64,000 nucleotides of DNA, taken from Chiloscyllium plagiosum. Taxonomy: Eukaryota. Below, piece after piece: positions 1 to 64,000 of this stretch (positions are counted from its first letter, which is position 1; every line of letters begins with the position of its first letter). The stretch is taken from NCBI RefSeq assembly GCF_004010195.1, contig NC_057755.1, positions 9,029,306 through 9,093,305 of the forward strand, written 5' to 3'. The translations under genes were made by a program, and so were the position numbers. The notes beneath the pieces were generated by a model. That model had not been told where the DNA came from and did no database searches. It was given only the letters and a program-made list of their open reading frames with translations.

Positions 1-248
1 TCTTGGAACTCTGTTCTTTGTGATTTTTATAATTGACTGGATGAGGCAATTTAAAAGTAAATTAGTAAATTTTCCAATAACACGAAGGTTAGTGGAGTTC
101 CACAATGTGGAAGGCTGTTGCAGTTTGCAATGAGACATTGACTTTGTGAAGAAGACTGCCGCTAAGTAGTAGATGGAGTTCAAACCAGAAAAGTATGAAG
201 TCATATACTTGGAAAGGTCGAATTTGAATGCAGAATACAGGGTGAAAT
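1..248 (+). mobile_element. CR1-type LINE ORF2 fragment (RT C-terminal region), host of a nested insertion; continues at 7704
   Basis: Degenerate translation ...MEFKPEKYEVIYLERSNLNAEYRV, resembling the CR1 'QMEFNxxKCEVxHFGR' motif; the collinear CR1 sequence resumes at about 7704. Confidence 0.75.
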
Positions 249-338
249 ACATGGTTTGGAGATGCTGGTGTTGGGCTGGGGTCTACAAAGTTAAAAATCA
301 AACAACATCAGGTTATGTTCCAACAGATTTACTTGGAA

Positions 339-375
339 GAACTAGCTTTCAGAGCGCTGCTCCTTCATTAGGTGG
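339..375 (-). ncRNA. Degenerate minimal hammerhead ribozyme motif in PLE terminal repeat
   Basis: Reverse complement CAC-CTAATGA-AGGAGCAGCGCTCT-GAAA-GCTA-GT; core G5 is changed to A, so probably inactive. Confidence 0.55.
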
Positions 376-2025
376 CTGTGGAGTATAAGATTGTAAGACA
401 CAAATTTGTAGCGAAAGTTCCATGTGTGATGCAACTGAAAATATATGTTGAAAATGACCTAGAATGTTTGTTAAGTCATCTTTTCAATGACCATGTTGGT
501 TTCAATTCTTTCATACATAAATCCCAGAAGCTTTTTATGAAATTTACATTCTCAAATGAACTTTAACAGTACGTGCCATGTCAACTCGGATCATGGATTG
601 AACATGTGAGGTGCGCAATGTTAGGCTGTTTGTGCCTAATGTTCAGACTGATTCTATTACTTAAAAAAAATGGATTTACAGAATCTAACATGGATTCACG
701 CAGTTTATCAGGAAAATAAACGTAATTCTTCAAGTAAAAATTCACCTCACAAGCGTGTGTGTGTGCGCGTGCATGCATGTGGGTATGTGTGTGTGCGGGG
801 GGAGGGGAATGACTGCCTGTGACAGAGTATGTATATATATCTGTGTGTGAGTGTAAAGAGGTATCAGTCTATGAGAGGGTGCGTGTGCGGTTATGGGTGG
901 AGATGAGTATGTGTGAGCATATAAGAGAGGGTTTATATGTGAGAGAAGGTTTGCGTGAGTGTATGGGCGTGTGTGTGTGTGTATATATGTGTGTGTGTGT
1001 AGTGCAGTGGGCTTACATGCACTGTAACATGAACACAAGTTCCCCAGTTGAGGCGATCCCCGTGGGTATTGAACTTGGCTATTAGCTTCTGCCCGACCAC
1101 ATTGCGTTGTTGCCTGTTGCGAAGTCCGCCTTGGAGAATGGTAACCCAAGGGTCCGAGGTCGAAAATCCTGGACTGCTGAAGTGTTCTCCGACTGGGAGG
1201 GAAAACTCATAGCTGGTGATTGTTGTGTGGTGTCCATTCATCTGTTGCCATAGCCTCTGTTTGTTCTTGCCAATGTACCATGCCTCAGGGCATGATTGCC
1301 TGTAGCGTATGAGAGAGACAACATTGCCCTGGTCACATGAGTAACATGCCACGTTAATGGTGGGTGGTGCCTCCTCGTGTAATGATATTATTTATGTTGA
1401 CACACTTACACGTCTTGCAGTGTCTGCCATGACAAAATTATATGTCCTGAAAGCCGGGAAGGTTGCAGCAAACTTTGATCTGTTTGAGGTTTGGTATTGT
1501 TTAAAGGCGAGAACTGAATGCATGGGGAAGGTCTTGGCAAGGTGCACATTTCCATTCATAATGTGTTACAGACTGTGATGGACATGCGCACATTTTCCAC
1601 TCCTGAAAAGTACTAGACAACGAAGGGTACCCTGTCAGTTGCAGCTCATGTGTGTCTCTTGAGGAGGTCATTATAGTTTCTCGCAGGGCACGTCTAACTT
1701 GGCGGCCGATGAGTTGAGCATCAGACTGTATTCTTATGTGGGCATCCCTGAGTACTTGCAAGTGCCCGTCATTTTCCTCTTCATCTGAACACATCCTGTG
1801 CATGCGTAGCGCTTATCTGTAGGGGATGGCTGTTTTAGTATGTTTTGGGTGGAAACTGGAGAAGTGTAGCACCATGAAGTTATCCGTGGGTTTGTGGTAG
1901 AGTCATGTGCTGAGTTGCCCATCCTTGATGTCGGTGCATGTATCGAAGAATAAGACAGACATGAATACGTAGTACATGGTGAATTTGATGTTGGGTTGAA
2001 ACTCGTTGATATCACTGTGTAGTTT

Positions 2026-2607
2026 TTTCAGTGACTCCTCGCCATGTGCCTAGAGGAAGAAAATGTCGTCAATATGCCTGGTGTATAGTGTTGGTTATCG
2101 GTCCGCGCAGAGAAGAAGTCTTGCTCGAACATGTGCATTCAAATGTTAGAATATCGGCGTGTACATTCTGTCCACATGGCTGTTTAATACGTTTGGATGA
2201 AGAACTGGTTATCAAAGGTGAAAACGTTGTGGTCGGGGATAACGTGGATGAGTTGTGCGATGGTGTTCAGAGATTGGCTGTTGTTAGTGTTGATTAGTGA
2301 GGCTGTTGCGGTGATGTTTCAGTGACCCTCGCCACGTGCCTAGAGGAAGAAAATGTCGTCAATATGCCTGGTGTATAGTGTTGGTTGTCGGTTCGCGCAG
2401 AGAAGAAGTCTTGCTCGAAAACGTGCATTCAAATGTTAGCATATCGGCGTGTACATTCTGTCCGCTTGGCTGTTTCATATGTCTGGATGAAGAACTGGTT
2501 ACCAAAGGTGAAAACGTTGTGGTCGGGGATAAAGTGGATGAGTTGTGTGATGGTGTTCAGAGATTGGCTGTTGTTAGTGTTGATTAGTGAGGCTGTTGCG
2601 GTGATGC
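2026..2607. repeat. Tandem duplication, about 291-bp unit, inside the PLE RT core
   Basis: tttcagtgac...gttgcggtgatg occurs at 2026-2316 and again from 2317; near-identical ORFs 2031..2297 and 2336..2587. Confidence 0.9.
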
Positions 2608-2709
2608 CGTCATTGTGGGGGATGCTGGTGTAGAGTGCTGAAACGTCCATTGTGACGAGGAATGTTCCCAGTTCAAACGGTCTGGGAGTGCTGAGACCCC
2701 ACAGGAGGG

Positions 2710-4810
2710 ACACTGCCCTGGGTGTGACATGCACGCTCAAACCCTCAGGAAATATATAAATGCCAGATTCATCAGCTGCATATACAAGATAGGTCAAAGC
2801 ATCACCATCAATCACAACGCAACACCATCCAAGTTCTCAAAATCAATCACAACATTGTCAGCAAAGGAATAGGTGAAGGAGGATAAATTTTTCATTCAGA
2901 ATAGAACACCATACTGCAAGAAAGTTACTGACAACTGAACAACCAGGAACATCAGGCAATTACCGGCTGATCCAACCAAAAAGCACACCCATGCACTAAA
3001 CACATTGATCAGACCTTTGGATCGAGTCCTTCGGAGTTCCCTATGCGCCGTCATCGCTTGAATTTCTCGCGTAGGGACCTCTCCTGCCTTCCGAAAATAC
3101 AAAAGCGAACACATCAGTATGTCCTATCGTTTCAGACAATGGGACCCTGTGTGAGAACCTCTCTGACTACGTCGAAGGCATCTTGAAACCCATCGTAATG
3201 GGTCCACCCAGCTTCTGCTGCGACACTACACATTTCTAACAGAAGCTCAGCACCCATGGACCAGTCAAAACACAACATTCCTCATCACAATGGATGTTAC
3301 AGCACTCTACACCAGCAACCCACCATGACGGCATCATAGCAATAGCCTCAATACTCAACGCCACCAACTGCCAATCTCCTAGCACCGCACTACAACTCAT
3401 CTGCTTTATCGCCAACTATAACATTTTAAACTTTGACAAATAGTTCTTCATGCAGACACACGGAACAGCAATGGAGATGAAATTTGCATCCCAATATGCT
3501 AACACGTTCATGTAAAGTTTCGAACAAGACTCCTTCTTTGCGCAGGACCTCCAAGCAGTACTATACACGAGGTATATTGACGACATTTTCATCCTATAGA
3601 CACATGGTGAGGAGTCAATGAAACAACTGCACAGTGATATCAATGAGTTTCATCTCACCATCAAACTCACCATGGACTAGTCTTTAGCATCTGCCTTATT
3701 CCTGCACATATGCATCGCCGTCTAGGATGGGCACCTTCGCATCTCGCGCTAACGCAAACCCACAGATAACCACATGATGCTACATTTCTCCAGCTTCCAC
3801 CCAAAACATATTGAAACAGCTATCCCCTACGGACAAAACCACACTTACACAGGATCTGTTCTGATGAGGAGGAACGTGACGGGCACTTGGAAATACTCAA
3901 GGAAGCCCTCATAAGAACGGGGCACTTTGCCTAACTCATCAACAGCCAGTTCAGACATGCCATCGCGAGAAACCATGTTGACCTCCTCAGGAGACGACAT
4001 GAGCAGCAACCGACAGGCTATCCTTCGTTATCCAGTAATTCCTAGGTGTGGACAAACTACACCATGTTCTTTACAGTTTGCAAAACATTATCATTGAGGT
4101 TGTGCACCTTGCCTAGACATTCCCCAGGCCTCCAATTCTCTCCTTTACACAAACACCAAACCTCAAACGGGTCATTGCTCGCAGCAAACTGCCCGGCTTT
4201 CAGGACAACATGATACAACACTGTCACGGCAGACACTGCAAGACATGTCAGAGTGTCGATACGGACACCACCATTACACATGGGAAAACCACCCACCATG
4301 TATGCGACAGGTACTCATGTGACTCGGCCAACATTGTCTATCATATACACTCCAGGCGAGGATACCCTGAGGTATGATATATTGGCGAGACTGAGCAGAG
4401 GCCACAACAATGGATGAATAGGCACCACACAACATTCAACAGACAAGAGTGTTCCCTCACAGTTGGTGAATACTTCAGCAATCCGGGATATCGACTTTGT
4501 ACTCCAAGGCAGACTTTGGAACAGGCAACAATGTAAAGTAGCTGAGCAGGGGTTGGTGACCAAGTTCGGGACCCATAATGATGGCCTCAACTGGGACCCG
4601 ACTGTACTACACACTTAATCTCACACACACATACACAGACCCATGCACTCACCCAGACACTCTCTCATACACAAGCTCTCTCATACGCTCACAGATGCAT
4701 AATCACACTCACGCCCACACACACACAACGTCTCAGACTTATACCCCTTTGCACTCATATACACACACTCTCAAAGGCACTCATAGCATCACACACATGC
4801 ACATATAATT
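2710..4810 (+). mobile_element. Penelope-like element, decayed, head-to-head with the minus copy; 3' end continues at 7245-7703
   Basis: TFLITMDVTALYTS (~3275), HGTAM.MKFASQYAN (~3460), RYIDDIF (~3570), YSCDSANIVY...*YIGETEQR (~4312-4400), then a CA-rich tail. Confidence 0.85.
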
Positions 4811-5009
4811 TTAGAGCATAGAACATTACAGCGCGGTACACGCCTTCAGCCCTCGATGCTGCACCGACCTGTGAAATTAATCTGATGCCCATCTAATCTA
4901 CACCATTCCATTATTATACATATGTATGTAATGTCCATTTAAATGCCACTAACATCAGCGAGTGTACTACTGTTGCAGGCAGGCCGTTCAATGCCTCAAC
5001 TACTCTCTG

Positions 5010-5231
5010 AACCTGACTAATTTACCCCATACTCTGTGCAATTGAGCATAGTTAATTCACGTGACCCACACATCTTTGGACTGTTGGAGGAAACAGAGAA
5101 CCCGGAGGAAACCCAAACAGATACAGGGGGAATGTGCAAACTCAACTCAGAAAGTCGTCTGAGGCAGGAGTCGAACCAGGGTCCTGGCGCTGCGAGGCTG
5201 CAGTGTTAACCACTGAGCCATTATGCTGCCC
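5010..5231 (-). mobile_element. HE1/V-SINE-type tRNA-derived SINE
   Basis: Reverse strand TGGCTCAGTGGTTAAC (A box) and GGTTCGACTCC (B box), followed by the V-SINE core. Confidence 0.75.
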
Positions 5232-6429
5232 ACACACATATTCCCCTGCCATCTCCTGCAACCCATAACATCATTCGGCATTATCCACAATTCTGCTGAC
5301 ATTAATGTCACCCGCAAATTTACTGACTCATCATTCTATGCACACATCCAGATAATGTACGAAAGTTACAAGCAGCAGTGGTCCGAAAACAGATCCTTGC
5401 AGCATACCACTAGTAACTGAGCCCTGGCATGAACATTTTCCATCAACCATCAACTTCTATCCTCTTTCAGCCAGTTAGTTTCTGATCCAAACCACTAAAT
5501 CACCTTCAATCCAGAAACTCCACACTTGTGCAACAGCCTACTGTGTGGGACCTTATCAAACGCCAAACTGATGTCCATGTACACCACATCAACCGCTTTA
5601 CCTGCATCTACCTGCTTTGTCACTTTCTCGAAGAACTCAATAAGGTTACTGAGGGCATGACCTACCCTTCATAAAACCGTGTTACCTATCCCGAATCAAG
5701 TTATTCCTTTCCCTAATCAAGTTATTCCTTTCCAGATGAATATAAATCCTATATATTATAACCTTTTCCATCACCTTAACCACAACCAAATTAACGCTTA
5801 GTGGCCTATACTGACCAGGGTTGCCTGGACTTCCCTTCTTCAACAACGGAACAATATTTGCTGTCCTCTAGTTATGACAATTATGACATAAGGATGAACG
5901 CCATAAGCTTTCCAGTATCCTCCCTGGCTTCCCAGAGAATACTAGGAGAAATCATATCCGGACCAGGGGTCTCATCTATTTTTAGATCTTTCAAATTTGC
6001 TAAAATCTCCTCTTTTATTTAACTTCAATCGCATTTAATTTTTAGCCTGTATCTCCACATTCTCACTGACATTGGCATTTTCCAGTGTGAATACTGACGA
6101 AAAGTATTCATTAAGTGCTTCCCCTATGTCCTCAGATTCCACAGACAACTTTAAACTTCTATCATTGATTGGCCCTCATCTTACTCCGGTCATTCTTTTA
6201 TTCCTGATATACCTATATAGGTTTTCCATAATCCTATGCTCCAACAACTTCCTTTGTCGCGTCGTGGTTCTTCGTCGCCCTCTCTTACGATCTTTTCTGG
6301 CGAATGTATAACTCTCAAGTCACGAAGTGAGCCTACATGCTTCATCCTCACATAAGCTTGACAAGAGCTTCAACTTCTTTGGTAACCATGGCTTAATCTC
6401 TCGACAAATACCTCCCTCCCTGATAGATA

Positions 6430-6693
6430 TATAGATGAGATGACCCTCCGAAGAGCAACCCACCCAGACCCATTACCCTACATTTACCCCTTCACCTAAC
6501 ACCTCGGGCAATTTAGCATGGCCAATTCATTTAACTAGACATTTTTGGACTGTGGCAGGAAACCGGAGCAAACCCACGCAGACGCGGCAAGAATGTGCAA
6601 ACTCCACACAGTCAGTTGCCTCAGGCGGGAATTGAACCCGGGTCTTTGGCGCTGTGAGGCAGCAGTGCGAACCACTGAGCCACCGTGTTGCCC
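6430..6693 (-). mobile_element. HE1/V-SINE-type SINE
   Basis: Reverse strand GGTGGCTCAGTGGT...GGGTTCAATTCC...GTGTGGAGTTTGCACATTCT; same family as 8280-8594. Confidence 0.8.
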
Positions 6694-7244
6694 ACACTTA
6701 TAAAAGACCCACAGTAGCCGTTCCTTGAATAAGCTCCAAATTTCAAGTGTGTCCATCCCTTGTAGTTTCCCTCCCTATCCTATGCGTCCTAAATCTTGCC
6801 TAAGTGCATTGCATTTCCCTCAGTTATATCTCTTTCCCTGCGGTATATACCTATCCCTGCCCATTGCCACTATATATAGTCACTATCACCAAAGTGTGCA
6901 CCTACCTCCAAATCTAAAACCTGGCCGGGTTCATTCCACAGGACCAAATCCAATATGGCGTCGCCCCTTGTTGGCCTGTCTACATACTGTGTCAGAAAAC
7001 ACTCATGCACACATTGAGCAAAAATTTACACATCTAAACTTCTTGAGCTATAGCATTCCCAGTCAACATTTGGGAAGTTAAAGTCCCCCATAACAACTAC
7101 CCTGTTCCTCTCGCTTCTATCAAGAATCATCTTTGATATCCTTTCCTCTGCAGCACGAGAACAATTCGTAGGTCTATAGAAAATTCCCAACGGAATGACC
7201 TCTCCTTTCCTGTTTCTAACCTCAGCCTAAACTACATCAGTGTG

Positions 7245-7703
7245 GTGAATTGTTATGTGCAGAATAAAATTGTATTTAACTCAAAAACTGCACGAATCCA
7301 AGCTAGATTCTGTAAATCACTTTTTAAAAAAGGAATAGAATCAGTCTGAACATTGGGGCACAGACAGCCTCACACAGGGCACATCACACCTTCAATGCAT
7401 TATCTTAGCTGACATGGCACCTCTTGCTGATGTTCACTTGAAAATGTAATGTTTTGAAAAAAACGTTTCTTAGATTTATGTATGGAAGAACTGAAACAAA
7501 CATAGTCATTCCAAAACATAAAAAAAGTCCAGTTCGTTTTCAATATGTAATTTCAGTTGCGTCACATTGTAAACTTTTGCCATAAATACTGTGTCTTACA
7601 AGCATATACTCTACAACCACCTGATGAATGAGCATCTCTCCAAAAGCTGCTGCGTCCAAATAAAACTGTTGGACTATAACCTGGTGTTGTGTAATTTTTT
7701 ACT
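7245..7703 (+). mobile_element. 3' terminal repeat of the plus-strand PLE, with a degenerate hammerhead motif at about 7618-7652
   Basis: Inverted counterpart of 290-750; CAC-CTGATGA-atgagcatctctcc-AAAA-GCT (GAAA mutated). Confidence 0.75.
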
Positions 7704-8748
7704 AGGTAAAAGACAGGGGTCTTGGCAGTGTTAAGGAACACATGGATCTTGGTGACCATGTCCATAGATCCCTCAAAGTGTCCACCCAGGTAGATGGGAT
7801 TGTTAAGAAGGCGCTTGACGTTTTGCCTTTCATTACCAAGGTGACTGAGTTTAAGAACCGTGAGATTATGTGCAGCTCTTAAGAGCTGTGTTAGATCACA
7901 TTGGGAATATGATGTCCAGTTCTATTGGTCCCACTATTGGAAAGATGTGGAAGCTTCAGAGAGGGTCCACAGGAGATTTCCCAGAATGCTCCCTAGACTG
8001 GAGGTCATGTCATACGAAAGAAGGCTTAGAGAGCTACAGCTTTTGTCATTGGAGTTTAGAAGAATGAGAGATGAATTGACAGACGTGTATAAGATGTTGA
8101 AAGGCATAGATAAAGTGGATAGCCAGAGACTTTTCCCCATGGCAGAAATGTCTGTCACGAGGGTCCATACTTTTAAGGGAATTAGAGGAAGTTTGAAGGG
8201 AGATCTCAGGTCGGTTCTTTCCACAGAGGTTGGTGGATGCGTGGAATGCACTGCTGACAGTGGTAGTAGAGTCAGATACATTAGATTAGATTACATTACA
8301 GTGTGGAAACAGGCCCTTCGGCCCAACAAGTCCACACCGCCCCGCCGAAGCGCAACCCACCCATACCCCTACATTTACCCCTTTTACCTAACACAACGGC
8401 CAATTTAGCATGGCCAATTCACCTGACCTGCACATCTTTGGACTGTGGGAGGAAACCAGAGCACCCGGAGGAAACCCACGCAGACACGGGGAGAATGTGC
8501 AAACTCCACACAGTCAATGACCTGAGGCGGGAATTGAACCCGGGTCTCTGACGCTGTGAGGCAGCAGTGCTAACCACTGTGCCACCGTGCCGCCATTAGG
8601 GACATTTATGCGACTCTTGCATAGGCACATCGAATATACTACGATGAAGGGTATGTAAGTTAGTCTGATCTTAGAGTAACATAGAAGGTCAGCACAACAT
8701 CGATGGTGGAAGTGTCTTTACTGTGATGTACTGTTCTATGCTCTATGT
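7704..8748 (+). mobile_element. CR1-type LINE 3' part, interrupted by a SINE
   Basis: ORF 7860-8408 VRSHWEYDVQFYW...ERVHRRFPRMLP...YERRLRELQLLSLEFRRMRDEL..VYK is the CR1 RT C-terminus; ends in a TTCTATG-type tail. Confidence 0.8.
8280..8594 (-). mobile_element. HE1/V-SINE-type SINE, near full length, young
   Basis: Reverse strand GGCGGCACGGTGGCACAGTGGTTAGCAC...GGTTCAATTCC...GGGCCGAAGGGCCTGTTTCCACACTGTAATGTAATCTAATCTAA; short CATTAG duplication at the flanks. Confidence 0.9.
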
Positions 8749-8754
8749 ACTTGT

Positions 8755-9780
8755 GATTCTGTCTTCTTTTGTGGGTAAATTATTGGAGGTTATTATATAA
8801 GATAGGATCTATGGACATTTAGGAAAGAACAAAAATGATTAGGGAATGCCAGCACGGTTTTGTGCGAGGACAATTGTATCTGAGAAACTTGATTGAGCAC
8901 TTTTTTTTCAACAAGCTACCAAACCAATTGTTGAAGAGCAGTTTGCATTGTTTACGTGGACTTTAGTAAATCCTTGGACTATTTCCACATGGTAGATGAA
9001 TTAGCACGCGATTCTGGGTAAGCTTGTCAATTGGATACATAATTGATTAATGGCAGGAGACAGGTAGTAATGGTAGACAATTAATTCCGAATGGGGCTTT
9101 TGGCCAGCAGTGCTCACAGGCATCAGTTCTGTCTCCTCTTTTGCATGGGAATATAGAAGGCGTAATTTAAACGTTTGGTGGTTCGTAACCTGGTGGCGTT
9201 GGAGAGAGTATAGTTAGTTTTCTAAGTTTACAAAGGGATCTTGGTCAATGAGACAGTGACCTGAAACATAGCAGATGGAGTTATGTTTGAATGAATGGAA
9301 TGCCTTGCATTTTGGTTCAACAAACAACAGTCGGGCTTATGCAATTAAGGGTACAGTTTTGCGTAGTATTGTAAAATCGAGGGTCCAAGGGGTGCAGGTG
9401 CATAATGCTTTGAAGTTTGTGCCACATACAGAAAGGGCGACTGAAAATGTGTTTGGCAGGCTTGCTTTCATTGTTCAGTCCTTTGAGTACAGCAGTTGTG
9501 AAGTCATGTTTAGGTTCTTTAAGATATTGGTAAGGGCTCTTCTGGAATACTGTGTCTAGTGCGAGTTGCCAAGTTGAAGGAGGACATTATTCAGCTGGAG
9601 AGGGTTCAGGGGAGACGTATTAGGATGTTGCTGAGTGTGGAAGGCTTGAATTGGAAAGAATAGTTGTGAAGACTGGGACTTTTGCACTGGAAGCTAAGAG
9701 GCTGAGAGACAAATGATAGAAGTAAAAAAGTAATGGAGCTTTAGATAGAGCAAATGATAGTTGCATTTTCCCAAGGATTG
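8755..9780 (+). mobile_element. Old CR1-type LINE RT fragment
   Basis: QHGFVRG, VYVDFSK and LVRALLEYCV remnants with many stops. Confidence 0.65.
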
Positions 9781-10228
9781 GACTTTGATCCCGTTCACGC
9801 TGAAGTCGTAGAGAGCCACCAGTTATTCTCTCGTTAGTTGAGATTACTTTGAGATTCACTTTGCTGCAGACAAGTGACGGGTTTGAAATGGTAAGGCATT
9901 CTTGGTAACCTCAGCTGGAAAGAGCAATGAATTGATGTGAGAGCGGAGGGTCTGGGTTTATTAGAGTGGAATACTTCACCTTCAATGTCAAGGTGGTTTG
10001 AATGGTGACCACACACTGATACAATTTCCGCTTATTTTATTTCATTGACATTAATCATTTACATAACATCATTCATGAAAAATAGTGTATAACTCAACGG
10101 TTTCCATTCTGTCTTGAGGTATACAGTTTACAATTACAGAACATAAAATGCAAGGGATTTGTTTCTCCTCATCAGAACTTTCGCAGGCAGAAGAATGAAA
10201 AGGATGCAGAGATAAGATTTTCTTTTTA

Positions 10229-11142
10229 TCACTTTTCCTTTCGCTTGAGCAATATCAGAAAAAATGAACAAGGGAATGCTAACATTTCCTTCAGTTCTTC
10301 CCTAAATTTCCTTTGTGTGGCTGTATAAATACACACGTTTGTGCATGAACTCAAATACATGAGCATGTAGCCCGTTTCAGTGGCAATGTAGGCAGGAGCT
10401 GCATAATCACCCCGATAATGTGCAGTGTTTGTCATCCTCGTAGATAAAAAGCTCACAGCTGCTGTCAGCCAAAGGAGAATAAAACTCCCTGATATAGTGA
10501 AGAGTAAAATAATGGACCTTCTTCGACTTTCCATCTCTGGGTCTCTTTGACTCTTATGAATGCTTCCACGGACAGCTCTGCGAGATCTATTGGCGATGAC
10601 AATACGCCTGATGGTCAAGCAGTTAAATGTGAATAGCAAAGGAAATGGAAGCCAAAGAACTAATATACTTTGTAACCAGGAGAATGCTGTACCCAACGGC
10701 GAAGTGAAGAAGTTCAATTTTGTGCGGCAACCCCACTGTAACTGATCAATTACTTGTTCAGGTTCATATGCAAACAAATAGGGTATGTTCTCCAGACAAA
10801 CCAGGGCAGTGGTGATCATTATAACTGCACCCGCTATCCTCACTCTGCAATATTTTGTTTTCAGTCTCTCACAACATATAAATACATATCGATCAAATGT
10901 GAACATGACCGTGAACCACACTGACATGTACAGGGTGACTGAGCTCATGTAATTAAGTAACTTACACACTCCAGTGTAGAAAAAGAACGAATGTGTAAAG
11001 TGATAACTGAAGATTCGAAACACAGTTATGTTGAAGATCATGACCAGAAAAGCTGCTGTTGCCATGGCCATCATGTAAGCAGAGGTACAAGTGGAAAGGC
11101 CGCAGTTTCCCTTGGAGAGAATGATCATTGTCGCCAAGTTTG
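10229..11142 (-). CDS. GPR139/GPR142-like class A GPCR, gene A, exon 2 (TM1 end to stop)
   Basis: Open 914-nt exon after acceptor ttacag; seven hydrophobic segments when joined to exon 1; SVWFTVMFTFDRY, ECL Cys pair (GVCK/WGCR), SGSFILLW, SSCTNVCIY...KFREEL. Confidence 0.93.
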
Positions 11143-12134
11143 CTGTAAGCCAATTTAATCAAAGAGAAAAAACAGAATCATTCAGAAAAAGAAATTCTAC
11201 AAACTTTGTGGTGAAATTCTGAAAAGTTTGCTACTCAAAAAAATAGTGCAATGCTATTTTTCATTAACTGTGTCAGAGTAATGGAAAGTGCATTATGGGA
11301 TAACAAATCATTGAATACTCAGAATGGAGAGACTGATACGTTGGCTTGTTTCCAACATCATCCAGTGAATTGCTTTCAACTATTTCAAAGTGAATGGTAG
11401 GAGTTGTCCTCTCATAGGTTAGGTTACTTTCAGATATGTGAACTGACAGCCAAATGAAATCACCGCAGGAACATTAAAATGCTTAGTGCCTCGGAAAATT
11501 GAGCCCAATGGTTCCTAAAAACGACTCTTTGAATCAGCAGGGCAATATTAGACACAAGGTATATCGCTCAAACAAAAGACTAAACAATTTGTTAACAATG
11601 TATTAACTGAAGCAGAGCAATTTTAAGCAGCAAAGTAATCGATCTAATGGCGAAGTTTTAACACCAATCCTAATTAGAGCCAGTAGTCTGGTACCAAGAG
11701 AAAAAGACCAACAGGCAAATTGAGGACCAAATGAATAAGAGAAACACATTAATTATGATTTACTGGTCATGTCGCTTTAGCAGTTTCGACAATCTGCATC
11801 ACCACTGACACAACAGATTGCAGATTTCTTGGTTTCAAATGACTCTGACGCATGCAGAAAACTTACTGCCGGCTCTATAGAATATTCATTTGATTCTTAT
11901 ATCCGAGATTGCATACTCTGAAATTTAAATATGTTGGTAATAAGAGGATAATCAAGGAGCAAACAGAACTTTGTGCTGTATCTTTAAAATGCACAATCGT
12001 TCTGTTCCAAATGCAGCCCAAAGACTATTTCATTCTCTGGGCCCTACTTCAATAACAAGAAAGCAGAGATTATGAAAATACAATCTCATGTGTTCGGATC
12101 AAATGAATATTCTTTGAAGCCTGCTGTGGAAAGG

Positions 12135-12610
12135 CTCAAAAGGAATTTACAGGGATGCTGCTAAGGTTTCAGAGTTTAAACTGTAGAGAGAGGATGAATA
12201 GAATAGGACTATTTTCCCTGGGGCATCACAGGTTGAGGGTGATCTTATAGAAGTCAATGAAATCCTGAGGGCTATAGATCGTGTAAATACCCAAGGTCAT
12301 TTCCCCATGGCGGTGATGGGGAAGGTATCCAAAAGGTATGGGCTTAGGGTGAGAGGGGAAAAAAAAGGGACTCAAGGGACAACTGCTTCACACAGAGGGT
12401 GTTACATGTACGGCATGAGCTGCGATGTGAAGTGGTTGTGGTTGGACCAATTTTAACTTTAACTGGCATCAGGATGTGCATGTAAATAGGAAGGTTGGGA
12501 GGGGATATGGTCCAATGTGGGCAAATAGGACCAAATTGATTTAGAATATCTGGTCAGCATGGATGACTCAGGCAGAAGCTTTCGTTCTATGCTGTCCAGT
12601 TCTATGCTTC
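12135..12610 (+). mobile_element. CR1 3' fragment in the gene A intron (shared with gene B intron 60410-60875)
   Basis: CR1 3' end signature; inverted match to the paralogous intron. Confidence 0.65.
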
Positions 12611-13339
12611 CGTGAGTAGGTGGCGAATGTTTTGGCAGTTATAAGTACGAAGAGGTGAATTTCTATGGAAATAAAAAAAAAACGCCTGATTTGAGAGAGA
12701 CCTCTTTTGTCAACATGATGGAGCTAGTCTTTGATAAGATGTTGTCAATTGCAAATTGAAACACTATCAGGGAATATAAAATATGCAAAATGCCAACTAT
12801 CAAAGTTAAGTTTCACTTTACCTTTCCAAATTGTAGTATCAATAGATCCTTGAACGCTACGGATTTTGAATATACCTCCCTAGAACCCTTGCTTTATCTC
12901 CTATAAATGATGTATTAATTTGATTGCACGACATAACCACGACATTCTTCCAAAGACCATCAAAAACAAATGCATCCATTCCATCTCTCTCACGCTATGT
13001 AGCCGGCTCTCATGAACTACATAGTTATCTATTCAGTTCTCGAATTAAAACAGGCAGCGAAGAGTGGTACAAAACAAATTGATTGAATTACCCCAAAGCC
13101 ATACACATTTTAACAATGATGAAGAGGAAGTTGGGTGGATGCATCACTGACATTGGCGGGATATGTTGACCAAGTGATTTGCAAGTTACCTCAGTTAATT
13201 GGTACGGGCACGGAGATCAAGTGCAAGCAGCTTACATTCAACGTGTGTCAGGCATTACGTCTGCCTCAGCTGGACTATTGCGTTCACTGAGACCTAATGT
13301 CCATTCAGAAGGGTGTGAAGCTACTGAGGAGATTAGATC

Positions 13340-13860
13340 TTAGAAAATAAGAAGGAGGAGCGCAGGGAGGCCATTCAGCCCTTCGATCCTGTTCAAGAAT
13401 TTGATATCAACGTGGCTGATTTCAGCTCGATTTCACTTTGTAGCCTACTGTACACAGCCCTGCAGCACATTCCTCATTACAAACTTTTCGATCCCATTCT
13501 TAAATTTATTTATTATGCCTGTATCTACCACACAATGTGGTTTTGAATTACACAGATTCACGGCTCTTTGAGGGAAGTAAGCCCTTCTCATCTCTGTTTT
13601 AAATCTGCTTCCCTTCAGTTTAAAAAGGCAAACTGTCTTCTCGAATGTGCCAGAGAGAAAATATCCAGTCGACATCTATTCTGCTGATTCTGTTTAGCTT
13701 CCGATATACCCCAGTTAGTTCTCTCCACAATCTCCTAAATTCCGGAGAGTTTTGCCTGAAAGTGTTCAGTTTCTCTTCTGAAGAAAAAAAAACAGGAGTG
13801 GCTCTAATACAAGTACACATCTTCTCAAGTAAGAGGCGTGAAATGTCAAGCAGTGCTCTA
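13340..13860 (-). mobile_element. CR1 3' fragment in the gene A intron (shared with 57930-58480)
   Basis: ORF 13445-13675 KTEMRRAYFPQRAVNLCNS matches ORF 58016-58378. Confidence 0.7.
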
Positions 13861-14185
13861 TGTGCAGACTCTCTAATGCCTTGCCTATTTTCAGCGTGAC
13901 TTCCCTATATTATGCTTCATTCGTTTCGCAATCAGTGATACTTTTCCATTTGATTTATTGACTTCCTGCTCTAACTACAAAATGGAGGTCACCAATTCAT
14001 TGAAGAATGCAATCCAATTTGAACTATTGCATCACCTCCTCCTGCCCCTATTTCCTGCGTGTCTCTGCGATCTTCACTGACCACAGTGTTAGAAAATGTC
14101 AAAAGTATAGCAGTGTGTTAGACATCCCTTTCTGCGCTGTGACAATTCAATGATTTGGTGAAACAATAGAATATTACTGACTTAC

Positions 14186-14255
14186 CCGGAATGCCGAAGG
14201 CTGCTAGAATCGGATAGTAAATTATCTTTACCTGGACAATGTTTGGCTGCACCAT
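14186..14255 (-). CDS. GPR139-like GPCR gene A, exon 1 (MVQPNIVQVKIIYYPILAAFGIP)
   Basis: ATG at 14255, 70 nt, phase-1 donor G|gtaagt joins in frame to CA AAC TTG (…GIPANLATM); paralogous exon at 57542. Confidence 0.9.
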
Positions 14256-14318
14256 TCTCTGAAGAATGTTGGAAATCGATGGCTTTATTGGAACGCTTTT
14301 GAGGGCAGTTAATAAACC

Positions 14319-14327
14319 TTATTTATA
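14319..14327 (-). promoter_or_regulatory. TATA box of gene A
   Basis: TATAAATAA 64-72 nt upstream of the ATG; identical in gene B. Confidence 0.7.
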
Positions 14328-14358
14328 GCGCAATATGTCCCTCGTTGAAAAACAAACG

Positions 14359-14367
14359 TGATGCAAC
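14359..14367. promoter_or_regulatory. Candidate C/EBP-ATF (amino-acid response) element TGATGCAAC
   Basis: Lies in a block of about 22 bp (CGTGATGCAACGTTGTCAGAAT) identical in the gene B promoter, about 30-40 bp upstream of the TATA box. Confidence 0.45.
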
Positions 14368-15735
14368 GTTGTCAGAATAACGTTCACTGAAGAGACTTTT
14401 TGCCACTCCATTTCACTCATGCGTCCATGAGGAGATGACACAGCTGAATAACAGATGCACCTTTCACCAATGTGTTATAATTGGAAGAGCATCACAGACC
14501 GAAAGAGATTGGCACACCCCACCACAGGAATGGGAATTAGTCATTGTTCTCTGTCATTTTCTTAGCTTCCTTTTAGTTCTTGTGAACGGGAGAAATCATG
14601 AAGCATTTTTTGACTCTTTTTTTCGACTGTGGCACAGTCAGGTTTGATTTGTCACGAATAAATTTATCATTGTTTGGGGGAAACATCATTTGACATGGCA
14701 TGCATCCATTTTTGTAGATTCATGACTACTTTTCCGAGAGACAGCTGTGGGGGCAGTGCCCTTGTGTATTTATACGTCTGAAATAGATAGATTATTGATC
14801 AGATGGGGGATCAAGGGTTGTGGGGAAAGGAGAGGAAGGTGGACATGAGGAGTTTCTAATCAGCGGTGATCGTATTGAATAGCAGAGCACGGCCCACCAA
14901 TGCTCCTATTTCTTATGGCCATCTGATATGAAATGTTCTTGAAGTGCTACTGCAACAAAACTAATTAAAACATGATAAGCCAATAAAGGCCGAGGAAGAT
15001 GGAAAAAACTTGCACAGATGAATGTTTGGCATAGAAAAGGCAGAAATTCTATCTTATGTATTGGAGATTTACTTTGACATTTTTTTCAGAGGCACGATGT
15101 TAATCAAATGTAAGATCAACATTCAAAATCAAATTAATCTTTTCTGGAGTAATTAACTGATCAAGCTCAACTTGAAACTTTTCAAGTCGGATATAATTAA
15201 ATAGTTTGGGAGAGACACAGAAACGATACATGTATATCAATGCATATTTTAATGTCGATTATATTTTACCAAACTGTTGGCAACATCTGATGTGATTCCC
15301 AAATTTATGTTGCACAACGTGCGAAATTATAATTCTAATAATATGGAGAGAAAAACGTGTTCAAATCAATTTTGAGATGAAAGGTCGTCGCTTTACCAAC
15401 GTCATAAATGTTGTTGGAGGTACAACTGAAATTGTTGGAAGGGCTAACATTGCGAACGTTGCATGTTTTAATACCTATTGAGCAAGTCATCCTTTTGTTG
15501 ACTGAGCAAAGACATCCGAAAATGACGAACCGTTGAACAGCTGGCAATGTCTTGGCTCTACCTTTACAAATGCTGCCAGACCTGCCAAGGTTCTCCAGCA
15601 ATCTCAGTGTTAGTTTCATTCATTTAGTATCTGCAGTTCTTTGTTTCATTTCATGTTTCCTTCCATTGTTGTGCCCAGGTGCTGGACTGAGGTTCTCAGC
15701 TCCAACGAAACACACAATTCTTTTCAGGAAAATAA

Positions 15736-15805
15736 ATGGACTGACTACCTAGTCTGGTGATAAACAAGATTTATTATTCAGTTTCTGCAATTATCGGTGT
15801 CCCTG
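15736..15805 (+). pseudogene. GPR139-like pseudogene psi1, exon 1
   Basis: ATG GAC TGA ... MD*LPSLVINKIYYSVSAIIGVP, exactly 70 nt, then G|gtgagt; stop at codon 3. Confidence 0.8.
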
Positions 15806-16914
15806 GTGAGTGAAAATTATTTTTCGTTTTCAATTGGGATAAATTGCCGTATCATGCTTTGGATAGAAGATCATGATCTCAGAAACGAATTCCACAAGTT
15901 CAGATGTTACTCAAAAGCCAGGAATAATCATGCATCCCAATTTCCTACTTATTCCATGAAGTGTTTAAGTTAAACACGTTTACTTTTCAAAAAATGGCAA
16001 GATTTTCAGAGGATGACAGACCTTGAGACCAGCCAGGCAATAAGCTTCTCCAGAACCAAACGCCAGAGTTTAAGGGTATAGGGTAAACTTTTTTTAGGAC
16101 TTTGCTAAGGCTAAATGCCTTAACCCAGAGAGTGCTGAACCAGTTGACTTTTATTTTGCCATAGGAACATGTTGAGGATAATGCATTAAATACTTTCCAT
16201 GAAGATGTAGGTGTAGTTCTGAGGAATACGGGGTAAAGAAAATATGATAAAGCTGTGGGAGAATATACTGAGTTGGATGATCATCCAGGAGCGTACTGAG
16301 TGTCGGAGCAGCCTCAACCAGCCGAATAGCAGGTTGTTGTTCCTTTTTACAATGTTTCTGTATTCCTAACTCAATAAAATGTGCTGAGAGTGTTCAAGAC
16401 TAATGATCATAAAGGCTTATTTTTGCCTCTGTCATAGCTGAAATGCGTAGAATTCATTCATATTGATATGGACATATGTTAGACCTAAATAGCTGTGCAC
16501 ATCTCAAATTACAGACAAGTTAGTGTTCATCGCTAATCGGTATGATGATTACTGTTTAATTTCTATAAACTTATTTTTCGAATGCAAGTTATTGGATGGC
16601 AGAATTACTCGCATTAATGCCTTTTCCCCCGCGTTCCTTTTAGCAGCCTCAGTTGCAGTTTATAATTCTTCAATTAGATTGCTCATATGTGACAGATCAT
16701 TCTCAAATCCGTGTGTCCTTTCTTGATAACTATCACAAATGTATCCATATGTCTGTGATTCAGTTTCCAGTTCTGTCGTGTACAGCAATTCATCCAAAGG
16801 CAATGTGAAAATTAAGTTCCTGAAGCAAGGCAGAACATTGTTACGCTCTTTACCAAGTGAGTGAGTCACATTCCATCATGAATTCCTGATATCTGTTCTG
16901 TCGCATCATTTTCT

Positions 16915-17100
16915 GAGAGGGAGTCAGCTATCTGGATGCCTCGTTATCGATGCAGAGTGATGCTAACAGTGTGGGTTCAAGTCCTGCGCTGACTGAAGTT
17001 ACCATGTATGATTCGCCTCCTCAAGCTCTCCCATTGCCTAAAGTGTGGTGACCCTCAGGGCCACCAGTCTTCTCTCCACAATGAGAGAGCAACACTGCAT
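16915..17100 (+). mobile_element. Second tRNA-derived SINE-like repeat
   Basis: B-box-like GGGTTCAAGTCC at ~16973; family not identified. Confidence 0.35.
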
Positions 17101-17779
17101 GGTCATGGTGCCTTAAGTTTTACTTGTCTAGTTTGATAAAGTCTAAAAATAGTTAGTTTGTAAGCCTACCATCTCAAACTACTTTGCCACCTTTGATAAT
17201 ATGTCTGCGTAAAACCCGATGCTTGTTTCTTTTTTTTCATTTGGTTTTATTCATTTGCATTGCTAATTTTTCTCTTTGTTCCATCTTAATTGATCCATTT
17301 TTGGTCTGCACCGTTTTCTCAATTAATTGAGGATTGCATCATTTTAAAGAAGTGGTCAAATTCTGTAAAAAGCTGGGAATTTGAAAATTCAATGATTTCA
17401 AAGCAAAATCAGATAACAGAACATTGTGATAGACGAAATGCTATGAACATTCAAAGCCATCCAAACATCAAATATATGAACGGTGTTCCCCGGCAGATTG
17501 CTTCTGCTGTAAAATAGGTTCATCGAATCATACAGTACAGTAGAGGTACTTTATCAGCACTGTATTATTAATGCTACACAAAATCTACACAAGCCTCACT
17601 TTTCCAGCAGAGGACAATAACTTTGAATGCAAAGACATTTCGGGATTAACTCTTTTTCAAAGGTCGTAAGGTTTCCCACATCAACCATCCTCCCAGCCAA
17701 TGTATTCCCGTATTCAATGTTCTTAGATTGAGGTGGACAAACTCTCATTTTTTATTGTCCACGTAGTTCAAACGTAGAG

Positions 17780-18870
17780 TATTGGTTTGAGTAGAGGACT
17801 GACTGATGGACAGAAAACAGAAGGTCGGGATAAATGGGTAGCTCTCTGAATACTGCAGAGTTCAATTCTTGGACCTCAAACATTTACCAGCTGCATAAAT
17901 GATCTGCAAGGAGGGACAGAGTGTAACATAATAAAATTTGAGGATGATACTGAAATAGGTGGAAATGCATGTTGCAATGAGCAAACAAAACAAGTTACAG
18001 CTGAATGTTGATGGGCTCGGGGAATGGGCCACAATCTTTCAGATGGAAGTTAATGCAGGTAAGTGCAAGGTTGTCCGTGTTGGCAAGGAATATAAAAGTG
18101 CAACGTATTATTTAATTGTCTAGCAGAGTCAAAGTGCATCGGTGAAAAGTGGTCTTGGTGTCTTTGTGCATGAAATCAAAATTGGGTCAGCAGGTGCAAC
18201 ACATAAAATATTTCGAAAAAAGCAAATGAAATCCTGGATTTTTTTTTGCCGAATGTACTGGATTATAAAGATAAAGAAGTATCGTTGCAATTATATATTG
18301 CGTTTGTGTGTCCACACCGTTGAAATATAGTGTCTAGTTTTTGTCTCCTAACTTGAGGAAGACCTTGGTTGCAGTGGAGGCAGCTGTGAGAAAATTCACC
18401 GCATTGATCCCAGGGATGAAACGGCTGTCAGGTGAGGAGTAGTGGAATAGCTTGGGTTTGCACTCGCTAGAGTTCAGAAGAATGAAGGGGAACTGATTGA
18501 AGTACACAAAATGCTGTCGGAGATTGATAGGGTGCACAACAAACAGATGATCCCACTTGTGGGACAATCCCAAAAATAGACGTTATTGATGTAGCGTGAG
18601 AATACGTAGGGTTCAAAACTGAGATGACGAGAAAGTACTGTTCTCAGTGAGTTGTGAATCTGTGGAAACCACTGCCCCAGAGTGCAGTGGAGGCTGAATC
18701 AATCAAAGCAGTCGAGAAAAAAAATGTTTCTGATGAAAAGCAGGATAAAGGGCTATAGGAGAGTGACTGATGTGGAGACAAGGACAATATCAGCCATGAT
18801 AATGCTAAGTGGTGGAGCAGACTTAAAAGGTTGAATTGACTTCTCCCACGACTAATTCCTCTGTTTCTCT
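17780..18870 (+). mobile_element. Old CR1-type LINE RT and 3' fragment
   Basis: IKFEDDTEIGG, QMEVNAGKCKVVRVG remnants and CR1 3' end. Confidence 0.7.
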
Positions 18871-18984
18871 GTTCATGATTTGTACATCAGGATAAAAACA
18901 ACAGCCTAATAATACCATACCATCACACAGCTCGTAATGACTGAGCAACTCCTTCCAGACAGAAAATTCCAGATTCGAGTATAT

Positions 18985-19720
18985 CATTCAAAATTATCCA
19001 TATCTGCAAGCTGAATTTGTTCTCAATTTGTCTGTTTGGTTCACAGTTGCCTTCACATTTGAACGCTTTATCGTTCTTTGTTGCACACAGTATAAAACAA
19101 GACATCGCACTGTGAGAACTTCAGTAACAGAAATAACCATGAGCTGTGTCTGCATCTGCTTCAAGGACATTCCCATGAATGTTGAACTTGGATCTGAATA
19201 AATAGTTAACAAGATGCACTGGAACAGCCTGCACAGTGTATCTTTCCTTTCTTCAGACCCAGGAATAATATATCACTGGTTTTACAGAATCACAACAGTT
19301 TGGCCGACAATCAAACCGATACTAGTGAGCAGCAGATCCCGCAGAGGACTTCAGAGTCAGCTGACTGATCCTCAGCATGATCCGGAAATGGAGAAGAGAA
19401 AGAAACCTATTATTTCACTGTTCGCCATTTCAGGTTGTTTTCTACTCCTGTGGCTGACAGCTTTTGTGAGTTTTGTAACTACCATGCTTACAAATACAGC
19501 TTACTCCTCTGATGACCGTAGAAATCAAGGATACATTGCAATGGAAACTGAAGCAATGTTGTGGTGTTTGAGCTCCTGTTCAAATGCGTGCATTTGCGCA
19601 GCGACCCTGAGGAAATTCATGGAAGTGTTGATGGATCTACTGAAAGCTCTCTCTGAATTCATTATTACATTCGATAACAACAGTAAGAACTGTAGGCTGA
19701 ACTGCCTGCAAGAAGATTGA
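18985..19720 (+). pseudogene. GPR139-like pseudogene psi1, exon 2 remnant (TM3-TM7)
   Basis: LSVWFTVAFTFERFIVLCC..YKTR, in-frame TAA at 19199, TM5 partly deleted, then DPEMEKRKK..LFAISGCFLLLWLTA..LSSCSNACI..RKF. Confidence 0.88.
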
Positions 19721-19884
19721 AATTCAGCAATGATGACATTTTGAATTAAATTTTGCCTGTGACAATATTGTTTGGAAACATCGATGAAGTATCATGCAAT
19801 TTGCATTCTGGAGTCTTGCATCAAGAAGGGGAGACATGGTTGAAATTTAATTTGCAAATTGTTTCTTGGGTTGGGACTGAGCAC

Positions 19885-19983
19885 GAAAGTTGAAAAATGT
19901 GGTGCTAGAAAAACACAGCAGGCCAGGCAGCATCCGAGGAGCAGGAGGATCGACGTTTCGGGCATAAGCCCTTCTTCAGGAAT
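19885..19983 (-). mobile_element. Solo PLE-terminus insert of about 100 bp carrying a hammerhead motif
   Basis: Same family as the 59636 and 60968 elements; TGAGCAC at both flanks (19878-19884, 19983-19989). Confidence 0.75.
19948..19983 (-). ncRNA. Minimal type-I hammerhead ribozyme motif, core intact
   Basis: Reverse complement ATTC-CTGAAGA-A-GGGC TTAT GCCC-GAAA-CGTC-GATC: perfect stem II, palindromic ACGU stem III, GUC cleavage triplet. Confidence 0.75.
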
Positions 19984-20779
19984 GAGCACACTGAGAAGTC
20001 TATTGTGAACATACATTTTTATTAGGCATCATCAAAACCCCTGAATTAAAGAGGTGGATTTTAATGGTTTAGTGCTTTCAATGAAAACTTGTTGCTTATA
20101 AACAGGAGTACAGCAGCACAGAAAGAAATAAAATTGCAAAAGGACGTCAGTTAGTACATGTTTCAGAAATTAGAGACGAGGAGGATTATAATCTTAAACC
20201 AAGTATCCTTTGATGATGCCGAGAATTGAGTTTAATGAGCTCTTGTATTTGCATTTATGTTGTAGTAAGAGTGAGTTTCGTTTGTACATTGTGGTAGGCT
20301 TCCCAAGGGCAAATGAACCTGAAGGCATGTATTTAAAACTACAAAGGAATTCTGCAGAAGGTAGCCTATTTCAGTTGTGCCAGTGCGAGTCACAATGCAG
20401 ACACAGCAACAAATCTTCGCTGAAGGTTTTATGTTTACAATAACGTTGCTGTCATAAGAATAACCTGTCTCCTTCATGAAGCTTGCAAGGAGTTGTGACA
20501 ACTGGCAGAACTCTTCTGTCCTGCAAGGTTGCTGACAACGCCCGCGAAGTCGCGGTTGGCAGTGTCACTACTCCCGTCATGACACTCTCTCAGCTGCCGC
20601 AGGAAGGAGCTGCAGTTCACAGTATCAATGGGTTGGGGGCGAGGGCTGGTATGAGAGTCCACCGCTGAATGAGGGCCTGGAAGAGAGATTGATGAGGACG
20701 ATCGTCACGCCACCTTTGGAATATTGATGGCAGTTTACATCCCTCCTCTGGGAAGGATTATGTGAAACTCTAAAGGATT

Positions 20780-21255
20780 CAGAAAAGATTTACAAAGATG
20801 TTGCCAGTGTTGGAGTGTTTGAGCTACAGAGAGAGGCTGAACCGGCTGGTACTGTTTTCTCTGGAGCGTCGGAGGCTGAGAGGTGACCTTATGGAGGTTT
20901 ATAAAATCATGAGGGGCATGGATAGGATAAATAGACAAAGTAATTTCCGAGTGCTGGGCAAGTCCAGAAATAGAGGGCATGAGTTGAGGGTGAGAGGAAA
21001 AAGATAGAAAAAGGGCCGAAGGGCAACATTTCCATGCAGAGAGTGGTGGGTTTGCACAATAAGGAGCCAGAAGAAGTGGTGGAGGCTGGTACAATTATAA
21101 AATTTAAAAGGCATCTGGACGGGTATATGAAGAGGACGGATTTAGAGAGATATGCGTCAAGTGATGGTGAATGGGAATGGATTCGTTTTGGATATCTCAT
21201 CGGCATGTACGAGTTGGACTGAAATGTGTGTTCCTGTGCTGTACAGCTCTGTGAC
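20780..21255 (+). mobile_element. CR1 3' fragment
   Basis: SYRERLNRLVLFSLERRRLRGDLMEVYKIMRGMDR. Confidence 0.85.
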
Positions 21256-21649
21256 TGCAGCGTTCAATTTGGGGGGAGCCTCCCAGGAGGGTATCCAGTG
21301 TGGCCCGAAGAGCATCGGATCCCCAGATCGGTGCAGCTTCCCTTTCAGAAAATAGCGACCCGAAGTCGGTCATGGGAGCACTAGATGTGAAACCAAATCC
21401 AGAGCCTTTCGGCTGTGGGAACGGCTGTGAGGAGCTGTTTCAGATACCCACACCTGTGCTCGAAAAACCCACAGAGAAAAGGAGAAAAAGGAGAAAAAGG
21501 AAGGAATGTTGTTCGGGTGGCGATGGAAGGGGAGCAGGGCAGTAGGATGGTGCATTGGTGAGGAGCCCCTATCCCATCCACTCTTTTGAAAAGGCATTAC
21601 TCCTCGGGATCACAGGAACCGAGAGAGTCTGGTTCTACCGACAGTTTGG

Positions 21650-21948
21650 AGGAAGTGAGGACTGCAGATGATGGAGATCAGAGTCAAAAAGTGTAGTGCT
21701 GGAAAACCACAACCTGCCAGGCAGCATCCGAGGAGCAGGAGAGTCGGTGTTTCGACTTAATCTAGATTCACCACATTCCTGATGAAGGGCTTATGCTTGA
21801 GGAGCAGGAGAGTCGACGTTTCGTGTGTAAGCTCTTCATCAGGAATGTGGTGAATCCTGATAAATAGATTAAGTCGAAACACCGAATCTCCTGCTCCTCG
21901 GATGCTGCCTCTCCAGCTGTGATTTTCCAGCACTCCACTTCTTGACTC
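21650..21948. mobile_element. Palindromic PLE-terminus element with several hammerhead-like cores
   Basis: 21681-21796 is the reverse complement of about 21826-21948; CTGATGA at 21779 (+), CTGATGA...GAAACGTC at 21811-21846 (-), CTGATAA...GAAACACC at 21857-21883 (+). Confidence 0.8.
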
Positions 21949-22541
21949 AAACAACACTTTCCCTATGTTTGAAGTAATATTTTCTACCGAAGTGCACTCT
22001 CCCTCCTCACGCAGCTGTTTAAACACAAACCCACTACCATGGTCTCTTTCAACTGAGCCAAGTATCTAGGAGCATGAGACCTCATCCACACCACAAGAAC
22101 GAGGAAGTACCACAGTCAGATTTGCAGATTACACGCTAATAGGTTATGGACGTAAGATATACTGAAGAAACAAGAAATTTGCAAAGTCGTTGTGGCTAAT
22201 GGGCCAAACCGTAGCAGATGATATGTAATTACTGATAAATGTGAGTTTGCCCATTTTAATTTGAGGAAGAAAAAGGCAACTTATTATCGAAATGGAGAGA
22301 AACATCTGAGTGCTTCAGTGCAGAGGGATTTGGATGTCCTGGAAATGAGTCGCACTAACTAGTATGTTGGTATAGCACGCAAATAGAACTTTAGTAATTG
22401 GTACGTAATTCCACAATTTTCATCACTTTTATTCAAGTACTCAGATTTGAATCGAGGAATATGAAATGTAATACATTCGCTTTATTTCATGAGAACTTCC
22501 TGAGACAGGGCAACTCAAACAGACAGAAAATATTATATTTC

Positions 22542-22815
22542 TTACTTTAAATTTCGATTGGCTGATTTGAGAAGACATGGCCCAGGAAATGTCAACATTT
22601 CCTCCAGCTCATGTCTGTACTTACTGTGTGTTTCTGCATAAATGCATACGGTTGTATATGAATTCCAGCACATGAGCATGAGGCCTGTTTCCGTGGCAAT
22701 GTAGACAGGAGTTGCATAATCACTTTGTTAAAGTGCAGCGACAGTTATACTTGGAGATGAAAAGTCACTCACAGGAATATAATACTGTGCAATATCGCGA
22801 AGAGGAAAGTAATGT
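22542..22815 (-). pseudogene. GPR139-like pseudogene psi2, 3' fragment (TM6-TM7 and C-tail)
   Basis: Reverse strand SDYATPVYIATETGLMLMCWNSYTTVCIYAETHSKYRHELEEMLTFP...*; stops and frameshift upstream. Confidence 0.85.
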
Positions 22816-24284
22816 CGTGTCTTCATTACTCCCAACACTACAGACTAGGCCAGACCCCCTCAGAACAGGGGTAGTGAAGCTTTATGATTTTCTAAGACAC
22901 TTTAAGATAAATACAAGAAAGTGCAAGAAATGGAGGGATATGGATCAAGGGCAGACAGAAGAGATACGTATAATTTGGTGACGTGTTCAGCACAACATCG
23001 TGGGTTGGATGCCTCGATCCTTTGCCGTACTATTTTATGTGCGACGTTCTATCACAAACAACAGAAGTTCAAGTTCAGTTCACTTTGGAACACGAATTCT
23101 GACGGACTGCCAGCAAGACTAATAATGTGCTTCCACCACTTCCCAGGGCCTTCTCAGGGCAAGCCAGTTCTGAATCGAAGCGACCAAGTCACCATGGACC
23201 CCATGTATTTTTATCTCTGGATGAGGCTGCTTTGAAGAGGCTGAGAGCGGAACAAAGTAAAACAGCAATTGAAGTCATAGTTTCCTCAGATTGCTCGATG
23301 ACTGCTTCTGCATGTTCAGAAAGCGCGCATCCCCCAAATTCAATAAATAAACAGTGATCATAGTCCCCGTTTCTGGAAACAAGCCATGCTGAACCTTTAG
23401 TTTTAAATAAGTGAATGCACAGTGCGAAAAGATCTGATTTAATGAAAACCCAAATGTTAAAAATGTCAAAACCTCTCTTAAAAACCTCACATTCCAAAGT
23501 TATGTTTGTCAGTGTTGTTCTAGTTGCAGAAGGAAGTTGAAAAGATAAGGAAGATTGTTGGTATACTGTTATTGTGTGACTGGACGGATCTCAATATACA
23601 ATCCCAAGAATCATATGAACAACGAATTTAAAATCATTACTTGATCTTACAATGTGAACGATTCTTCTTGGGAGAAGCTGCAGGAACAAGGACATCGCCT
23701 CACTAAAAAATAGAAGATGTCCATCCTTTGATTAAACTGGTGACACCAAAAGAGCGTAGTGTGTTAGTTTCCCTTTGCATTCTTCACGGTAATGCATGAA
23801 CCATGCAGGGACTGCACACGATCAGCAATATCATCTCAAGGTCCAACAGGGGGGAGATGACCCACAGTTAATATTGTTGGATTATTAATCGAAACACCCA
23901 AGTAATACTCTGGTGGACGTGTTTCCAAATCCCACCAAGGCTTGAGCCATTCTTCCTCATTATGGAGAGGAAGGAGCAGCCAAGGAAGCACAGATGATGA
24001 AACAATTGGAACAGAATGAGTTATCCATAGACTTTTTCTTGTCTACCCCATCATCATTTCTGTTAACTGCAAGCGGCTATGTACCCCACCTTATGGGGTG
24101 CACTCATGGAATCTCTGTTCTATCCCCCCAACACAAAAAAAGATAAATCCCTTGCTTTATTCAACAAATCCATCCATCTTCACAAAACGCGTCGGCGAGA
24201 CAAATATCATTTAGGAATAAATGAAAAGTCAGAAGACACCATTCTATATCTATATATTCTGCGGCGGTACATCTCCCTCCACTT

Positions 24285-24405
24285 CACCTGACCAATGACG
24301 AGTGCTCCAAAAGCTTGTGATTTTAAGTACATCTTTAGGACTATAACGTGGTGTCGTATGAGTTTTGTCTTTACCCATCCCAGTCCAAAACTGGCATCTC
24401 CACAT
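24285..24405 (+). mobile_element. Degenerate PLE terminal repeat (mirror copy at about 52200-52325)
   Basis: cacctgacca...gactataacgtggtgtcg...ccagtccaaaactggcatctcca, same family as 250-375. Confidence 0.6.
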
Positions 24406-26429
24406 CATTAAAGACTTAGAATATTTCACAATGACATCCCAAATATACTTCACTTGCACTTCGGTAACATTGTAAAATTGTGCACAGGACTCACCTCATC
24501 GGCAGTTCTATTGTCTAAATATCTGTCTGTAACAATACTGTAGTGCTGTTTATCCAATTTAACTTTCTAAACAAATTAAACTTCATCATTGACCACGCAA
24601 ACAAAATGCATTCACAAGACATTCCGGTCTAAGTCACCTTCCTCTTCCCTGATCACCTTATTGTCCACGGATTCCCTATTGCACTAGTTTGCTATTCATT
24701 CCCTTTCACAAGGAATATTTTCAAAAAAAGGTCACGCAGAGTAGTCTGAATGAGTTTTTCTTTCACAGCTTTTAATATTTAGCTAGAAAAGGGACAATGA
24801 TGGATCTTCCTTGACCTGAAGGTTCCTAGAGTTGTAACGTTTGTTCAGAGTGTCACAATCATTGATCCATCGAGGTGAGAACCTAGAGGAGAGAGGATGT
24901 GCTGGCGTACTGGTATACTGGTAACATCCGGGACAATATACCTATAGGTATATGTTTACATCTTACTGTTGCAGATGTTGAAATTCTTTTTTGATGAAAT
25001 TCAGCTGCATCCTTTCCGGGAGTTAATGAACTCCGACATCAGGTAATTTCTTGTCTACCCTGAAAACCACTTGTCCAGACAAACTCAATTTCCAACTGCA
25101 ATTTATATAATCGGACCAGGATTTACTTTCCATTCATCTCAATTACCAACCCACCTTGGATTCCATTGAACTCCTTGGAATGAAAACTAATCATTCTCAG
25201 GAAAATTTATTTGAGCACCTTGTGACCACACCGCTCAAGGCCTGAATGGTGACAATTATGAAGTGCTTGGACATGATAGGTTGACACGTTCTCCTTTGTG
25301 GAAGTTTAAGTTAAAAGGATAGATATTCAAAAGTGAAACTCAGTAGTTTAGTGATGATATAACAAAAAAAATATCATCCATAGGCGGGGTGGGGTCGGCA
25401 ATGTTCCTCCTCAGACGGGGGGTGGGGGGGGGGCGTTTTGGGGGGGTGAGATGAGAAACCTCACAACCTTTCGAAATTACTTGGATGTGCAGGTGTAGTG
25501 CAATAACATGCAAGACTACGGCTAGGTATATGAAATTGGAAAGGTTTAGTTAGTTGTGTATTTTTTCCCTGGTTTAGTACTGATGTAACAAAGAGCCTAT
25601 TCTGTGACATATGATTTCGTTAGCGCATAAGTGTTGTGAAAATACATTATCCTCATTTTAGTCTAATTCCCTCATGGATTTCTTCGACATTCACAGCTGT
25701 ATTTTATTCCAGTCCGTCAGTTGTAGATAAAAATCTAATGTCATCCGTGCATTTCCCTTTTGAGGTTTCTTTTTAGATGCATTCTTACAAGGTCCAAGTA
25801 AACTCATGGTTTCCCCACACACATTTCATCATACTCAATAACATGTCACAAACCAAACACTTTAGTTTTTAATTTTTGCTTCAGTATTTGTGCTTTCCTT
25901 TCTAAATTACGAGGAGAATTTGGGGTTGTCTATTCTTTACGGAGGATATTTACCTCCATTGCACTCCCAGTTTCTATCCTAACTGAATTGTAAAGGTGAT
26001 TGAAGAAAGCTTTAGCATTATGAATTAACTCTGAATCGTCTGACATTGTCGCTGCCTCTCATACACATGCAAATCTTTGGGCATAAACATGGAACTTTGG
26101 TTTTAGATGAATGAAAAGAGGAGGTTCCAAACCTGTGGCATATTATCCTGATTTATTTAGTCGTGGAAGGGGGACGTCCTGCTGGCCAGAATTTCTTTTC
26201 CATTCTTAGTTGCCATAGAGAAGTTGGTGATGAGCTGCCTCCCAAAAACACTGCAGTCTGGACCGTTAAGAGATTAACTCATCGCCTGTGTCCTCGAATA
26301 AACAACAGTGCAAGACACAAGCTCTGTGGCTATTTCTCAACGTTGAATAGGGATCATCAAACAGTTTTTCCAGCATTGTGAGCACCTATAACAGACTCTA
26401 ATGGGTACAACAGTTCCATTATTATTGCA

Positions 26430-27370
26430 TAACGTCCCGTGGAAGAGCAGAGATACAACTGCAATATTAGTTGTTGAAGTGGCTGATGATTATGAATTGG
26501 CCCATAGATCAATACTTGGCTTCCAACATCAATTTCAATCAGTGAAGGATAGAAAATGGGGAAAAGAGAAATCCTCACTTGGAAAGAGAATGGTAGATCT
26601 CGGTGAAGATCATATGCACGACTTACCACTGCATACAAAGGAAACACTTGTGGGAGAATGAGAAGTTTAAAATCTCGCGTGCTTTCACTTCAATAAAATA
26701 TGCCACATGAAATCGCAATGCTGCTGGATTAGTAAAAGCAATGGGAATCCAGATGTAAGAAAGTAAGGTAAGCCAGTGAACTTTCTTCTGGAGATGTAAC
26801 GGAAAGCAGAGTGGAGGTTAGAAAGCTGCACCAGACTGTACAAGCTGCTCGGAGATTGTTAATGAGGAAGTGCCAGATCTTCTTGAAACATAAACCTGCG
26901 AAGGTAGAGTTTGCTCACATCGGCCAGGAGCAGCAGATAAGGAGGTTAGAACATGAAGAGATATAGGATCCTCTCAAACTCTGGTGTTGCAAGACGAGGA
27001 GGTGTGTACTCCTGAAGAACTATTGCAAGAAAAGATAATTTAAGAAATGGGCAGAAGTTCTTCAAGTCGTATTGCTAGTGAGTTATAGAAAGGAGGTGTT
27101 ACATGAGGCAAACTTCGGGGGACATTCAGGCAGCTGAAATACAATAACACTTTTACTGGCTTGGAGTGCACAAGGATATCGATGAATTTTGCCAGATATG
27201 CTATGCATTTCAGGCAATTGGAAAATTACATTCAGTTTTGAAACCTGTGCCTGCAATACATATTCTTGCGTTTTATGATACTTTGATAAGACTCTTAAAT
27301 AAGTGAATTGATTAAATAAAACAAGAAGTCCGAATCAGTACTTGTTAACAATAAGCGTATCATAACAGGT
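26430..27370 (+). mobile_element. Gypsy (Gmr1-like) LTR retrotransposon fragments: gag and integrase zinc finger
   Basis: VEVADDYELAHRS (gag); HFYWLGVHKDIDEFCQIC (integrase N-terminus). Confidence 0.7.
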
Positions 27371-27437
27371 TTCAATAGCGGATGATGTCAAAGTGATCAA
27401 AATCGACTGCGATCCAAACTGATAAATCGATCACAAG

Positions 27438-27641
27438 ACCAAGGCAAGTAGAAATTAAATTTGCAAATATGGGCATAAGATGGAAAACAAAATGGAAAAT
27501 GATACATAAGAATGTTGCAAACTATGACATTAATGATTTTCACCAGTATGTTTGCTTTTGCCATAGCAAGTATGTAGACCGTGATAGATTTTAACAACCC
27601 ACAATTTTCTTGCAAAAGAATTACAAACGTAATTATCTTTG
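27438..27641 (-). pseudogene. GPR139-like pseudogene psi3, exon 2 5' fragment (TM1-TM3)
   Basis: IITFVILLQENCGLLKSITVYILAMAKANILVKIINVIVCNILMYHFPFCF...ICKFNFY; truncated. Confidence 0.85.
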
Positions 27642-27795
27642 CTCTGAACAGATACAGGAGAGGAATATTGATACAATATTATTATTCTTTCTGGAATGAG
27701 TACACAGAAATGAAACATCAGTTATAAGCCAAGAGACTATGCAGAGAAAAAAACAACATTTTGGTGATCCTGACTGCCTGTCATGGCTTAGTATG

Positions 27796-28130
27796 TACAG
27801 GGGAACCTGTATTATCTGAATACCAATTATCCGAAAGTCGGATTATCTGAAGGAGATCTAGAAGTCCCAACAGAAACGTTACATCAAAGACGTGTGTCCA
27901 ACACTGATCATGTCTTTTGTTTACAGTGATTAAAATTGCTGCCGAGAACAGTCCTGGATTGATGGTAGCATAAGAGCAGTCTCTAATTGATTGACCTCCC
28001 TCTCTCTCATCCTACACTTTCCCTGGAATTCTACACAAGCGTGTACCCTAACCCCCCCGCTCCCCTTCCCCATATAATCTCTAAACCATTGTCCTGTACA
28101 GGGCAAAAGTGGAACCTGTCAAAACGTTGC
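27796..28130. mobile_element. Possible pogo/Tigger-like DNA transposon left end
   Basis: TA-CAGGGGAACCTGTATTATCTGAA followed by repeated ATTATC(C/T)GAA motifs; matching right end not seen. Confidence 0.4.
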
Positions 28131-28402
28131 AGTAAAAAGTTGTGTGTGTGTGTTTCTGCACGTGTGTGTGCATGCAAGTGCTATTTGGACACTCAACCTA
28201 ACCAAAGACAGTAACAACAGCAGCAGTCTTGTTGTTAGTGTCCACTCCAGCTGCCCCAGAGACGGGATGGAGAATGACAGTTGTTGCACGGGGCTTGCCA
28301 GTGTGGGTGGGCGGGTGGCAGTGTTGGTATGACGGGGGCACAGGCAGTGGTGTTGGGGGCAGATGGGCAGCGGTGTTGTGGAAGAATGGGGGTAGTGTCG
28401 GG

Positions 28403-28720
28403 NNNNNNNNNNNNNNNNNNNNNNNNNNNNNNNNNNNNNNNNNNNNNNNNNNNNNNNNNNNNNNNNNNNNNNNNNNNNNNNNNNNNNNNNNNNNNNNNNN
28501 NNNNNNNNNNNNNNNNNNNNNNNNNNNNNNNNNNNNNNNNNNNNNNNNNNNNNNNNNNNNNNNNNNNNNNNNNNNNNNNNNNNNNNNNNNNNNNNNNNNN
28601 NNNNNNNNNNNNNNNNNNNNNNNNNNNNNNNNNNNNNNNNNNNNNNNNNNNNNNNNNNNNNNNNNNNNNNNNNNNNNNNNNNNNNNNNNNNNNNNNNNNN
28701 NNNNNNNNNNNNNNNNNNNN
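28403..28720. other. Assembly gap (318 N), flanked by G-rich low-complexity sequence
   Basis: Run of N; GGTGTTGGAC-type repeats at 28727-28897. Confidence 0.99.
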
Positions 28721-30307
28721 GCGGATCGGTGTTGGACAGTGATTGGGGTGGAGGGCTGGTGTTGGACGGATTTAGGGCGGGGTTTGGTGTTGGACGGGGT
28801 ATGGGGTCGTGCGGGGTTCGGTGTTTAATGAGGTTTGGAGTTGCCAGGGGTCGTTGTTGGAGACGGTTTGGGAGCAGGTGGGGAGCGGTGTTGGACAAAC
28901 TATTCTCATCCCATTTTCCAGTACAGCTACTTGGCCAAACCCTTTTTATGTGTTGAAATTGCAAAACCAGATGTAAATGGTTTTTAATTGTTATAAGGTT
29001 CATATGCTTACAGGTATTGAGTTCCAAATTCATATCACCCTCTGGATGAATTTTTTTTTCTACTCATTTCCTCCAAACCTTCTGCCTTACTGACATCTAC
29101 TTCCCATGGTTGCAGATACTTCTCACAAAGGGAAAAGTTTTCTTCCGATCTACCTGCCTATGCCTCTCGCAATTTTATACAATTCAATCATGCCCCCCTC
29201 CTAATCTTTTCTGTTGCAATACTATTGATATCAAAATAACCAATATCTCTTCATGAGCGACTTTGTCGAGCCCACGCAACATTCTATTAATCTGCTCCAG
29301 GTCTTTCTCCAGTGGAATCACGTTCCACTTTTTATGCGGATTCTAGAACTGCATACTATTTCAAACTTGCGAAGATAATTCGCCCATTTCATGCACAATT
29401 ATAGTTCACTGACATGAACATTTCACCCTAAATGTCCTTCCACAGTACCTCAAAACCATGATGACATCAGCAAGATTTCTACTACACTGAGATAAAGACA
29501 ATGTGGATAGACGCTTGAGGAGTGAATAGAGGAAACATCTGCCATTGAGATTTGGGCAACATTATAGCTTATCGAGTACAGTTTTGGCACCCCGAGTCCA
29601 TTCACACCAACTGAAAGGTAAAAAAAAATCAAATCGACTGATTAGGAAAACCGATGGTTGCAGGAACTGGATACGTTATTTCCTTTATCAGTAGATTCCT
29701 TGGCTATTCCACTTTTTCTGAAGAGAGGAAAGTGCTGTTTCAATTAAAAGCTAGTATTCACATTATATTGATAGAATTGCATGAGAATTTAATCAAATGT
29801 ACTAAATATACATTTGCCAATGTTGCCTATATGGGATTTTACCATATTGGAATAGTTAACTAGCAGTAGGTCAAAAACATTATATGTTGTTTTGCATTTC
29901 GATCCAGTGATAATGAAGGCAACTCTTATACATTTATTTTCTCTGCATTTTAAATGAAATGTAAAAATAAAATGTGTTTTGCTTCCAATTGAGCACTTTG
30001 CCCAATCAATTTACATATTAACACATATTTTCCACTTACATTTAAACGAAGAAAAAGTGAGGTTCTGGGCTCTCTTCATAATTTATTATGAGGAAACCTG
30101 GTCTCCTTTACAATATACAGAACCGTTTAGATATTAAGGTGAAATATCTTCATTCCCCAACAATGGCTAGGCCAATGAAATGTGGAATAACACAGACGTC
30201 ACAGTCTTGTTAAATGCAACAAGTGTGAGGAGCACTGATTGCTTTTTTTTCCCTCCACACACCATTCTCTGCTGAAATAATAGGCGAATCTCAGTATCAT
30301 GAAAAGC

Positions 30308-30720
30308 ATTACTGGGGATGGAGATGATCGGTCAGAGAGGAAGGTGGGGGAAGGTAGAAAAGGTGAATGGGGTGGGGATGGAGGTGACAGGTCAGGTGAC
30401 AGGACTTCTACAGTTTCTTCATTTCTCCTCCTCCACCTTACCTCAGTTACATCCTTCCAGGTCAGCACTTTCCTCATGACTTGACCTACCTGACAATCTC
30501 CTTTCCCACCTACCCACTCCACCCTCTTCTCTGACAAATCACCTCCATCCCCGCCCCATTCACCTATTGTGCTCTTTGCTACCTTCTCCCAAGTCCCACG
30601 CCTCCATTTATCTCTCCATCCTGGAGGCTCCCTGCCTCTATTCTTGATGACCTAAACGTCAATTTTCCTGCTCCTCGGATGCTGCCTGGCCTGTTGTGCT
30701 TTTCTAGCACCACTCTGATC
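30308..30720. mobile_element. PLE-terminus-derived element with internal inversion, truncating psi4
   Basis: Purine-rich arm mirrored by a pyrimidine-rich arm; ends ttcttgatga-cctaaacgtc...ggatgctgcctggcctg (hammerhead stem II deleted). Confidence 0.65.
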
Positions 30721-30721
30721 A

Positions 30722-31295
30722 AAACTCTTCATATTGGTGTCACATTCATTGCCCATTGTTTGACACCGAAACCCTCTCCGGATTTTACTGATCACTGGTA
30801 TGTGTCTGATTGTGAATGAATTAAAGAAGACAATTAAAATGAAAGGAATCCAAACTACACAGTGATTGTAAAACAGATGTACACAAATCCTACAATTGAG
30901 GAAAAGAATGCTACACTGGCACTTCCATTTCACATTGCTAATGACATGTTCGTATTCATGTGCAAAGAAAATGGGGTTAGCCTTGATACATATGAGAACA
31001 CAGCTCACAGTTATAGTTGTCGCTGAACTGTCGCCAATCGTCAAGGCGATCAACAGTAAAGGCAACTGTGAACCAGAATGATAAATCGAGCATAAAACAA
31101 AGCGTGTAAAAATTAAAGTTTCAAATATCTAAGACAGAAAAGCTATTGGAAAGTGACACATAAGAATGGTATAAGCTCCTACGTTATTGATTCAGATCTG
31201 TAGGTGTGCTGTTGCTATGGAAAGCATGTAGATGGAGATACATTTAGAGAGGTCACAGTTTCCTCACATAAGAGCGACTATTGTCATCCTGTTCT
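30722..31295 (-). pseudogene. GPR139-like pseudogene psi4, exon 2 (TM1-ICL3)
   Basis: Acceptor ttacag, then NRMTIVALM*GNCDLSKCISIYMLSIATA; LSFWFTVAFTVDR; VWIPFILIVFFNSFTIRHI; stops and deletions. Confidence 0.88.
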
Positions 31296-32287
31296 CTGTA
31301 AGAAAGGTAAAACTACGTTCAATCAAATTCTTCTACAATCACAAAAAAAATCATTTGTTGACCAAGTGTTGATACAGATGTAAATAATAAAACCTGGAAT
31401 GTCGTGACTGCATAACATTGCTTACTAATTTGCAACCACCCCTCACCCCAAATGGCATAAGTTTTGATGAGATTACATTCACGTTCCGTTCTCGAAAGTA
31501 TCAGGGAATGTTACTGAGTCAATGGGGACTACAGCAGAAAGAAAGGCATTTTGGTTAAAAATGGTTTAACCAGTCTTCACTGGTTAAAAAAAAAAAACCC
31601 TAACTACCTTAATTCAGTTTTCCAGCACTAGGTTCGCTGACGTTTATGCATTGGCATCACAAAGCACATCAAACTAATTCTAAGATTTTGAACGATTTCT
31701 GACACGAACACATTGCTGATACTGATTTCAGAATCCCAACTGCCTCGGAATTGTGACGAAGATTGGGCAGAACAGTAGTTCGGTGCTAACTTGCAATGAT
31801 CAATGAGAAGAATGAGCAGCGAAGTTGCACAAAGGATAAATGCACCTCTGAATGATTACGTTTTCAGAAGAAGTATGTAAGGAGTGTACCTGAACAGACT
31901 GAGTGGGATTTCGTGTGAATCGTTATTAAAATACAGTGGTGTCATCCCCAGAAAAATATGTGAAACAATTTTATACCTTCCATTTGTTTGTTCAACGTCT
32001 AGTTTCCACCAAACACTGGGGTAGAAAATTCCACATATTCAGGGCTTTTTGAGATAAGTAAATGCCCCCATAGCTGTTGTAATCTGCTGCCTCGCATCCC
32101 AAACCTATGACCCCTCATTCTCGATTGTCCCACATAAGAAAGCATCCTCTCTGCATCTATTATGTCAACCATCTTTAGCAGATTACAAACCTTAAATATG
32201 TGGTGACATCTTCAAAATTATCAGGTCAGTGAAATAACGAATTTGGGAATAAATGGTTCATGACAGAGTAGCGAAAACCCCCCAATC

Positions 32288-32930
32288 TGTTATTGACTAG
32301 GCCAGACGCCCTCAAAACATATCAACAAAGTAGCCTGAACGTTGACATTGTTCGTTACTTTAAGCATTTGTGGCGTCGATCTTCCAGGATTGGCCCACCC
32401 ACTTAGTTATAAACAAAACAGAATTTATTTTCAAGATTGCCGATTGAAACACAAACAAAAGAGATCATAATACAGAAGAACTTAATCCATCTGAAAACCC
32501 AACAGATCATCCCAACTCAATGATGCTATTCCAAATTCCTGCAACAATCCCGAATAACATCCTTTAGCAAAAAATGCAAAACCAAACGCAGGATCTGATA
32601 GGAGAAAGCAAGATGGTAGAGAGATTCAGCACGGAATACCTGCTTCCATGCAGCTGTTTCTTGGTCCAGCAGCCTCAAAGCAAAACTGCTTACTAAAACC
32701 AAAGCAAAGCAGAGTGAGCTGAGCTGGGGGAACTGGCTAATTCCCTTCTAATTTTTCCAGTTTTTTTTTTAAAAGTCAAAAGCCTTTTGCCTGAGGTAGT
32801 GTCTGTTAGGTGCATTCAATCTGTCCCTAAAACCCATATAAGCCGGACCTTTCAGAATCGCTGTTTTTACGACCTCTCTCAACAAAACTCCAAGGAGAGC
32901 ATAACCTTGATAAAAGATCAGCATTATCAT
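32288..32930 (-). repeat. LTR of Gmr1-like Gypsy element (left)
   Basis: Starts TGTTA and is diverged but collinear with 36166-36801. Confidence 0.7.
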
Positions 32931-35900
32931 AATTGTCCATCGCATTCATAAACGCAAAACAGCAATGAACAATAATATTGCTGTGCTTCTGGAATTACAC
33001 CGAGGTGAAACCAGATAAGCTTGGCATTTTTGTTTCCGCAGAAGATTAGTTTGGATTAGTTTGTAACATTGGATAGTGCTCACAATTCTATGGGTCATAA
33101 TCCAGGAACTCCCTCCTTACTGCATTGTGGGTCAGCAATTGGAATGCTCTGGTTCAAGAAGGCATATCGTCATTAGCTTGTCAAGGGAAACTAAAGACAG
33201 GCAATGAAAGGGAGGCCAGCCTGCAATGACCATAGATAAATAAAATTCTCCCATGTTTTTTCCTTTCTGACTTTGTCAAAATATAACTTCAGCTTCTGCG
33301 AGAAGAAGATGTCAACGTTTGTTCCCAGATATATTATGCTGCTGTGCTGCATTACCAATTTATAAAATTACCAGTACAACAGCAATCCTCTCTTCTCTCG
33401 GTTGTGATCCTAATGATTCAATTATTCTGACATCTGACACAGATCTCTGATCGCAAAAAGCACAAACCGAATTCCAATTAAGACCCTTATAAAAGGTTCC
33501 TCAACTGCAGGAACAGATATTAAAGTAATGGTTTTATCACTGCCTGTGGCTTTCAATTACCTGACATGTGTGACATGTCTACCAAAATTCAACTGCATCC
33601 ACGTGCAATACAATCCAGTACAATTTTTTTTAGCTTGAGTTTTTCTCCATTCAAATTCACATCCTAATTGTTTTTAATCAGTGTCTCGAAACGCCTCCTT
33701 TCTATAAACCAATGGCAATACGACTTGATGAATTTCTACCTGTTTCTCATCTGTCTGAATACGTGATGGGCTCCATTTCCTCAATCAGACATTTTTTTTT
33801 GAAGATAATGTCATTCACGGATACATTCGGATTAATTTTGTGTGAAGATTGTTTTGTGAAGATAATATCATTCAGAGATATTTTCAGATTAATTTTGTGT
33901 ATGCCTTTTATTTTCAAACAATTGTTTTAAAAGTTCATTTTTATGCTGTACTCAGTTAATTTACCTGACCTAAAGATGACTGTTGTGTCATCTATATGCA
34001 CCTTGTTTTGTATCAACATTCTCAGCAAACCGGGTCTCTGCTAATTCCACTTCAACTTTCTTATCTGTACTCATTGATGCTTTCTATTTCGACTGGTGAC
34101 TTTGTGACCTCGTTAACACACAGTCCAGAGAAAAAAAAATACAATCCCAGGATATGTGTACTGCAATCGTTCAATTGCCTGAGTTTGCATTGTCTTTTCT
34201 AACACTGCAGGCAGCACTCTCATCTGTAAACCAGCGATATCATTAGAAAGGATAAGTTGCATTTCTGGAGTTGAGAGTTTGACCACAAACTCTCTACACT
34301 TTACTGGAGACTGCAACCTCACTTTACTTAGTTCAGCGCTTATTGTCCCACCGTGAATTTTCGTAACTCGCACCTTTCCTGGCTATAGTCCTTCATAAGT
34401 GCACATTTGCCCATCTTTTAACTTCATGGATTGAGAGGATCCTCTGTCTCTTAATATTATAGCTTCTTTACCTGCTACTCCTGGTCTATGCAAATAATTT
34501 TTTTTCTCTAGCAGTGCTAGACACCCGGGTTAATTCCCGCCTCAGGCGACTGACTGTGTGGAGTTTGCACATTCTCCCCGTGTCTGTAGGTTTTCTCCTA
34601 CAGTCCAAAGATGTGTAGGTCAGGTGAATTGGCCATGCTAAATTGCCCGTAGCGTTAGGTAAGGGGTAAATGTAGGGGTGGGTTGTGCTTCGGCGGGGCG
34701 GTGTGTACTTGTTGAGCCGAAGTAATCTAATCTAATCTTTGTAGGTATATGGTTTAAGAAGATCTGATTCTTCCTTCTTAACCAACCTCCAACCAGTTTG
34801 TACGTTCTTATGCAGCTTTCTAGCCTCCACTGTGTTTGCTATTACCACGACAAATAAAAATCAGTGTCTTATCCTTTTTACCTACATCTCGTTTCCCAGT
34901 GCTTTCATTTGGACTACTTCATTGCAGTGAAAAGATCGGAGCTTTTCACCATCTCGTTCCCCTCGAAGGGTTGCTTTCTCTACATATGTAACTCATCTTT
35001 CAGACCTTCACAGAGATTTATCTTTCCCTTTCCACATTAGGATTTCTCTTTTTTCCCGATTCTTATCTCTCACGTAATGAAATTGGTTTTGAAAGCCAAA
35101 CTTTAATTTATGGGCCATTTAATAATCATCAGCCAATTCAGCTGCTAATCCTGCTGTTCGAAATCTCTGCTCTTCCACACGAGTTCTCAATACTTCCAGA
35201 AGCAAATGTTTGAACTCCTGCAAAGTAATCTTCTATCGAAGAGCATCATAAGATTGGACTATTTTGAATGCCGTATCGTCTTTTCAAACACAATGTAGGT
35301 TTGACCAGGCTCCCTCCTTAGATTGCTGAAGAGTTGTTTTTAGGGTTCGAGCGCAAGATTATATTCACTTAAAATGGTTTTCTTCACCTCTTCATACTCC
35401 TTTGATACCTCCTCCGACAATTGTGCGACTACCTCACTAGCGCCACCTACAAAGTCTGTTTGAATCATTAACAGCAACGTGGTCATTGCTCACCTTTTCA
35501 AATGAGATGAACTAGAGTTCCACATACTTCTCATCAAAATTAGGCAATGTTTGAATCTAATTTAAAAAGTTATCAAATGATGTTTGGCTACCATGGGTTT
35601 GGTCATCCTCAATTTATTCCTCGCTGAGCATCCCTTTAGACTTCACCTTCATCCTTTTAAACTGACTATCCTGTCTTACTGCCAATTCGTGAAGTTCAAA
35701 CTCCCTCTATTTTTCCCAATCTTCTCTGTCCTGTTCTATCCCATCTCGCTCTATCTTTATCTCTTCTCCTTTTGACTCTTTTTTTCATGCCTCTAACTTG
35801 AACTGTTTCAGTTGAAATTTATCATTCTCTCATAATTTTGATAGCATTTCTACAAAACTCAAATGCTGAGATATTGCTATAATCACATCTTCTCTTCCAA

Positions 35901-36165
35901 CAGAAAGACACAGCTCCAACTCCAGTTTGTCTACTACTTCCACCGTTTGGCCTTAATTAGCTATGTAAAACATCCAAAGACACTTCTTCCACCATCAGAA
36001 ACCTTATAGTGACTGAAAGGTACATTTCTGCCCCATGTGCTGTTGTAACCAATCAATATCTCCACCCAGAACAAAGACACTAGCACCTGGCACTCGCTGT
36101 CTTCTCGTCCAACAACCTTAATCCCAGATTGGAACTGCAGAACAAATACTGAAAAACGTCCATTC
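32931..36165 (-). mobile_element. Gmr1-like internal region, copy 1 (gag with SCAN-like domain, protease, integrase pieces)
   Basis: YEEVKKTILSEYNL..LFSNLRREPGQTY..AAELADDY (35110-35400); LILSNDIAG (~34240); FGRHVTHVR/PFIRVLI (~33480-33600). Confidence 0.7.
34515..34738 (+). mobile_element. HE1/V-SINE-type SINE, 5'-truncated
   Basis: cccgggttaattcccgcctcaggcgactgactgtgtggagtttgcac...taatctaatctaatc. Confidence 0.8.
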
Positions 36166-36801
36166 TGTTATGATCCAGGCCAGACCCCATCAAAACATTA
36201 CAAGAAAGTAATTTGGATCCTAAATTTGCTCGTTGTTTTAAGCAGATGTAACGCGGATATTCTAGGAGGAATCCATTTGGTGAACACATATAGCTTAAAA
36301 GAAGAAATGCTTTATTTACAAGATTACCGAATGAAACACAAACAAATGCAAACAGAATACTGAATAACTTATGTTTTCCGAAAAAAGCAACAGATATTTG
36401 TAAATAAATAATGCTATTCAAAATATTTGTGTTAATCATCTTCAAAAACCCATGGAACAAAAGGAAAAACCAAGCACAGGATCTCACAGCAGAGATAGAA
36501 GAGAGAGATGAGGTTCAAGATGGACCTGCTTCTTTGGATCCAGATGCTTTTACACTAATTCTGAAAACCAAAACAAACCAAAGAAAAGTGAGCTGAGAAA
36601 ATTGACCACGCCACTTTCACTTGTTCATTTTTTTTCTCAAAGTCTTGAAATGCTTTTGTCTGACACGGTATCTGTTTGCTATTATCAAACTGGCAATAAA
36701 ACGCTTCAACCTAGACTTTTCAGAGTCTGTGTCTTTTACGACATCTCTGAAAAAAGAACGCAAGGACAACATAAATGTGTAGAAGGAGCAGCATCGTCAC
36801 A
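36166..36801 (-). repeat. LTR of Gmr1-like Gypsy element (middle, shared)
   Basis: TG...CA termini (TGTTATG...CGTCACA); purine tract GATGGAAGA adjoins it on the minus strand. Confidence 0.75.
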
Positions 36802-39800
36802 TCTTCCATCGTAAAAAAAACCCACCAATATTCAAAGGTGGCTTCATTTCAAACTGCTTAATCCTCAATTGTTTGTACTCTGCTAAGTCCAAAGACATCA
36901 CATTTCAAATAATGGCGCAAACATGAACTACCACATTTATTTCCAATCTGTTTTACTTCTGACACCGAAAACCTCCATTTCACATTCAAGTCTCGAAATT
37001 GTGTCAATAGTCACGTTTTCTCGTCCTGCGACATGCATAATTTTCAAATTCAATACCTGTAACAACCAGCTCCATCTAATCAGTCTGACATTGTTGTCCT
37101 TATATTTCTCTTCAAGCTCCATTGGGTTGTGATCAGTGTGTATGATTGTCTCAGATGCGTTACTGATGATATAAACACTGAAATTAGATTAGATTAGATT
37201 AGATTACATTACATTACAGTGTGGAAACAGGCCCTTCAGCCCAACAAGTCCACACCGACCCGCTGAAGCACAACCCACCCATACCCCTACATTTACCCCT
37301 TACCTAACACTACGGGCAATTTACTCCATCTAATCAGTCTGACATTGTTGTCCTTAAATTTCTCTTCAAGCTCCATTGGGTTGTGATCAGTGTACATGAT
37401 TGTCTCAGATGCGTTACTGATGATATAAACACTGAAATGTTGTAACGCCCGCAACAAACTCAGAGTCTCCTTCTCAACTGTCGAATATTTCTGCTGATGA
37501 ATGTTCATTTTCCTGGAAAAATGCCCGATAAGTCTTTATATCTTTGCGTTGCATTCCTGCAAGAGCAAAACACCAAGACCCGCATCACTTGCATCGATGC
37601 GGTGAATGATTTTGCGTAATTAGGTGTGGCTAATACTGGGGCAGTGGTTAACACAGATTTCAGTCTATTAAATGCCTTCTAACAGTCTACTGTTCCACTG
37701 AAACTCATTGCCTTTCTTCAGCAATTCTGTCTGTGGAGCAGCCATACAGCTAAAATGCATTACAGATGTTCAATAAAATCCACTTAATCCCAGTAACCAT
37801 AGTACTGCTATTTTTTTTGTCTATTTTATGAGAAACTCCACAACTGCGTTTGTTTCAGTCATCCCGTGCTGTCATTTGTCCATGTACAATAAAGTGGCTC
37901 TGGAAGATCACGTGAGCTTTGGCAAATTCACTTTTAGCCAGAGTTATCGCCAAGCCATCCTTCCGAATTTGCTCAAAACCATCTGATGAATATTGCAAAT
38001 ATTTCTTCCATGTATGTCTAAAACTCACAAGGTCATCTCAGTATACGACACAGTTGAGTAATCCCGCATTGGTTAGTCTCTGAAATTTTTTATGACTTTA
38101 AAAGGCATGACTTTAAACTCATAACATTCGTTCGTCATTGCAAAAGCCGAACTTGACTAAGGTACCTACTGGTGCCTTCTGAGCAAGTCCAACTTAGAAC
38201 TATAATGTATTTGTCCCAAATTTTCAGTGCGGCGTTCCAATGGAAACGGATAGACATCAGTCTTTCTTAAGGATTTGACTTTGCTATAGTCCTCAAATAA
38301 TCGCTGGGGAACATATGATTTTGGCACAATTACTATGGGTGAGCACCAGTCACATCAATTACGTTATCTTGGAGCATGAATTCATTCTCTTTTTGAAACT
38401 GTGCCAAATGTAGAGGGTTATGACTATATGGAACAACATCACCTATATCTGCATCATGCATAATTAGGTTAATGCTTCCCAGCTTATTGCCACAAATCTC
38501 TCGATGTTATAGTTATAACTCTTTCAGAACATTCCGATTTCCTCTGGAAGCTAAGAGAATATTTCATCCCAATTTTTGACATCTTCCTCATTGTCTAAGT
38601 TTGTTTGAGGAATTTACAATTCAGAATCCTCTGAACTTGGCTCTTCACTCTGTTTTGTTAGCATAACACAATAATATTCTGCCTTCCTTCCCCATCAAAC
38701 TAACTTTTGAGCATATTCATATGACTCACTCCGTGAGAGATTTTTTTTCTGGAGTCCTTATCAAATAGCTCACCTCATTCAATTTCCCGTGGAATTTATA
38801 AGGATTACTCAGCCTTGTTTTTCAAGGTTCACCTATCACTGGAAGTAACACTAAAACCTGATATCTGAAAGCAAAATTGTGAGTTTTTGACTTCTTGTCT
38901 GCTTTCTCATTCATTGCACGTTGTGATACTTTTCAATGCCATCAAGCCATCTCTCCGTTCGACTTAATCGTTCCTGAAAATCTGATGCATGTTCCAAATA
39001 TTCGGTCTCTGAATTCTGACTTACAATTTCTCCGTTATCAATTTTAGCGTTTCTCTCACTTCATTCCAAAACCTAACTTAAATTTTATAACAGTGGATAA
39101 TGGTTATATTTCTTTGGATCAATCTCGTGAAACTCCTTTCCTACGTGCATTGTGGATTAGCAAGTGGAATACAGGGTTCACCATTCACTTGGGAATGGTA
39201 AATAAGGATGGGCATTGAAAGTGACACTAGCCAGTGATGCCCATGTGTAAAAAAAAGTCACTCACCTTTTTATTTCTGACTTCGTTAAAATAATACGTCA
39301 GCATCTGCAAGAAGAAGATATCAACATTTGCTCTCAGATGCATTATGCTGGGGTGCTGTGTTACCATCAACTAAATTATCAATATACCTGTGACTCCTCT
39401 CTTGTCTCGGTTGTGATCTCAATGGATCAATTATTGTGACATATATCTCTGACCGTAAAAAGCACGAATGGAATTCCCTTATCACAATCATCAGGATAGT
39501 GGTGACTATAAACTCTCAACATGATCTTCAATGTCTGTTTTCGGTATGGGTCCTACGCAATAAATTAAGACTCTTGTGAAAGGATTCTCAAATGTAGGAC
39601 TAGTTATTTACGGTATGGGTTTTATCTCTGTCTGTGACTTTACAATTAACTGACATATGTGACATGTATGACATGTCTGGCAAAATTCAACTACATCTTT
39701 GTGCAGTCCAATCCATTTCCTTTTCGTATTTTACCTTCAGTCTTTGTCATTCCTGAAGGGCACCTCATGTGGCATTTGCAACACCTTCTTCCTATACAAC

Positions 39801-40585
39801 TCTGGTATTAAGACTTGATGAATTTCTACTCATTTGTCATCTGAATGAATATGTTATGGTCTCCATTTACAAATTAAGACATAATGTTTAAGATAACGGC
39901 GTTCGGGAATACATCTGGATTCATTTTTCTGTGTATGACTTCTTTGAAAGAATTGCGGTAAATGTTTGTCTGCCTGCTGTAACTCGGTTCATTTATTCAG
40001 AGCGAAGGATGACTGCTCTATCATCTGTCTACCCCTGGTTTGTATCAACGATCCGACAAAACAGGATCCCTGCTAATTCTACTTCAACACTTTTACCTAT
40101 ACAATTTGATCTCTCCTGTTTTAACTGGTCACATTGTGACATCATCACTACTAAATCCGGAAAATAAAAATCCCAGGATATATGAAGTGCAACTGTTCAG
40201 TTGCCCGAGCTTCCACTGGCTTTTCAAACACAGTAGGCAGCAGTCCTATCTGTGAACCAGCAATATCATTACCAGGGATAAATTATATTCCTGGAGTTGA
40301 GAGTTTGTCCAGTCATCCGACCATGATTTCTCCATGTTTTACTGGACACTCAAACCTCATTTTACGTAATTGCGTGTTTCTTGTCTCACCATGAATTCTC
40401 ATTACCAGCACGTTTTCTGACAATAATCCTGAAGAAGTACAGATATACTTGTCTTTCAAAATCACGGATTGAGAGGATCCTGCGTTGTCGCCTCTTTGTC
40501 TGCTGCTCCTGGTCTATCCGACTAAAATTTAACTTGGTAGTTATATGGTTTAAGAAGATCTGGCACTTTCTTCTGAACTACTGCT
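36802..40585 (-). mobile_element. Gmr1-like internal region, copy 2 (protease-integrase-RT-RNase H)
   Basis: GLHKDVVEFCQTCHTC and PFTRVLIYCVGP (39540-39715); VLVLLPVIGEP (~38830-38860); WCSPIVIVPK (~38320-38350); KYSTVEKETL..DHNP..RWSWLLQ..HVAGRENV (36990-37500). Confidence 0.8.
37185..37323 (-). mobile_element. 5'-truncated HE1-type SINE flanked by a 115-bp direct duplication
   Basis: (TAATC)n tail and SINE 3' body; 37070-37184 repeated at 37324-37438 with 3 mismatches. Confidence 0.85.
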
Positions 40586-40831
40586 GAAAAACAAACCAAA
40601 CCAGAGTAAAGCTCAGCTGGGAGAACGGGACAGTCCCCTTTCATTGTACAACTTGTTTTTGCTCTCTCGCTCTCAAAAACGTGAAAGCCTTTTTCCTGAG
40701 GCAGAATCTATTAGTTATAATCAAACTTGCCCTAAACCCTTCGACTTAGACATCAGAATCTCTGCCTTTCACAACATCGCTGAAGAAAAACCAAGGTCAA
40801 CATAACCTGTTAAAGGAGCAGCATCGTTGCA
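40586..40831 (-). repeat. Partial LTR (right)
   Basis: Matches 32690-32930 and 36565-36801 (gctgggagaac...aaaggagcagcatcgt). Confidence 0.7.
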
Positions 40832-41195
40832 ACTTACATTTGAGCAGTTTCCTCAATTAAATTGCAACACAACGTCTTGCACTTACTTTTAAATTAACAA
40901 AGCCTGAGCGTCTGGACTTCCTTCTAAATTAATTATAAGGGAGTTTTGAGTGGTCCACGATATATGGGAGTGTTTACACATGAATGAGAATTCTTATCAC
41001 CCTCTAACAATGACTATGCCAATGAAATGTCGGATAACACAGACATCCCGTTATTGCTTAATGCAATCATTGCGAGGAACACTGACATTGTTTTTATCTC
41101 CCCGTTAATCATCTTTATGCAGATATGACAAATGAATCACAGTGTCATCCGGTGCATTTTTGAACTATGATTCCAATGCCAACAGGTATTCCTAA

Positions 41196-42090
41196 TTATC
41201 TTCCTTTCATTTGTACCAATTTACAAGGAATGCACAGGACGATTAGAAAAAAATCCAGAAGTTCTCCTCTGAGTCGACTCTGGTTCACTCTATAGATGCG
41301 AGTGTTTGAACAGGAAATCAAACACCTCAGCTTGGTTCCAGATTGACGGTGATATACGTTGCTTTTCGAAGGTGCCATCAGCAATAATTGGTATTAGAGA
41401 TTTTGATCATTACAAAGGTTACCACAGTTGTCATCCACAAGAGAACGAAATTTCCTGAGATAGCAAAGAGTAAAACATTCGATTCTTCATCTCGGTATCA
41501 CATTGATTGATGATGTGTGACTCCAAAGCACTCTGTGCGCTTTACTGCTCACTAGTTTATCCCTGGTTGTCAATGTATTATAGAAGTTGATTAAAACTAA
41601 AGTAAGCTAAACTAAATGGATGGCACAAAATGAGATGTACACTACTCCTGCAACTGATGAAAAGAATGCCACACCTAACTGACTATTCCATTTCATCTTG
41701 CTACTAATGTTAATGTCCATGTGCAAAGATACTGAGGACATCCTTGATACAGAGGAGGATACATATCACAGTTTTAACAATCGCTGAAATCTGCACAGTG
41801 CATTACATTGTCTGAAGTTTTGAAAAACATATGATGACAAAGCGATCAAAAGTGAAGGCGATTGTGAACCAGACTAATAAATTGTTCTGAGCATAAACAA
41901 CGTAATGATTAACCTTACAATTATGGGATTGAGACAGAAAAGACAATGAAAAGTTATACATAATAATCCGATGAACTACTACATTACTGATTATGACCAG
42001 TAGGCTTGCCATGGCAAGCACTTATATGGACATATATTTAGGGAGACAACAATTTCCTCGTACAAGAAAAATAATTGTCATCATATTCAT
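41196..42090 (-). pseudogene. GPR139-like pseudogene psi5, near-complete exon 2
   Basis: NMMTIIFLVRGNCCL..VWFTIAFTFDRFVIIC..LFAISGNFVLLWMT..ISCSNTRIY..RLRGEL; several stops and frameshifts; acceptor lost. Confidence 0.9.
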
Positions 42091-43479
42091 AAGGTAGAGG
42101 AGAGTAACGTTCGCTCCTTCTAAAAAAAATCAAATAAAAATCAAACATGAATTGTAGATCAAGTGTCCACGCAGATGTAAATACCATAACCTGTAAATTT
42201 CCAATTGTGTACCATGGTTGTCTACGCCCCAATTAACATATGTATGGATGAGATTGCATTCAAGTTTGAATCTCGACAGCGTGAATGAGTGTCATAGAAT
42301 TAGGGAACACCAAAACACAGAGAAAGGTCCTTCTGAAACATCGAAGTATTCACCGGTCAAAATAAATCAAAATCTATTTAACCCCATTTTCCAGCACTGG
42401 ATTTCACGTTTGACATCACAAATAATATCTGAATGCCTCTAACATGTGATGAGGATTTGTGACCATTACACTTTACAGATATCAATTTCCAGATCCTCAA
42501 ATACCTCGGAAATATGTCAAAGACTGGGCAGAACAATAGTTGGGTCCAAGTTTGCGAAGATCAAAGAGGAGAACGAGCAGCAATGATACAATTGGGGTCT
42601 ATGCATCTCAGGAATACAAAATACTTTCCCTAAATAAGTAGGTGCCGGCAAAGGATATGTAGAGCATAATCTTATAGGCTGAGTGGGAATACATGGGAAT
42701 CTTTATCAATATAAAATGGCATCATGCCCAGCAAATCAAGTGAAATATTTTCAACTCTTCCTCAGGTTTGTTCAACGTTCTGGTTTCTAACATATCCTGG
42801 AGCAGTGAATCCACTATTTCCTGGCTGTTGACGTCAGTAAATGTCCCCCAAATCTGTGTGAAATCTGCTCCCCCGCAAACTAATTGTGCGACCTCTTGGT
42901 CCAAATTGTTCCACTTGAAGAAATATCCTCTCTACATCTGCTTTGTCAACGACCTTGAACAGATTTCAAACCTCAAACATTTGGTGGCGTCATCACAATT
43001 ATCATCACCGTGACGAGAACAATGTGAATAGAAGGTTTTGAATTGGTCAGGGAAACATCTGGCAGTGCATCGATGAGATCTGGAAAGCATTTTAGCTTAC
43101 CCAGAAAAGGTTTGGAACTCTTGAGGCAATTCACACAAATTAACATAATTAAGTTTAAACAGAGTTCACTCGGGAAACCAATTGTTGCAAGAATTCGATA
43201 TTGAATCTACTTTCTCAGCAGAATCATTGGCGTTTTATTTTTCTGAGGACAGATACATTGCGTTAGATGTGAGACCCTTACGCAAGTGTTCGCCAGTGCC
43301 AACTTCTTTTGAACCTCATGTCATCCCTCAAAGGAATTAGCGAGATCTGTTAAGAATGAAAATTGGGCACAGGCTTGTCACGATAGGCTCATAAAAATAT
43401 TTTTAGTCAATCATATGGAGACACATTATTCAAATAAGTGCTGACTTGAATTGAAAGATATCTTGATAAATTGGATCAA

Positions 43480-44210
43480 TGCAATGAGGAATATCAGGTG
43501 GAGTTTAATTTGGATCAACATGAGGCAACGCATTTTGGAAAACAAAGAAAGATGAGACTTAAACAATTAATGTTAATGCCCTGGGTAGTGTTTTCGAGCT
43601 GACAGACCTGGGGGTTCAGGTCTATAATTCTTTGAAATATGTGTCACATGTAGAAAGGGTCGTTCAGAATGCGTTTCGCACTCTTGCCTGCAATAACTAG
43701 ACATGAAATATAGGAGTTTGGACGTCATTTTAAGGTTGTGCACAATGTTAATGAGTACGCATCCTTCGTCCGGGGGCAGTTCTGGTCGCCATATCATCAA
43801 GAAAAATATTATTAAATTAGAGATTGCTCAGAATAGATTTGTCAGGATGTTGTCCGGATTCGGGGTTTTGAGTTCCAAAAATAGGCTCACTTGTAATATG
43901 AAGTTGAGTGGTAACCCAATAGATGACTAAAATTCAAGAGGGACATAAAGAAGCAAGAGTGGAGGAGTTCAAGACTAGCGGATCTATTTTAACAGGAGAG
44001 GGGACAGTTTTAAAAACCATTTGAGAATCGGCGTTTTTGACAGAGAGTGATTTGTCTGTAAAATGAAGAGCCAGACAAAGTGATGAATGCTGGCAAAGTT
44101 AGAACTTGTGAAAGACATTTGAATAAGCACGTGAATTGGAATAGTTTAGACTGATATTGCACAAACGCAGGCAAGTGGGACAAGTTCTGTTTGGGAACAA
44201 GTTCGACGTT
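43480..44210 (+). mobile_element. Old CR1 3' fragment
   Basis: caggtggagtttaatttggatcaacatgagg..cattttgg and CR1 3' features. Confidence 0.6.
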
Positions 44211-44668
44211 GACTGAATCGTTTAAACAGAGTTTTCTCGGGAAACCAATTGTTGAATTGTGACTCATTGAATTGATCTGCTTTGTTCATAACCTCATCTT
44301 CTGCGCTGTATGTCACAACCGTGAAGTGCATTGGAGTGGCCAACAGAGGGCGCAAATAGCTCGAAGTGAAATCACTTACGTGAGTGGAAATGGGGAAATG
44401 CGTTCACTGGGATATGTCACTTCGCTCATTTGACTACGTAGCTCCTTATTAGTAAGATGTAATGGGGTTCAACGGCACTCATGATTCAAGATCCCATTCG
44501 TTTGCACTTGACTCTTGTTGGAGATGTGGTGGGGCTGAAGTTAAAGTAACACCAGTTCACTCTCTCTCTCTTTCTCTCTCTCCCTATCTATCAATCTCTC
44601 TCTACGCAATGAGTCATCAGCTCCTATGGCCCAAAGGGACGATCGTGAATTTAATTTTATTTCATTGA

Positions 44669-44998
44669 AGGTGACACAGTGGCTCAGTAGTTAGCACTGC
44701 TGCCTCACAGCATCAGGGACATGTATTCGATCCCAGCCTCGGACAACTAGAGGTGTGGAGTTTGTACATTCTCTCCGTGTCTGCATGCAATTCCTCCGGG
44801 TGCTTCAGTTTCCAGCCACTATACAAAAATGTGCAAGTCAGGTAAATTGGCCATGCTAAATTGCCCATGATGTTAGGTGTGTTAGTCAGCGGTGAATATA
44901 AGGTGGGTGAATGGGTCTGAATAGGTTACACGTCAGAGGGTCGCTGTAGACCTGTTGGGCCGAAGGGCCTGTTTCCATGCTGTAGGTAATCTAATCTA
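44669..44998 (+). mobile_element. HE1/V-SINE-type SINE
   Basis: gtggctcagtagttagcactgctgcctcacagc...gggccgaagggcctgtttcc...taatctaatcta. Confidence 0.85.
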
Positions 44999-45002
44999 AA
45001 AA

Positions 45003-45302
45003 GGGCGGAACTGTGGCTTAGTGTTTAACACTGCAGCCTTACAGCACCAATGACCCAGGTTCGATTCCAAACTTGGGTGCTTGTCTGTGTGGAGATTGCA
45101 TATTCTCCCTCTGTCTGCGTAGTATTGTTCCGGTTTCATCCCACACTCCAAAGATGTGAAGGTCAGGTGGATTCGCCGTGCTAAATTGCCCATAGTGTTA
45201 CGTACGTTAGTCAGAGGAAAATGGGTCTGGGAGGAATACTCTTTGGAGAGTGGTGTGTATTGGTTGGACCAAAGTGCCTTGTTCCGCACTGTATGTAATC
45301 TC
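45003..45302 (+). mobile_element. HE1/V-SINE-type SINE (tandem with the previous copy)
   Basis: gtggcttagtg...ggttcgattcc...gctaaattgcccatagtgtta. Confidence 0.8.
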
Positions 45303-46279
45303 AGCTAAACTCTGTTATCCTTGTTCAGCTTCTCATAAGAGTATGATTCAACAGTTCCTTCTTTACTGACCACTGAAGTAATTGCCGTGTAGACTGTCAC
45401 ATTGGGCAACGTTGAAAAGGAACAGTAAAAGTAGAACACATGAAACGTAGGACCCTGAGTCGCAGAGCATTTTCGGAGACTCTAGCAGACACTACCATTT
45501 GATAAGACCATCGCTGATCTGATGAGAGCAAATTTCAATTTTCCTGTTTCTCAATTGCCCACACCGACACACAGAATTGATTCCCAGACACTTCCATGGA
45601 ATCCCTTCTGAATCAATAATCCATTGATCTCACGCTTGAATATATTTGGTTCCACATCCATCACGACAATCTTAGAATTAGATTTACCCCGTCCTCACAA
45701 CTCACTGAGAGAAAAATACATTCATCATGTTCGTCTTCAGTGGCAGACTGCTGCAAAACAATTGAACGACAGAGATAAAGCACATTGTACCAGAAAGAAC
45801 CATGCTGACGGATACTTAGTTGTTTGCTGGATTGAGTGAACTATGATATGGGTCTGGAGCAGTAGACGTCCGTTTAATGTGTCATTGTGTGCAGACATGA
45901 TTGCAAAATGAACGACAGAATATGCAGAGCTGACTAAAGCTGTACAAAAGTAATGGAACTCTTGTCTTCAATATAATCTGCTGTGGGCAGTCTCAATAGT
46001 TTAATAATCGATTGCAACTCGTTATTGAAAGCTGCCTAAATATCAAGAGCGTCTTTGCCTTTATATTGCTGGTTTTCGAGGAGACACGAGATGAATTAAT
46101 CTCTTCATGCTCCACGACCACCTCTTTTTTTGGGAGGCAGCTCACCACCACTTTCTCAAGAACAACTAAGAATGGACAATGAATGCTGGTCAAACACGCT
46201 CGCCTAAGTTTTATGCCTGAACAAAAAAAAAATACTTTCCATAACCTTCGCAACATTCTCTTTTGATCCATCGAAAATC

Positions 46280-46740
46280 AGAGGTCCATGTTGTGGACCA
46301 TAGGCTTCCAAGTGCAGGAGAAACAGTAAGACTGGCGGACGAATATGAATTGGTCCATAAAGCAAACGCTTTTTTCAATCACCTTCATGCGTTCAACAGT
46401 GAGTTTAAATCAGAGTGCAAGCGAGATAATTGTCCATCGTAAAGAAAGGATAGCCCTAAATTTGCCTCTTAAATTTCGAAAGGAAAATACAAATGGTGGA
46501 AGTGAAAATTGAAAACGAACGTTTTTCATCTGTAACAAATTCATAAATTTTGTTCAGAATGTTGAAATGTGTGAGGGAAAGCAATGAGTTTAATGGAACT
46601 TTGCTCGAATGCATCTGAAGAGAGAGCTGAAAAGGAAGCGTGAACGTATCAGATGGTATTTTTTATCTACAACTGGGAAACGTGAAGAAAACACTGCTGT
46701 GAGTGCAGAAGAAATCCGTGACGGATTTTTGTTTTCTAAG
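46280..46740 (+). mobile_element. Gypsy gag fragment
   Basis: RLADEYELVHK remnant at ~46329-46361. Confidence 0.45.
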
Positions 46741-47380
46741 AGAGGGATAATATATCTTCAAAACAATTATGCAAGCATGGAATCATGCAACATAGAAGAT
46801 GACTCCTCGGTACAACAAACTATATCAGCAAAAATAAACTGCGAGCTGCACTTGTCCCAATTTCCTGCACTGGTCCAGTAGCTTAGCATGTTATAACACT
46901 TCACCTGATAATCCAATTTCTTCCTGAGGATTACGTGATTTCTCGCCTCAACTACCCTTCAAGGAAGTGCGTCTCAGACCACCACCTGCCTCAAGGTCAA
47001 AAATTGCTTCCTTATATCGCTTCAAAAACCCCTGCCTTTCATTTTCAAATTATGTACCCATGTAACGGACCCTTCTAGAAAGCGGAACAATTCTACCCAC
47101 ACTGTCCATGTTCTGCCCTATTCGTCACTGCTTAGACCTTGGGCTACCTGACCACAGGGAGGTCTAATGAATTTCTCAGTGAATGACTAATTTTCATGAG
47201 ACGGAGTTCAGAACATTTACAAGTGTCGGCGTTTGAAATAGGTGGAGGGTAAATCCCGCCTCGTTGTCAAGTTTCCAAAAGGAAATTTCAAATATTTGGA
47301 TCAGTGGTCATCAGGATTCTCAAGAAATTATCTTTGTCTGGAGTTGATTTACTCCACGGAATGAGGAAGCAACAGTCAAA

Positions 47381-47592
47381 GCCATGCCTCTAGGAACGGA
47401 GAACAGCCAGGGAATGCCTAGAGGCATGGCATTCATCCACAGATTTAATCAGTAAGCACATCGATCTGGACCCAATATACCAACCACTGCAATGGACAGC
47501 TGGAACCAACAACCGGAAGTGGCAGATTCAAACCACTACAAATGCCGGAGAAAAATCACAGAAGCGCTGCACAAGAGGCTCCCAAGCACTGA
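47381..47592 (+). mobile_element. Partial copy of the palindromic PLE-derived element, including its inversion junction
   Basis: gccatgcctctaggaacggagaacagccagggaatgcctagaggcatggc; RTARECLEAWHSSTD..KHIDLDPIY (GIY-YIG C-terminus). Confidence 0.85.
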
Positions 47593-47729
47593 AAATCCTC
47601 TGAACTTGGTTCCTTCCTCTATGTTGCAAATATTCGCCTTTGGGTTTCCTTCCCTGTCAAATACCTTTGGAGCATATTCACCTGACACAGCATTCTCACA
47701 GGCAGGTTTGACACTGAAACAGATGTGTG

Positions 47730-50700
47730 TTTAAGTTAAGTAGTCTGGGGGGGAGAGCAAATTGGAAATTCAAGGAAGAAGTTAAACGCAAAGTAAGAAT
47801 AAGAGAAGTTAAGGAAGACAACAGAATTAACGGAGCAGAAAACTTAAGAAGGGATCATACAGTATGGTCAAGTGAAATAGGGATTGATAGGAAGGGTGAG
47901 GGGAGTAACAAATTAAATGAATTACATATGGATGCATGAAGCATGAGAAATACGGTGGATGAGCTTGAGTCTCCGTTGGAAATTAGCAGGTATGATGTTG
48001 TGGGGATAACTGAGACGTGGTTTCAAGTGGACAGGTCCTGGGAAATGAATATCCAAGATTCTACATGCTATCGAGAGGGCAGACAGACGGGAAGAGGTGG
48101 TAGGACTGCCCTGAATGGTGAGGAATGATGTTGAGTTGCTTGCGATGGAGAACATAGCATCAGGACATATAGAGTCAGTATGGATAGGGCTGAGAAATTC
48201 TAAGGGTAAGAAGACCCAAAAAGGAAGTTATCTACAGGCCCCCAAACAGTGGTTTGGACGTAGGGTGAAAGTTGAATAACGAGTTGAAATTGGCCTGTTG
48301 CAAAGGTATTACTACAGTGGTTATGGGATATTTCAACATACAAGTAGACTGGGAGAATCAGGATGGTACTGAACGCCAACAAAGGGATTTTGTCGAGTGC
48401 CTCCAAGATGGTTTCTTAGAAGATATTGTACTGGAGCCAACCAGGGAGAAGGCAATTCTGGATGTGGTGTCGTGCAACGAATCGGATTTAATCAGAGACC
48501 TCGAAGTAAAAGAGCCATTAGGGGATAGTGACCATAATATGATCTGTTCTAATCTGCAATTTGAAAGGGAGAAGGGAGAATCGAAAGTGTCAGTATTGCA
48601 GTTGAACAAAGGGAACTGTGGATCTATGAGGGAGGAGCTGGCCAAAGTTCAATGGTTCAATACCCTAGCAGGGATGGCAGTGGAACAACAATAGCAGGTA
48701 TTTCTGGATATAATGCAGAAGGTACAGGATCAGTTCATTCTAAGGGGGAAGAAAGATCCTAAGTGGAGCCAGGGACGGCCGTGGCTGACAAGGGAAATAA
48801 AGGACTGTATAAAGTTAAAAGGTATAACATAGCAAAGATGAGTGGGAAGCCGGAGGAATGGAAAATTTAAACAGCAGCAAAATGAAGTACGAAGGTAAAC
48901 TTGCTAAAAATATAAAGGAGGATCGCCAAAAGTTTTAAGGTATGTGAAAAGAAAAAATGGTTAAGACTAAGATTGGGTCCTTTAAGACAGAAACATGGCA
49001 ATTTATTATGGGGAACAAGGAAATTCCAGAATGTTGAATAGGTACTTTGGCTCTGTCTTCACTGGGGAAGACACAAGCAATCTCCCAGATGTAATAGTGG
49101 CTGAAGGACCTCGGGCAATAGATGAACTGAAGGGAATTTATATAAAGCAGGAAATGGTGTTGGATAGACTGTTAGGCCTGAAGGCTGATAAATCCCCGGG
49201 AACTGATGGTCTGCACCCCAGGTTACTTATGGAGATGGCTCTAGAAATCATGGACACATTGGTAATCATTTTCCAATGTTCCATCGAATCAGGATCAATT
49301 CCTGTGGATTGGAAGGAGGCTAATGTTGTCGCACATTTCCATGACAGGAGGGAGAGAGAAAACAGGGAATTATAGACCGGCTAGCCTGATGTCAATGGTG
49401 GGAAGATGCTGGAGTCAATTATAAAAGATGAAGTTACGACTTGTCTGGATAGCTGTGACAGAATAGGTCAGAGTCACCATGGATTTATGAAAGGGAAATT
49501 GCGCTTGACTCATCTTCTGGATTTTTTTGAAGATGTCACTATGAACATGGACAAGGGACAAAAAGTGGATGTAGTGCGCATGGATTTTCAGAAAACCTTT
49601 GAAAAAGTCGCAAATATGAGAGTAGTGAGGAGAATTATGTCACATGGTATTGGTGACAAAATACTGACTTGGATTGGTAATTAGCTGTCTTATAGGAAGT
49701 AAAGAGTAGTGATATACGGGTCCCTTTCAGATTGGCAGGTGGTGACCAGTGGAGTATCACAAGGCTCGGTGCTGGGACATACATTAATGATACAGATGAA
49801 GGTATTAAAAGTAATGTTAGCAAATTGGCTGATGAAACAAAGCTCGATGGCCGGGTGAAATGTTAGGAGGATGTTATGAGAATACAGAGTGGCTTGGGCA
49901 GGCTAGGTGAGTGGACAGATTTGGCAGATGAAGTTTAATGAGGATAAATGTGTGGTTATCCACTTTGGTGGCAAAAACAGGAAGGCAGATTATTATCTAA
50001 ATCAAGTGAAGTTAGGTAAAGGGGAACTACAAGGAAGATCTAGGTGTTCTTGTACATCAGCCAATGGAAACAAGCAGGCAGATACAGCAGGCAGTGAAGA
50101 AAGCTAATGGCATGTTGGCCTTCATAACAAAAGGAATTGAGTACAGGAGCAAAGAGAGCCTTCTGTAGCTGTACAGGGCCCTGATAGACAGCACCTGGAG
50201 TATTGTGTGTAGTTTTGACTTCCAAATTTGAGGAATATCAAATTCTGTCTAGAGAGGGAGTGCACAATACATTCACGAGGTCCATTCCCGGATTGGCGGG
50301 ACTATCATAAGTTGAAAGATTGGAGCGACTGTGCTTGAGACACTTGGGTTCGGAAGGATGAGAGGGGATCTGATTGAGATGTATAAGCTTATTAAATGAT
50401 TGGACATTCTGGAGGCAGGAAGCATGTTTCCACTGATGGGTGAGTCCAGAAACAGAGGACACTGTTTAAATATAATGAGGAGGCTATTTCGAGCAGATTT
50501 GAGGAGAAACCTCTTCACCCAGAGAATGGTGGATGTGTGGAATCCTCTCCCTCAGAAGGCAGTGGAGGCCAAGTGTCTGGATACTTTCAAGAAATAGATG
50601 GATAGCGTTCTTAATGATAGTGATCAATGGTTGGGGGATAAGGCAGGAACAGGATACTGATCGTGGATGTGTCAGCCATGATCATGATGAATGGTGGTGC

Positions 50701-50745
50701 TAGTTCGAAGGGCCGAATGGCCTACTCCTGCACCTATTGTCTATT
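47730..50745 (+). mobile_element. CR1-type LINE ORF2, near full length (APE endonuclease + RT), inactivated
   Basis: YDVVGITETW, VMGYFN, EPLGDSDHN, KSPGTDGLHPR, SHHGFMKGK, DVVRMDFQKTF, WQMKFNEDKC; 3' end cctactcctgcacctattgtctattg; many stops. Confidence 0.92.
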
Positions 50746-53700
50746 GACACAATCTGTGAAAATTCTTTCTGTCTGGATTCCGTATCAAGTGGTTCACATC
50801 GCACAATTTCCATTCAATTATTTGCTGTTGGAAAATCCAATTGTCTGAATGAGTGTTTTTCGGGAGAGACTAAAAATTTCCTTTGTATGGAGTTCATTTA
50901 CTCTGGGCAATGATGCAGCTTGAGTCAAAGTTAACCAATTTCTAGAATCATGACAATTTAAGTTGCACCCCAATGGGCAGAACTGATGTAACAATTTTCT
51001 TCTTTGAATTTAATGCAATCGTGTAAAGTGTACAAAAAATGGCAAAATAAGGACTACAGTCCGAGTCACACACATGACAACCAAATGAGAAGGCAGTTGC
51101 AAATATGTGTGAGAATGAGCATAACTTAAAAGAGGTTTTCAGCATCAACTGAATACAAGAAACAGATTCAGAGATTTTACTCTAAAGCTAAGGCTGAGGG
51201 AGTTCCATTGTTTTTATTCATATATTCACAGGACGTGGTCAGTGACGTCAGGACCAACACTAATGGCCTATCTCATCAGTATATTCCAGAGTGCAGCGAA
51301 ACATCAAAAACACTGCTGTGGATCTGGAATCACATGGAGGACTGAATATGGAAGATGGAAATGTAGTTTGCCAAAACGTTATTAGTCAATTAGTTTAGTT
51401 TATGACAATGGAGAGTGATCACATTTCTTGGTGTCAGAATCCAGAAACAGCGTTCTACAATGTATTGCAGGTCAGCAAGTGAACTTGTTGCTCTTCAAGA
51501 ATGTAGCTGAACGTCACCAGCTCAAGAGCAATCAGGGATGGGCAATAAAGTTCATGCCCAGTCAGCAATGGCCATGTAAAAATAAAAAATCGGCCAGGTA
51601 TTGTGTTTCTGAATTTCATCAAAATAGAACACATCATCTGCGACAATAACAAGTAAGTATATGCCCACAGATATAATGTCCTGTTTAACCAGTATAGTAG
51701 TACAACGGCACATCCTTTCTCCTCTATGTTCTCATCTCGATGGGTTAATGATTGTGATACTTTTAACAAACGTAACAACTGTGAGAACCTTCAAGTCAAG
51801 TAGGACACATCATTACCCCCTTCCAGGCTAAATAAAACAAGCTATGAAAGAAAAATCAACCGAACTACTCTGTGTGACCTAGATTTTTCTAGATTCCCTG
51901 TGAAAGGTAAATAATAGCAAATTAGTGCAATAAGGAATCCGTTGTTAATAAGGTGATCACGGAAGAGGAAGGTGATTTGAAATGGAAATTCTCCTGAATG
52001 CATGTTTTCTGAGTTAATACGAACTTAAATTTGTTCAGAAAGTAAAATTGGAGAAACAATACTACAGTATTGTTACATTCAGATATTTAGATAATAGAAC
52101 AGTCAATGAGGCGCGTCTGGAGCAGAATTCTACAAGGTTACCAAAGTGGAAGCGAAGTATATTAGGGATGTCATTGTGAACTTTTTAGAGTCCTAAATGA
52201 TGTGGCGATGCCAGTTTTGGACTGGGATGGATTAAGTCAAAAGTCACACGTCACCACGTTATAGTCCAATAGATGTACTTGAAATCACTAGCATTCGGAG
52301 CATTGGTCCTTGGTCAGGTGAAGTGGAGGGAGACGCACAGTCACATAATGTATAGATGTAGCATGGTTTCTCATGACTTTTCCTTTACTCCTAAATGATA
52401 CTCGTGTCGCCGACTCGTGTTCTGGAAATGAATGATTTGTTGAATAAAGCAACGGATTTATATTTTTTTGTTGCGTGGATAGTACACAGATTCATTAGGT
52501 GGGGTACGTATCCGTTGCAGTTAACAGAAATGATGTTAGGGGTAGACAAGAGAAATTCTAATGATAACTGTCTCACCCATCCCTTCCAATTGTTTAATGG
52601 TCTGTGCTTTGTTGACTACTCCTACCTGTCAACAATGAGAAAGAATGGCTCAAGCCATCGTAGTATTTGAACACAGTGCCACCAGAGTATTACTTGGATG
52701 TTTGGATTAATAATTCAACAATAGTAACACTGGGTCATCTCTTCCCTCTTGGACCTTGAGATAATACTGCTGATCGAGTGTATGGTTCATGAATTCCTGT
52801 GGAGAATGCAAATGAAAACTAAAGCACGATGCACTTCTGATGTCACCAATTTAATCAAAGGATGGACATCTTCTCTTTTATTGCTGAGAAGATGTCCTTG
52901 TTCCTGCAGCTTCTACCAAGAAGAGTCGTTCACATTGTAATATCAAGTCATGATTATAAATTCGTTTTTAGTAAAGTTCTTGCGATTGGATATTGAGACC
53001 TATCCAGTCATAAAATAACAGTATACCAACAACGTTCCTTATCGTTCCAAATTTCTTCTACAGCTATAACAACACCAACAGACATATCTTTGTAATGTGA
53101 AGTGTTATTAGTTTTTGGATGTTCATTAAATTTAGATATTCATTAAATCAGATCTTTTCGCACTGCGCATTCACCTAATTAAAACTACAAGTTCAGCATC
53201 GCTTGTTCTCTGAACAGGCGAATATGACCACGTTATTTAGAGAATTTGGAAGGTGCGTGCTTTCTGAATGCAGATAGACAAGCAGTAGTCAAGCAATCTG
53301 AGGAAACTATGACTTCAATAACTGTTTCATTCTGTTCCTCTCTCAGCCTCTTCAAAGCAGTTTCATCCAGAGATTAAAATGCATGGGATCCATGGTGACA
53401 TGGTCGCTTCGATTCAGAATTGGCTTGGTTCGAGGAGGTAGTGGGAAGTGGTGGAAGCACAGTTTTAGTCTTGCAGTCAGTCCATCAGAATTTGTGTTTC
53501 AAAATGACCTGAACTTGAACTTCTGTTGTTTGTGATAGGACATAGGATAGTGTAACAAAGGATCGAGGCATCCAGCCCACACTGTTGTGCTGAACATGAC
53601 ACCATACTATCCGTATCCCTTCTTCCTGCCCTTGATCCATATCGCTCCATTCTGTGCATGTTATTGTGCTTATCTTAAAGTGCTTTAGAAATCTCTAATG

Positions 53701-55325
53701 TATCGGCCTCCATCACCACCCCTGGTAATGTGTTCCAGTTCATTGTTAACATCTTTGTAAAAACTAGTGCGCCTGCCAACTCCTTTTCATTTTCTCCCAC
53801 TCACCTGAATGCATGCCACCCCGTATTAGAAATTTCTGCTCTGGGAAAAAGAAGAAATTCAGATTGTCAATCCTATCTATGAATGTTCCCACATTCCACA
53901 ATGTGAGTCTGTAATGACGTCCTCTGGAGACAGACACAGGATGCGACAGCGAATGTTCCCTTCGTTGACTGGTAATTCCTGGGAGTAGAGAAACTGTGCC
54001 ATGTTCTTCGCAGCTTGCAACACATCATCGATGAGGATGAGCAACTAACCAAGGTCTGCCCGACGCCCCCACTTCTCACCTTTAACTAACTCCCAAAACG
54101 TGAACACTCCATGGTTTGCAGCAAACTGTCCAGCCTTCAGGACAACATCGAATACAACACCATACAACCCTATAATAGCAAGCACTGCAAGGTATATCGG
54201 AATGTCGACATGGCTACTACTATAACTCTTGGGGACACAACCCATGACGGGGCAGCAAGTAATCATGAGACTCGGCCAGTGTTGTCTCACTCATAAGATG
54301 CAGGCAATGATGCCTGGGGCATGGTACTTGGGCAAGAGTAAGCAGTCACTATGACAATGGATGAGTGGACACCACGCAACAGTCGCCAGAGAGCAATCTC
54401 CTATCTCATTCTGGAACAGTTCAGAAGTAAAGGGCATTGAGTCGTGGATCTTTCACTAACCATTTTCCAAGGCGACTTCGGGATACACAACAATACAGAG
54501 TCACCGAGTATAGGCTGATAGCCATGTTTGATACCCATGATGATGGTCTTGAATGGAATCTTAGGTTAATGACTTATGACAGGTGGCCCCATTATACGAT
54601 ACACTCTTGCACATAAACCCACACACCAGAAAGATACGCACACAACCTTATACATGATCGCACTCGCACACTCACGTAGATGCTCTCTCATATGAATGCA
54701 ATTTCAGATGCACACAAACGTACATTCACATTCAATACCCACTCTCTGACAGACATATACTCTGTCATATTTGCACGATCACACTTTCAAGCACGCACAC
54801 ACGCACTCAGACTTTCTCTCCCTCTCTACCACACACATACTCTCACACACATTTACACACACAGGTGCACACCTACACTCTCACGTTCTCTCTCTCTCTC
54901 CCTCACACACATATAAATGCACGTACACACACATATACGTCTATGGTATGAATTTGCAAATTCAGATGAGCAGATGCATTTTTTTAAAAAACACACAATC
55001 TGTAGGCAGTCAGTCAATGTGACATCATATAATTTCATATTTTAGAAATACAACCAGTCTGACTCATATTTATAATACAGACAGATTCTAACCTCACAAC
55101 TTCAATGCATTGTCTGTACCGATATGTCACTTTTTTAACAAAAACATTTATCTCGCGAATGTGACTTGCAAATGCTTTGGGATTTACATATTAATGATTT
55201 GAAACATATAGCCCCATTCTAAATGATTAAGACTGAACAGCAATCTAGGTTTGTTCAATAGATTGCATCAGTTGTACAACAATCTTATCTGTTGTGTTTC
55301 TGTTCGCCAAGCTGGGAATTTGTTT

Positions 55326-55365
55326 GCAGACGTTTCGTCTCCTGTCTAGGTAACATCCTCAGTGC
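55326..55365 (-). ncRNA. Minimal type-I hammerhead ribozyme motif, core intact
   Basis: Reverse complement GCA-CTGAGGA-TGTTACCTAGACAGGAGAC-GAAA-CGTC-TGC; stem I GCA/TGC. Confidence 0.78.
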
Positions 55366-55715
55366 TTGGGAGCCTCCTGTGAAGCGCTTCTGTGATCTTT
55401 CCTCCGGCATTTGTAGTGGATTGAATCTGCCACTTCCGGTTGTTAGTTCCAGCTGTCCGTTGCAATGGTGGGTATATTGGGTCCAGGCCGATGTGCTTAT
55501 TGATTGAATCTGTGGTTGAGTGCCATGCTTCCAGGAATGGAGAACAGCCAGGGAAAGCCTAGAGGCATCGCATTCATCCACAGATTCAATCGGCCTGGAC
55601 CCAATATACCCACCATTGCAACGGACAGCTGGAACTAACAACCGGAAGTGGCAGATTCAATCCACTACAAAAGCCGGAGGAAAGATCACAGAAGCGCTTC
55701 ACAGGAGGCTTCCAA

Positions 55716-55755
55716 GCACTGAGGATGTCACCTAGACAGGGGATGAAACGTCTGC
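55716..55755 (+). ncRNA. Minimal type-I hammerhead ribozyme motif, core intact
   Basis: GCA-CTGAGGA-TGTCACCTAGACAGGGGAT-GAAA-CGTC-TGC; predicted cleavage after C55752. Confidence 0.78.
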
Positions 55756-56744
55756 AACACAAATTTCCAGCTCGGTGAACAGAACCACAACAATGAGCAC
55801 CCGAGCTACAAATCTTCTCACAAACTTTGAACAATTTTATATTTTAGTAGGAATGCTGTGCCCTATGATCCTGCCCCTCCAGCGAGGTGATGAAGAAGCA
55901 GTTCTCCAAAGGCTTGTACTTCCAAATAACCATGTTGGACTCTACCCTGATTTTGTGTATTTTTTTAAACGTTGTCCACCCCAGCCCAATCCCAGCATCT
56001 TCACGACATCAAATTTCCCCTCAGCCTCTGCTGCTCAGAAGAAAACAACTCGAGTTCTTCTAGCCTCTCTTTTCAGCTCACACCGTCTATCCAGGCAGAA
56101 TTCTGATAAACCACTTCTGCATCCTCTCCAAAGTTTCCAGATTCTTCTTGTAATGCTGTGAGCAGACTTTAACGCAAAGCTGTCAGTGTGGCCAAACAAA
56201 CGTTTACTAAAAATGCAACACAGCATGTTGTGTCCTCTCCTCAATTCCCCGACCAATAAAGACAAGCATGCCACATGCCCTCTTTACCAGCCAATCACCT
56301 TGCATGGCCACTTTCATATAAGATCTCTCTGTACATCAGTGTTGTTCCGGGTCCTGTCATTAGCTGTATACTTTTCCTTAACATTTGATCTCCCAAAGTA
56401 ACAATTAGTAAGTTCCCTGTGCGTGCTATACCTAGGTACTAGTTACTGCGACTCATTTCCAAGACATCCAAATCCTTCTGCACTGAAACACTCAGATGTT
56501 TCTCTTCATTTCGATAATAATTTGCCTTTCCCTTCCTCCAATTAAAATGGACATCCTCTCAATTATCTGTGATAAAGATAATCTGCTAATTTTTGCCCTA
56601 TTATCCATAACGACTTTGTAAATTTTTAAATTCTTCACTACATATGACGTCCATAACGTATTATTGTGTAATCTGCAAATTTATTGTGGTGTGGATGACG
56701 CCTCATGCTCGGAGGTGCCTGGTTTAGTTGAAGGGGACTATGGT

Positions 56745-56952
56745 GTTCTCAGTCCAATGCCTTGTTTTATACTTTGTATAGCAGATAACTACAAAGCGGT
56801 CAAAAGTGAAGGCAAATTTGAACTAAACAGACAAATCAACAAAAACGCCAGTTATGAATAAATTTAGCTTACAGGTATGTGCAGGACAGGATGACATTGG
56901 GAAATGATAACTGAGCATATGATGCCAGAATACGTTAATGATCATTAATACA
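56745..56952 (-). pseudogene. GPR139-like pseudogene psi6 fragment (TM2-TM3), mirror copy of psi1
   Basis: VLMIINVFWHHMLSYHFPM..TCKLNLFITGVFVDLSV*FKFAFTFDRFVVICYTKYKTRH. Confidence 0.85.
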
Positions 56953-57413
56953 TTAACCCTTGATTCCCCTCCTAATCAATAATATATTTCAGACTTAATG
57001 CAAACAAGGACACAGCCACCGCAGCTGTCTCTATGAAAAGTAGTGACGAATACATAACAATAAGTGTATGCCATGCATGCTCTAGTAATGTGAAAGGAAG
57101 TTTCCCCCAATCAAAGATCAATTTGCTCGTGACAAATCAAAACTGTCCATGTTACTGTCGAAATCAACGAGACAAACAACGCTTAATTATTTCACTCGTT
57201 AAACAGAACTGAAAGGAAGCCAAAGAATTGACAGAGAACAATGCCTTATCCCTGTTCATGTTTGGGGCGTGGGGGGTGGGGGGAATGGGTGCACCAACCA
57301 CCTTCGTTTATTTTGTTGAAAGTGTATCTGTTGTTTAGCTGTGCCATCTCCCCTTGGACACAAAAGTGAAATGGAGCGGCAAAAGTCTCTTCTGTGAACA
57401 CTATTCTGACAAC

Positions 57414-57422
57414 GTTGCATCA
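57414..57422. promoter_or_regulatory. Candidate C/EBP-ATF element GTTGCATCA, gene B
   Basis: Reverse complement of the gene A element at the equivalent position. Confidence 0.45.
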
Positions 57423-57459
57423 CGATTATTTTTTTCCCTCAACGAGGGACACATTGTTC

Positions 57460-57468
57460 TATAAATAA
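57460..57468 (+). promoter_or_regulatory. TATA box of gene B
   Basis: TATAAATAA about 75-80 nt upstream of the ATG; conserved with gene A. Confidence 0.7.
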
Positions 57469-57541
57469 GGTCTATTAATTGCTCTCAAATACGTTCCAAT
57501 GAAGCCATCAATCTTGGTACATTTCCAACAATCTTCAGAGA

Positions 57542-57611
57542 ATGGTGCAGCCAATAATTGTCCAGTTAAAAATAATTTACTACCCGATTCTAGCAGCCTT
57601 TGGCATTCCTG
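57542..57611 (+). CDS. GPR139-like GPCR gene B, exon 1 (MVQPIIVQLKIIYYPILAAFGIP)
   Basis: ATG at 57542, 70 nt, donor G|gtaagt; in frame with exon 2. Confidence 0.9.
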
Positions 57612-59635
57612 GTAAGTCAGTAATATTCTATTGTTTCACACGATCATTGTATTGTTACAGCGCAGAAAGGGATGTCTAACCCCCTGCTATGCTTTTTGAC
57701 AGTTTCAAACACTGCGGTCAATGAAGATCGCTGAGACACATAGAAAGTAGGGGCAGGAGGAGGTTATTTAGTCCTTCAAATTGGATTGCATTCGTAAATG
57801 AATTGGTGACCTCCAATTTGTAGTTAGACCAGGGAGTCAATAAAGTAACGAGAAAGTTACCACTTACTTATAAAAGAATGATGCATAATATAGAGAGGGC
57901 ACGCTGCAAATATACAAGGCATTAGAGAGTCTGCACAAGGAGCATTGTTTAACATTTAGTGCCCCTTACCTGAGAAGATGTATTCTTATATTGCAGTCAG
58001 ACCTGGTTCATTCGATTGATGCTAGAAATGAAGGTTTTGACTTTCGAAGAGAAACTGAACACTTTAAGCCATTACTCTCTGGAATTTAGAAGGCTGTGTA
58101 GAGAACTAACTGTGGTATATCGGAAGCTAAAAAGAGCCAGCAGAGTAGATGTCGTCTGGATACTTACTTTTTGGCACATCTGGAAGAGATTTTGCCTTTT
58201 TAGTCCGAGGGGAAGCAGAATTAAAACAGAGATGAGAAGGACCTACTTCCCTCAAAGGGCCGTAAATCTGTGTAATTCACAACACCATTGTATGGTAAAT
58301 GTTGAGAAAGTAAATAAATGTAAGCAAGGAATAGAACATTTTGTAATGATTAATGTGCTGCTGGGCTGTGGAGAATAGGCCACCAAGTGAGACCGAGATG
58401 AAATTAGTCATCATGACATCAAGTTCTGGAACAGGATGGAAGGACTGAATGGCCTCCCCGCTCCTCGGTCTTATTTTGTACATTCTAATCTCGTCAGTAG
58501 TTTCACATCTTACTGAATGCATGGTAGCTCTGAGTGAACGCAATATTCCAGCTGAGGCAGAAGTAGTACTTTACACACATTGAACATAAACTGCTTGCAC
58601 ATGATCTACGTGTCCATAACAATTAACTGAAGTAATTTGCAAATCAGTCTGACAACCTATCCCGGCAATGTCAGTAACGCATCCACCCAGTTCCACTTCA
58701 TCAGTTTTCCATGGCAATACATTATTAAAATATGAAAGTATTGCAGTAATTCAATCAAATCATATAATCAATTCGCTGTCTTATTTAATTCGAGAATTTC
58801 ACTGAATAAATAATTGTGTAGTGCATGAGAGCCGGCTACATGAAGTAATTGACAGGGATAACATCATAGACACAGAATGGATACATTTGTTTTTGATGAT
58901 ACCTGTGAATGGATACTCTTTGTATGAATGTTGTGGTTATGTCGTACAATCAAAGTAGTACACCATTTATTGGAGATAAAGCAAGGGAACTGGGGGAGGG
59001 GGGGTGCATTTAAAATCTAAAATTCAAAAAGTTCAAGGATCTGTTGATGCTACTATTAGGAAATGGAGAATGAACCTTAACTTTGATAGTCGGCAATTTG
59101 AATCAAAAAGGTGAGATGATAATGCCCAGCCATCTTCCATTAGGACTGGAAACGAGTATTGTTTACAGGTTTGGGCAACCCAACTGATAGATGAAGTCAA
59201 GGATGCTTTAGTGAAGTTGTGAATTGCGTTACTTAATGAATCTAAGATCAAAGAAGAATGGGAGATGAATATTCGATTAATACAAGACCCTATGCAAATA
59301 TTGAACATGAAGAGGAGTTTTGATATAATCAGAAGAAGCCAATTATTTATGCTGACATTTAGAACAGGAAACATAAACCTATTAAAATTAGATTATTTTA
59401 CAATTCTGTTTTCCCATTGGACAGAGAGGACAAGTGTTAGTTTAAAATGAGGATCACCTTGTCTCAGATGACTGGAGGGTGTCTGAAGGAGAGTCCTTCA
59501 TCGCAACCTCAATCAAACACGCTGTTCACATCACTCAGCTGACATAAACCAAATGTCCCCTCAGTAAAGTTAACTGAATTCATTGCACGACAGGTTTTAC
59601 ATCTCTATCCCATTATTGCCTCTTAATTTCTTGTA

Positions 59636-60009
59636 CTGAAGAATGTGTTGCCAGAAAAGCGCAGCAGGTCAGGCAGCATCCAAGGGGCAGGAGAATCGAC
59701 GTTTCGGTCATAAGCCCTTCTACAGGAATGAGGAGGTGTGCCAAGCAGGCTAAGCAGGAGGTTAAAGTATATGTCCCCACCCCCTCTCCGGCCTATCACC
59801 CTCATCTTAATCTCCTTCCACGTATCGCATTCCCAACGCCCCTCCCCCAAGTCCGACCTCCCTACATTTTATCTTAGCCTTCCTGAAGAAGGCCTTATGC
59901 CCGAAAAGTCGATTATCCTGCTCCTTGGATGCTGCCTGACCTGCTGCGCTTTTCCAGCAACACATTTTTCAGCTCTGATCTCCAGCATCTGCAGTCCTCA
60001 CTTTCTCCT
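59636..60009. mobile_element. Palindromic-ended PLE-derived element, 374 bp, with 15-bp TSD and two hammerhead motifs
   Basis: TCTTAATTTCTTGTA at 59621-59635 and 60010-60024; inverted ends of about 90 bp; cores at 59694-59729 (-, CTGTAGA) and 59880-59914 (+, CTGAAGA..GAAAAGTC). Confidence 0.88.
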
Positions 60010-60967
60010 TCTTAATTTCTTGTAGCTGTGAAACAATACTGTGGTGTTGATTCTGATGTATTAATGCATCTTTTCACAAAAGGAGATCAGACTTACTGTT
60101 AGGCACTGGCCCTAATCAGACCATCACTCATTAATTGTTATTCCTCCACAATTAGGATAATGACTCATATATTTTCCATTATGTTGTTTACCCATATTTA
60201 GCAAACAATAGAAAATGAAATATTTGCATATTTTATACTCCGTGGTATGTTTCAATTTGTAATTGACAACATCTTCTCAAAGACTAGCTCCAACATGGTA
60301 ACAAAAAAGATCTCTCCCAGATCAGGCTTTTTTTTTGTGTTTACATAGAAATTAACAGCTCAGTACTTAGAACTACTAGAAAATTTTCTACCTACTCACA
60401 ACATCATAGAACTGGACAGCATGGAACCACACTTTTGGTCCATGTCGTCCATGCCGACCAGATATTCTAAATCAAATGAGTCCTATTTGCCAACATTTGG
60501 CCATATCCCTTATACAAACTTCTTACTTGCGTGCCCACCCAGATGCCATTTAAATTTATATTTGGACAAGTCTCCACCCCTTCATCTGGCAGCTCATGCC
60601 ATACATGTTACACGCTCTGTGAAAAACCTCCCCCTGAAGACGCTTTTAATTATTTCCCTCTCTCCCTGAGCCCATGCCCTCTGGATTGGTCACCAATACC
60701 CTGGAAAATGATGTTGGTTATTCACACAATGTATGCCCCTCATGATTTCATTGACTTCGATAAGGTCACCCCTCAACCGACGATGCCCCAGGAAACATGG
60801 TCTCATTCTATTCATCCTCACCCTATCACTCAAATTCTCCAACCTTGACAGAATCCCTATAAATCCCTTTTGAGCCTTTCCATAGCTGGGTCCAAAGAAT
60901 ATTAATTTGATTCTTAAAACTGAGATTCAAGTTTCTGTACCTATGCTTTCTTGTTATTGAAGTAGAG

Positions 60968-61990
60968 CTAAAAATGTGTTGCTGGAACAGAGCAGCAGGT
61001 CAGACAGCATCCAGGGAACAGGAGAATCGACATTTCGAGCATAAGCCCTTCTTCAGGAATGAGGAAATAGATGATGTGTGTGGAGGTACAGGTGAATTTG
61101 TGGCGGATATGGAAGTTTCCTTTGGAGCGTTGGAGGGAAGTGAGGGGGGAGGTGTGGGCGCAAGTCTTGCACCTCCTGCGGTTGCAGGGAAAGGTGCCGG
61201 GAGTGGAGGTTGGGTTGGTGGGGGGTGTGGATCTGACGAGGGAGTCGCGGAGGGAGTGGTCTTTACGGAACGCTGATGGGGAGGGGAGGGAAATATATCC
61301 TTGTTGGTGGGATCCGTTTGGAGGTGGCAGAAATAACGGCGGGTGATACGCTGTACATGGAGATTGGTGGGGTGGTAGGTGAGGACCAGTGGGGTTCTGT
61401 CCTGGTGACGGTTGGAGGGGCGGGGCTCAAGGGCAGAGGAGCGAGAAGTGGAAGAGATGCGGTGGAGGGCATCATGTACAGCCCTCCACCATCCATGTAC
61501 AGCGTATCATCCGCCGTCATTTCCGCTACCTCCAAACGGATCCCACCACCAAGGATATATTTCCCTCCCCTCCACTCAACACTTCAACTCCCCCTCCCAC
61601 TCCACCAAGGATATGCAGGTCTTTGGACTCCTCCATCGCCAGACCACAACAACATGACGGTTGGAGGAAGAGCGCCTCATCTTCCGCCTAGGAACCCTCC
61701 AACCACAAGGGATGAACTCGGATTTCACCAGTTTCCTCATTTCCCCTCCCCCCACCTTGTCTCAGTCAAATCCCTTGAACTTAGCACTGCCTTCCTAACC
61801 TGCAATCTTCTTCCTGACCTCTCCGCGCCCACCCCACTCTGACCTATCACCCTCACCTTGACCTCTTTCCACCTATCCCATTTCCAACGCCCTCCCCCAA
61901 GTCCCTCCTCCCTACCTTTTATCTTAGCCTGCCAGCAACACATTTTCAGCTCTGATCTCCAGCATCTGCAGACCTCACTTTCTCCTCGAA
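60968..61990. mobile_element. Rearranged PLE-derived element, 1023 bp, with 15-bp TSD and internal inversion
   Basis: GTTATTGAAGTAGAG at 60953-60967 and 61991-62005; PLE peptides HVQRIIRRHFRYLQTDPTTKDIFP on both strands and KDMQVFGLLHRQ..RLEEERLIFRLGTLQPQGMN. Confidence 0.9.
61025..61060 (-). ncRNA. Minimal type-I hammerhead ribozyme motif
   Basis: Reverse complement ATTC-CTGAAGA-A-GGGCTTATGCTC-GAAA-TGTC-GATT. Confidence 0.65.
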
Positions 61991-62947
61991 GTTATTGAAG
62001 TAGAGGCAAAGTACTGAATTAGTCTTTGGGCTGCATTTGCAGCAGGAGGATTGTTTCTATTAAAGCTACAGCACAAAGTTCTGTTTGCTCCTTGATTGTC
62101 CTCTTATTACCAACATCTTTAAATTTCAGAGAGCACGCTCTCAGTTCCACGAATCAATTGAATATTCTCTAGACTCGACAGTAAGTTTTCTGCATGCATC
62201 AGAGTAATCTGAAAACAAGAAAACTACAGTCTCGTCTGAGGGGGATGACAAAGATTGTAGAAGCAGCTACAGCAAATTGACCAGTAAATAACATTTAATG
62301 TGTTTCGCGTTTTCATTTATTCCTTAATGTGACTGTTTGTCATTCTGTCTTGGTGCCAAAGTACCAGCTCTAAATAAAGAAGATTGGTTGTGAAAACGCA
62401 GCCATTAGTTCGATTACTTCACTGCTGAAAATTATTCTGCTTTGGTTAGTACATTGTTAGCGAATTGTTTTGTTCCCATTCTGAGGGACAGACCTCATAT
62501 CGATATTAGTTATTCACAAAGTCTAGTTCTGATGATTTACAGAGTCTGTTTAGGAACCATTCAGAATACTTTTGCGAGGCACTGAGCATTTTAAAGTTCC
62601 TGCAGTTAAAATAACAATATAAGGATGCTGGTTTGATTTGGCTGTCAGTCATTGTATCTTACACAATGTAACCATTAATAATGGCACCTTCTACTATTCA
62701 CTTTGAAATAGTTGAAAGCAATTCACTGGGTGATGCGGGAAACAAGTCAACTTATCAGTCCCACCATTCTGAGTATTCAGTGATTTGTTATCCCTTAATG
62801 CACTTTCCATTACTCAGACACAGTTAATGAAAAATAGCATTTCACACTATTCTGAGTAGCAAACTTTTCACAAATTCACCACAAAGTTTGTAGACTTTCT
62901 TTTTCTGAAAGATTCTGTTTTATGACGTTGATTAATTTGGTTTTCAG

Positions 62948-63861
62948 CAAACTTGGCGACAATGATCATTCTCTCCAGGGGAAACTGTGGTCTTTCCAAT
63001 TGTACCACTGCCTACATGATGGCCATGGCAACAGCAGCTTTTCTGGTCATGATCTTCAATGTAACTGTCGTTCGAATTTTCAGTTATCACTTTACACATT
63101 CGTTCTTTTTCTACACTGGAGTTTGTAAGTTAATTAATTACATGAGCTCGGTTACCCTGTACATGTCAGTGTGGTTCACAGTCGCGTTCACGTTTGATCG
63201 GTATGTATCGATATGTTGTGAGAGGCTGAAAACAAAGTATTGCAGAGTAACGATAGCGGGTGCAGTTATGATGATCACCACTGCCCTGGTTTGTCTGGAG
63301 AACATACCCTTTTGGTTTGCATATGAGCCTGAACAAGTAATTGGTCATTTACGATGGGGTTGCCGCACAAAGTTGAACTTCTTCATTTCGCCATGGGGTA
63401 CAGCATTCTCCTGGTTACAAAGTATTTTAGTTCCTTGGCTTCCATTTTCTTTGCTACTCACATTTAATTGCTTGACAATCAGGCGTATTGTCGTCGCCAA
63501 TATATCTCGCAGAGCTGTCCGGGGACACAATAGTGAGAGTCAAAGAGACCCAGAGATGGAAGGTCGAAGGAGGTCCATTATTTTACTCTTCACGATATCG
63601 GGAAGTTTTATTCTTCTCTGGCTGACAGCAGCTGTGAGCTTTTTATCTACGAGGATGACAAACACTGCACATTATCGAGGTGATTATACAGCTCCTACCT
63701 ACATTGCCACTGAAACTGGCTACATGCTCATGTATTTGAGTTCATGCACTAACGTGTGTATTTATACAGCCACACAAAGGAAATTTAGGGAAGAACTGAA
63801 GGAAATGTTAGCATTCCCTTGGTCCTTTATTCTGATATTTGTCAATCGAAAGGAAAAGTGA
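62948..63861 (+). CDS. GPR139/GPR142-like class A GPCR, gene B, exon 2
   Basis: Acceptor ttttcag, 914-nt open exon; FDRY, SGSFILLW, SSCTNVCIY; 34 differences from gene A over the 302-aa ORF. Confidence 0.93.
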
Positions 63862-64000
63862 TAAAAAGAAAATCTTATCTCTGCCTCCTTTTCATTCCTC
63901 TGCCTGCGAAGGTTCTGATGAGGAGAAACAAATCCCTTGCATTTTACGTTCTGCAATTGTAAATTGTATACTTCAGGAAAGGATGGAAACCGTTGAGTTA

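Follow-up and report, generated by a model that had tools for sequence, protein, structure and literature searches.

Within the 64,000 nucleotides of Chiloscyllium plagiosum DNA analysed here (hereafter the window), short motifs resembling hammerhead ribozymes recur at the ends of repeats, and the question is what these termini are and what the ribozyme does for the element that carries it. In the first instance, the hammerhead-bearing pseudo-LTR (pLTR) of Penelope-like elements (PLEs) is a class already described, minimal hammerheads having been found in the pLTRs of metazoan PLEs (Cervera and De la Pena, 2014; PMC4209133). Passages in two further sources describe the hammerhead function in endonuclease-bearing PLEs as unclear (10.1101/2021.04.23.441226) and see, beyond tandem formation, no evident way in which the pseudo-LTR is regenerated (PMC2377424). 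The reading argued for here, to which a probability of roughly three in four is given, is that minimal type-I hammerheads sit in the pLTRs of three PLE families and that most short copies are run-off DNA made on a capped, uncut RNA and cover its first 100-130 bases.

The earlier note on this DNA, made from the letters alone, listed about a dozen motifs in three hammerhead families. All 13 coordinates do fall in three repeat termini and the 13 sites are real, but they are not 13 independent insertions, several being arms of one and the same insertion. Taking the coordinate of C3 in CUGANGA as the core position, all five family-1 cores of the window are broken, as had been claimed, namely at 371(-) (CUAAUGA), 7621(+) (AAAA in place of GAAA, position 17 being G), 24288(+) and 52317(-) (both CUGACCA), and 55887(+) (GUGAUGA and AAAG). 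In family 2, the core is intact at 19979(-), at 21842(-), where stem II is damaged, and at 61056(-), where stem III reads AUGU by CpG decay; stem II is deleted at 30643(+), the core reads CUGUAGA at 59725(-), and stem III is AAGU at 59883(+). The two family-3 cores, at 55362(-) and 55719(+), are intact. A strict type-I minimal hammerhead descriptor gave 3 matches in the window, and 5 when one core mismatch was allowed, vs. a mean of 0.0 (max 0) and 0.4 (max 2), respectively, in 40 dinucleotide shuffles. The first list lacked two partial cores, 21779(+) and 47589(+), as well as a family-2 arm (61482-61990) whose hammerhead is deleted. The Rfam hammerhead covariance models gave no match in the window at E<=1; mir-5697, the only Rfam match (35.9 bits, gathering score 50), was rejected as an artefact of a fold-back family-2 copy.

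A family-1 (Neptune-type) insertion, delimited by tblastn and blastn with natural loci, is a minus-strand arm (250..2704) made of a broken reverse transcriptase (RT; 2704-1270), an endonuclease (1595-1047) and then a 3' UTR and pLTR, in which the dead hammerhead (340-374, minus strand) is followed by a long tail that extends to 93 nt behind the predicted cut. It lies head to head with family-1 RT and endonuclease fragments on the plus strand (2833..4598), the far end of which is probably the 3' UTR and pLTR at 7233..7703(+), with a dead hammerhead at 7618-7652 and a short tail (+54). Sites 339 and 7618 would as such probably be two arms of one insertion, for which a target duplication was looked for and not found. 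Further family-1 material comprises RT-linker and endonuclease fragments (53913..54583, plus strand) and three old termini with broken cores: 24275..24413(+), within an inverted duplication of 22889-25004, its duplicate 52197..52330(-), and 55852..56003(+). Sites 24286 and 52288 thus lie in the same inverted segmental duplication, which is 2.1 kb long and 80% identical. Family 2 is present as a short minus-strand copy (19890..19986) starting 7 nt upstream of C3, with a short tail and a minimal hammerhead that is intact (19949-19983; cut predicted at 19952/19951), as a fold-back insertion (21648..21936) holding the core 21842(-) with its damaged stem II and the partial core at 21779(+), as a pLTR lacking stem II (30478..30714, plus strand), and as two head-to-head insertions. 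One of these (59636..60007) has sites 59694 and 59880 as its arms, both hammerheads mutated, one short and one long tail, and a 17-bp target duplication; the other (60968..61989), with a 16-bp target duplication, consists of a minus arm with an RT-linker coding piece (61482-61106) and the hammerhead at 61056, and of a plus arm with an endonuclease piece and the hammerhead deleted. Family 3 (Poseidon-type) contributes an endonuclease end and pLTR that breaks off at CUGA (47394..47592, plus strand) and a head-to-head insertion (55290..55831) with two intact hammerheads, the arms of which are sites 55326 and 55716 and which is flanked by an 11-bp target duplication at 55278 and 55830.

The proposal that such sites are PLE termini is upheld, since RT and GIY-YIG-type coding sequence adjoins each of the three families. 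The linker motif assigns families 1 and 2 to the Neptune type and family 3 to the Poseidon type: a CX2-5CXXC zinc-finger linker between RT and endonuclease, which is common to Nematis too (10.1101/2021.04.23.441226), reads CHGRRCKTC and CHRRNCKTC in families 1 and 2, these being ~32% identical across RT and linker, and in family 3 none was found in a 184-aa stretch of locus L093 or, by eye, in longer upstream translations. Pfam RVT_1 was above its cut-off in three of five stretches (two of family 1, one of family 2) and ADKG, the DKG motif of RT, is present in both families; for family 3, none of the loci examined yielded an RT core. While VY..YIGET or VY..IGQT endonuclease motifs occur in all three families, Pfam GIY-YIG gave no match at E<=0.01 for the motif-bearing family-1 stretch or the broken fragments of the window, and Pfam on 13 window ORFs returned two 7tm_1 genes, one weak Exo_endo_phos_2 and no PLE fragment. 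A full-length family-1 unit exists as a partial tandem with hammerheads 3,272 bp apart and an ATG 92 nt behind the predicted cut; among the loci fetched, there was no full-length element of family 2 or 3, family 2 showing its ORF start region only.

Considering the motif itself, the stems had been said to vary while the core and the palindrome are kept, and stem I pairing agrees with this. In 75 cores of an unbiased sample (1,354,620 bases from 28 sites), the three stem I pairs are kept in 88/85/60% vs. 67/51/42% in shuffles, values reached by 0 of 2000 shuffles, which do not amount to 75 independent tests because the copies stem from few lineages. The core is that of a minimal type-I hammerhead, with H17 other than G in 74/75, a first stem II pair that is G-C in 54/75 and G-U in 15/75, and both the palindromic stem III without loop and the one extra nucleotide after A9 present. 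Over 160 sample matches, the stem III dinucleotide is CG in 58, its CpG-decay forms CA and TG in 35 and 20, GC in 16, and one of 12 others in 31 together. Stem I is weak (UUC/GAU, the third pair being U-U) in the family-2 subfamilies that occur most often. In RNA folding of monomers, stem II alone forms, in part, and the best RNAcofold dimer was a double hammerhead in 0 of 7 motifs, a result that is uninformative because the hammerhead core is non-canonical.

It had also been supposed that the genome would hold a very large number of hammerheads if the window were typical, and both parts of the supposition hold. Genome-wide, 193,535 pattern matches (138,967 + 54,568) correspond to intact cores vs. 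1,449 (906 + 543) for reversed-pattern controls, and the terminus density of the window is typical of the genome, with 13 tail-anchored termini (1 per 4.9 kb) vs. 283 in the sample (1 per 4.8 kb). Intact core and palindrome are kept in only 64 of these 283; the intact-core density is 54 per Mb and the termini number, by extrapolation, ~0.7 million genome-wide. Most genomic copies are most likely inert remnants. With descriptors differing, the intact-core count exceeds three published ones, i.e., ~4,000 in the coelacanth and 9,000 in Xenopus tropicalis under a stricter descriptor (PMC4209133) and 126,247 in the axolotl (PMC7229834; 10.64898/2026.07.22.740005). No shark is named in the text consulted or the searched supplement of PMC4209133, and a literature search, with most subscription journals and Repbase reports outside its scope, returned no paper on shark PLE hammerhead counts.

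The 5' ends of the copies bear on the RNA from which they derive. Short copies start 4-8 nt upstream of the core at a sharp edge, 4 nt in family 2 and ~8 nt in family 1. Relative to C3, 66 of 168 family-2 copies start at -12..-1 (20 of them at -4), 8 at -40..-13 and 5 no farther than 3 nt from the cut, and 17 of 45 family-1 copies start at -12..-1, after 32/200 family-2 and 10/55 family-1 copies had been set aside as other subfamilies. In family 3, with 803 scattered matches and 15 copies in the sample, no sharp edge was found. In RNA run X21 (poly(A) single-cell, possibly from a related species), depth also drops several-fold at -4, with 126 loose-ended reads, and a pile-up of molecule ends was seen in neither RNA read mapping. 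At the family-1 edge, the extra base is G in 1,318 and A/T in 292 of 3,099 copies; at a control site 2 nt downstream it is G in 43 and A/T in 57, counted by eye among the matches listed, 100 of 694 (odds ratio 6.0, p 9e-17). Some of these G's can be templated by the inverted arm, but the extra G is, judged from the genomic copies, likely the mark of a cap, as likewise taken for LINE-1 (PMC11702581). The base before the family-2 edge is G in 28, A in 26, T in 11 and C in 35 among the matches listed, 100 of 11,291, a weak G excess (p 0.012; 0.0002 without 13 palindromic junctions) that lacks a matched control. A splice acceptor as the origin of the 5' edge was ruled out, no AG preceding it in families 1, 2a, and 2c. 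The sequence TCATTC may be read as initiator-like. As a mere resemblance, stem III AAACGTCG at +26..+33 is similar to the downstream promoter element RGACGTGY (PMC2377424).

In the preferred reading, RNA polymerase II would start just before stem I, and for this reason the hammerhead would be the first structure of the mRNA. The element RT would prime on nicked target DNA at either of two internal tail sites, proceed over ~100-130 nt up to the cap and then add a C opposite it, most short cDNAs integrating singly or as head-to-head pairs formed at both DNA ends; an inverted partner lies within 60 nt of 80/212 family-2 and 22/56 family-1 copies. A close known system is the Poseidon element PAc of Anolis carolinensis as studied in vitro (Frangieh et al., 2024; PMC11167929), where two RT start sites inside the RNA likewise define the genomic tail, the main substrate is uncut RNA, the hammerhead is near the ORF start and, in the material covered there, no RNA-seq ends fall at the cut. 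It differs in that a multi-copy read-through mRNA is assumed and that the ORF begins inside stem II, vs. 92 nt behind the cut in family 1.

Two alternative 3' ends, ~35-40 nt apart, correspond to the optional 30-40 nt tail of PLEs: behind the cut, family-1 copies end at +50..64 (57/128) or +85..104 (54/128), and family-2 peaks lie near +61-65 and +97. On 902 family-1 reads of one RNA run, poly(A) begins at +32 (509) or +29 (393), i.e., 29-32 nt behind the cut and upstream of either 3' end found in the genome; this suggests an R region like that of LTR elements, and read depth is continuous over core and cut. The poly(A)-signal hexamer is found in 50/66 family-1 short copies. Internal oligo-dT priming was ruled out for these reads, the element having no A-run there and none following 128 copy ends.

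Retroviruses and LTR retrotransposons make minus-strand strong-stop DNA, followed by a first strand transfer through the R region. The short copies resemble it in priming near the 5' end, in run-off at the cap and in a repeated region from cap site to poly(A) site, ~68 nt in family 1; they differ in that the element has no integrase and primes on target DNA, the transfer step being a proposal made here. Tentatively, as a possibility rated well below even odds, PLEs may copy by an LTR-like first strand transfer through a ribozyme-holding R at both mRNA ends. The family-1 mRNA would run from a cap 8 nt before the core to a poly(A) tail ~30 nt behind the cut, with a ~68-nt R containing just the ribozyme at either end. 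Target-primed reverse transcription would begin in the 5' tail and run off at the cap, whereupon the cDNA would either integrate as a strong-stop stub, which would account for the short copies in their hundreds of thousands, or jump to the 3' R and let the RT copy the element body. Repeated jumps would build partial tandems and regenerate the pseudo-LTR, and the ribozyme would cut only where two R copies meet, as a switch decapping the mRNA or opening R to the jump. The text of PMC4209133 consulted does not analyse copy ends, caps, poly(A) sites or U6 chimeras, and a literature search of the same scope as above returned nothing on PLE copies of the cap-G or strong-stop type, nor on a poly(A) site that lies in a pLTR upstream of the tail.

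As regards cleavage, copy starts form no fossil peak at the predicted cut, either in the sample or genome-wide, where family-2a starts number 527 at +1, 452 at +4, and 141 at -2 and GA microhomology explains many of the +1 junctions. Without such a peak, most copies likely derive from capped, uncut RNA. U6 chimeras are nonetheless joined exactly at +1 in 4/4 cases in family 2 and 1/1 in family 1, and no such join lies in the 30 nt that precede the core; at 2 of the 5 loci the U6 identity was borne out by Rfam, the other three having short U6 3' pieces only. These joins are an indirect sign, drawn from five genomic loci, of in vivo cleavage at the predicted bond. RtcB-type ligation requires a 5'-OH, and hammerhead cleavage leaves one. 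U6/LINE-1 chimeras, products of ligation by RtcB (Moldovan et al., 2019; PMC6789731), are alike in joining the U6 3' end (TTTTT) to a 5'-truncated retroelement piece, but LINE-1 junctions vary whereas here 5/5, drawn from two unrelated families, fall at a single predicted bond. A minority of RNAs would then be cut, probably as a dimer via the palindromic stem III and aided by an element protein; the cut would take off a capped 32-37 nt leader and the remaining 5'-OH end would sometimes be joined to U6. Most likely, the ribozyme acts on the element's own mRNA, by decapping it or making ligatable ends, and does not produce the usual template.

In the model of Cervera and De la Pena, by contrast, hammerheads release a unit-length RNA that is circularised, the circle being the main template. 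Such a template appears improbable: it predicts neither a stop 4-8 nt upstream of the core nor an extra G, poly(A) RNA spans the cut intact, and insertion in vitro did not need cleavage (PMC11167929). It would fit the U6 chimeras, which show that ends at the cut are ligatable or copyable, locus L322, where two pieces each start exactly at +1, and the existence of partial tandems; a religated circle would, moreover, leave long copies unmarked at the cut, and its chances are confined to those.

Still less probable is that the short copies are a family in its own right, SINE-like or of the retrozyme kind, which has a short transcript of its own and is mobilised by PLEs in trans. They are more numerous than long copies and retain the start site as well as, in family 1, the poly(A) signal, one rearranged family-3 derivative amplified itself (17/100 among the matches listed), and some short head-to-tail pairs exist; but in every subfamily they share sequence and both 3' ends with autonomous pLTRs, their 3' ends lie 25-65 nt past the poly(A) site without an A-run (0/128), and tandem arrays are rare. 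Non-LTR retrozymes have in common with them type-I hammerheads with a weak stem III, a pLTR-derived or related origin and very high copy number, but are head-to-tail arrays giving circular RNA (PMC7229834; 10.64898/2026.07.22.740005; the latter preprint sampled one chondrichthyan), whereas the copies here lie dispersed, singly or in head-to-head pairs, and are continuous with autonomous PLEs. Among core-bearing copies, a same-strand neighbour lies within 500 nt in 8/129 of family 2, 2/37 of family 1, and 0/13 of family 3, and head-to-tail arrays as in retrozymes do not characterise the copies sampled.

Very unlikely, finally, is a 5' edge arising at the DNA level, through cleavage by the endonuclease at ATT or through annealing of the near-palindrome TTCCTGAA, which would make it uninformative on the RNA start: the Anolis endonuclease favours 5'-ATT-3' (PMC11167929), the family-2 edge is at ATTC, 83/168 family-2 copies are inverted junctions and perfect GGAATTCC palindromes occur at 13/100 family-2 junctions among the matches listed, but family 1 shares the edge without ATT and with a strong extra G, and non-inverted family-2 copies peak there too (-8..-3: 23/85).

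If copies derive mostly from capped, uncut RNA, the termini constitute a fossil map of the element RNA, pointing in each family to the exact RNA start, the place of polyadenylation, the two positions where the RT begins and the cut, and such a map of copy ends would make the question of ribozyme function testable. A working poly(A) signal is, in addition, spread over the genome by family-1 copies and could end host transcripts.

As the earlier note proposed, about a dozen hammerhead motifs in the window fall into three terminus families, all 13 of the sites that it had listed being termini of three repeats, and the hammerhead observation is real. With a strict minimal type-I descriptor (CUGANGA, stem II of at least two pairs, GAAA, palindromic N-N', U, H and stem I of at least two pairs), three sites were retrieved in the window, with the first C of the core (C3) at 19979(-), 55362(-) and 55719(+), and five when one core mismatch was allowed, against means of 0.0 and 0.4, respectively, in 40 dinucleotide shuffles, so that the motif count does exceed the shuffled control. 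The family-1 sites are indeed degenerate (5/5 broken), the family-2 sites comprise one intact, two with the core kept and a damaged stem, and three broken, and both family-3 sites are intact; the Rfam hammerhead models gave zero matches to the window at E<=1. Among the family-2/3 insertions, three consist of two arms placed head to head, with target duplications that measure 11, 16 and 17 bp, and one 2.1-kb inverted duplication contains two of the family-1 sites; as such, paired arms and shared duplication mean that the 13 sites are not independent. Apart from the hammerhead termini, the window holds two 7tm_1 receptor genes and LINE-like fragments. Receptor genes of the rhodopsin family, each of a single exon, and their remnants form a cluster there (10229-11158(-), 62932-63861(+), 19202-19720, 22520-22764, 30652-31128, 41796-42009 and 56750-56878), in which large segments are duplicated in inverted orientation (10090-14276 vs 57521-64000; 22889-25004 vs 51609-53691). 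Copies of a tRNA-like SINE, which we take to be HE1-like, lie at 5091-5183, 6552-6692, 8454-8594, 34583-34679 and 44659-45222, and a copy of the same SINE interrupts the family-1 tail in one genomic locus (L316).

The suggestion that the density of the window is typical, and the motif number very large, held at the scale of the genome (3.556 Gb). A sample of 1,354,620 non-N bases, drawn as 140 tiles from 28 sites, gave 283 termini, located via their tails (212 of family 2, 56 of family 1 and 15 of family 3), i.e., one per 4.8 kb, as in the window, which by extrapolation gives ~0.7 million termini for the whole genome. Genome-wide, the core followed by GAAACGTC matched 138,967 times (control 906) and the core followed by GAAAGCTH 54,568 times (control 543), together 193,535 matches or 54 per Mb with a few sites counted twice, while one exact family-2 33-mer alone matched 38,997 times against 0 for its control. 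Intact core and palindrome are kept in only 64/283 sample termini. Among 160 sample matches left free at the stem III dinucleotide, CG (58), GC (16), CA (35) and TG (20) predominate over the 12 others (31 together), CA and TG being the CpG-decay forms. Stems differ where core and palindrome are kept, as had been claimed, and stem I pairs were retained at 88/85/60% in 75 cores vs 67/51/42% when shuffled, values attained by none of 2000 shuffles, although these cores derive from few lineages and the test describes a pattern rather than a probability. Stem I types include CAC/GUG, UUC/GAA, GUU/AAC, GCA/UGC, CCA/UGG and UCA/UGA, the most frequent being UUC/GAU (21/75), with U-U as third pair.

Protein searches from the window and from one further locus (L001) led to relatives bearing a reverse transcriptase (RT), with Pfam RVT_1 above cut-off in 3/5 stretches; GIY-YIG was not detected by Pfam, yet each of the three families shows its motif. 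The CX2-5CXXC linker, described as of Neptune or Nematis type in the portion available of 10.1101/2021.04.23.441226, is present in families 1 and 2 and absent from family 3, and by this motif the former would be of Neptune or Nematis type and the latter of Poseidon type. The 5' end is intact in two family-1 copies. One of these, C21, was followed through both pLTRs and is a partial tandem with 3,272 bp between hammerheads; no full-length family-2 or family-3 copy was present among the loci recovered. The family-1 ATG lies 92 nt behind the predicted cut, at the long-tail end point. Upstream from the principal ORF, the AUG of CUGAUGA in the family-1 core (e.g., L060) opens an 8-codon frame, and the predicted cut falls within its UAG stop. 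In another locus, two family-2a hammerheads lie head to tail just 43 nt apart (L114:950-1000, minus strand), and similar pairs occur in L171 and L117 with units of ~200-230 nt, each a natural candidate for an active ribozyme in dimeric form.

Copy ends, whose exact positions of start, poly(A), priming and cut are testable, give the observation its value together with its scale. From 200 family-2 copies clear of tile edges and gaps, 32 were removed as their flank was common to other copies (other subfamilies), and the remaining 168 start, relative to C3, more than 40 nt upstream (16), at -40..-13 (8), -12..-1 (66, including 20 at -4 and 13 at -3), 0..11 (42), 12..24 (13), 25..31 (5, the cut being at 28) or beyond (18); an inverted arm forms the flank in 83/168. 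For family 1 (45/55 copies kept), 17 starts fall at -12..-1 and zero at -40..-13. Reads of X21, a poly(A) single-cell RNA run, show a matching step at -4 on a family-2b copy; 126 of them are loose-ended, both strands have coverage, and the depth stays unbroken over the cut. Among 3,099 family-1 copies genome-wide with A(-8) onward present and non-consensus bases at -10 and -11, base -9 is G in 1,318, A/T in 292 and, by remainder, the consensus C in 1,489, the expected G share among non-C being 29%. A control start 2 nt downstream gave 43 G vs 57 A/T (first 100 of 694, by eye), i.e., an odds ratio of 6.0 (p 9e-17). For LINE-1, an additional G at the 5' junctions of full-length copies is interpreted as copied cap (PMC11702581, excerpt). 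The family-2 edge base (G 28, A 26, T 11, C 35; first 100 of 11,291, by eye, 30 loci script-checked) shows a weaker G excess, for which there is no matched control, and no sharp 5' edge was seen in family 3a. We infer that the usual template is a capped, uncut RNA, with which the in vitro result for an Anolis element agrees (PMC11167929, as excerpted). A copy-start peak at the cut was considered and rejected, the counts being 527 at +1 vs 452 at +4 and 141 at -2, with differing anchors, the -2 anchor containing a CpG.

Hammerhead cleavage leaves a 5'-OH end. The U6 end carries a cyclic phosphate and RtcB ligates U6 to 5'-OH RNA (PMC6789731, available text). A search for a 13-base motif, which we took to be U6, followed after 6-36 nt of free sequence by the family-2 tail motif gave four matches, all at +1 from the predicted cut, and the one family-1 junction is likewise at +1; no U6 junction was found in the 30 nt upstream of the core. 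Rfam U6 scored above gathering threshold at 2/5 loci, the remaining three being short U6 3' pieces. At one of the loci (L322:1-700(-); G000:C1:38727600-38728300), the cut is where a U6 3' piece meets 532 nt of family 2c (tail and ORF start), after which a second piece starts again exactly at +1, so that a single insertion has two cut-site 5' ends. At L320:315-566, U6 pieces in both orientations occur in a single insertion beside a family-2 tail. An identical junction would also follow from template switching at a 5' end left by the cut. The loci are few, at five, and a protein nuclease might make these ends, but two unrelated families coincide to the base.

The 3' ends of 128 core-anchored family-1 copies lie at +50..64 (57), +85..104 (54) and +30..39 (4), the first two groups being PLE tail, and an A-run follows in 0/128. 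On a 5'-intact family-1 copy, X21 poly(A) is joined at +32 (509 reads) and +29 (393 reads) on the sense strand, with a depth of 1,260-1,500 across core and cut. A(A/T)TAAA precedes this site by 12-15 nt, and a GU-rich stretch follows it; the hexamer occurs in 50/66 copies of family 1, 15/103 of family 2 and 0/36 of family 3, and the family-1 signal used in X21 is found at L313:892-895 and, in the window, at ~311-314(-) and 7678-7681(+). Since in family 1 the site is upstream of both genomic 3' ends, these were not copied from the mRNA poly(A) end and derive either from the tail's 5' copy or from read-through RNA. X21, of which ~2% was examined, derives from organism C, perhaps a related species, and its poly(A) reads may mark ends of host transcripts rather than of element mRNAs. 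Tens of thousands of family-1 copies with this signal could terminate host transcripts.

Transcription most likely begins just ahead of stem I. The RT would prime on nicked DNA at either of two tail sites, which lie ~55-60 and 93-98 nt behind the cut. It would run off at the cap, and the resulting stub would integrate singly or paired head to head. For long copies, either the RT would have to jump to the 3' repeat, which in family 1 measures ~68 nt between cap and poly(A) site, or the template would have to be read-through or circular RNA. Cleavage is predicted in a minority of RNAs, probably as a dimer with protein help, and would remove the capped leader. Same-strand partners are rare near solo copies and the core is broken or missing in 77% of copies, because of which most copies are inert. 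An internal pLTR promoter is shown for Drosophila virilis (PMC2377424, in part), where the start lies one intron upstream of the hammerhead. Going by the text available, inverted pLTRs and tails are standard in PLEs (PMC3846280), and motif class, pLTR location, many families and opposite-strand pairs were already known from PMC4209133, which calls ~4,000 and 9,000 motifs remarkable; excerpts further report that the tandem retrozymes of the axolotl hold 126,247 canonical motifs (PMC7229834) and that one chondrichthyan was sampled for such retrozymes in a 2026 preprint (10.64898/2026.07.22.740005). The accessible parts of PMC6155905 and PMC8455134 hold nothing further on sharks and hammerheads, and an incomplete coverage of the literature returned no report on PLE cap-G stubs, U6 junctions or poly(A) site.

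One rearranged form of family 3, in which a palindromic junction sits immediately upstream of the hammerhead, accounts for 17 of the first 100 matches listed (e.g., G000 C1:21525344 and C1:91181500) and is probably a non-autonomous, self-amplified family. Fold-back copies (window 21769-21854 and many head-to-head pairs) would form long RNA hairpins in host transcripts, possible substrates for editing or small RNAs, and one such copy gave a sub-threshold microRNA match.

Follow-up and report, generated by a model that had tools for sequence, protein, structure and literature searches.

The 64,000-nucleotide window analyzed here, from Chiloscyllium plagiosum, contains a cluster of eight related loci, of which two are intact two-exon class A GPCR genes (A and B) and six are decayed remnants (C to H). 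Its features are as follows.

10229..11142, minus strand: gene A exon 2, encoding the remainder of a 327-aa class A GPCR, stop included
14186..14255, minus strand: gene A exon 1, 70 nt (23 codons plus 1 base) with a phase-1 GT donor
near 14327, minus strand: TATA-like box of gene A
about 10041 and 9962: AATAAA signals of gene A
57542..57611, plus strand: gene B exon 1, 70 nt, with a TATA-like box upstream
62948..63861, plus strand: gene B exon 2, completing a 327-aa protein with 36 residues unlike those of A
15736..15805, plus strand: remnant C exon 1, 70 nt, in which the GT donor is present and the third codon is a stop
18990..19690, plus strand: remnant C exon 2, TM3 to the end, with the TM1-2 part absent, an internal stop, and a TM5 deletion
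22545..22766, minus strand: remnant D, an ECL3-TM7-helix 8 fragment of the A/B subfamily with one stop
27445..27669, minus strand: remnant E exon 2 start, TM1 to the start of TM3, followed by a frameshift and truncation
29643..29712, minus strand: decayed exon 1 copy, likely that of remnant E, with the ATG and GT donor lost
30724..31305, minus strand: remnant F exon 2, TM1 to ICL3, with stops, frameshifts, and a SINE-like repeat at its end
41214..42093, minus strand: remnant G exon 2, almost full length, with several stops and frameshifts
43170..43239, minus strand: decayed exon 1 copy, likely that of remnant G, with the ATG lost
56742..56951, minus strand: remnant H, TM2-TM3, the mirror counterpart of C, shortened by a deletion of 2.9 kb
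10090..25111: left arm of an old inverted segmental duplication, in collinear blocks 74-85% identical; a 65% block reaches 26427
50812..64000: right arm of the same duplication, reaching the window edge; a 65% block takes it to 45945

A preliminary description of the locus had reported two intact 327-aa genes, six decayed remnants in both orientations, and a 70-nt exon 1 with a phase-1 donor, all of which agree with the present analysis. Both A and B possess open frames with GT-AG splicing, all six remnants are real and contain stops, frameshifts, or truncations, and the 70-nt length and GT donor are found in A, B, and the 15736-15805 copy. The remnants score 47.6-210.7 bits against a profile of the family, as compared to a top score of 5.7 on the reversed window; the profile matches cover 19016-19678 in C, 22560-22763 in D, and 30724-31302 in F, and coincide with the above coordinates in E, G, and H. 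The exon 1 copies at 29712 and 43239 (scores of 27 and 18 vs. a best null of 13) are absent from the earlier description. Remnant C belongs to a subfamily different from that of A/B. Since D matches the A/B subfamily and E another, the notion that these are two halves of a single gene was rejected, as was a further candidate remnant at 52.7-53.1 kb, which reached a noise-level 6.3 bits. A single inverted segmental duplication accounts for two mirror pairs, A/B and C/H, and so the eight loci trace back to six, not to eight independent births. LINE- and SINE-like pieces fill the cluster, which is also interrupted by a gap in the assembly (318 N, near 28.4-28.7 kb). Tandem repeats account for 21 TRF rows, none of them upstream of gene A or B. 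Within the family the window is an unexceptional cluster, and what is of interest is the family as a whole.

Genes A and B share 92% nucleotide identity (dN 0.054, dS 0.198) and are under purifying selection, as their dN/dS is 0.27. In both, a TATA-like box lies 70-80 nt upstream of the ATG. The sole Pfam domain of the encoded proteins is PF00001 (7tm_1), at 67 and 66 bits vs. a cut-off of 30.5, and the class A motifs D107-R108-Y109 (DRY), N292 (N7.49), Y296 (Y7.53), W6.48, and S3.39 are all intact, while gene A also has the TM3-ECL2 cysteine pair. The predicted structure is a helical bundle (mean pLDDT 66) matching class A structures at TM values of about 0.65, and the fold search gave no discrimination among class A receptors, with FPR2 and C3aR included among many equally weak matches. 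At position 2.50, A and B have Ala54 in place of the Asp seen in 173 of 187 members of the family, a replacement also found in five of their carpet-shark relatives (P0001-P0004 and P0019). Asp2.50, the sodium site, is a common class A motif rather than an absolute requirement, and its replacement by Ala could impair signaling in A and B. RNA reads were aligned directly to the gene A region only. In run X21, a single-cell run of unstated tissue, the 12.96 million records sampled (about 2%) yielded no exon reads and 20 reads on intronic repeats only; the reads of run X23, the RNA nature of which is a guess, likewise fell on intronic repeats only.

A protein-cluster search with gene A yielded 640 of 1335 candidates at E<=0.001, and the best 120 of these 640 matches all come from 16 elasmobranch (shark, ray) species. 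By our own tally of these same 120, three species hold at least 30, at least 27, and at least 25 separate 90% clusters, respectively, and the relatives as a whole amount to hundreds of such clusters. All 16 of the deeper representatives looked up are chondrichthyan, one being the chimaera Callorhinchus. Open frames recur in sharks, rays, and a chimaera; some public family models may be pseudogenes. Among the matches listed, no protein exceeds 74% identity to gene A, the nearest being P0001 of C. plagiosum itself (74%) and P0002/P0003 of Rhincodon (72%). Nematode Srw-type receptors occur among look-alike clusters, which serves as a lead only. Family sequences in public databases carry the automatic label “probable G-protein coupled receptor 139”, and no description of the expansion was found in the literature outside of subscription journals. 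The accessible portion of PMC10620051 contains nothing on the family and the supplements of PMC13188829 gave 0 matches. The family spans the chondrichthyans and is likely undescribed to date, being known by its automatic labels only.

As judged from profile matches, GPR139 is the nearest characterized receptor, placing the family within a GPR139/GPR142-related superfamily. Among PDB entries, the family profile matches human GPR139 best (E 2e-17), and GPR139 also comes first for coelacanth P0210 and amphioxus-like P0251. It is absent from the 44 PDB matches of gene A at E<=0.001 and was reached by the family profile only. In our trees, which are without true GPR139 and GPR142 sequences, the chondrichthyan family groups with a salamander gene (100/99 support) and A/B fall inside a carpet-shark subclade (100/98). 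This salamander gene, the closest non-shark relative of the clade that was found, keeps F3.33, W6.48, K6.51, and N7.39. The chordate group is supported at 100/99 vs. two long-branch invertebrate outgroups, with amphioxus GPR139-like proteins inside the grouping; a search seeded with the amphioxus proteins gave 15 matches, no vertebrate GPR139 among them. Sharks also have a conserved GPR139-like gene outside the expanded family, and joining its shark copy to the family is rejected (p-AU 2.6e-6). R6.51 is found in 115/115 members of this conserved group, and A and B have Ala. Three vertebrate groups can be distinguished in the trees: the conserved group (sharks, coelacanth, fishes, amphibians, and reptiles), a lamprey-anchovy-caecilian group, and the salamander gene together with the chondrichthyan family. 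In GPR139, the basic residue at 6x51 is critical for activation (PMC8807744), and F3x33, H5x43, W6x48, and N7x38 are needed for the response to Trp/Phe and a surrogate agonist (PMC5430874). Genes A and B keep one of these five, reading S, Q, W, and Y at the latter four positions and Ala251 at 6x51, as mapped through the profile-GPR139 alignment. Family-wide, one or two are kept in 180 of 187 members and all five in none of the 187, with R or K at 6x51 in six.

The distribution of variability within these proteins is equally informative. Among 114 paralogues, entropy is 2.48 bits at 27 predicted pocket positions, as assigned by generic numbering, vs. 1.47 at 181 other TM positions (p 1.6e-7) and 2.02 at 46 outer-half non-pocket positions (p 0.002), these p values being nominal because the sequences share kinship. 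Among 44 orthologues of the conserved GPR139-like gene, a control consisting of a related gene rather than of orthologues of family members, the pocket has 0.70 bits vs. 1.07 for other TM positions and 1.15 for outer-half positions. Furthermore, 108 distinct 8-residue pocket strings occur in the 114 paralogues, as compared to 12 in 115 conserved-gene orthologues. When the comparison is confined to the 60 sequences of the narrower A/B subfamily, the pocket no longer stands out significantly (1.59 vs. 1.40 bits, nominal p 0.30). Only 3/27 pocket positions differ between A and B, and therefore the two probably have similar ligands; their differences are not enriched in the pocket (3/36). R3.50, N5.58, W6.48, N7.49, Y7.53, and the ICL motifs are 97-100% fixed in the family, while ICL1, the TM3 end, ICL2, the TM5-TM6 ends, and helix 8 are almost invariant. 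A variable pocket combined with a fixed cytoplasmic face fits a many-ligand sensing repertoire having one signaling output. The preliminary description had suggested a lineage-expanded family rather than true GPR139, which has held up, and a resemblance to sensing repertoires, which has gained support. The expansion is evident from the hundreds of 90% clusters and the uniformly elasmobranch origin of the best 120 of 640 matches; the resemblance from the clustering, turnover, and a pocket that varies in paralogues and is conserved in conserved-gene orthologues; and the distinction from GPR139 from the mostly replaced pocket residues, the missing direct PDB match, and the multiple paralogues per species.

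The window thus holds one cluster of a family of short two-exon GPCRs that extends across the chondrichthyans, is distantly related to GPR139/GPR142, and is subject to turnover by duplication and decay. Its members likely serve as a repertoire of sensors for many different external, water-borne compounds, either small molecules or short peptides, a proposal to which we would give even chances. The ancestor, a gene whose pocket was of the GPR139 type, as in the salamander gene, would have been amplified before the chimaera-shark split, after which copies would have lost the basic 6.51, the anchor of amino-acid ligands in GPR139, and drifted or been selected to new pockets. Because only about 10 residues precede TM1, the ligand would presumably be bound inside the helix bundle, beneath the disulfide-tied ECL2. 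Likewise, all copies may signal via one shared G-protein route, given the near invariance of the cytoplasmic elements. The cells involved would most likely be sensory or epithelial chemosensory ones, as in the nose, gill, skin, or gut. In a broader form, held more tentatively and at somewhat less than even chances, a GPR139/142-related orphan would have given rise, in cartilaginous fishes, to a large chemoreceptor repertoire of their own, which would be independent of ORs, TAARs, V1Rs, and V2Rs and would parallel nematode srw. Concealed by a single automatic label, it would be the class A sensory repertoire that sharks have seemed to lack. The accessible portion of PMC11979771 counts only 2 OR, 6 OR-like, 3 V1R, 3 TAAR, and 32 V2R genes in the catshark, which favors the sensory proposal; its conclusion that the shark nose depends mainly on V2Rs speaks against the proposal, although GPR139 is not mentioned there.

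Several other explanations must be considered. The repertoire could be immune or barrier-facing, comprising receptors of leukocytes or mast-cell-like cells that recognize peptides of microbial or damage origin, akin to formyl-peptide receptors or MRGPRs. Pocket diversity fits immune sensing equally well, as do the fixed cytoplasmic face, clustering, and turnover, and the absence of MAS1 and its relatives from cartilaginous fishes, as reported in the accessible portion of PMC8455134, leaves such a niche open. FPR2 and C3aR are among the weak fold matches, but these are non-discriminating. We consider an immune role rather unlikely, although still a serious contender, as the family has no chemoattractant-branch ancestry and its best profile match is GPR139, the kin of which are neuropeptide and aromatic-ligand receptors according to the accessible portion of PMC8557429. 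At the other extreme, A and B could be GPR139 (or GPR142) orthologues sensing L-Trp and L-Phe, as suggested by the public labels, the top PDB match of the profile, and the absence of P7.50 from both these genes and GPR139. Orthology is already contradicted at the level of sequence, both by the pocket residues, including the rarity of Arg/Lys at 6.51, and by the failure of gene A alone to match GPR139, leaving this explanation with hardly any probability.

Copy number may also be incidental to segmental duplication within DNA rich in repeats, with few copies mattering and these reading one or a few endogenous ligands. Six of the eight loci are dead, the two live ones were made passively by one inverted duplication, LINE- and SINE-like pieces occur throughout the cluster, and the RNA sampled has no exon reads. 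Yet, A and B have both stayed intact to a dS of 0.2 under purifying selection, diversity is concentrated at the pocket while the cytoplasmic face is fixed, and open frames are recurrent across sharks, rays, and a chimaera, all of which renders a by-product improbable. Slightly more doubtful still is a scenario in which the family senses, whereas the A/B carpet-shark subclade, having lost Asp2.50, has turned into an atypical receptor that acts as a scavenger or decoy or has a shifted set-point. Ala2.50 is kept under purifying selection in A and B and is shared with P0001-P0004 and P0019, but DRY, W6.48, S3.39, N7.49, and Y7.53 are all intact in A/B and some signaling class A receptors lack Asp2.50.

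Cartilaginous fishes are described as poor in GPCRs and olfactory receptors in the accessible portions of PMC8455134 and PMC11979771, a picture at odds with the existence of a large class A family whose pockets are repertoire-like. The family is a concrete candidate to explain the ability of sharks to sense many chemicals (or microbes) when only about 45 olfactory-type receptors are known from them and, if true, it would constitute a new vertebrate sensory or immune receptor family. In any case, shark annotations mislead in applying the “GPR139” label.

Among known systems, GPR139 is the closest point of comparison, and the human gene presumably also has a phase-1 intron just before N1.50, as in the family genes. 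Human GPR139 (PDB 7vug, 9m42) and the family are alike in their class A fold, TM1 end, TM3 motif, W6.48, and lack of a proline at 7.50. However, GPR139 and GPR142 are each one gene, in contrast to the hundreds of clusters of the family, and F3x33, H5x43, R6x51, and N7x38 of GPR139 correspond to S, Q, A, and Y in genes A/B (PMC5430874, PMC8807744). Cysteines are also present in the family at 3.25 and in ECL2 (96% each), whereas GPR139 has an Asp and a shorter loop at the aligned places, and P6.50 is mostly Thr in the family, unlike GPR139. Rinne et al. (2019, PMC6504862) described three GPR139/142-related gene sets (“GPR210” type) in coelacanth, gar, and fishes, with sharks not mentioned in the main text. 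Their number matches that of the vertebrate groups in our trees, to which they likely correspond, and the conserved GPR139-like gene is likely one such set, which keeps the R6.51 that the expanded family does not. By sequence, the family is distinct from ORs, TAARs, V1Rs, FPRs, MRGPRs, and nematode srw, having Pfam 7tm_1 only and a separate origin in the GPR139/142-neuropeptide receptor branch. Despite this, it parallels all of them in its genomic behavior (clusters, pseudogenes, and compact genes) as well as in its short N-terminus, variable pocket, and fixed cytoplasmic face.

Splicing at GT-AG junctions gives an open 327-aa protein from each of genes A and B, the two intact class A receptor genes of the window. 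Their long receptor frames were obtained by six-frame translation and their first exons by an ATG-to-donor exon scan:

10232-11158, minus strand, long receptor frame of gene A
62932-63858, plus strand, long receptor frame of gene B
14255-14186, minus strand, gene A exon 1 (70 nt)
57542-57611, plus strand, gene B exon 1 (70 nt), matching that of gene A
15736, third exon 1 copy (70 nt)
29712 and 43239, two more exon 1 copies, decayed

The preliminary description had proposed two intact genes plus six remnants, with a 70-nt length shared by the exon 1 copies found, and this holds: a family profile recovers all six remnants (C to H) at 47.6-210.7 bits, compared with a best score of 5.7 in the reversed window, each remnant is broken, and the two decayed exon 1 copies are additions. 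A and B share 92% DNA identity (dN 0.054, dS 0.198, dN/dS 0.27) and both have a TATA-like box close upstream of the ATG, while gene A has AATAAA signals ~190 and ~270 nt beyond its stop. At window position 10657, in gene A exon 2, one contig of sequencing run X5 (depth 8.6 of 81.6) carries a one-base insertion, which points to a paralogue or to a broken allele.

Self-comparison of the window revealed the following collinear inverted blocks:

10090-12056 with 64000-61991, 85%
12041-12789 with 60968-60223, 77%
12783-14819 with 59103-56955, 76%
18990-19115 with 56865-56747, 76%
22036-22404 with 56744-56398, 78%
22889-25004 with 53691-51609, 80%

By this collinearity, A and B are a single gene copied along with its surrounding DNA. 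The duplication arms (10090-26427 and 45945-64000) are old, span at least 15 kb, reach the window edge, and have since been riddled with differing deletions and repeat insertions. Remnant H mirrors C and is cut by a 2.9-kb deletion, its match stopping at 56747 and restarting at 56744 in sequence matching 22036. Given the mirror pairs A/B and C/H, the eight loci reduce to six, and two survive. Remnants E, F and G, same-strand copies at ~65%, are older. Remnant D best matches the A/B subfamily, and the other five better fit other subfamilies. At 28334-28843, within the remnant E intron, an assembly gap of 318 N is bordered by G-rich repeats of short period (17-23 bp). Decayed LINE-like reverse transcriptase frames, classed by eye, lie in the right arm (48269-49681), and further LINE- and SINE-like pieces are dispersed across the window. 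An inverted pair of ~1.5-kb decayed retroelement-like pieces, 72% identical, occupies 842-4763, where 2026-2606 is a tandem duplication of 290 bp.

A search with gene A exon 2 matched 640 proteins among 1335 candidates. The best 120 of these 640, mostly named "probable GPR139", include 30 separate sequence clusters from Heterodontus, 27 from Pristiophorus and 25 from Heptranchias, and the closest among the matches listed is 74% identical. Against representatives at 50% identity, the profile gave 133 matches with E<=1e-30, among which fragments and fused models are numerous, and all 16 strong representatives looked up were chondrichthyan. One of these, Callorhinchus milii P0138, falls within the family in a 42-protein tree, and the expansion therefore likely began before the split of chimaeras and elasmobranchs. 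In C. plagiosum itself, X5 contigs pile on exon 2: five bins there reach a summed depth of 92-392, versus 6-28 in unique intron bins, and each site is covered by several contigs that diverge from one another. Further similar copies therefore exist, although this depth is no copy number.

The best solved structure for the family profile is human GPR139 (E 2e-17); gene A alone did not reach it at E<=0.001. Weaker representatives include non-shark relatives in salamanders, coelacanth, teleosts, a caecilian, lampreys and amphioxus. A search seeded with these recovered, for the most part, a single conserved group with 48-66% identity to coelacanth P0210. This group is present in sharks as well as in fishes, amphibians, turtles, lizards and snakes. 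Relationships were examined in the 42-protein mixture-model tree and an 89-row quick tree, both built without true GPR139 and GPR142. In the former, the chondrichthyan family joins a salamander gene (100/99), and the conserved group (100/99) and a group of lamprey, anchovy and caecilian sequences (100/99) stand apart from it. Support is lower (91/69) for the chondrichthyan members as a clade that excludes the salamander gene. Genes A and B fall within a carpet-shark subclade (100/98), adjoining a Heterodontus gene. A tree forcing the conserved gene's shark copy into the family was rejected (p-AU 2.6e-6). Rinne et al. (PMC6504862) describe three related sets (GPR210A, GPR210B and one unnamed) from coelacanth, gar and fishes, with sharks absent from the main text; these likely correspond to the three vertebrate groups of our tree. 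The conserved GPR139-like orphan (P0317, P0356, P0363, P0210 and search matches) has invariant R6.51, E2.61, Y3.33 and Q6.55 without W6.48, and none of the 120 of 165 matches listed is from a mammal or bird. Two of its models carry TMEM183A-derived names, TMEM183A being perhaps a neighbour.

Variability was assessed in the 330 of 423 proteins (A and B included) that spanned 265 or more of the 327 profile positions. Thinning at 80% identity left 114 paralogues, with a mean identity of 49%, and 44 conserved-group members (57%). The 27 pocket positions, fixed ahead of the test, follow what we take to be the generic numbering. Among these related and thus non-independent sequences, many from unnamed or imperfect models, paralogue entropy was 2.48 bits in the pocket versus 1.47 in other transmembrane and 2.02 in outer-half non-pocket positions, whereas the conserved group reversed this order (0.70 versus 1.07 and 1.15). 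Position 6.51 is always Arg in the conserved group, but 18 different residues occur there in the family. Within the 60-member subfamily around A/B, the pocket excess was not significant (p 0.30). Positions at least 90% fixed include the C3.25-ECL2 cysteine pair and otherwise lie mostly in the cytoplasmic half or activation motifs. Four cytoplasmic cysteines (gene A residues 37, 42, 113 and 122; ICL1, TM3 end and ICL2), 89-99% conserved in the 114 paralogues, are a possible lipidation or metal site. At the sodium site, Asp2.50 is replaced by Ala in A (residue 54), B and carpet-shark relatives P0001-P0004 and P0019, a subclade whose frames stay open; this may change activation of A and B.

The OR, TAAR, FPR and MRGPR families are established repertoires, and form the basis on which we interpret a variable pocket. 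By analogy, many receptors that bind different ligands and feed one pathway would be expected to combine a short N-terminus with a pocket that varies and a cytoplasmic face that does not. Known ligands of the superfamily comprise aromatic amino acids and peptides whose ends are aromatic (PMC8557429), so the likeliest ligands here would be short peptides or small molecules soluble in water. The cells concerned could be either sensory or immune. Ancestry, together with the very small size of the known shark chemosensory repertoires (PMC11979771), leads us to favour sensing of outside chemicals, to which we give roughly an even chance. About 2% of single-cell run X21 contained no exon reads and just 20 on intronic repeats, a sample in which sparse receptors are easily missed.

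No description of the expansion was found in the literature searched, which took in few subscription journals, and PMC8455134 describes cartilaginous fishes as relatively poor in GPCRs. The family appears undescribed, though its genes are catalogued under a misleading automatic name, and is likely a receptor repertoire grown out of the GPR139/142 branch. According to PMC5430874 and PMC8807744, GPR139 needs F3x33, H5x43, W6x48, N7x38 and a basic 6x51. Mapped through the alignment of the family profile with human GPR139, none of these five is kept in 2 of 187 family proteins, one in 103, two in 77, three in 4 and four in 1. A salamander gene retains F, W, K and N, and the ancestral pocket was therefore probably GPR139-like; the salamander genes P0204, P0269 and P0272, the closest non-shark relatives of the expanded family and ones with a more GPR139-like pocket, are a good tool for tracing the ancestral ligand. 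The earlier suggestion of a lineage-expanded family rather than true GPR139 is borne out: the best 120 of 640 matches are all from sharks and rays (16 species), the family stands apart from the conserved group, and the five GPR139 pocket residues read S, Q, W, Y and A in both A and B, one of five being shared.

Follow-up and report, generated by a model that had tools for sequence, protein, structure and literature searches.

Copy A (positions 47381-47592) and copy B (55289-55829) carry the same inversion junction, which very probably has a single origin and does not belong to the PLE family as a whole. Both lie in a single 64,000-nucleotide stretch of the Chiloscyllium plagiosum genome (contig NC_057755.1, positions 9,029,306 to 9,093,305 of the forward strand), here called the window. 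As to how A came by the junction, we lean towards local copying from B at the DNA level.

A and B both represent the 3' end of a Penelope-like retrotransposon (PLE) family that is abundant in sharks. The sense arm codes for the last ~65 aa of a P0002-type protein (tblastn), and the named hits of this protein family, 4 among 15 candidates, were all from Chiloscyllium punctatum. P0002 scored 27.4 bits against RVT_1, slightly below the Pfam cut-off of 29.6, and a Pfam search of P0002 itself gave no GIY-YIG hit; its C-terminal part had a score of 0.95 with clusters having GIY-YIG in 15-20% of their members. P0013, a more distant relative, was above the cut-offs for both RT and GIY-YIG. By motif scan, a hammerhead-like core lies directly after the ORF stop in each arm of B, and the loose ends of reads and contigs indicated that the core motif continues in the family behind 47592. 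RT, the GIY-YIG-like C-terminus and the hammerhead-like core after the stop point to an endonuclease-bearing PLE as the parent, with RT and, at the C-terminus, a GIY-YIG domain predicted in a single ORF and with a putative hammerhead motif, of degenerate core, in the terminal repeat. An Rfam search of 55200-55900 found no hammerhead and only 2 chance matches, and the putative cores folded no better than shuffles. With the A peptide, Pfam returned 0 families; with P0002, a PDB sequence search returned 3 weak matches, none of them relevant. As a separate observation, P0005, a predicted Chiloscyllium MAP3K7 isoform, has ~160 aa of the PLE endonuclease region at its end, which is either an exonisation or a gene-model artefact.

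Copy B is a complete head-to-head PLE insertion, with an inverted copy, a direct copy, a one-sided tail and a probable TSD. It is located in the 3' region of an older PLE of another family (53909-56003, + strand), whose homology to 257-1676 (reverse) and 7240-7703 is found on both sides of B, and omitting roughly 55289-55829 restores this host PLE. The inverted left arm (55289-55537, - strand) contains the ORF end, the stop and a hammerhead-like core at 55362-55329, and has no tail. It is followed by the 18-nt spacer of the shared junction (55538-55555, +), a sense right arm (55556-55792, +) with a 12-nt deletion and a hammerhead-like core at 55719-55752, and a 37-nt extension, the PLE 'tail', which is present on the right arm only (55793-55829, +). 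The probable TSD copies of 11 bp, at 55278-55288 (left, +) and 55830-55840 (right, +), are identical at 10/11 positions. Such a repeat of 11 nt with 1 mismatch was equalled by 20/300 shuffles, so the TSD call leans on the continuity of the host.

The arms of B (55289-55537 and 55556-55792) differ by 16 substitutions in 239 columns, with 7 differences in the inner 23 nt, 0 in the middle and 9 in the outer 113 columns. The substitution-free stretch (55410-55515 of the left arm against 55578-55671 of the right arm) covers 94 aligned columns, of which 83 lie past the 12-nt deletion (P 0.004; 0.023 when the stub is left out; the deletion not being counted). All the letters common to both B arms against A (4/4) lie inside this tract, which suggests that the middle of the arms was probably homogenised later by arm-to-arm gene conversion. 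The 7 inner differences led us to consider also a model in which the long left arm of B was copied at insertion from a template that had only the 16-nt stub seen in A; it is disfavoured, because the outer columns of the B arms carry differences while the middle carries none.

Copies A and B have the same layout, an inverted arm stub of 16 nt, a spacer of 18 nt and a sense arm. In A, the stub (47381-47396, - strand) is the antisense of the PLE ORF end and matches the reverse complement of 47415-47430 at 15/16 positions. The spacer (47397-47414, +) comes from the parent PLE and occurs on a single arm, and the sense arm (47415-47592, +) is the end of the PLE GIY-YIG ORF (tblastn of P0002/P0003, E ~1e-19). 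A has a 2-nt overlap with the linear parent at 47395-47396. With the family T at 47416, positions 47411-47418 form an 8-nt palindrome; the inverted arm ends at the centre of this palindrome, which is lost from the right arm in both A and B.

Between 47381-47430 of A and 55522-55571 of B, 45 of 50 bases are identical. BLASTN aligned the whole A segment with 55522-55722 at 85% over 213 columns (E 7e-66), and the A/B alignment has 18 substitutions in 200 aligned columns plus the 12-nt deletion in B. The 52-nt hairpin of A has a folding energy of -28 kcal/mol (z -5.5), equalled by 0/200 shuffles; the folding of B's decayed centre is unremarkable (z -1.4, equalled by 19/200 shuffles). When A-left was compared with B-left and A-right with B-right, the best local scores were 28 and 26, values also reached among 100 shuffles (maxima 39 and 34), and by this comparison the immediate flanks of A and B are unrelated. 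The sequence-only reading, which had reported that the junction recurs at 47381 in unrelated immediate flanks, was correct in this. It had also called A a second, independent locus, and of that description the recurrence stands, but 'independent' goes too far, as A is 8.1 kb from B, in the same orientation and within a segmentally duplicated GPCR cluster. A is moreover a 212-nt fragment carrying the 16-nt stub, not a second palindrome.

For comparison with the family at large, 4 of 24 listed runs were aligned to 47340-47640 at 80% likeness. X1, X13 and X10 are shark DNA runs from three different organisms, of which X1 may be the window's own sample, and X21 is raw RNA; a run search had named no RNA run as a carrier. 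The fraction read was ~64% for X13, ~89% for X10 and ~2% for X21 (233 X21 reads aligned).

Three letters that are rare in the family and common to A and B show, at the level of sequence comparison, that the two copies share descent and that the junction was inherited. At 47416, A and the right arm of B have G, in contrast to a family T that makes up 99.9% of X1 depth and 53/54 X21 reads. At 47508 they have A, where the family has G in 99.7% of X1 depth and 74/75 X21 reads. At 47398 both copies have G, and the Gln found in 5/5 close homologues suggests that the family letter there is A. In the left stub of either copy, the position equivalent to 47416 still has the family T, so the asymmetry of the arms is older than the split between A and B. 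Each copy has acquired ~9 private differences in 200 nt since that split. Positions 47492, 47520, 47432 and 47489 are common to A and B but frequent in the family and were left out of the count of rare letters; 47551, tried as a fourth shared rare letter, owed its apparent sharing to the way in which the 1-nt deletion of A at 47549 is aligned.

These letters bear directly on whether the junction could have formed twice independently, at a fold-back hot spot where the arm ends at the centre of the palindrome that 47411-47418 forms with the family T. The 8-nt palindrome is indeed present in the family sequence, and a passage of PMC3846280 proposes that PLE inverted junctions arise through palindromes that prime themselves. 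However, a double origin would leave the three shared rare letters unexplained, its overlap with the parent is only 2 nt, and a hot spot in so abundant a family would yield a high junction depth, whereas the depth observed is near the single-locus level. We regard it as very improbable.

Depth in the DNA runs was summed over Logan contigs, in which rare variants are dropped and a filter removes some records, and summed depth is no copy number. Over the stub (47384-47394), depth was 15 in X1, 0 in X13, 23.9 in X10 and 0 in X21. In the next bin, it reached 294,586 in X1, 34,465 in X13 and 166,575 in X10, which gives stub to next-bin ratios of ~5e-5 (X1) and 1.4e-4 (X10). Over the left flank it was 12.9 in X1, 7.25 in X13 and 25.9 in X10. 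A's own contig contributes 4.66 of the X1 stub depth of 15; the remainder of 10.3 corresponds to about one more locus and, among the 24 of 7556 pieces listed, would fit B alone.

At 47395-47400, the 44 RNA reads of X21 in the three listed groups of loose ends all run into the linear parent, and the share of the junction among copies reaching these positions was 0/44 reads (95% upper bound 6.6%). The loose ends listed there for the three DNA runs were linear parent as well, with 326 further rows beyond the listing. The junction-crossing peptide had 14 protein hits, and of the 9 in which the motif could be scored, 9/9 had the linear upstream sequence and 0/9 the junction peptide, although gene callers would seldom call such a peptide. 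A protein search with this peptide at near lengths gave no candidate. The joint table listed no strand-change joints, not even B's own; it is blind to hairpins and was given no weight on how breakpoints are distributed. A 33-letter pattern scan of metagenome, viral and prokaryotic contigs had 0 matches, a result that is uninformative for a shark repeat. The junction is thus rare and is excluded as a family-wide feature; a few further copies may exist, but the many copies of a non-autonomous palindromic mobile family were not found in these runs.

The same data bear on the reading in which the junction belongs either to the autonomous element in its normal form, as a hairpin-capped pseudo-LTR, or to a family-wide non-autonomous palindrome. 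A does resemble the Adineta pLTRs for which passages of PMC3846280 give palindromes of 18 bp and 38 bp at the 5' ends. Against this resemblance stand the listed loose ends, linear in all four runs, the negligible arm depth and the homologous proteins, linear through the junction site, and this reading retains hardly any probability. In particular, a family-wide hairpin-capped end is ruled out by arm depth and loose ends as far as contigs and the 2% of the RNA run can show. The possibility raised in the sequence-only reading that the junction might belong to the normal autonomous element is excluded likewise, since the parent is linear there. Its main argument, that a fixed junction implies a pre-formed template copied repeatedly, holds for common descent, through the three shared rare letters, and fails for repeated copying, on arm depth and RNA. 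That argument presumed that insertion-time inversions have random breakpoints; in D. virilis Penelope, the inverted arms are said to vary in size between copies in a passage of PMC2377424.

Copy A does not have the marks of a finished PLE insertion. Its 3' end lies four bases into the hammerhead core, at a point where the family runs on (loose ends), and neither a tail nor a complete hammerhead core is present in it. The best candidate in a TSD search at A was 6 nt with 1 mismatch. The host homologies on the left and on the right of A go to different paralogues, so that A appears to sit at a discontinuity of the host sequence: homology to the 25-26 kb paralogue stops at 47371 and homology to 50830-50930 stops at 47381, and homology to the 38.6 kb paralogue begins at 47594. 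Among the paralogues in the window, no contiguous empty site for A was found, and they gave no confirmation of a simple empty site marked by a duplicated 3-nt AAA. The overlaps at the junctions of A are 1-2 nt by inspection, no more than chance, and there is no tandem array near A or B.

The surroundings of A have further features. Its right flank (47593-47636) has a summed depth of 115-580 in the three DNA runs and is moderately repeated host sequence. In X1, depth is 4.66 and 3.8 on the contigs with the two junctions of A, roughly half the 8-10 seen otherwise on flank and stub, and these bin means weakly suggest that A may be present on one haplotype only. Just right of A, a host segment is interrupted by a LINE (47690-50745) whose ORF at 48269-48694 has an endonuclease domain; the 6-nt repeat found at the ends of the LINE may represent a TSD.

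The palindrome itself had been proposed as the mobile unit. The arm depth, about single-locus in two DNA runs and zero in the third, the lack of any RNA read on the arm, and the absence in A of a TSD, a tail and a complete hammerhead core all speak against that claim. What fits best is the outcome that the sequence-only reading had itself set against its claim, namely only two copies that are locally related.

A more restricted kind of mobility was also considered, in which the source of the junction (B via read-through, or a copy elsewhere) was re-inserted in trans by PLE protein and A was trimmed later. The common descent of A and B favours it, B retains the terminal region in full, and a passage of PMC3846280 reports that in Adineta a solo pLTR is enough for trans mobilisation. 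In X10, the arm depth is 23.9 though the left-flank contigs seem to end before the arm (bin means). However, the arm depth is either the minute share of the next bin given above (X1, X10) or zero (X13, X21), and A, with its incomplete ends, would have had to undergo two deletions later. If the source was distant, the landing of two daughters 8 kb apart would further have to assume local targeting. We consider re-insertion of this kind unlikely, and its more specific version, in which a 540-nt ORF-less hairpin was re-mobilised by PLE protein with few daughters biased to nearby sites and A as a trimmed daughter, is slightly less likely again.

Alternatively, A could be the remnant of a segmental duplication, once part of a local duplicate with all of B and later deleted on both sides. 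In its favour, the rhodopsin-family GPCR genes of the window form a duplicated cluster, A and B are oriented alike, and the left flank of A, ~70% like 50830-50930, is a same-strand paralogue of a segment 4.6 kb upstream of B's centre. Yet this flank paralogy of ~70% compares with ~91% between A and B (aligned columns), so the flank duplication looks older, and neither flank of A matches the flanks of B or its host element. A duplication remnant therefore seems rather improbable, and less credible than a re-mobilised hairpin.

The history that we favour, local copying of A from B, would begin with the insertion of B. Following mechanisms proposed in the PLE literature, reverse transcription would have halted ~240 nt from the 3' end, and a strand switch at the 2-nt overlap would have built the mirror arm of B; the junction would have arisen then, once. 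The product would be an inverted copy and a direct copy with a one-sided tail between TSDs. After a few mutations in B, a 212-nt piece across its centre may have been copied 8.1 kb away in the same orientation, B being the presumed donor. Most likely, A would have arisen when a break in the rearranging GPCR cluster was patched from a DNA template. Such a break patch is favoured because one event covers both clipped ends, the absent TSD and the change of host homology across A. A and B would then have drifted ~9% apart, and the middle of B's arms would have been homogenised by gene conversion. A 212-nt patch from 8 kb away would be an extrapolation from published templated insertions. Like the templated insertions of MMB-TI, as described in part of PMC8421209, A would be a short piece from elsewhere at a junction, without a TSD and, by inspection, with overlaps of 1-2 nt. 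The published cases differ in being mostly short, sought within 100 bp of the break, and from human and yeast, compared with 212 nt and a presumed 8 kb for A; passages of the same source report more distant templates only in complex events.

Head-to-head PLE insertions are already known in print. The typical PLE arrangement, according to a section of PMC8557442, pairs a direct copy with an inverted one that is 5'-truncated and has a 30-40-bp tail at one end of the whole; part of PMC3846280 puts head-to-head junctions with palindromes down to self-priming. Like the head-to-head pLTR insertions of Adineta Pen2a, Pen2 and Pen3a (passages of PMC3846280), those in Fig. 2 of PMC8557442 and those of D. 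virilis Penelope (passages of PMC2377424), B consists of an inverted 5'-truncated copy and a direct copy, and it shares with these systems a 30-40-nt tail at one end, a TSD of ~8-11 bp and a short junction hairpin. Unlike the insertions in those passages, B is without the ORF body and has two ~240-nt 3' ends only, and none of the passages describes a junction that reappears as a clipped local copy. A literature search with partial coverage found nothing on shark PLE hairpins or on the reuse of a PLE inversion junction.

The Poseidon element PAc of Anolis, in passages of PMC11167929, resembles the parent family in its ORF with RT and C-terminal GIY-YIG, its pLTR hammerhead and its optional tail, which those passages explain by two internal RT start sites; the arms of B differ by the 37-nt tail. 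Copy A, in contrast, ends at neither arm end of B, and the start sites of PAc are Anolis data. The minimal metazoan PLE hammerheads, as described in part of PMC4209133, share with B the additional base ahead of stem II, the palindromic loop of helix III and the short helix I. They differ in that the putative cores of B are degenerate and have no Rfam match, and A stops after the first four core bases.

The window as a whole contains several related features. Two single-exon, rhodopsin-family GPCR ORFs of 309 aa (10229-11158 and 62932-63861) lie in its opposite halves, in a mosaic of old paralogous blocks (65-92%) with decayed copies near 19.2, 30.7 and 41.5 kb. Three further head-to-head PLE structures with other centres were found at 842-4763, 21681-21948 and 59636-60009. 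The last is an asymmetric hairpin of another PLE family, whose 93-nt arms are 90% alike and which has ~150 nt on one arm only; it has an exact 15-nt TSD at 59621 and 60010, and its short arm ends a few bases upstream of the hammerhead core. The hairpin at 21681-21948 belongs to the same family as that at 59636-60009 and has an extra hammerhead-bearing piece nested in its centre, with a 9-nt direct repeat further out (21633, 21982). At 842-4763, yet another PLE family is represented by a large and old head-to-head pair, with arms 72-78% alike, a spacer of ~600-700 nt and a 280-nt tandem duplication at 2037-2606.

Two copies with a common junction prove descent, not mobility. As it stands, the finding has little weight, and specialists' interest would attach only to a low-copy mobile hairpin. 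The A/B pair is a small worked example of the later fate of a PLE hairpin, by local copying and arm-to-arm conversion. The way in which tandem and inverted ends of PLEs come about is still described as undefined in part of PMC8557442. If the hairpin had in truth been re-mobilised, PLE inversion junctions could come from the template and would not always be made at insertion, which would bear on the question of the origin of inverted pLTRs.

Follow-up and report, generated by a model that had tools for sequence, protein, structure and literature searches.

The palindromic unit at 55278-55842 of the window (the whole 64,000-nt stretch of Chiloscyllium plagiosum DNA analysed here) is, with a probability of about 0.93, an ordinary, decayed inverted insertion of a Penelope-like element (PLE) and not a member of a palindromic family. 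An inverted-repeat search of the window returned a 169-bp core with 97% complementarity (55324-55492 with 55589-55757), which self-alignment extended to 55290-55792, the right arm carrying a 12-nt deletion. Flanking it is an 11-bp target site duplication (TSD) with one mismatch (55278-55288 and 55830-55840), or 13 bp if two mismatches are allowed. These results confirm the original prediction of two inverted PLE 3' ends between TSDs. The unit is predicted to fold into one long hairpin of -444.2 kcal/mol (z = -39.5; 0 of 100 shuffles equally stable). The proposed strand symmetry is not supported: the unit has a tail of ~38 nt at its right end only. Its arms have diverged by 6.6% (16 aligned positions differ), and the tailed arm is the longer of the two (reaching -303 in parent coordinates, compared with -288 for the tailless arm). 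The arm-encoded peptide corresponds to the last residues of the parent ORF, sharing 54 of 63 amino acids with the C-terminal end of a longer copy. The features are as follows:

55278-55290, no strand: left TSD, with its 11-bp core at 55278-55288; the 13-bp version with two mismatches overlaps the first base of the element
55290-55538, minus strand: tailless arm, an inverted 5'-truncated PLE 3' end (parent -288 to -39 from the tail end; 90% to the full-length copy L140)
55326-55365, minus strand: minimal type I hammerhead motif of the left arm, with two substitutions in stem II and a cut predicted after 55329
55531-55545, no strand: head-to-head junction, the tailless-arm break lying within the parent's self-complementary GGAATTCC; one non-templated base
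55540-55792, plus strand: tailed arm, a 5'-truncated PLE 3' end (parent -303 to -39) with the 12-nt deletion near 55587-55590
55593-55661, plus strand: shared-variant tract, partner at about 55420-55488, with five variants private to both arms
55716-55755, plus strand: right-arm minimal type I hammerhead motif, predicted cut after 55752, with G10.1-U11.1
55725-55727, plus strand: right-arm ATG at the head of stem II, equivalent to the point where the parent ORF starts
55793-55830, plus strand: PLE tail, ~38 nt of the parent ORF start, at the right end only
55830-55842, no strand: right TSD, pairing with the left TSD
47381-47593, plus strand: fragment of 213 bp with the unit's junction and several rare variants, ending within the ribozyme core and lacking the 12-nt deletion

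Between the five variants private to the unit's two arms (among the sampled arms), the arms do not differ from each other at any position (p about 0.0009, post hoc). This pattern points to probable later arm-to-arm gene conversion at 55593-55661 and about 55420-55488.

The parent is a coding PLE family. Exact matches to a 42-nt motif from the ribozyme region numbered 3,339 in the 3.56-Gb genome, with 0 for the reversed control, and the 150 RT-region matches that were scored were all at least 88% identical. In copy L140, a full 2,503-nt unit, with pLTRs at both ends, directly follows a truncated tandem copy of 534 nt. L140 matches RVT_1 in a Pfam profile search (E 1.9e-11), and its later ORF contains stops and a frame break. 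The neighbours of the family's RT in a protein atlas are eukaryotic RT clusters (0.95). Longer copies end in a GIY-YIG-like C-terminal motif, VVYKIPC..C..YIGQTGR. The Pfam profile search of this endonuclease region matched no family, and its best atlas match is a 'putative GIY-YIG domain' (0.96; PF01541 on 20% of members), an assignment of lead grade. In the parent layout, the ORF has its ATG at the head of stem II, and its first nucleotides make up the tail. The combination of an RT ORF, a lead-grade GIY-YIG endonuclease, partial-tandem pLTRs and inverted, one-tailed, TSD-flanked copies identifies the family as an EN+ PLE. The earlier view that PLE machinery made the unit is supported. The genome contains two or more further hammerhead-bearing families that differ in their stem II sequence (L166, L170, L173 and L187; L169 and L177), several of these loci lying within inverted repeats.

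We assembled a position-based copy sample from the first 100 of the 3,339 exact motif matches, all on contig C1, which yielded 88 loci. Size was not a criterion. Outward-facing pairs were present at 48 of the 88 loci, a count from one contig and from copies chosen on the exact motif; 27 of the 88 were examined with 1.5 kb of flank only, and distant partners may be missed there. The palindromic copies anticipated elsewhere in the genome were thus found. Their spans form a continuum from 219 to 2,995 bp, with 5 of the 48 falling within 541 ± 30 bp. TSDs of 10-18 bp, all different, flank 39 of the 48 pairs, compared with 13 of 300 random controls. Note that the script had counted 40; the match at L067 (8 nt, inside the element) was removed. 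The commonest TSD length in inverted copies is 13. Corrected for the double sampling of two-armed loci, the inverted fraction is roughly estimated at ~40%, or about 2,500 such insertions. Insertion of the coding parent family routinely yields inverted pairs of all sizes.

A similarity search with the unit returned many palindromes of similar size (best 40 scored of 4,883 candidates). When the best 17 distinct palindromic loci were aligned, their centres mostly differed from that of the unit. Genome-wide, the unit's junction had three matches at up to 2 mismatches, namely the unit itself, the 47381-47593 fragment and a locus with a different junction; no dispersed full copy of the junction was found at this threshold. 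Among the sampled pairs, 2 of 48 share a junction. The tabulation of palindromic copies and TSDs proposed with the original prediction, carried out here on the contig C1 sample, yields pairs with TSDs, but pairs of widely varying span whose centres are nearly all different. The fixed length, shared interior and many dispersed copies of a MITE-like family are not seen, nor are symmetric TIRs and a TSD of fixed length. A junction hot spot at GGAATTCC was also considered and rejected: it appeared strong among the best 17 similarity matches, but these are confounded by query selection, and in the position-based sample only 2 of 72 breakpoints lie at most a few bases away.

The two ends of inverted copies follow a simple rule. 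One tailed and one tailless arm make up 41 of the 43 classifiable pairs (p 1e-10 against 50%); 40 of the 48 pairs were classed as mixed automatically, and L067 was added after allowing for an insertion that splits its tailed arm. Mixed ends were also observed in all 17 pairs found at 21 loci selected by other criteria (4 loci had no pair) and, by eye, in 8 of 10 symmetric copies (one already counted). Unpaired copies fall into the same two end classes (30 tailed, 10 tailless). In the 32 simple mixed pairs, the tailless arm extends further 5' in 18 and the tailed arm in 6, with 8 ties (p 0.023). Arms diverge by 0.060 within a locus versus 0.078 between loci, and the within-locus arms are the closer in 29 of the 38 pairs long enough for comparison. 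The two arms of a locus carry the same minor allele at 67 of 110 sites, compared with 21.5% in shuffles (maximum 40.7% in 2,000). Discordant-looking arm alleles occur at L064, L080, L050 and L084. Separately, arms that end between -55 and -67 occur at L054, L055, L063, L069 and L072, and also at L149 and L199, and in several the TSD directly adjoins that end; these ends perhaps represent a third, minor start site.

LINE-1 5' inversions arise by twin priming, with cDNA synthesis primed from each of the two target strands and internal joining of the products. The inverted piece is then an upstream, non-overlapping part of the element. In contrast to this L1 arrangement, the two arms of the unit are outward-facing copies of one and the same 3' end. 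A parallel in layout is the Anolis Poseidon element PAc, whose protein cleaves and extends both strands, starts reverse transcription at two internal sites that delimit the tail and depends on ORF sequence as far as +172, a dimer being predicted (Frangieh 2024, PMC11167929, available portions). In both elements the ORF starts at the head of stem II and there are two end classes. Counted from the A of the ATG, the predicted cut lies 28 nt downstream in the parent and 26 in PAc, and the tail ends at about +106 to +109 in the parent and at +111 to +118 in PAc (same portions of PMC11167929).

From the end rule, the arm lengths, the allele sharing and the PAc biochemistry, we infer twin priming with one start site per strand. 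Thus, the unit was likely built at insertion by priming of reverse transcription from both nicked target strands. The RT-endonuclease, a predicted dimer in the anole relative, would nick the target strands about 13 bp apart. One 3'-OH would start cDNA at the outer internal start site, giving rise to the tailed arm, and the other would start at the inner site ~38 nt upstream, giving rise to the tailless arm. The template for both arms would mostly be the same RNA or a sibling RNA. Both cDNAs would stop early and repair would link them, a step favoured by self-complementary stretches of the RNA, and the two hammerheads would be passengers of the duplicated pLTR. By analogy with the anole protein, the unit was probably dead on arrival, since the ORF sequence beyond the tail that this protein requires is missing. 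More tentatively, at a shade below even odds, a protein dimer may start one cDNA per internal site and strand on the same RNA, the inner one ahead; an inverted head before a full-length copy would then be heritable over successive rounds, with the ends remade. If true, coordinated twin priming would unite the tail, the head-to-head geometry and the junction-sharing lineages. Counting against twin priming, 2 of the 48 pairs are tailed at both ends, and in 5 of 48 an end falls between -60 and -67 and belongs to neither end class.

The rival that survives best, although we consider it unlikely, is an ordinary PLE insertion that owes its mirror arm to self-priming: at a palindrome, either the cDNA or an antisense RNA would fold back and serve as its own template, and the endonuclease would trim one end to leave a one-sided tail. 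Self-priming, including from antisense RNA, has been proposed for PLEs, and palindromes at inverted junctions are reported (Arkhipova 2013, PMC3846280, in part). The studied unit fits fold-back locally, which speaks against twin priming here: its tailless arm starts inside a native 8-bp palindrome, and its tailed arm is the longer one. Perfectly symmetric centres are located at the native palindrome GAAGCGCTTC in 26 loci, at GGAATTCC in 3 and at the control site in 0. Such a concentration at native palindromes is predicted by self-priming as well; same-sense cDNA ends could likewise anneal only there. The greater similarity of arms within loci is also in line with self-priming, and may in part stem from later conversion, as is probable in the studied unit, which weakens it as support for twin priming.

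In contrast, of the 24 pairs with unequal arms, 18 have the longer arm on the tailless side. Fold-back of the tailed cDNA is ruled out for such pairs, since a mirror arm cannot exceed the arm it copies. A tailless cDNA in turn has no tail to copy, so that each arm would need its own RNA-templated start. The discordant arm alleles at some loci also argue against self-priming, as does the fact that the tailless end is an end class of unpaired copies. Furthermore, only 8 simple pairs are near-symmetric, and the excess of breakpoints near native palindromes is slight (17 of 72 versus a background of 15.5%). The ten symmetric copies comprise at least three sequence variants, each common to both arms of a locus, indicating that identical centres arose repeatedly.

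Not all centres are newly made, as indicated by the fragment with the unit's junction 8 kb away and by 13 loci that share another junction. This raises the alternative that the unit's junction was inherited, with RT reading through a longer source that had an inverted head and only the outer ends being made at insertion. The 13 loci (L150-L162; e.g. G000:C1:42982955 and C1:120098517) lie on 12 contigs and share the junction -88/-173; at 7 of the 10 loci tested the TSDs are distinct and 12-17 bp long, and either arm, or both, can carry the tail. Three of them have an inner-arm template switch at -86 to -88, and L150 and L156 have a short A-rich insertion in common. Another junction is common to three loci. 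Segmental duplication was rejected as the source of the 13-locus cluster: the TSDs differ, and the flanks are unshared save for three short repeat-like matches. Judged from these sequences, the centre of the cluster was most simply inherited and its ends remade, the simplest source being a full-length element with an inverted head; gaps are present at L156, L159 and L160 where such a source might continue. Palindromic heads can thus be handed on at times; this much of the original prediction survives, but it concerns other junctions, such as that of the 13 dispersed loci, and not that of the unit.

For the unit itself, inheritance of the junction is improbable. The fragment at 47381-47593 carries the same junction, as inheritance would have it, but a TSD was looked for around it and not found, and it ends in the ribozyme core. 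These properties fit local DNA-level copying, and we infer that the fragment was copied from the studied unit. The lack of any dispersed copy of the junction at up to 2 mismatches and the sharing of junctions by only 2 of 48 sampled pairs also speak against inheritance. Two inverted copies in which the tailed arm runs into the ORF start, L105 (74 nt) and L094 (about 500 nt before a gap), are candidate sources able to pass on an inverted head. One locus of a different kind, L206 (G000:C8:63791250), is symmetric and doubly tailless, and its host flanks are mirror images too; it is either a fold-back rearrangement or an assembly artefact.

We also analyzed the hammerhead motifs. The CTGAGGA cores are located at 55719 (plus strand) and 55362 (minus strand), with the motif of each arm facing outward in the order CUGAGGA-U-stem II-GAAA-CGUC-UGC. 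The minimal type I hammerhead motif originally described is supported by its features (core CUGANGA / GAAA / UH, an extra base before stem II and a palindromic ACGU), and C17 of the right-arm motif is 55752, the named cut position, an agreement in position only. The claim of an intact motif in each arm holds for the two cores but not for stem II, which has decayed in both arms: it is changed on the left, and on the right G10.1-U11.1 replaces the conserved G-C pair, the left arm keeping G10.1-C11.1. A relaxed descriptor matched the genome 9,625 times versus 22 times for the reversed control. In an alignment of 15 sequences from two families, with related and motif-selected rows, stems I and II are 85.3% paired versus 31-45% when slid. 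Covariation in these 15 related, motif-selected rows is modest: its score was reached by 2 of 500 shuffles, while pairs altered at both positions number only 2 (303 of 500). Non-CpG changes in the ribozyme cores of genomic copies amount to 5 of 432, versus 134 of 5,252 elsewhere (p 0.07), giving no clear sign of selection. Rfam returned no hammerhead model around the unit at E ≤ 10, nor in the window at the gathering score, a result that is uninformative for minimal hammerheads.

The motifs resemble the min-HHRs of metazoan PLEs in their core, the extra base before stem II, the long stem II and the palindromic 15.2-16.2 pairs, and differ in having a stem I of 3 bp compared with 4-5 bp and in the right-arm change from G10.1-C11.1 to G-U (Cervera and de la Pena 2014, PMC4209133, as available). 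The same source describes min-HHR pairs 100-700 bp apart on opposite strands in Schistosoma, with no cleavage as monomers and weak cleavage as dimers. In the predicted fold of the full-unit RNA, 39 and 38 of the 40 ribozyme bases are paired with the far arm at a probability above 0.9. The monomer hammerhead fold is predicted to lie 3-4 kcal/mol above the MFE in both arms. Prediction places the ribozyme of a read-through transcript inside a 250-bp duplex; whichever side transcription comes from, the antisense arm is made first, so that such an RNA is predicted not to cleave. The proposed long hairpin RNA with a self-cleaving end thus works against itself. RNA reads spanning the unit were not found, one run containing 15 partly fitting reads and another 0, which is uninformative either way.

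A self-propagating, strand-symmetric non-autonomous palindrome, MITE- or retrozyme-like, that is mobilised as one unit and gives a self-cleaving hairpin transcript, is very improbable, and the junction search has already largely refuted it. In its favour are the many palindromes of similar size, a hammerhead motif that is genuine at the family level and the existence of junction-sharing clusters, but those clusters concern other junctions, the best 17 similar loci mostly differ at the centre within a continuum of sizes, the unit is asymmetric, its ribozymes are predicted to be sequestered (mean pairing probability 0.97 and 0.95), the arm divergence includes the G10.1-C11.1 pair, and nothing beyond the tail is left for protein binding. 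The unit shares with non-LTR retrozymes a non-coding, PLE-derived sequence with a type I hammerhead. However, retrozymes are head-to-tail tandems with ribozymes on the same strand, whereas the unit is head-to-head with one ribozyme per strand and has no unit family (Li 2026, 10.64898/2026.07.22.740005, in the sections available).

An inverted copy with a one-sided tail and a TSD is known from EN+ PLEs (Arkhipova 2013, PMC3846280; Craig 2021, 10.1101/2021.04.23.441226; both in excerpt), and inverted pLTRs have been named as a curation pitfall (Goubert 2022, PMC8969392, in excerpt). The unit resembles these inverted-pLTR insertions in its head-to-head inverted 5'-truncated copy, a tail of 30-40 bp at one end, the TSD and the palindromes at some junctions; it differs from those in the published excerpts in that both arms are short and no ORF body is left. 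The figures of 41 of 43 tailed/tailless pairs and a longer tailless arm were not found in the available text of Arkhipova 2013 or Craig 2021. The main text of Frangieh 2024 (PMC11167929), as available, does not take up inverted insertions, its sole 'inverted' referring to a blocking nucleotide. Our literature search, whose scope excluded most subscription papers, found no statement of twin priming for PLE inverted insertions. The copy set bears on the origin of PLE tandem and inverted structures, which, in the portions available, Craig 2021 called 'undefined', for which Arkhipova 2013 offered self-priming and to which Frangieh 2024 contributed two start sites and extension of both strands.

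The unit itself is ordinary, and its value lies mostly in the testable end rule. The pairing of one tailed with one tailless arm hints at how PLEs insert, and together with the arm-length bias it makes sharp predictions for the existing in vitro PAc system. For annotation, TSD-flanked palindromes with two hammerheads need a junction test before being described as a new non-autonomous family.

Elsewhere in the window, two similar, intronless reading frames of the rhodopsin GPCR family are located at 10229-11158 (minus strand) and 62932-63861 (plus strand), matching 7tm_1 with E about 2e-18. A partial GPCR-like fragment lies at 19202-19720 (plus strand). By their sequence, these frames and the fragment appear to form a receptor gene cluster.
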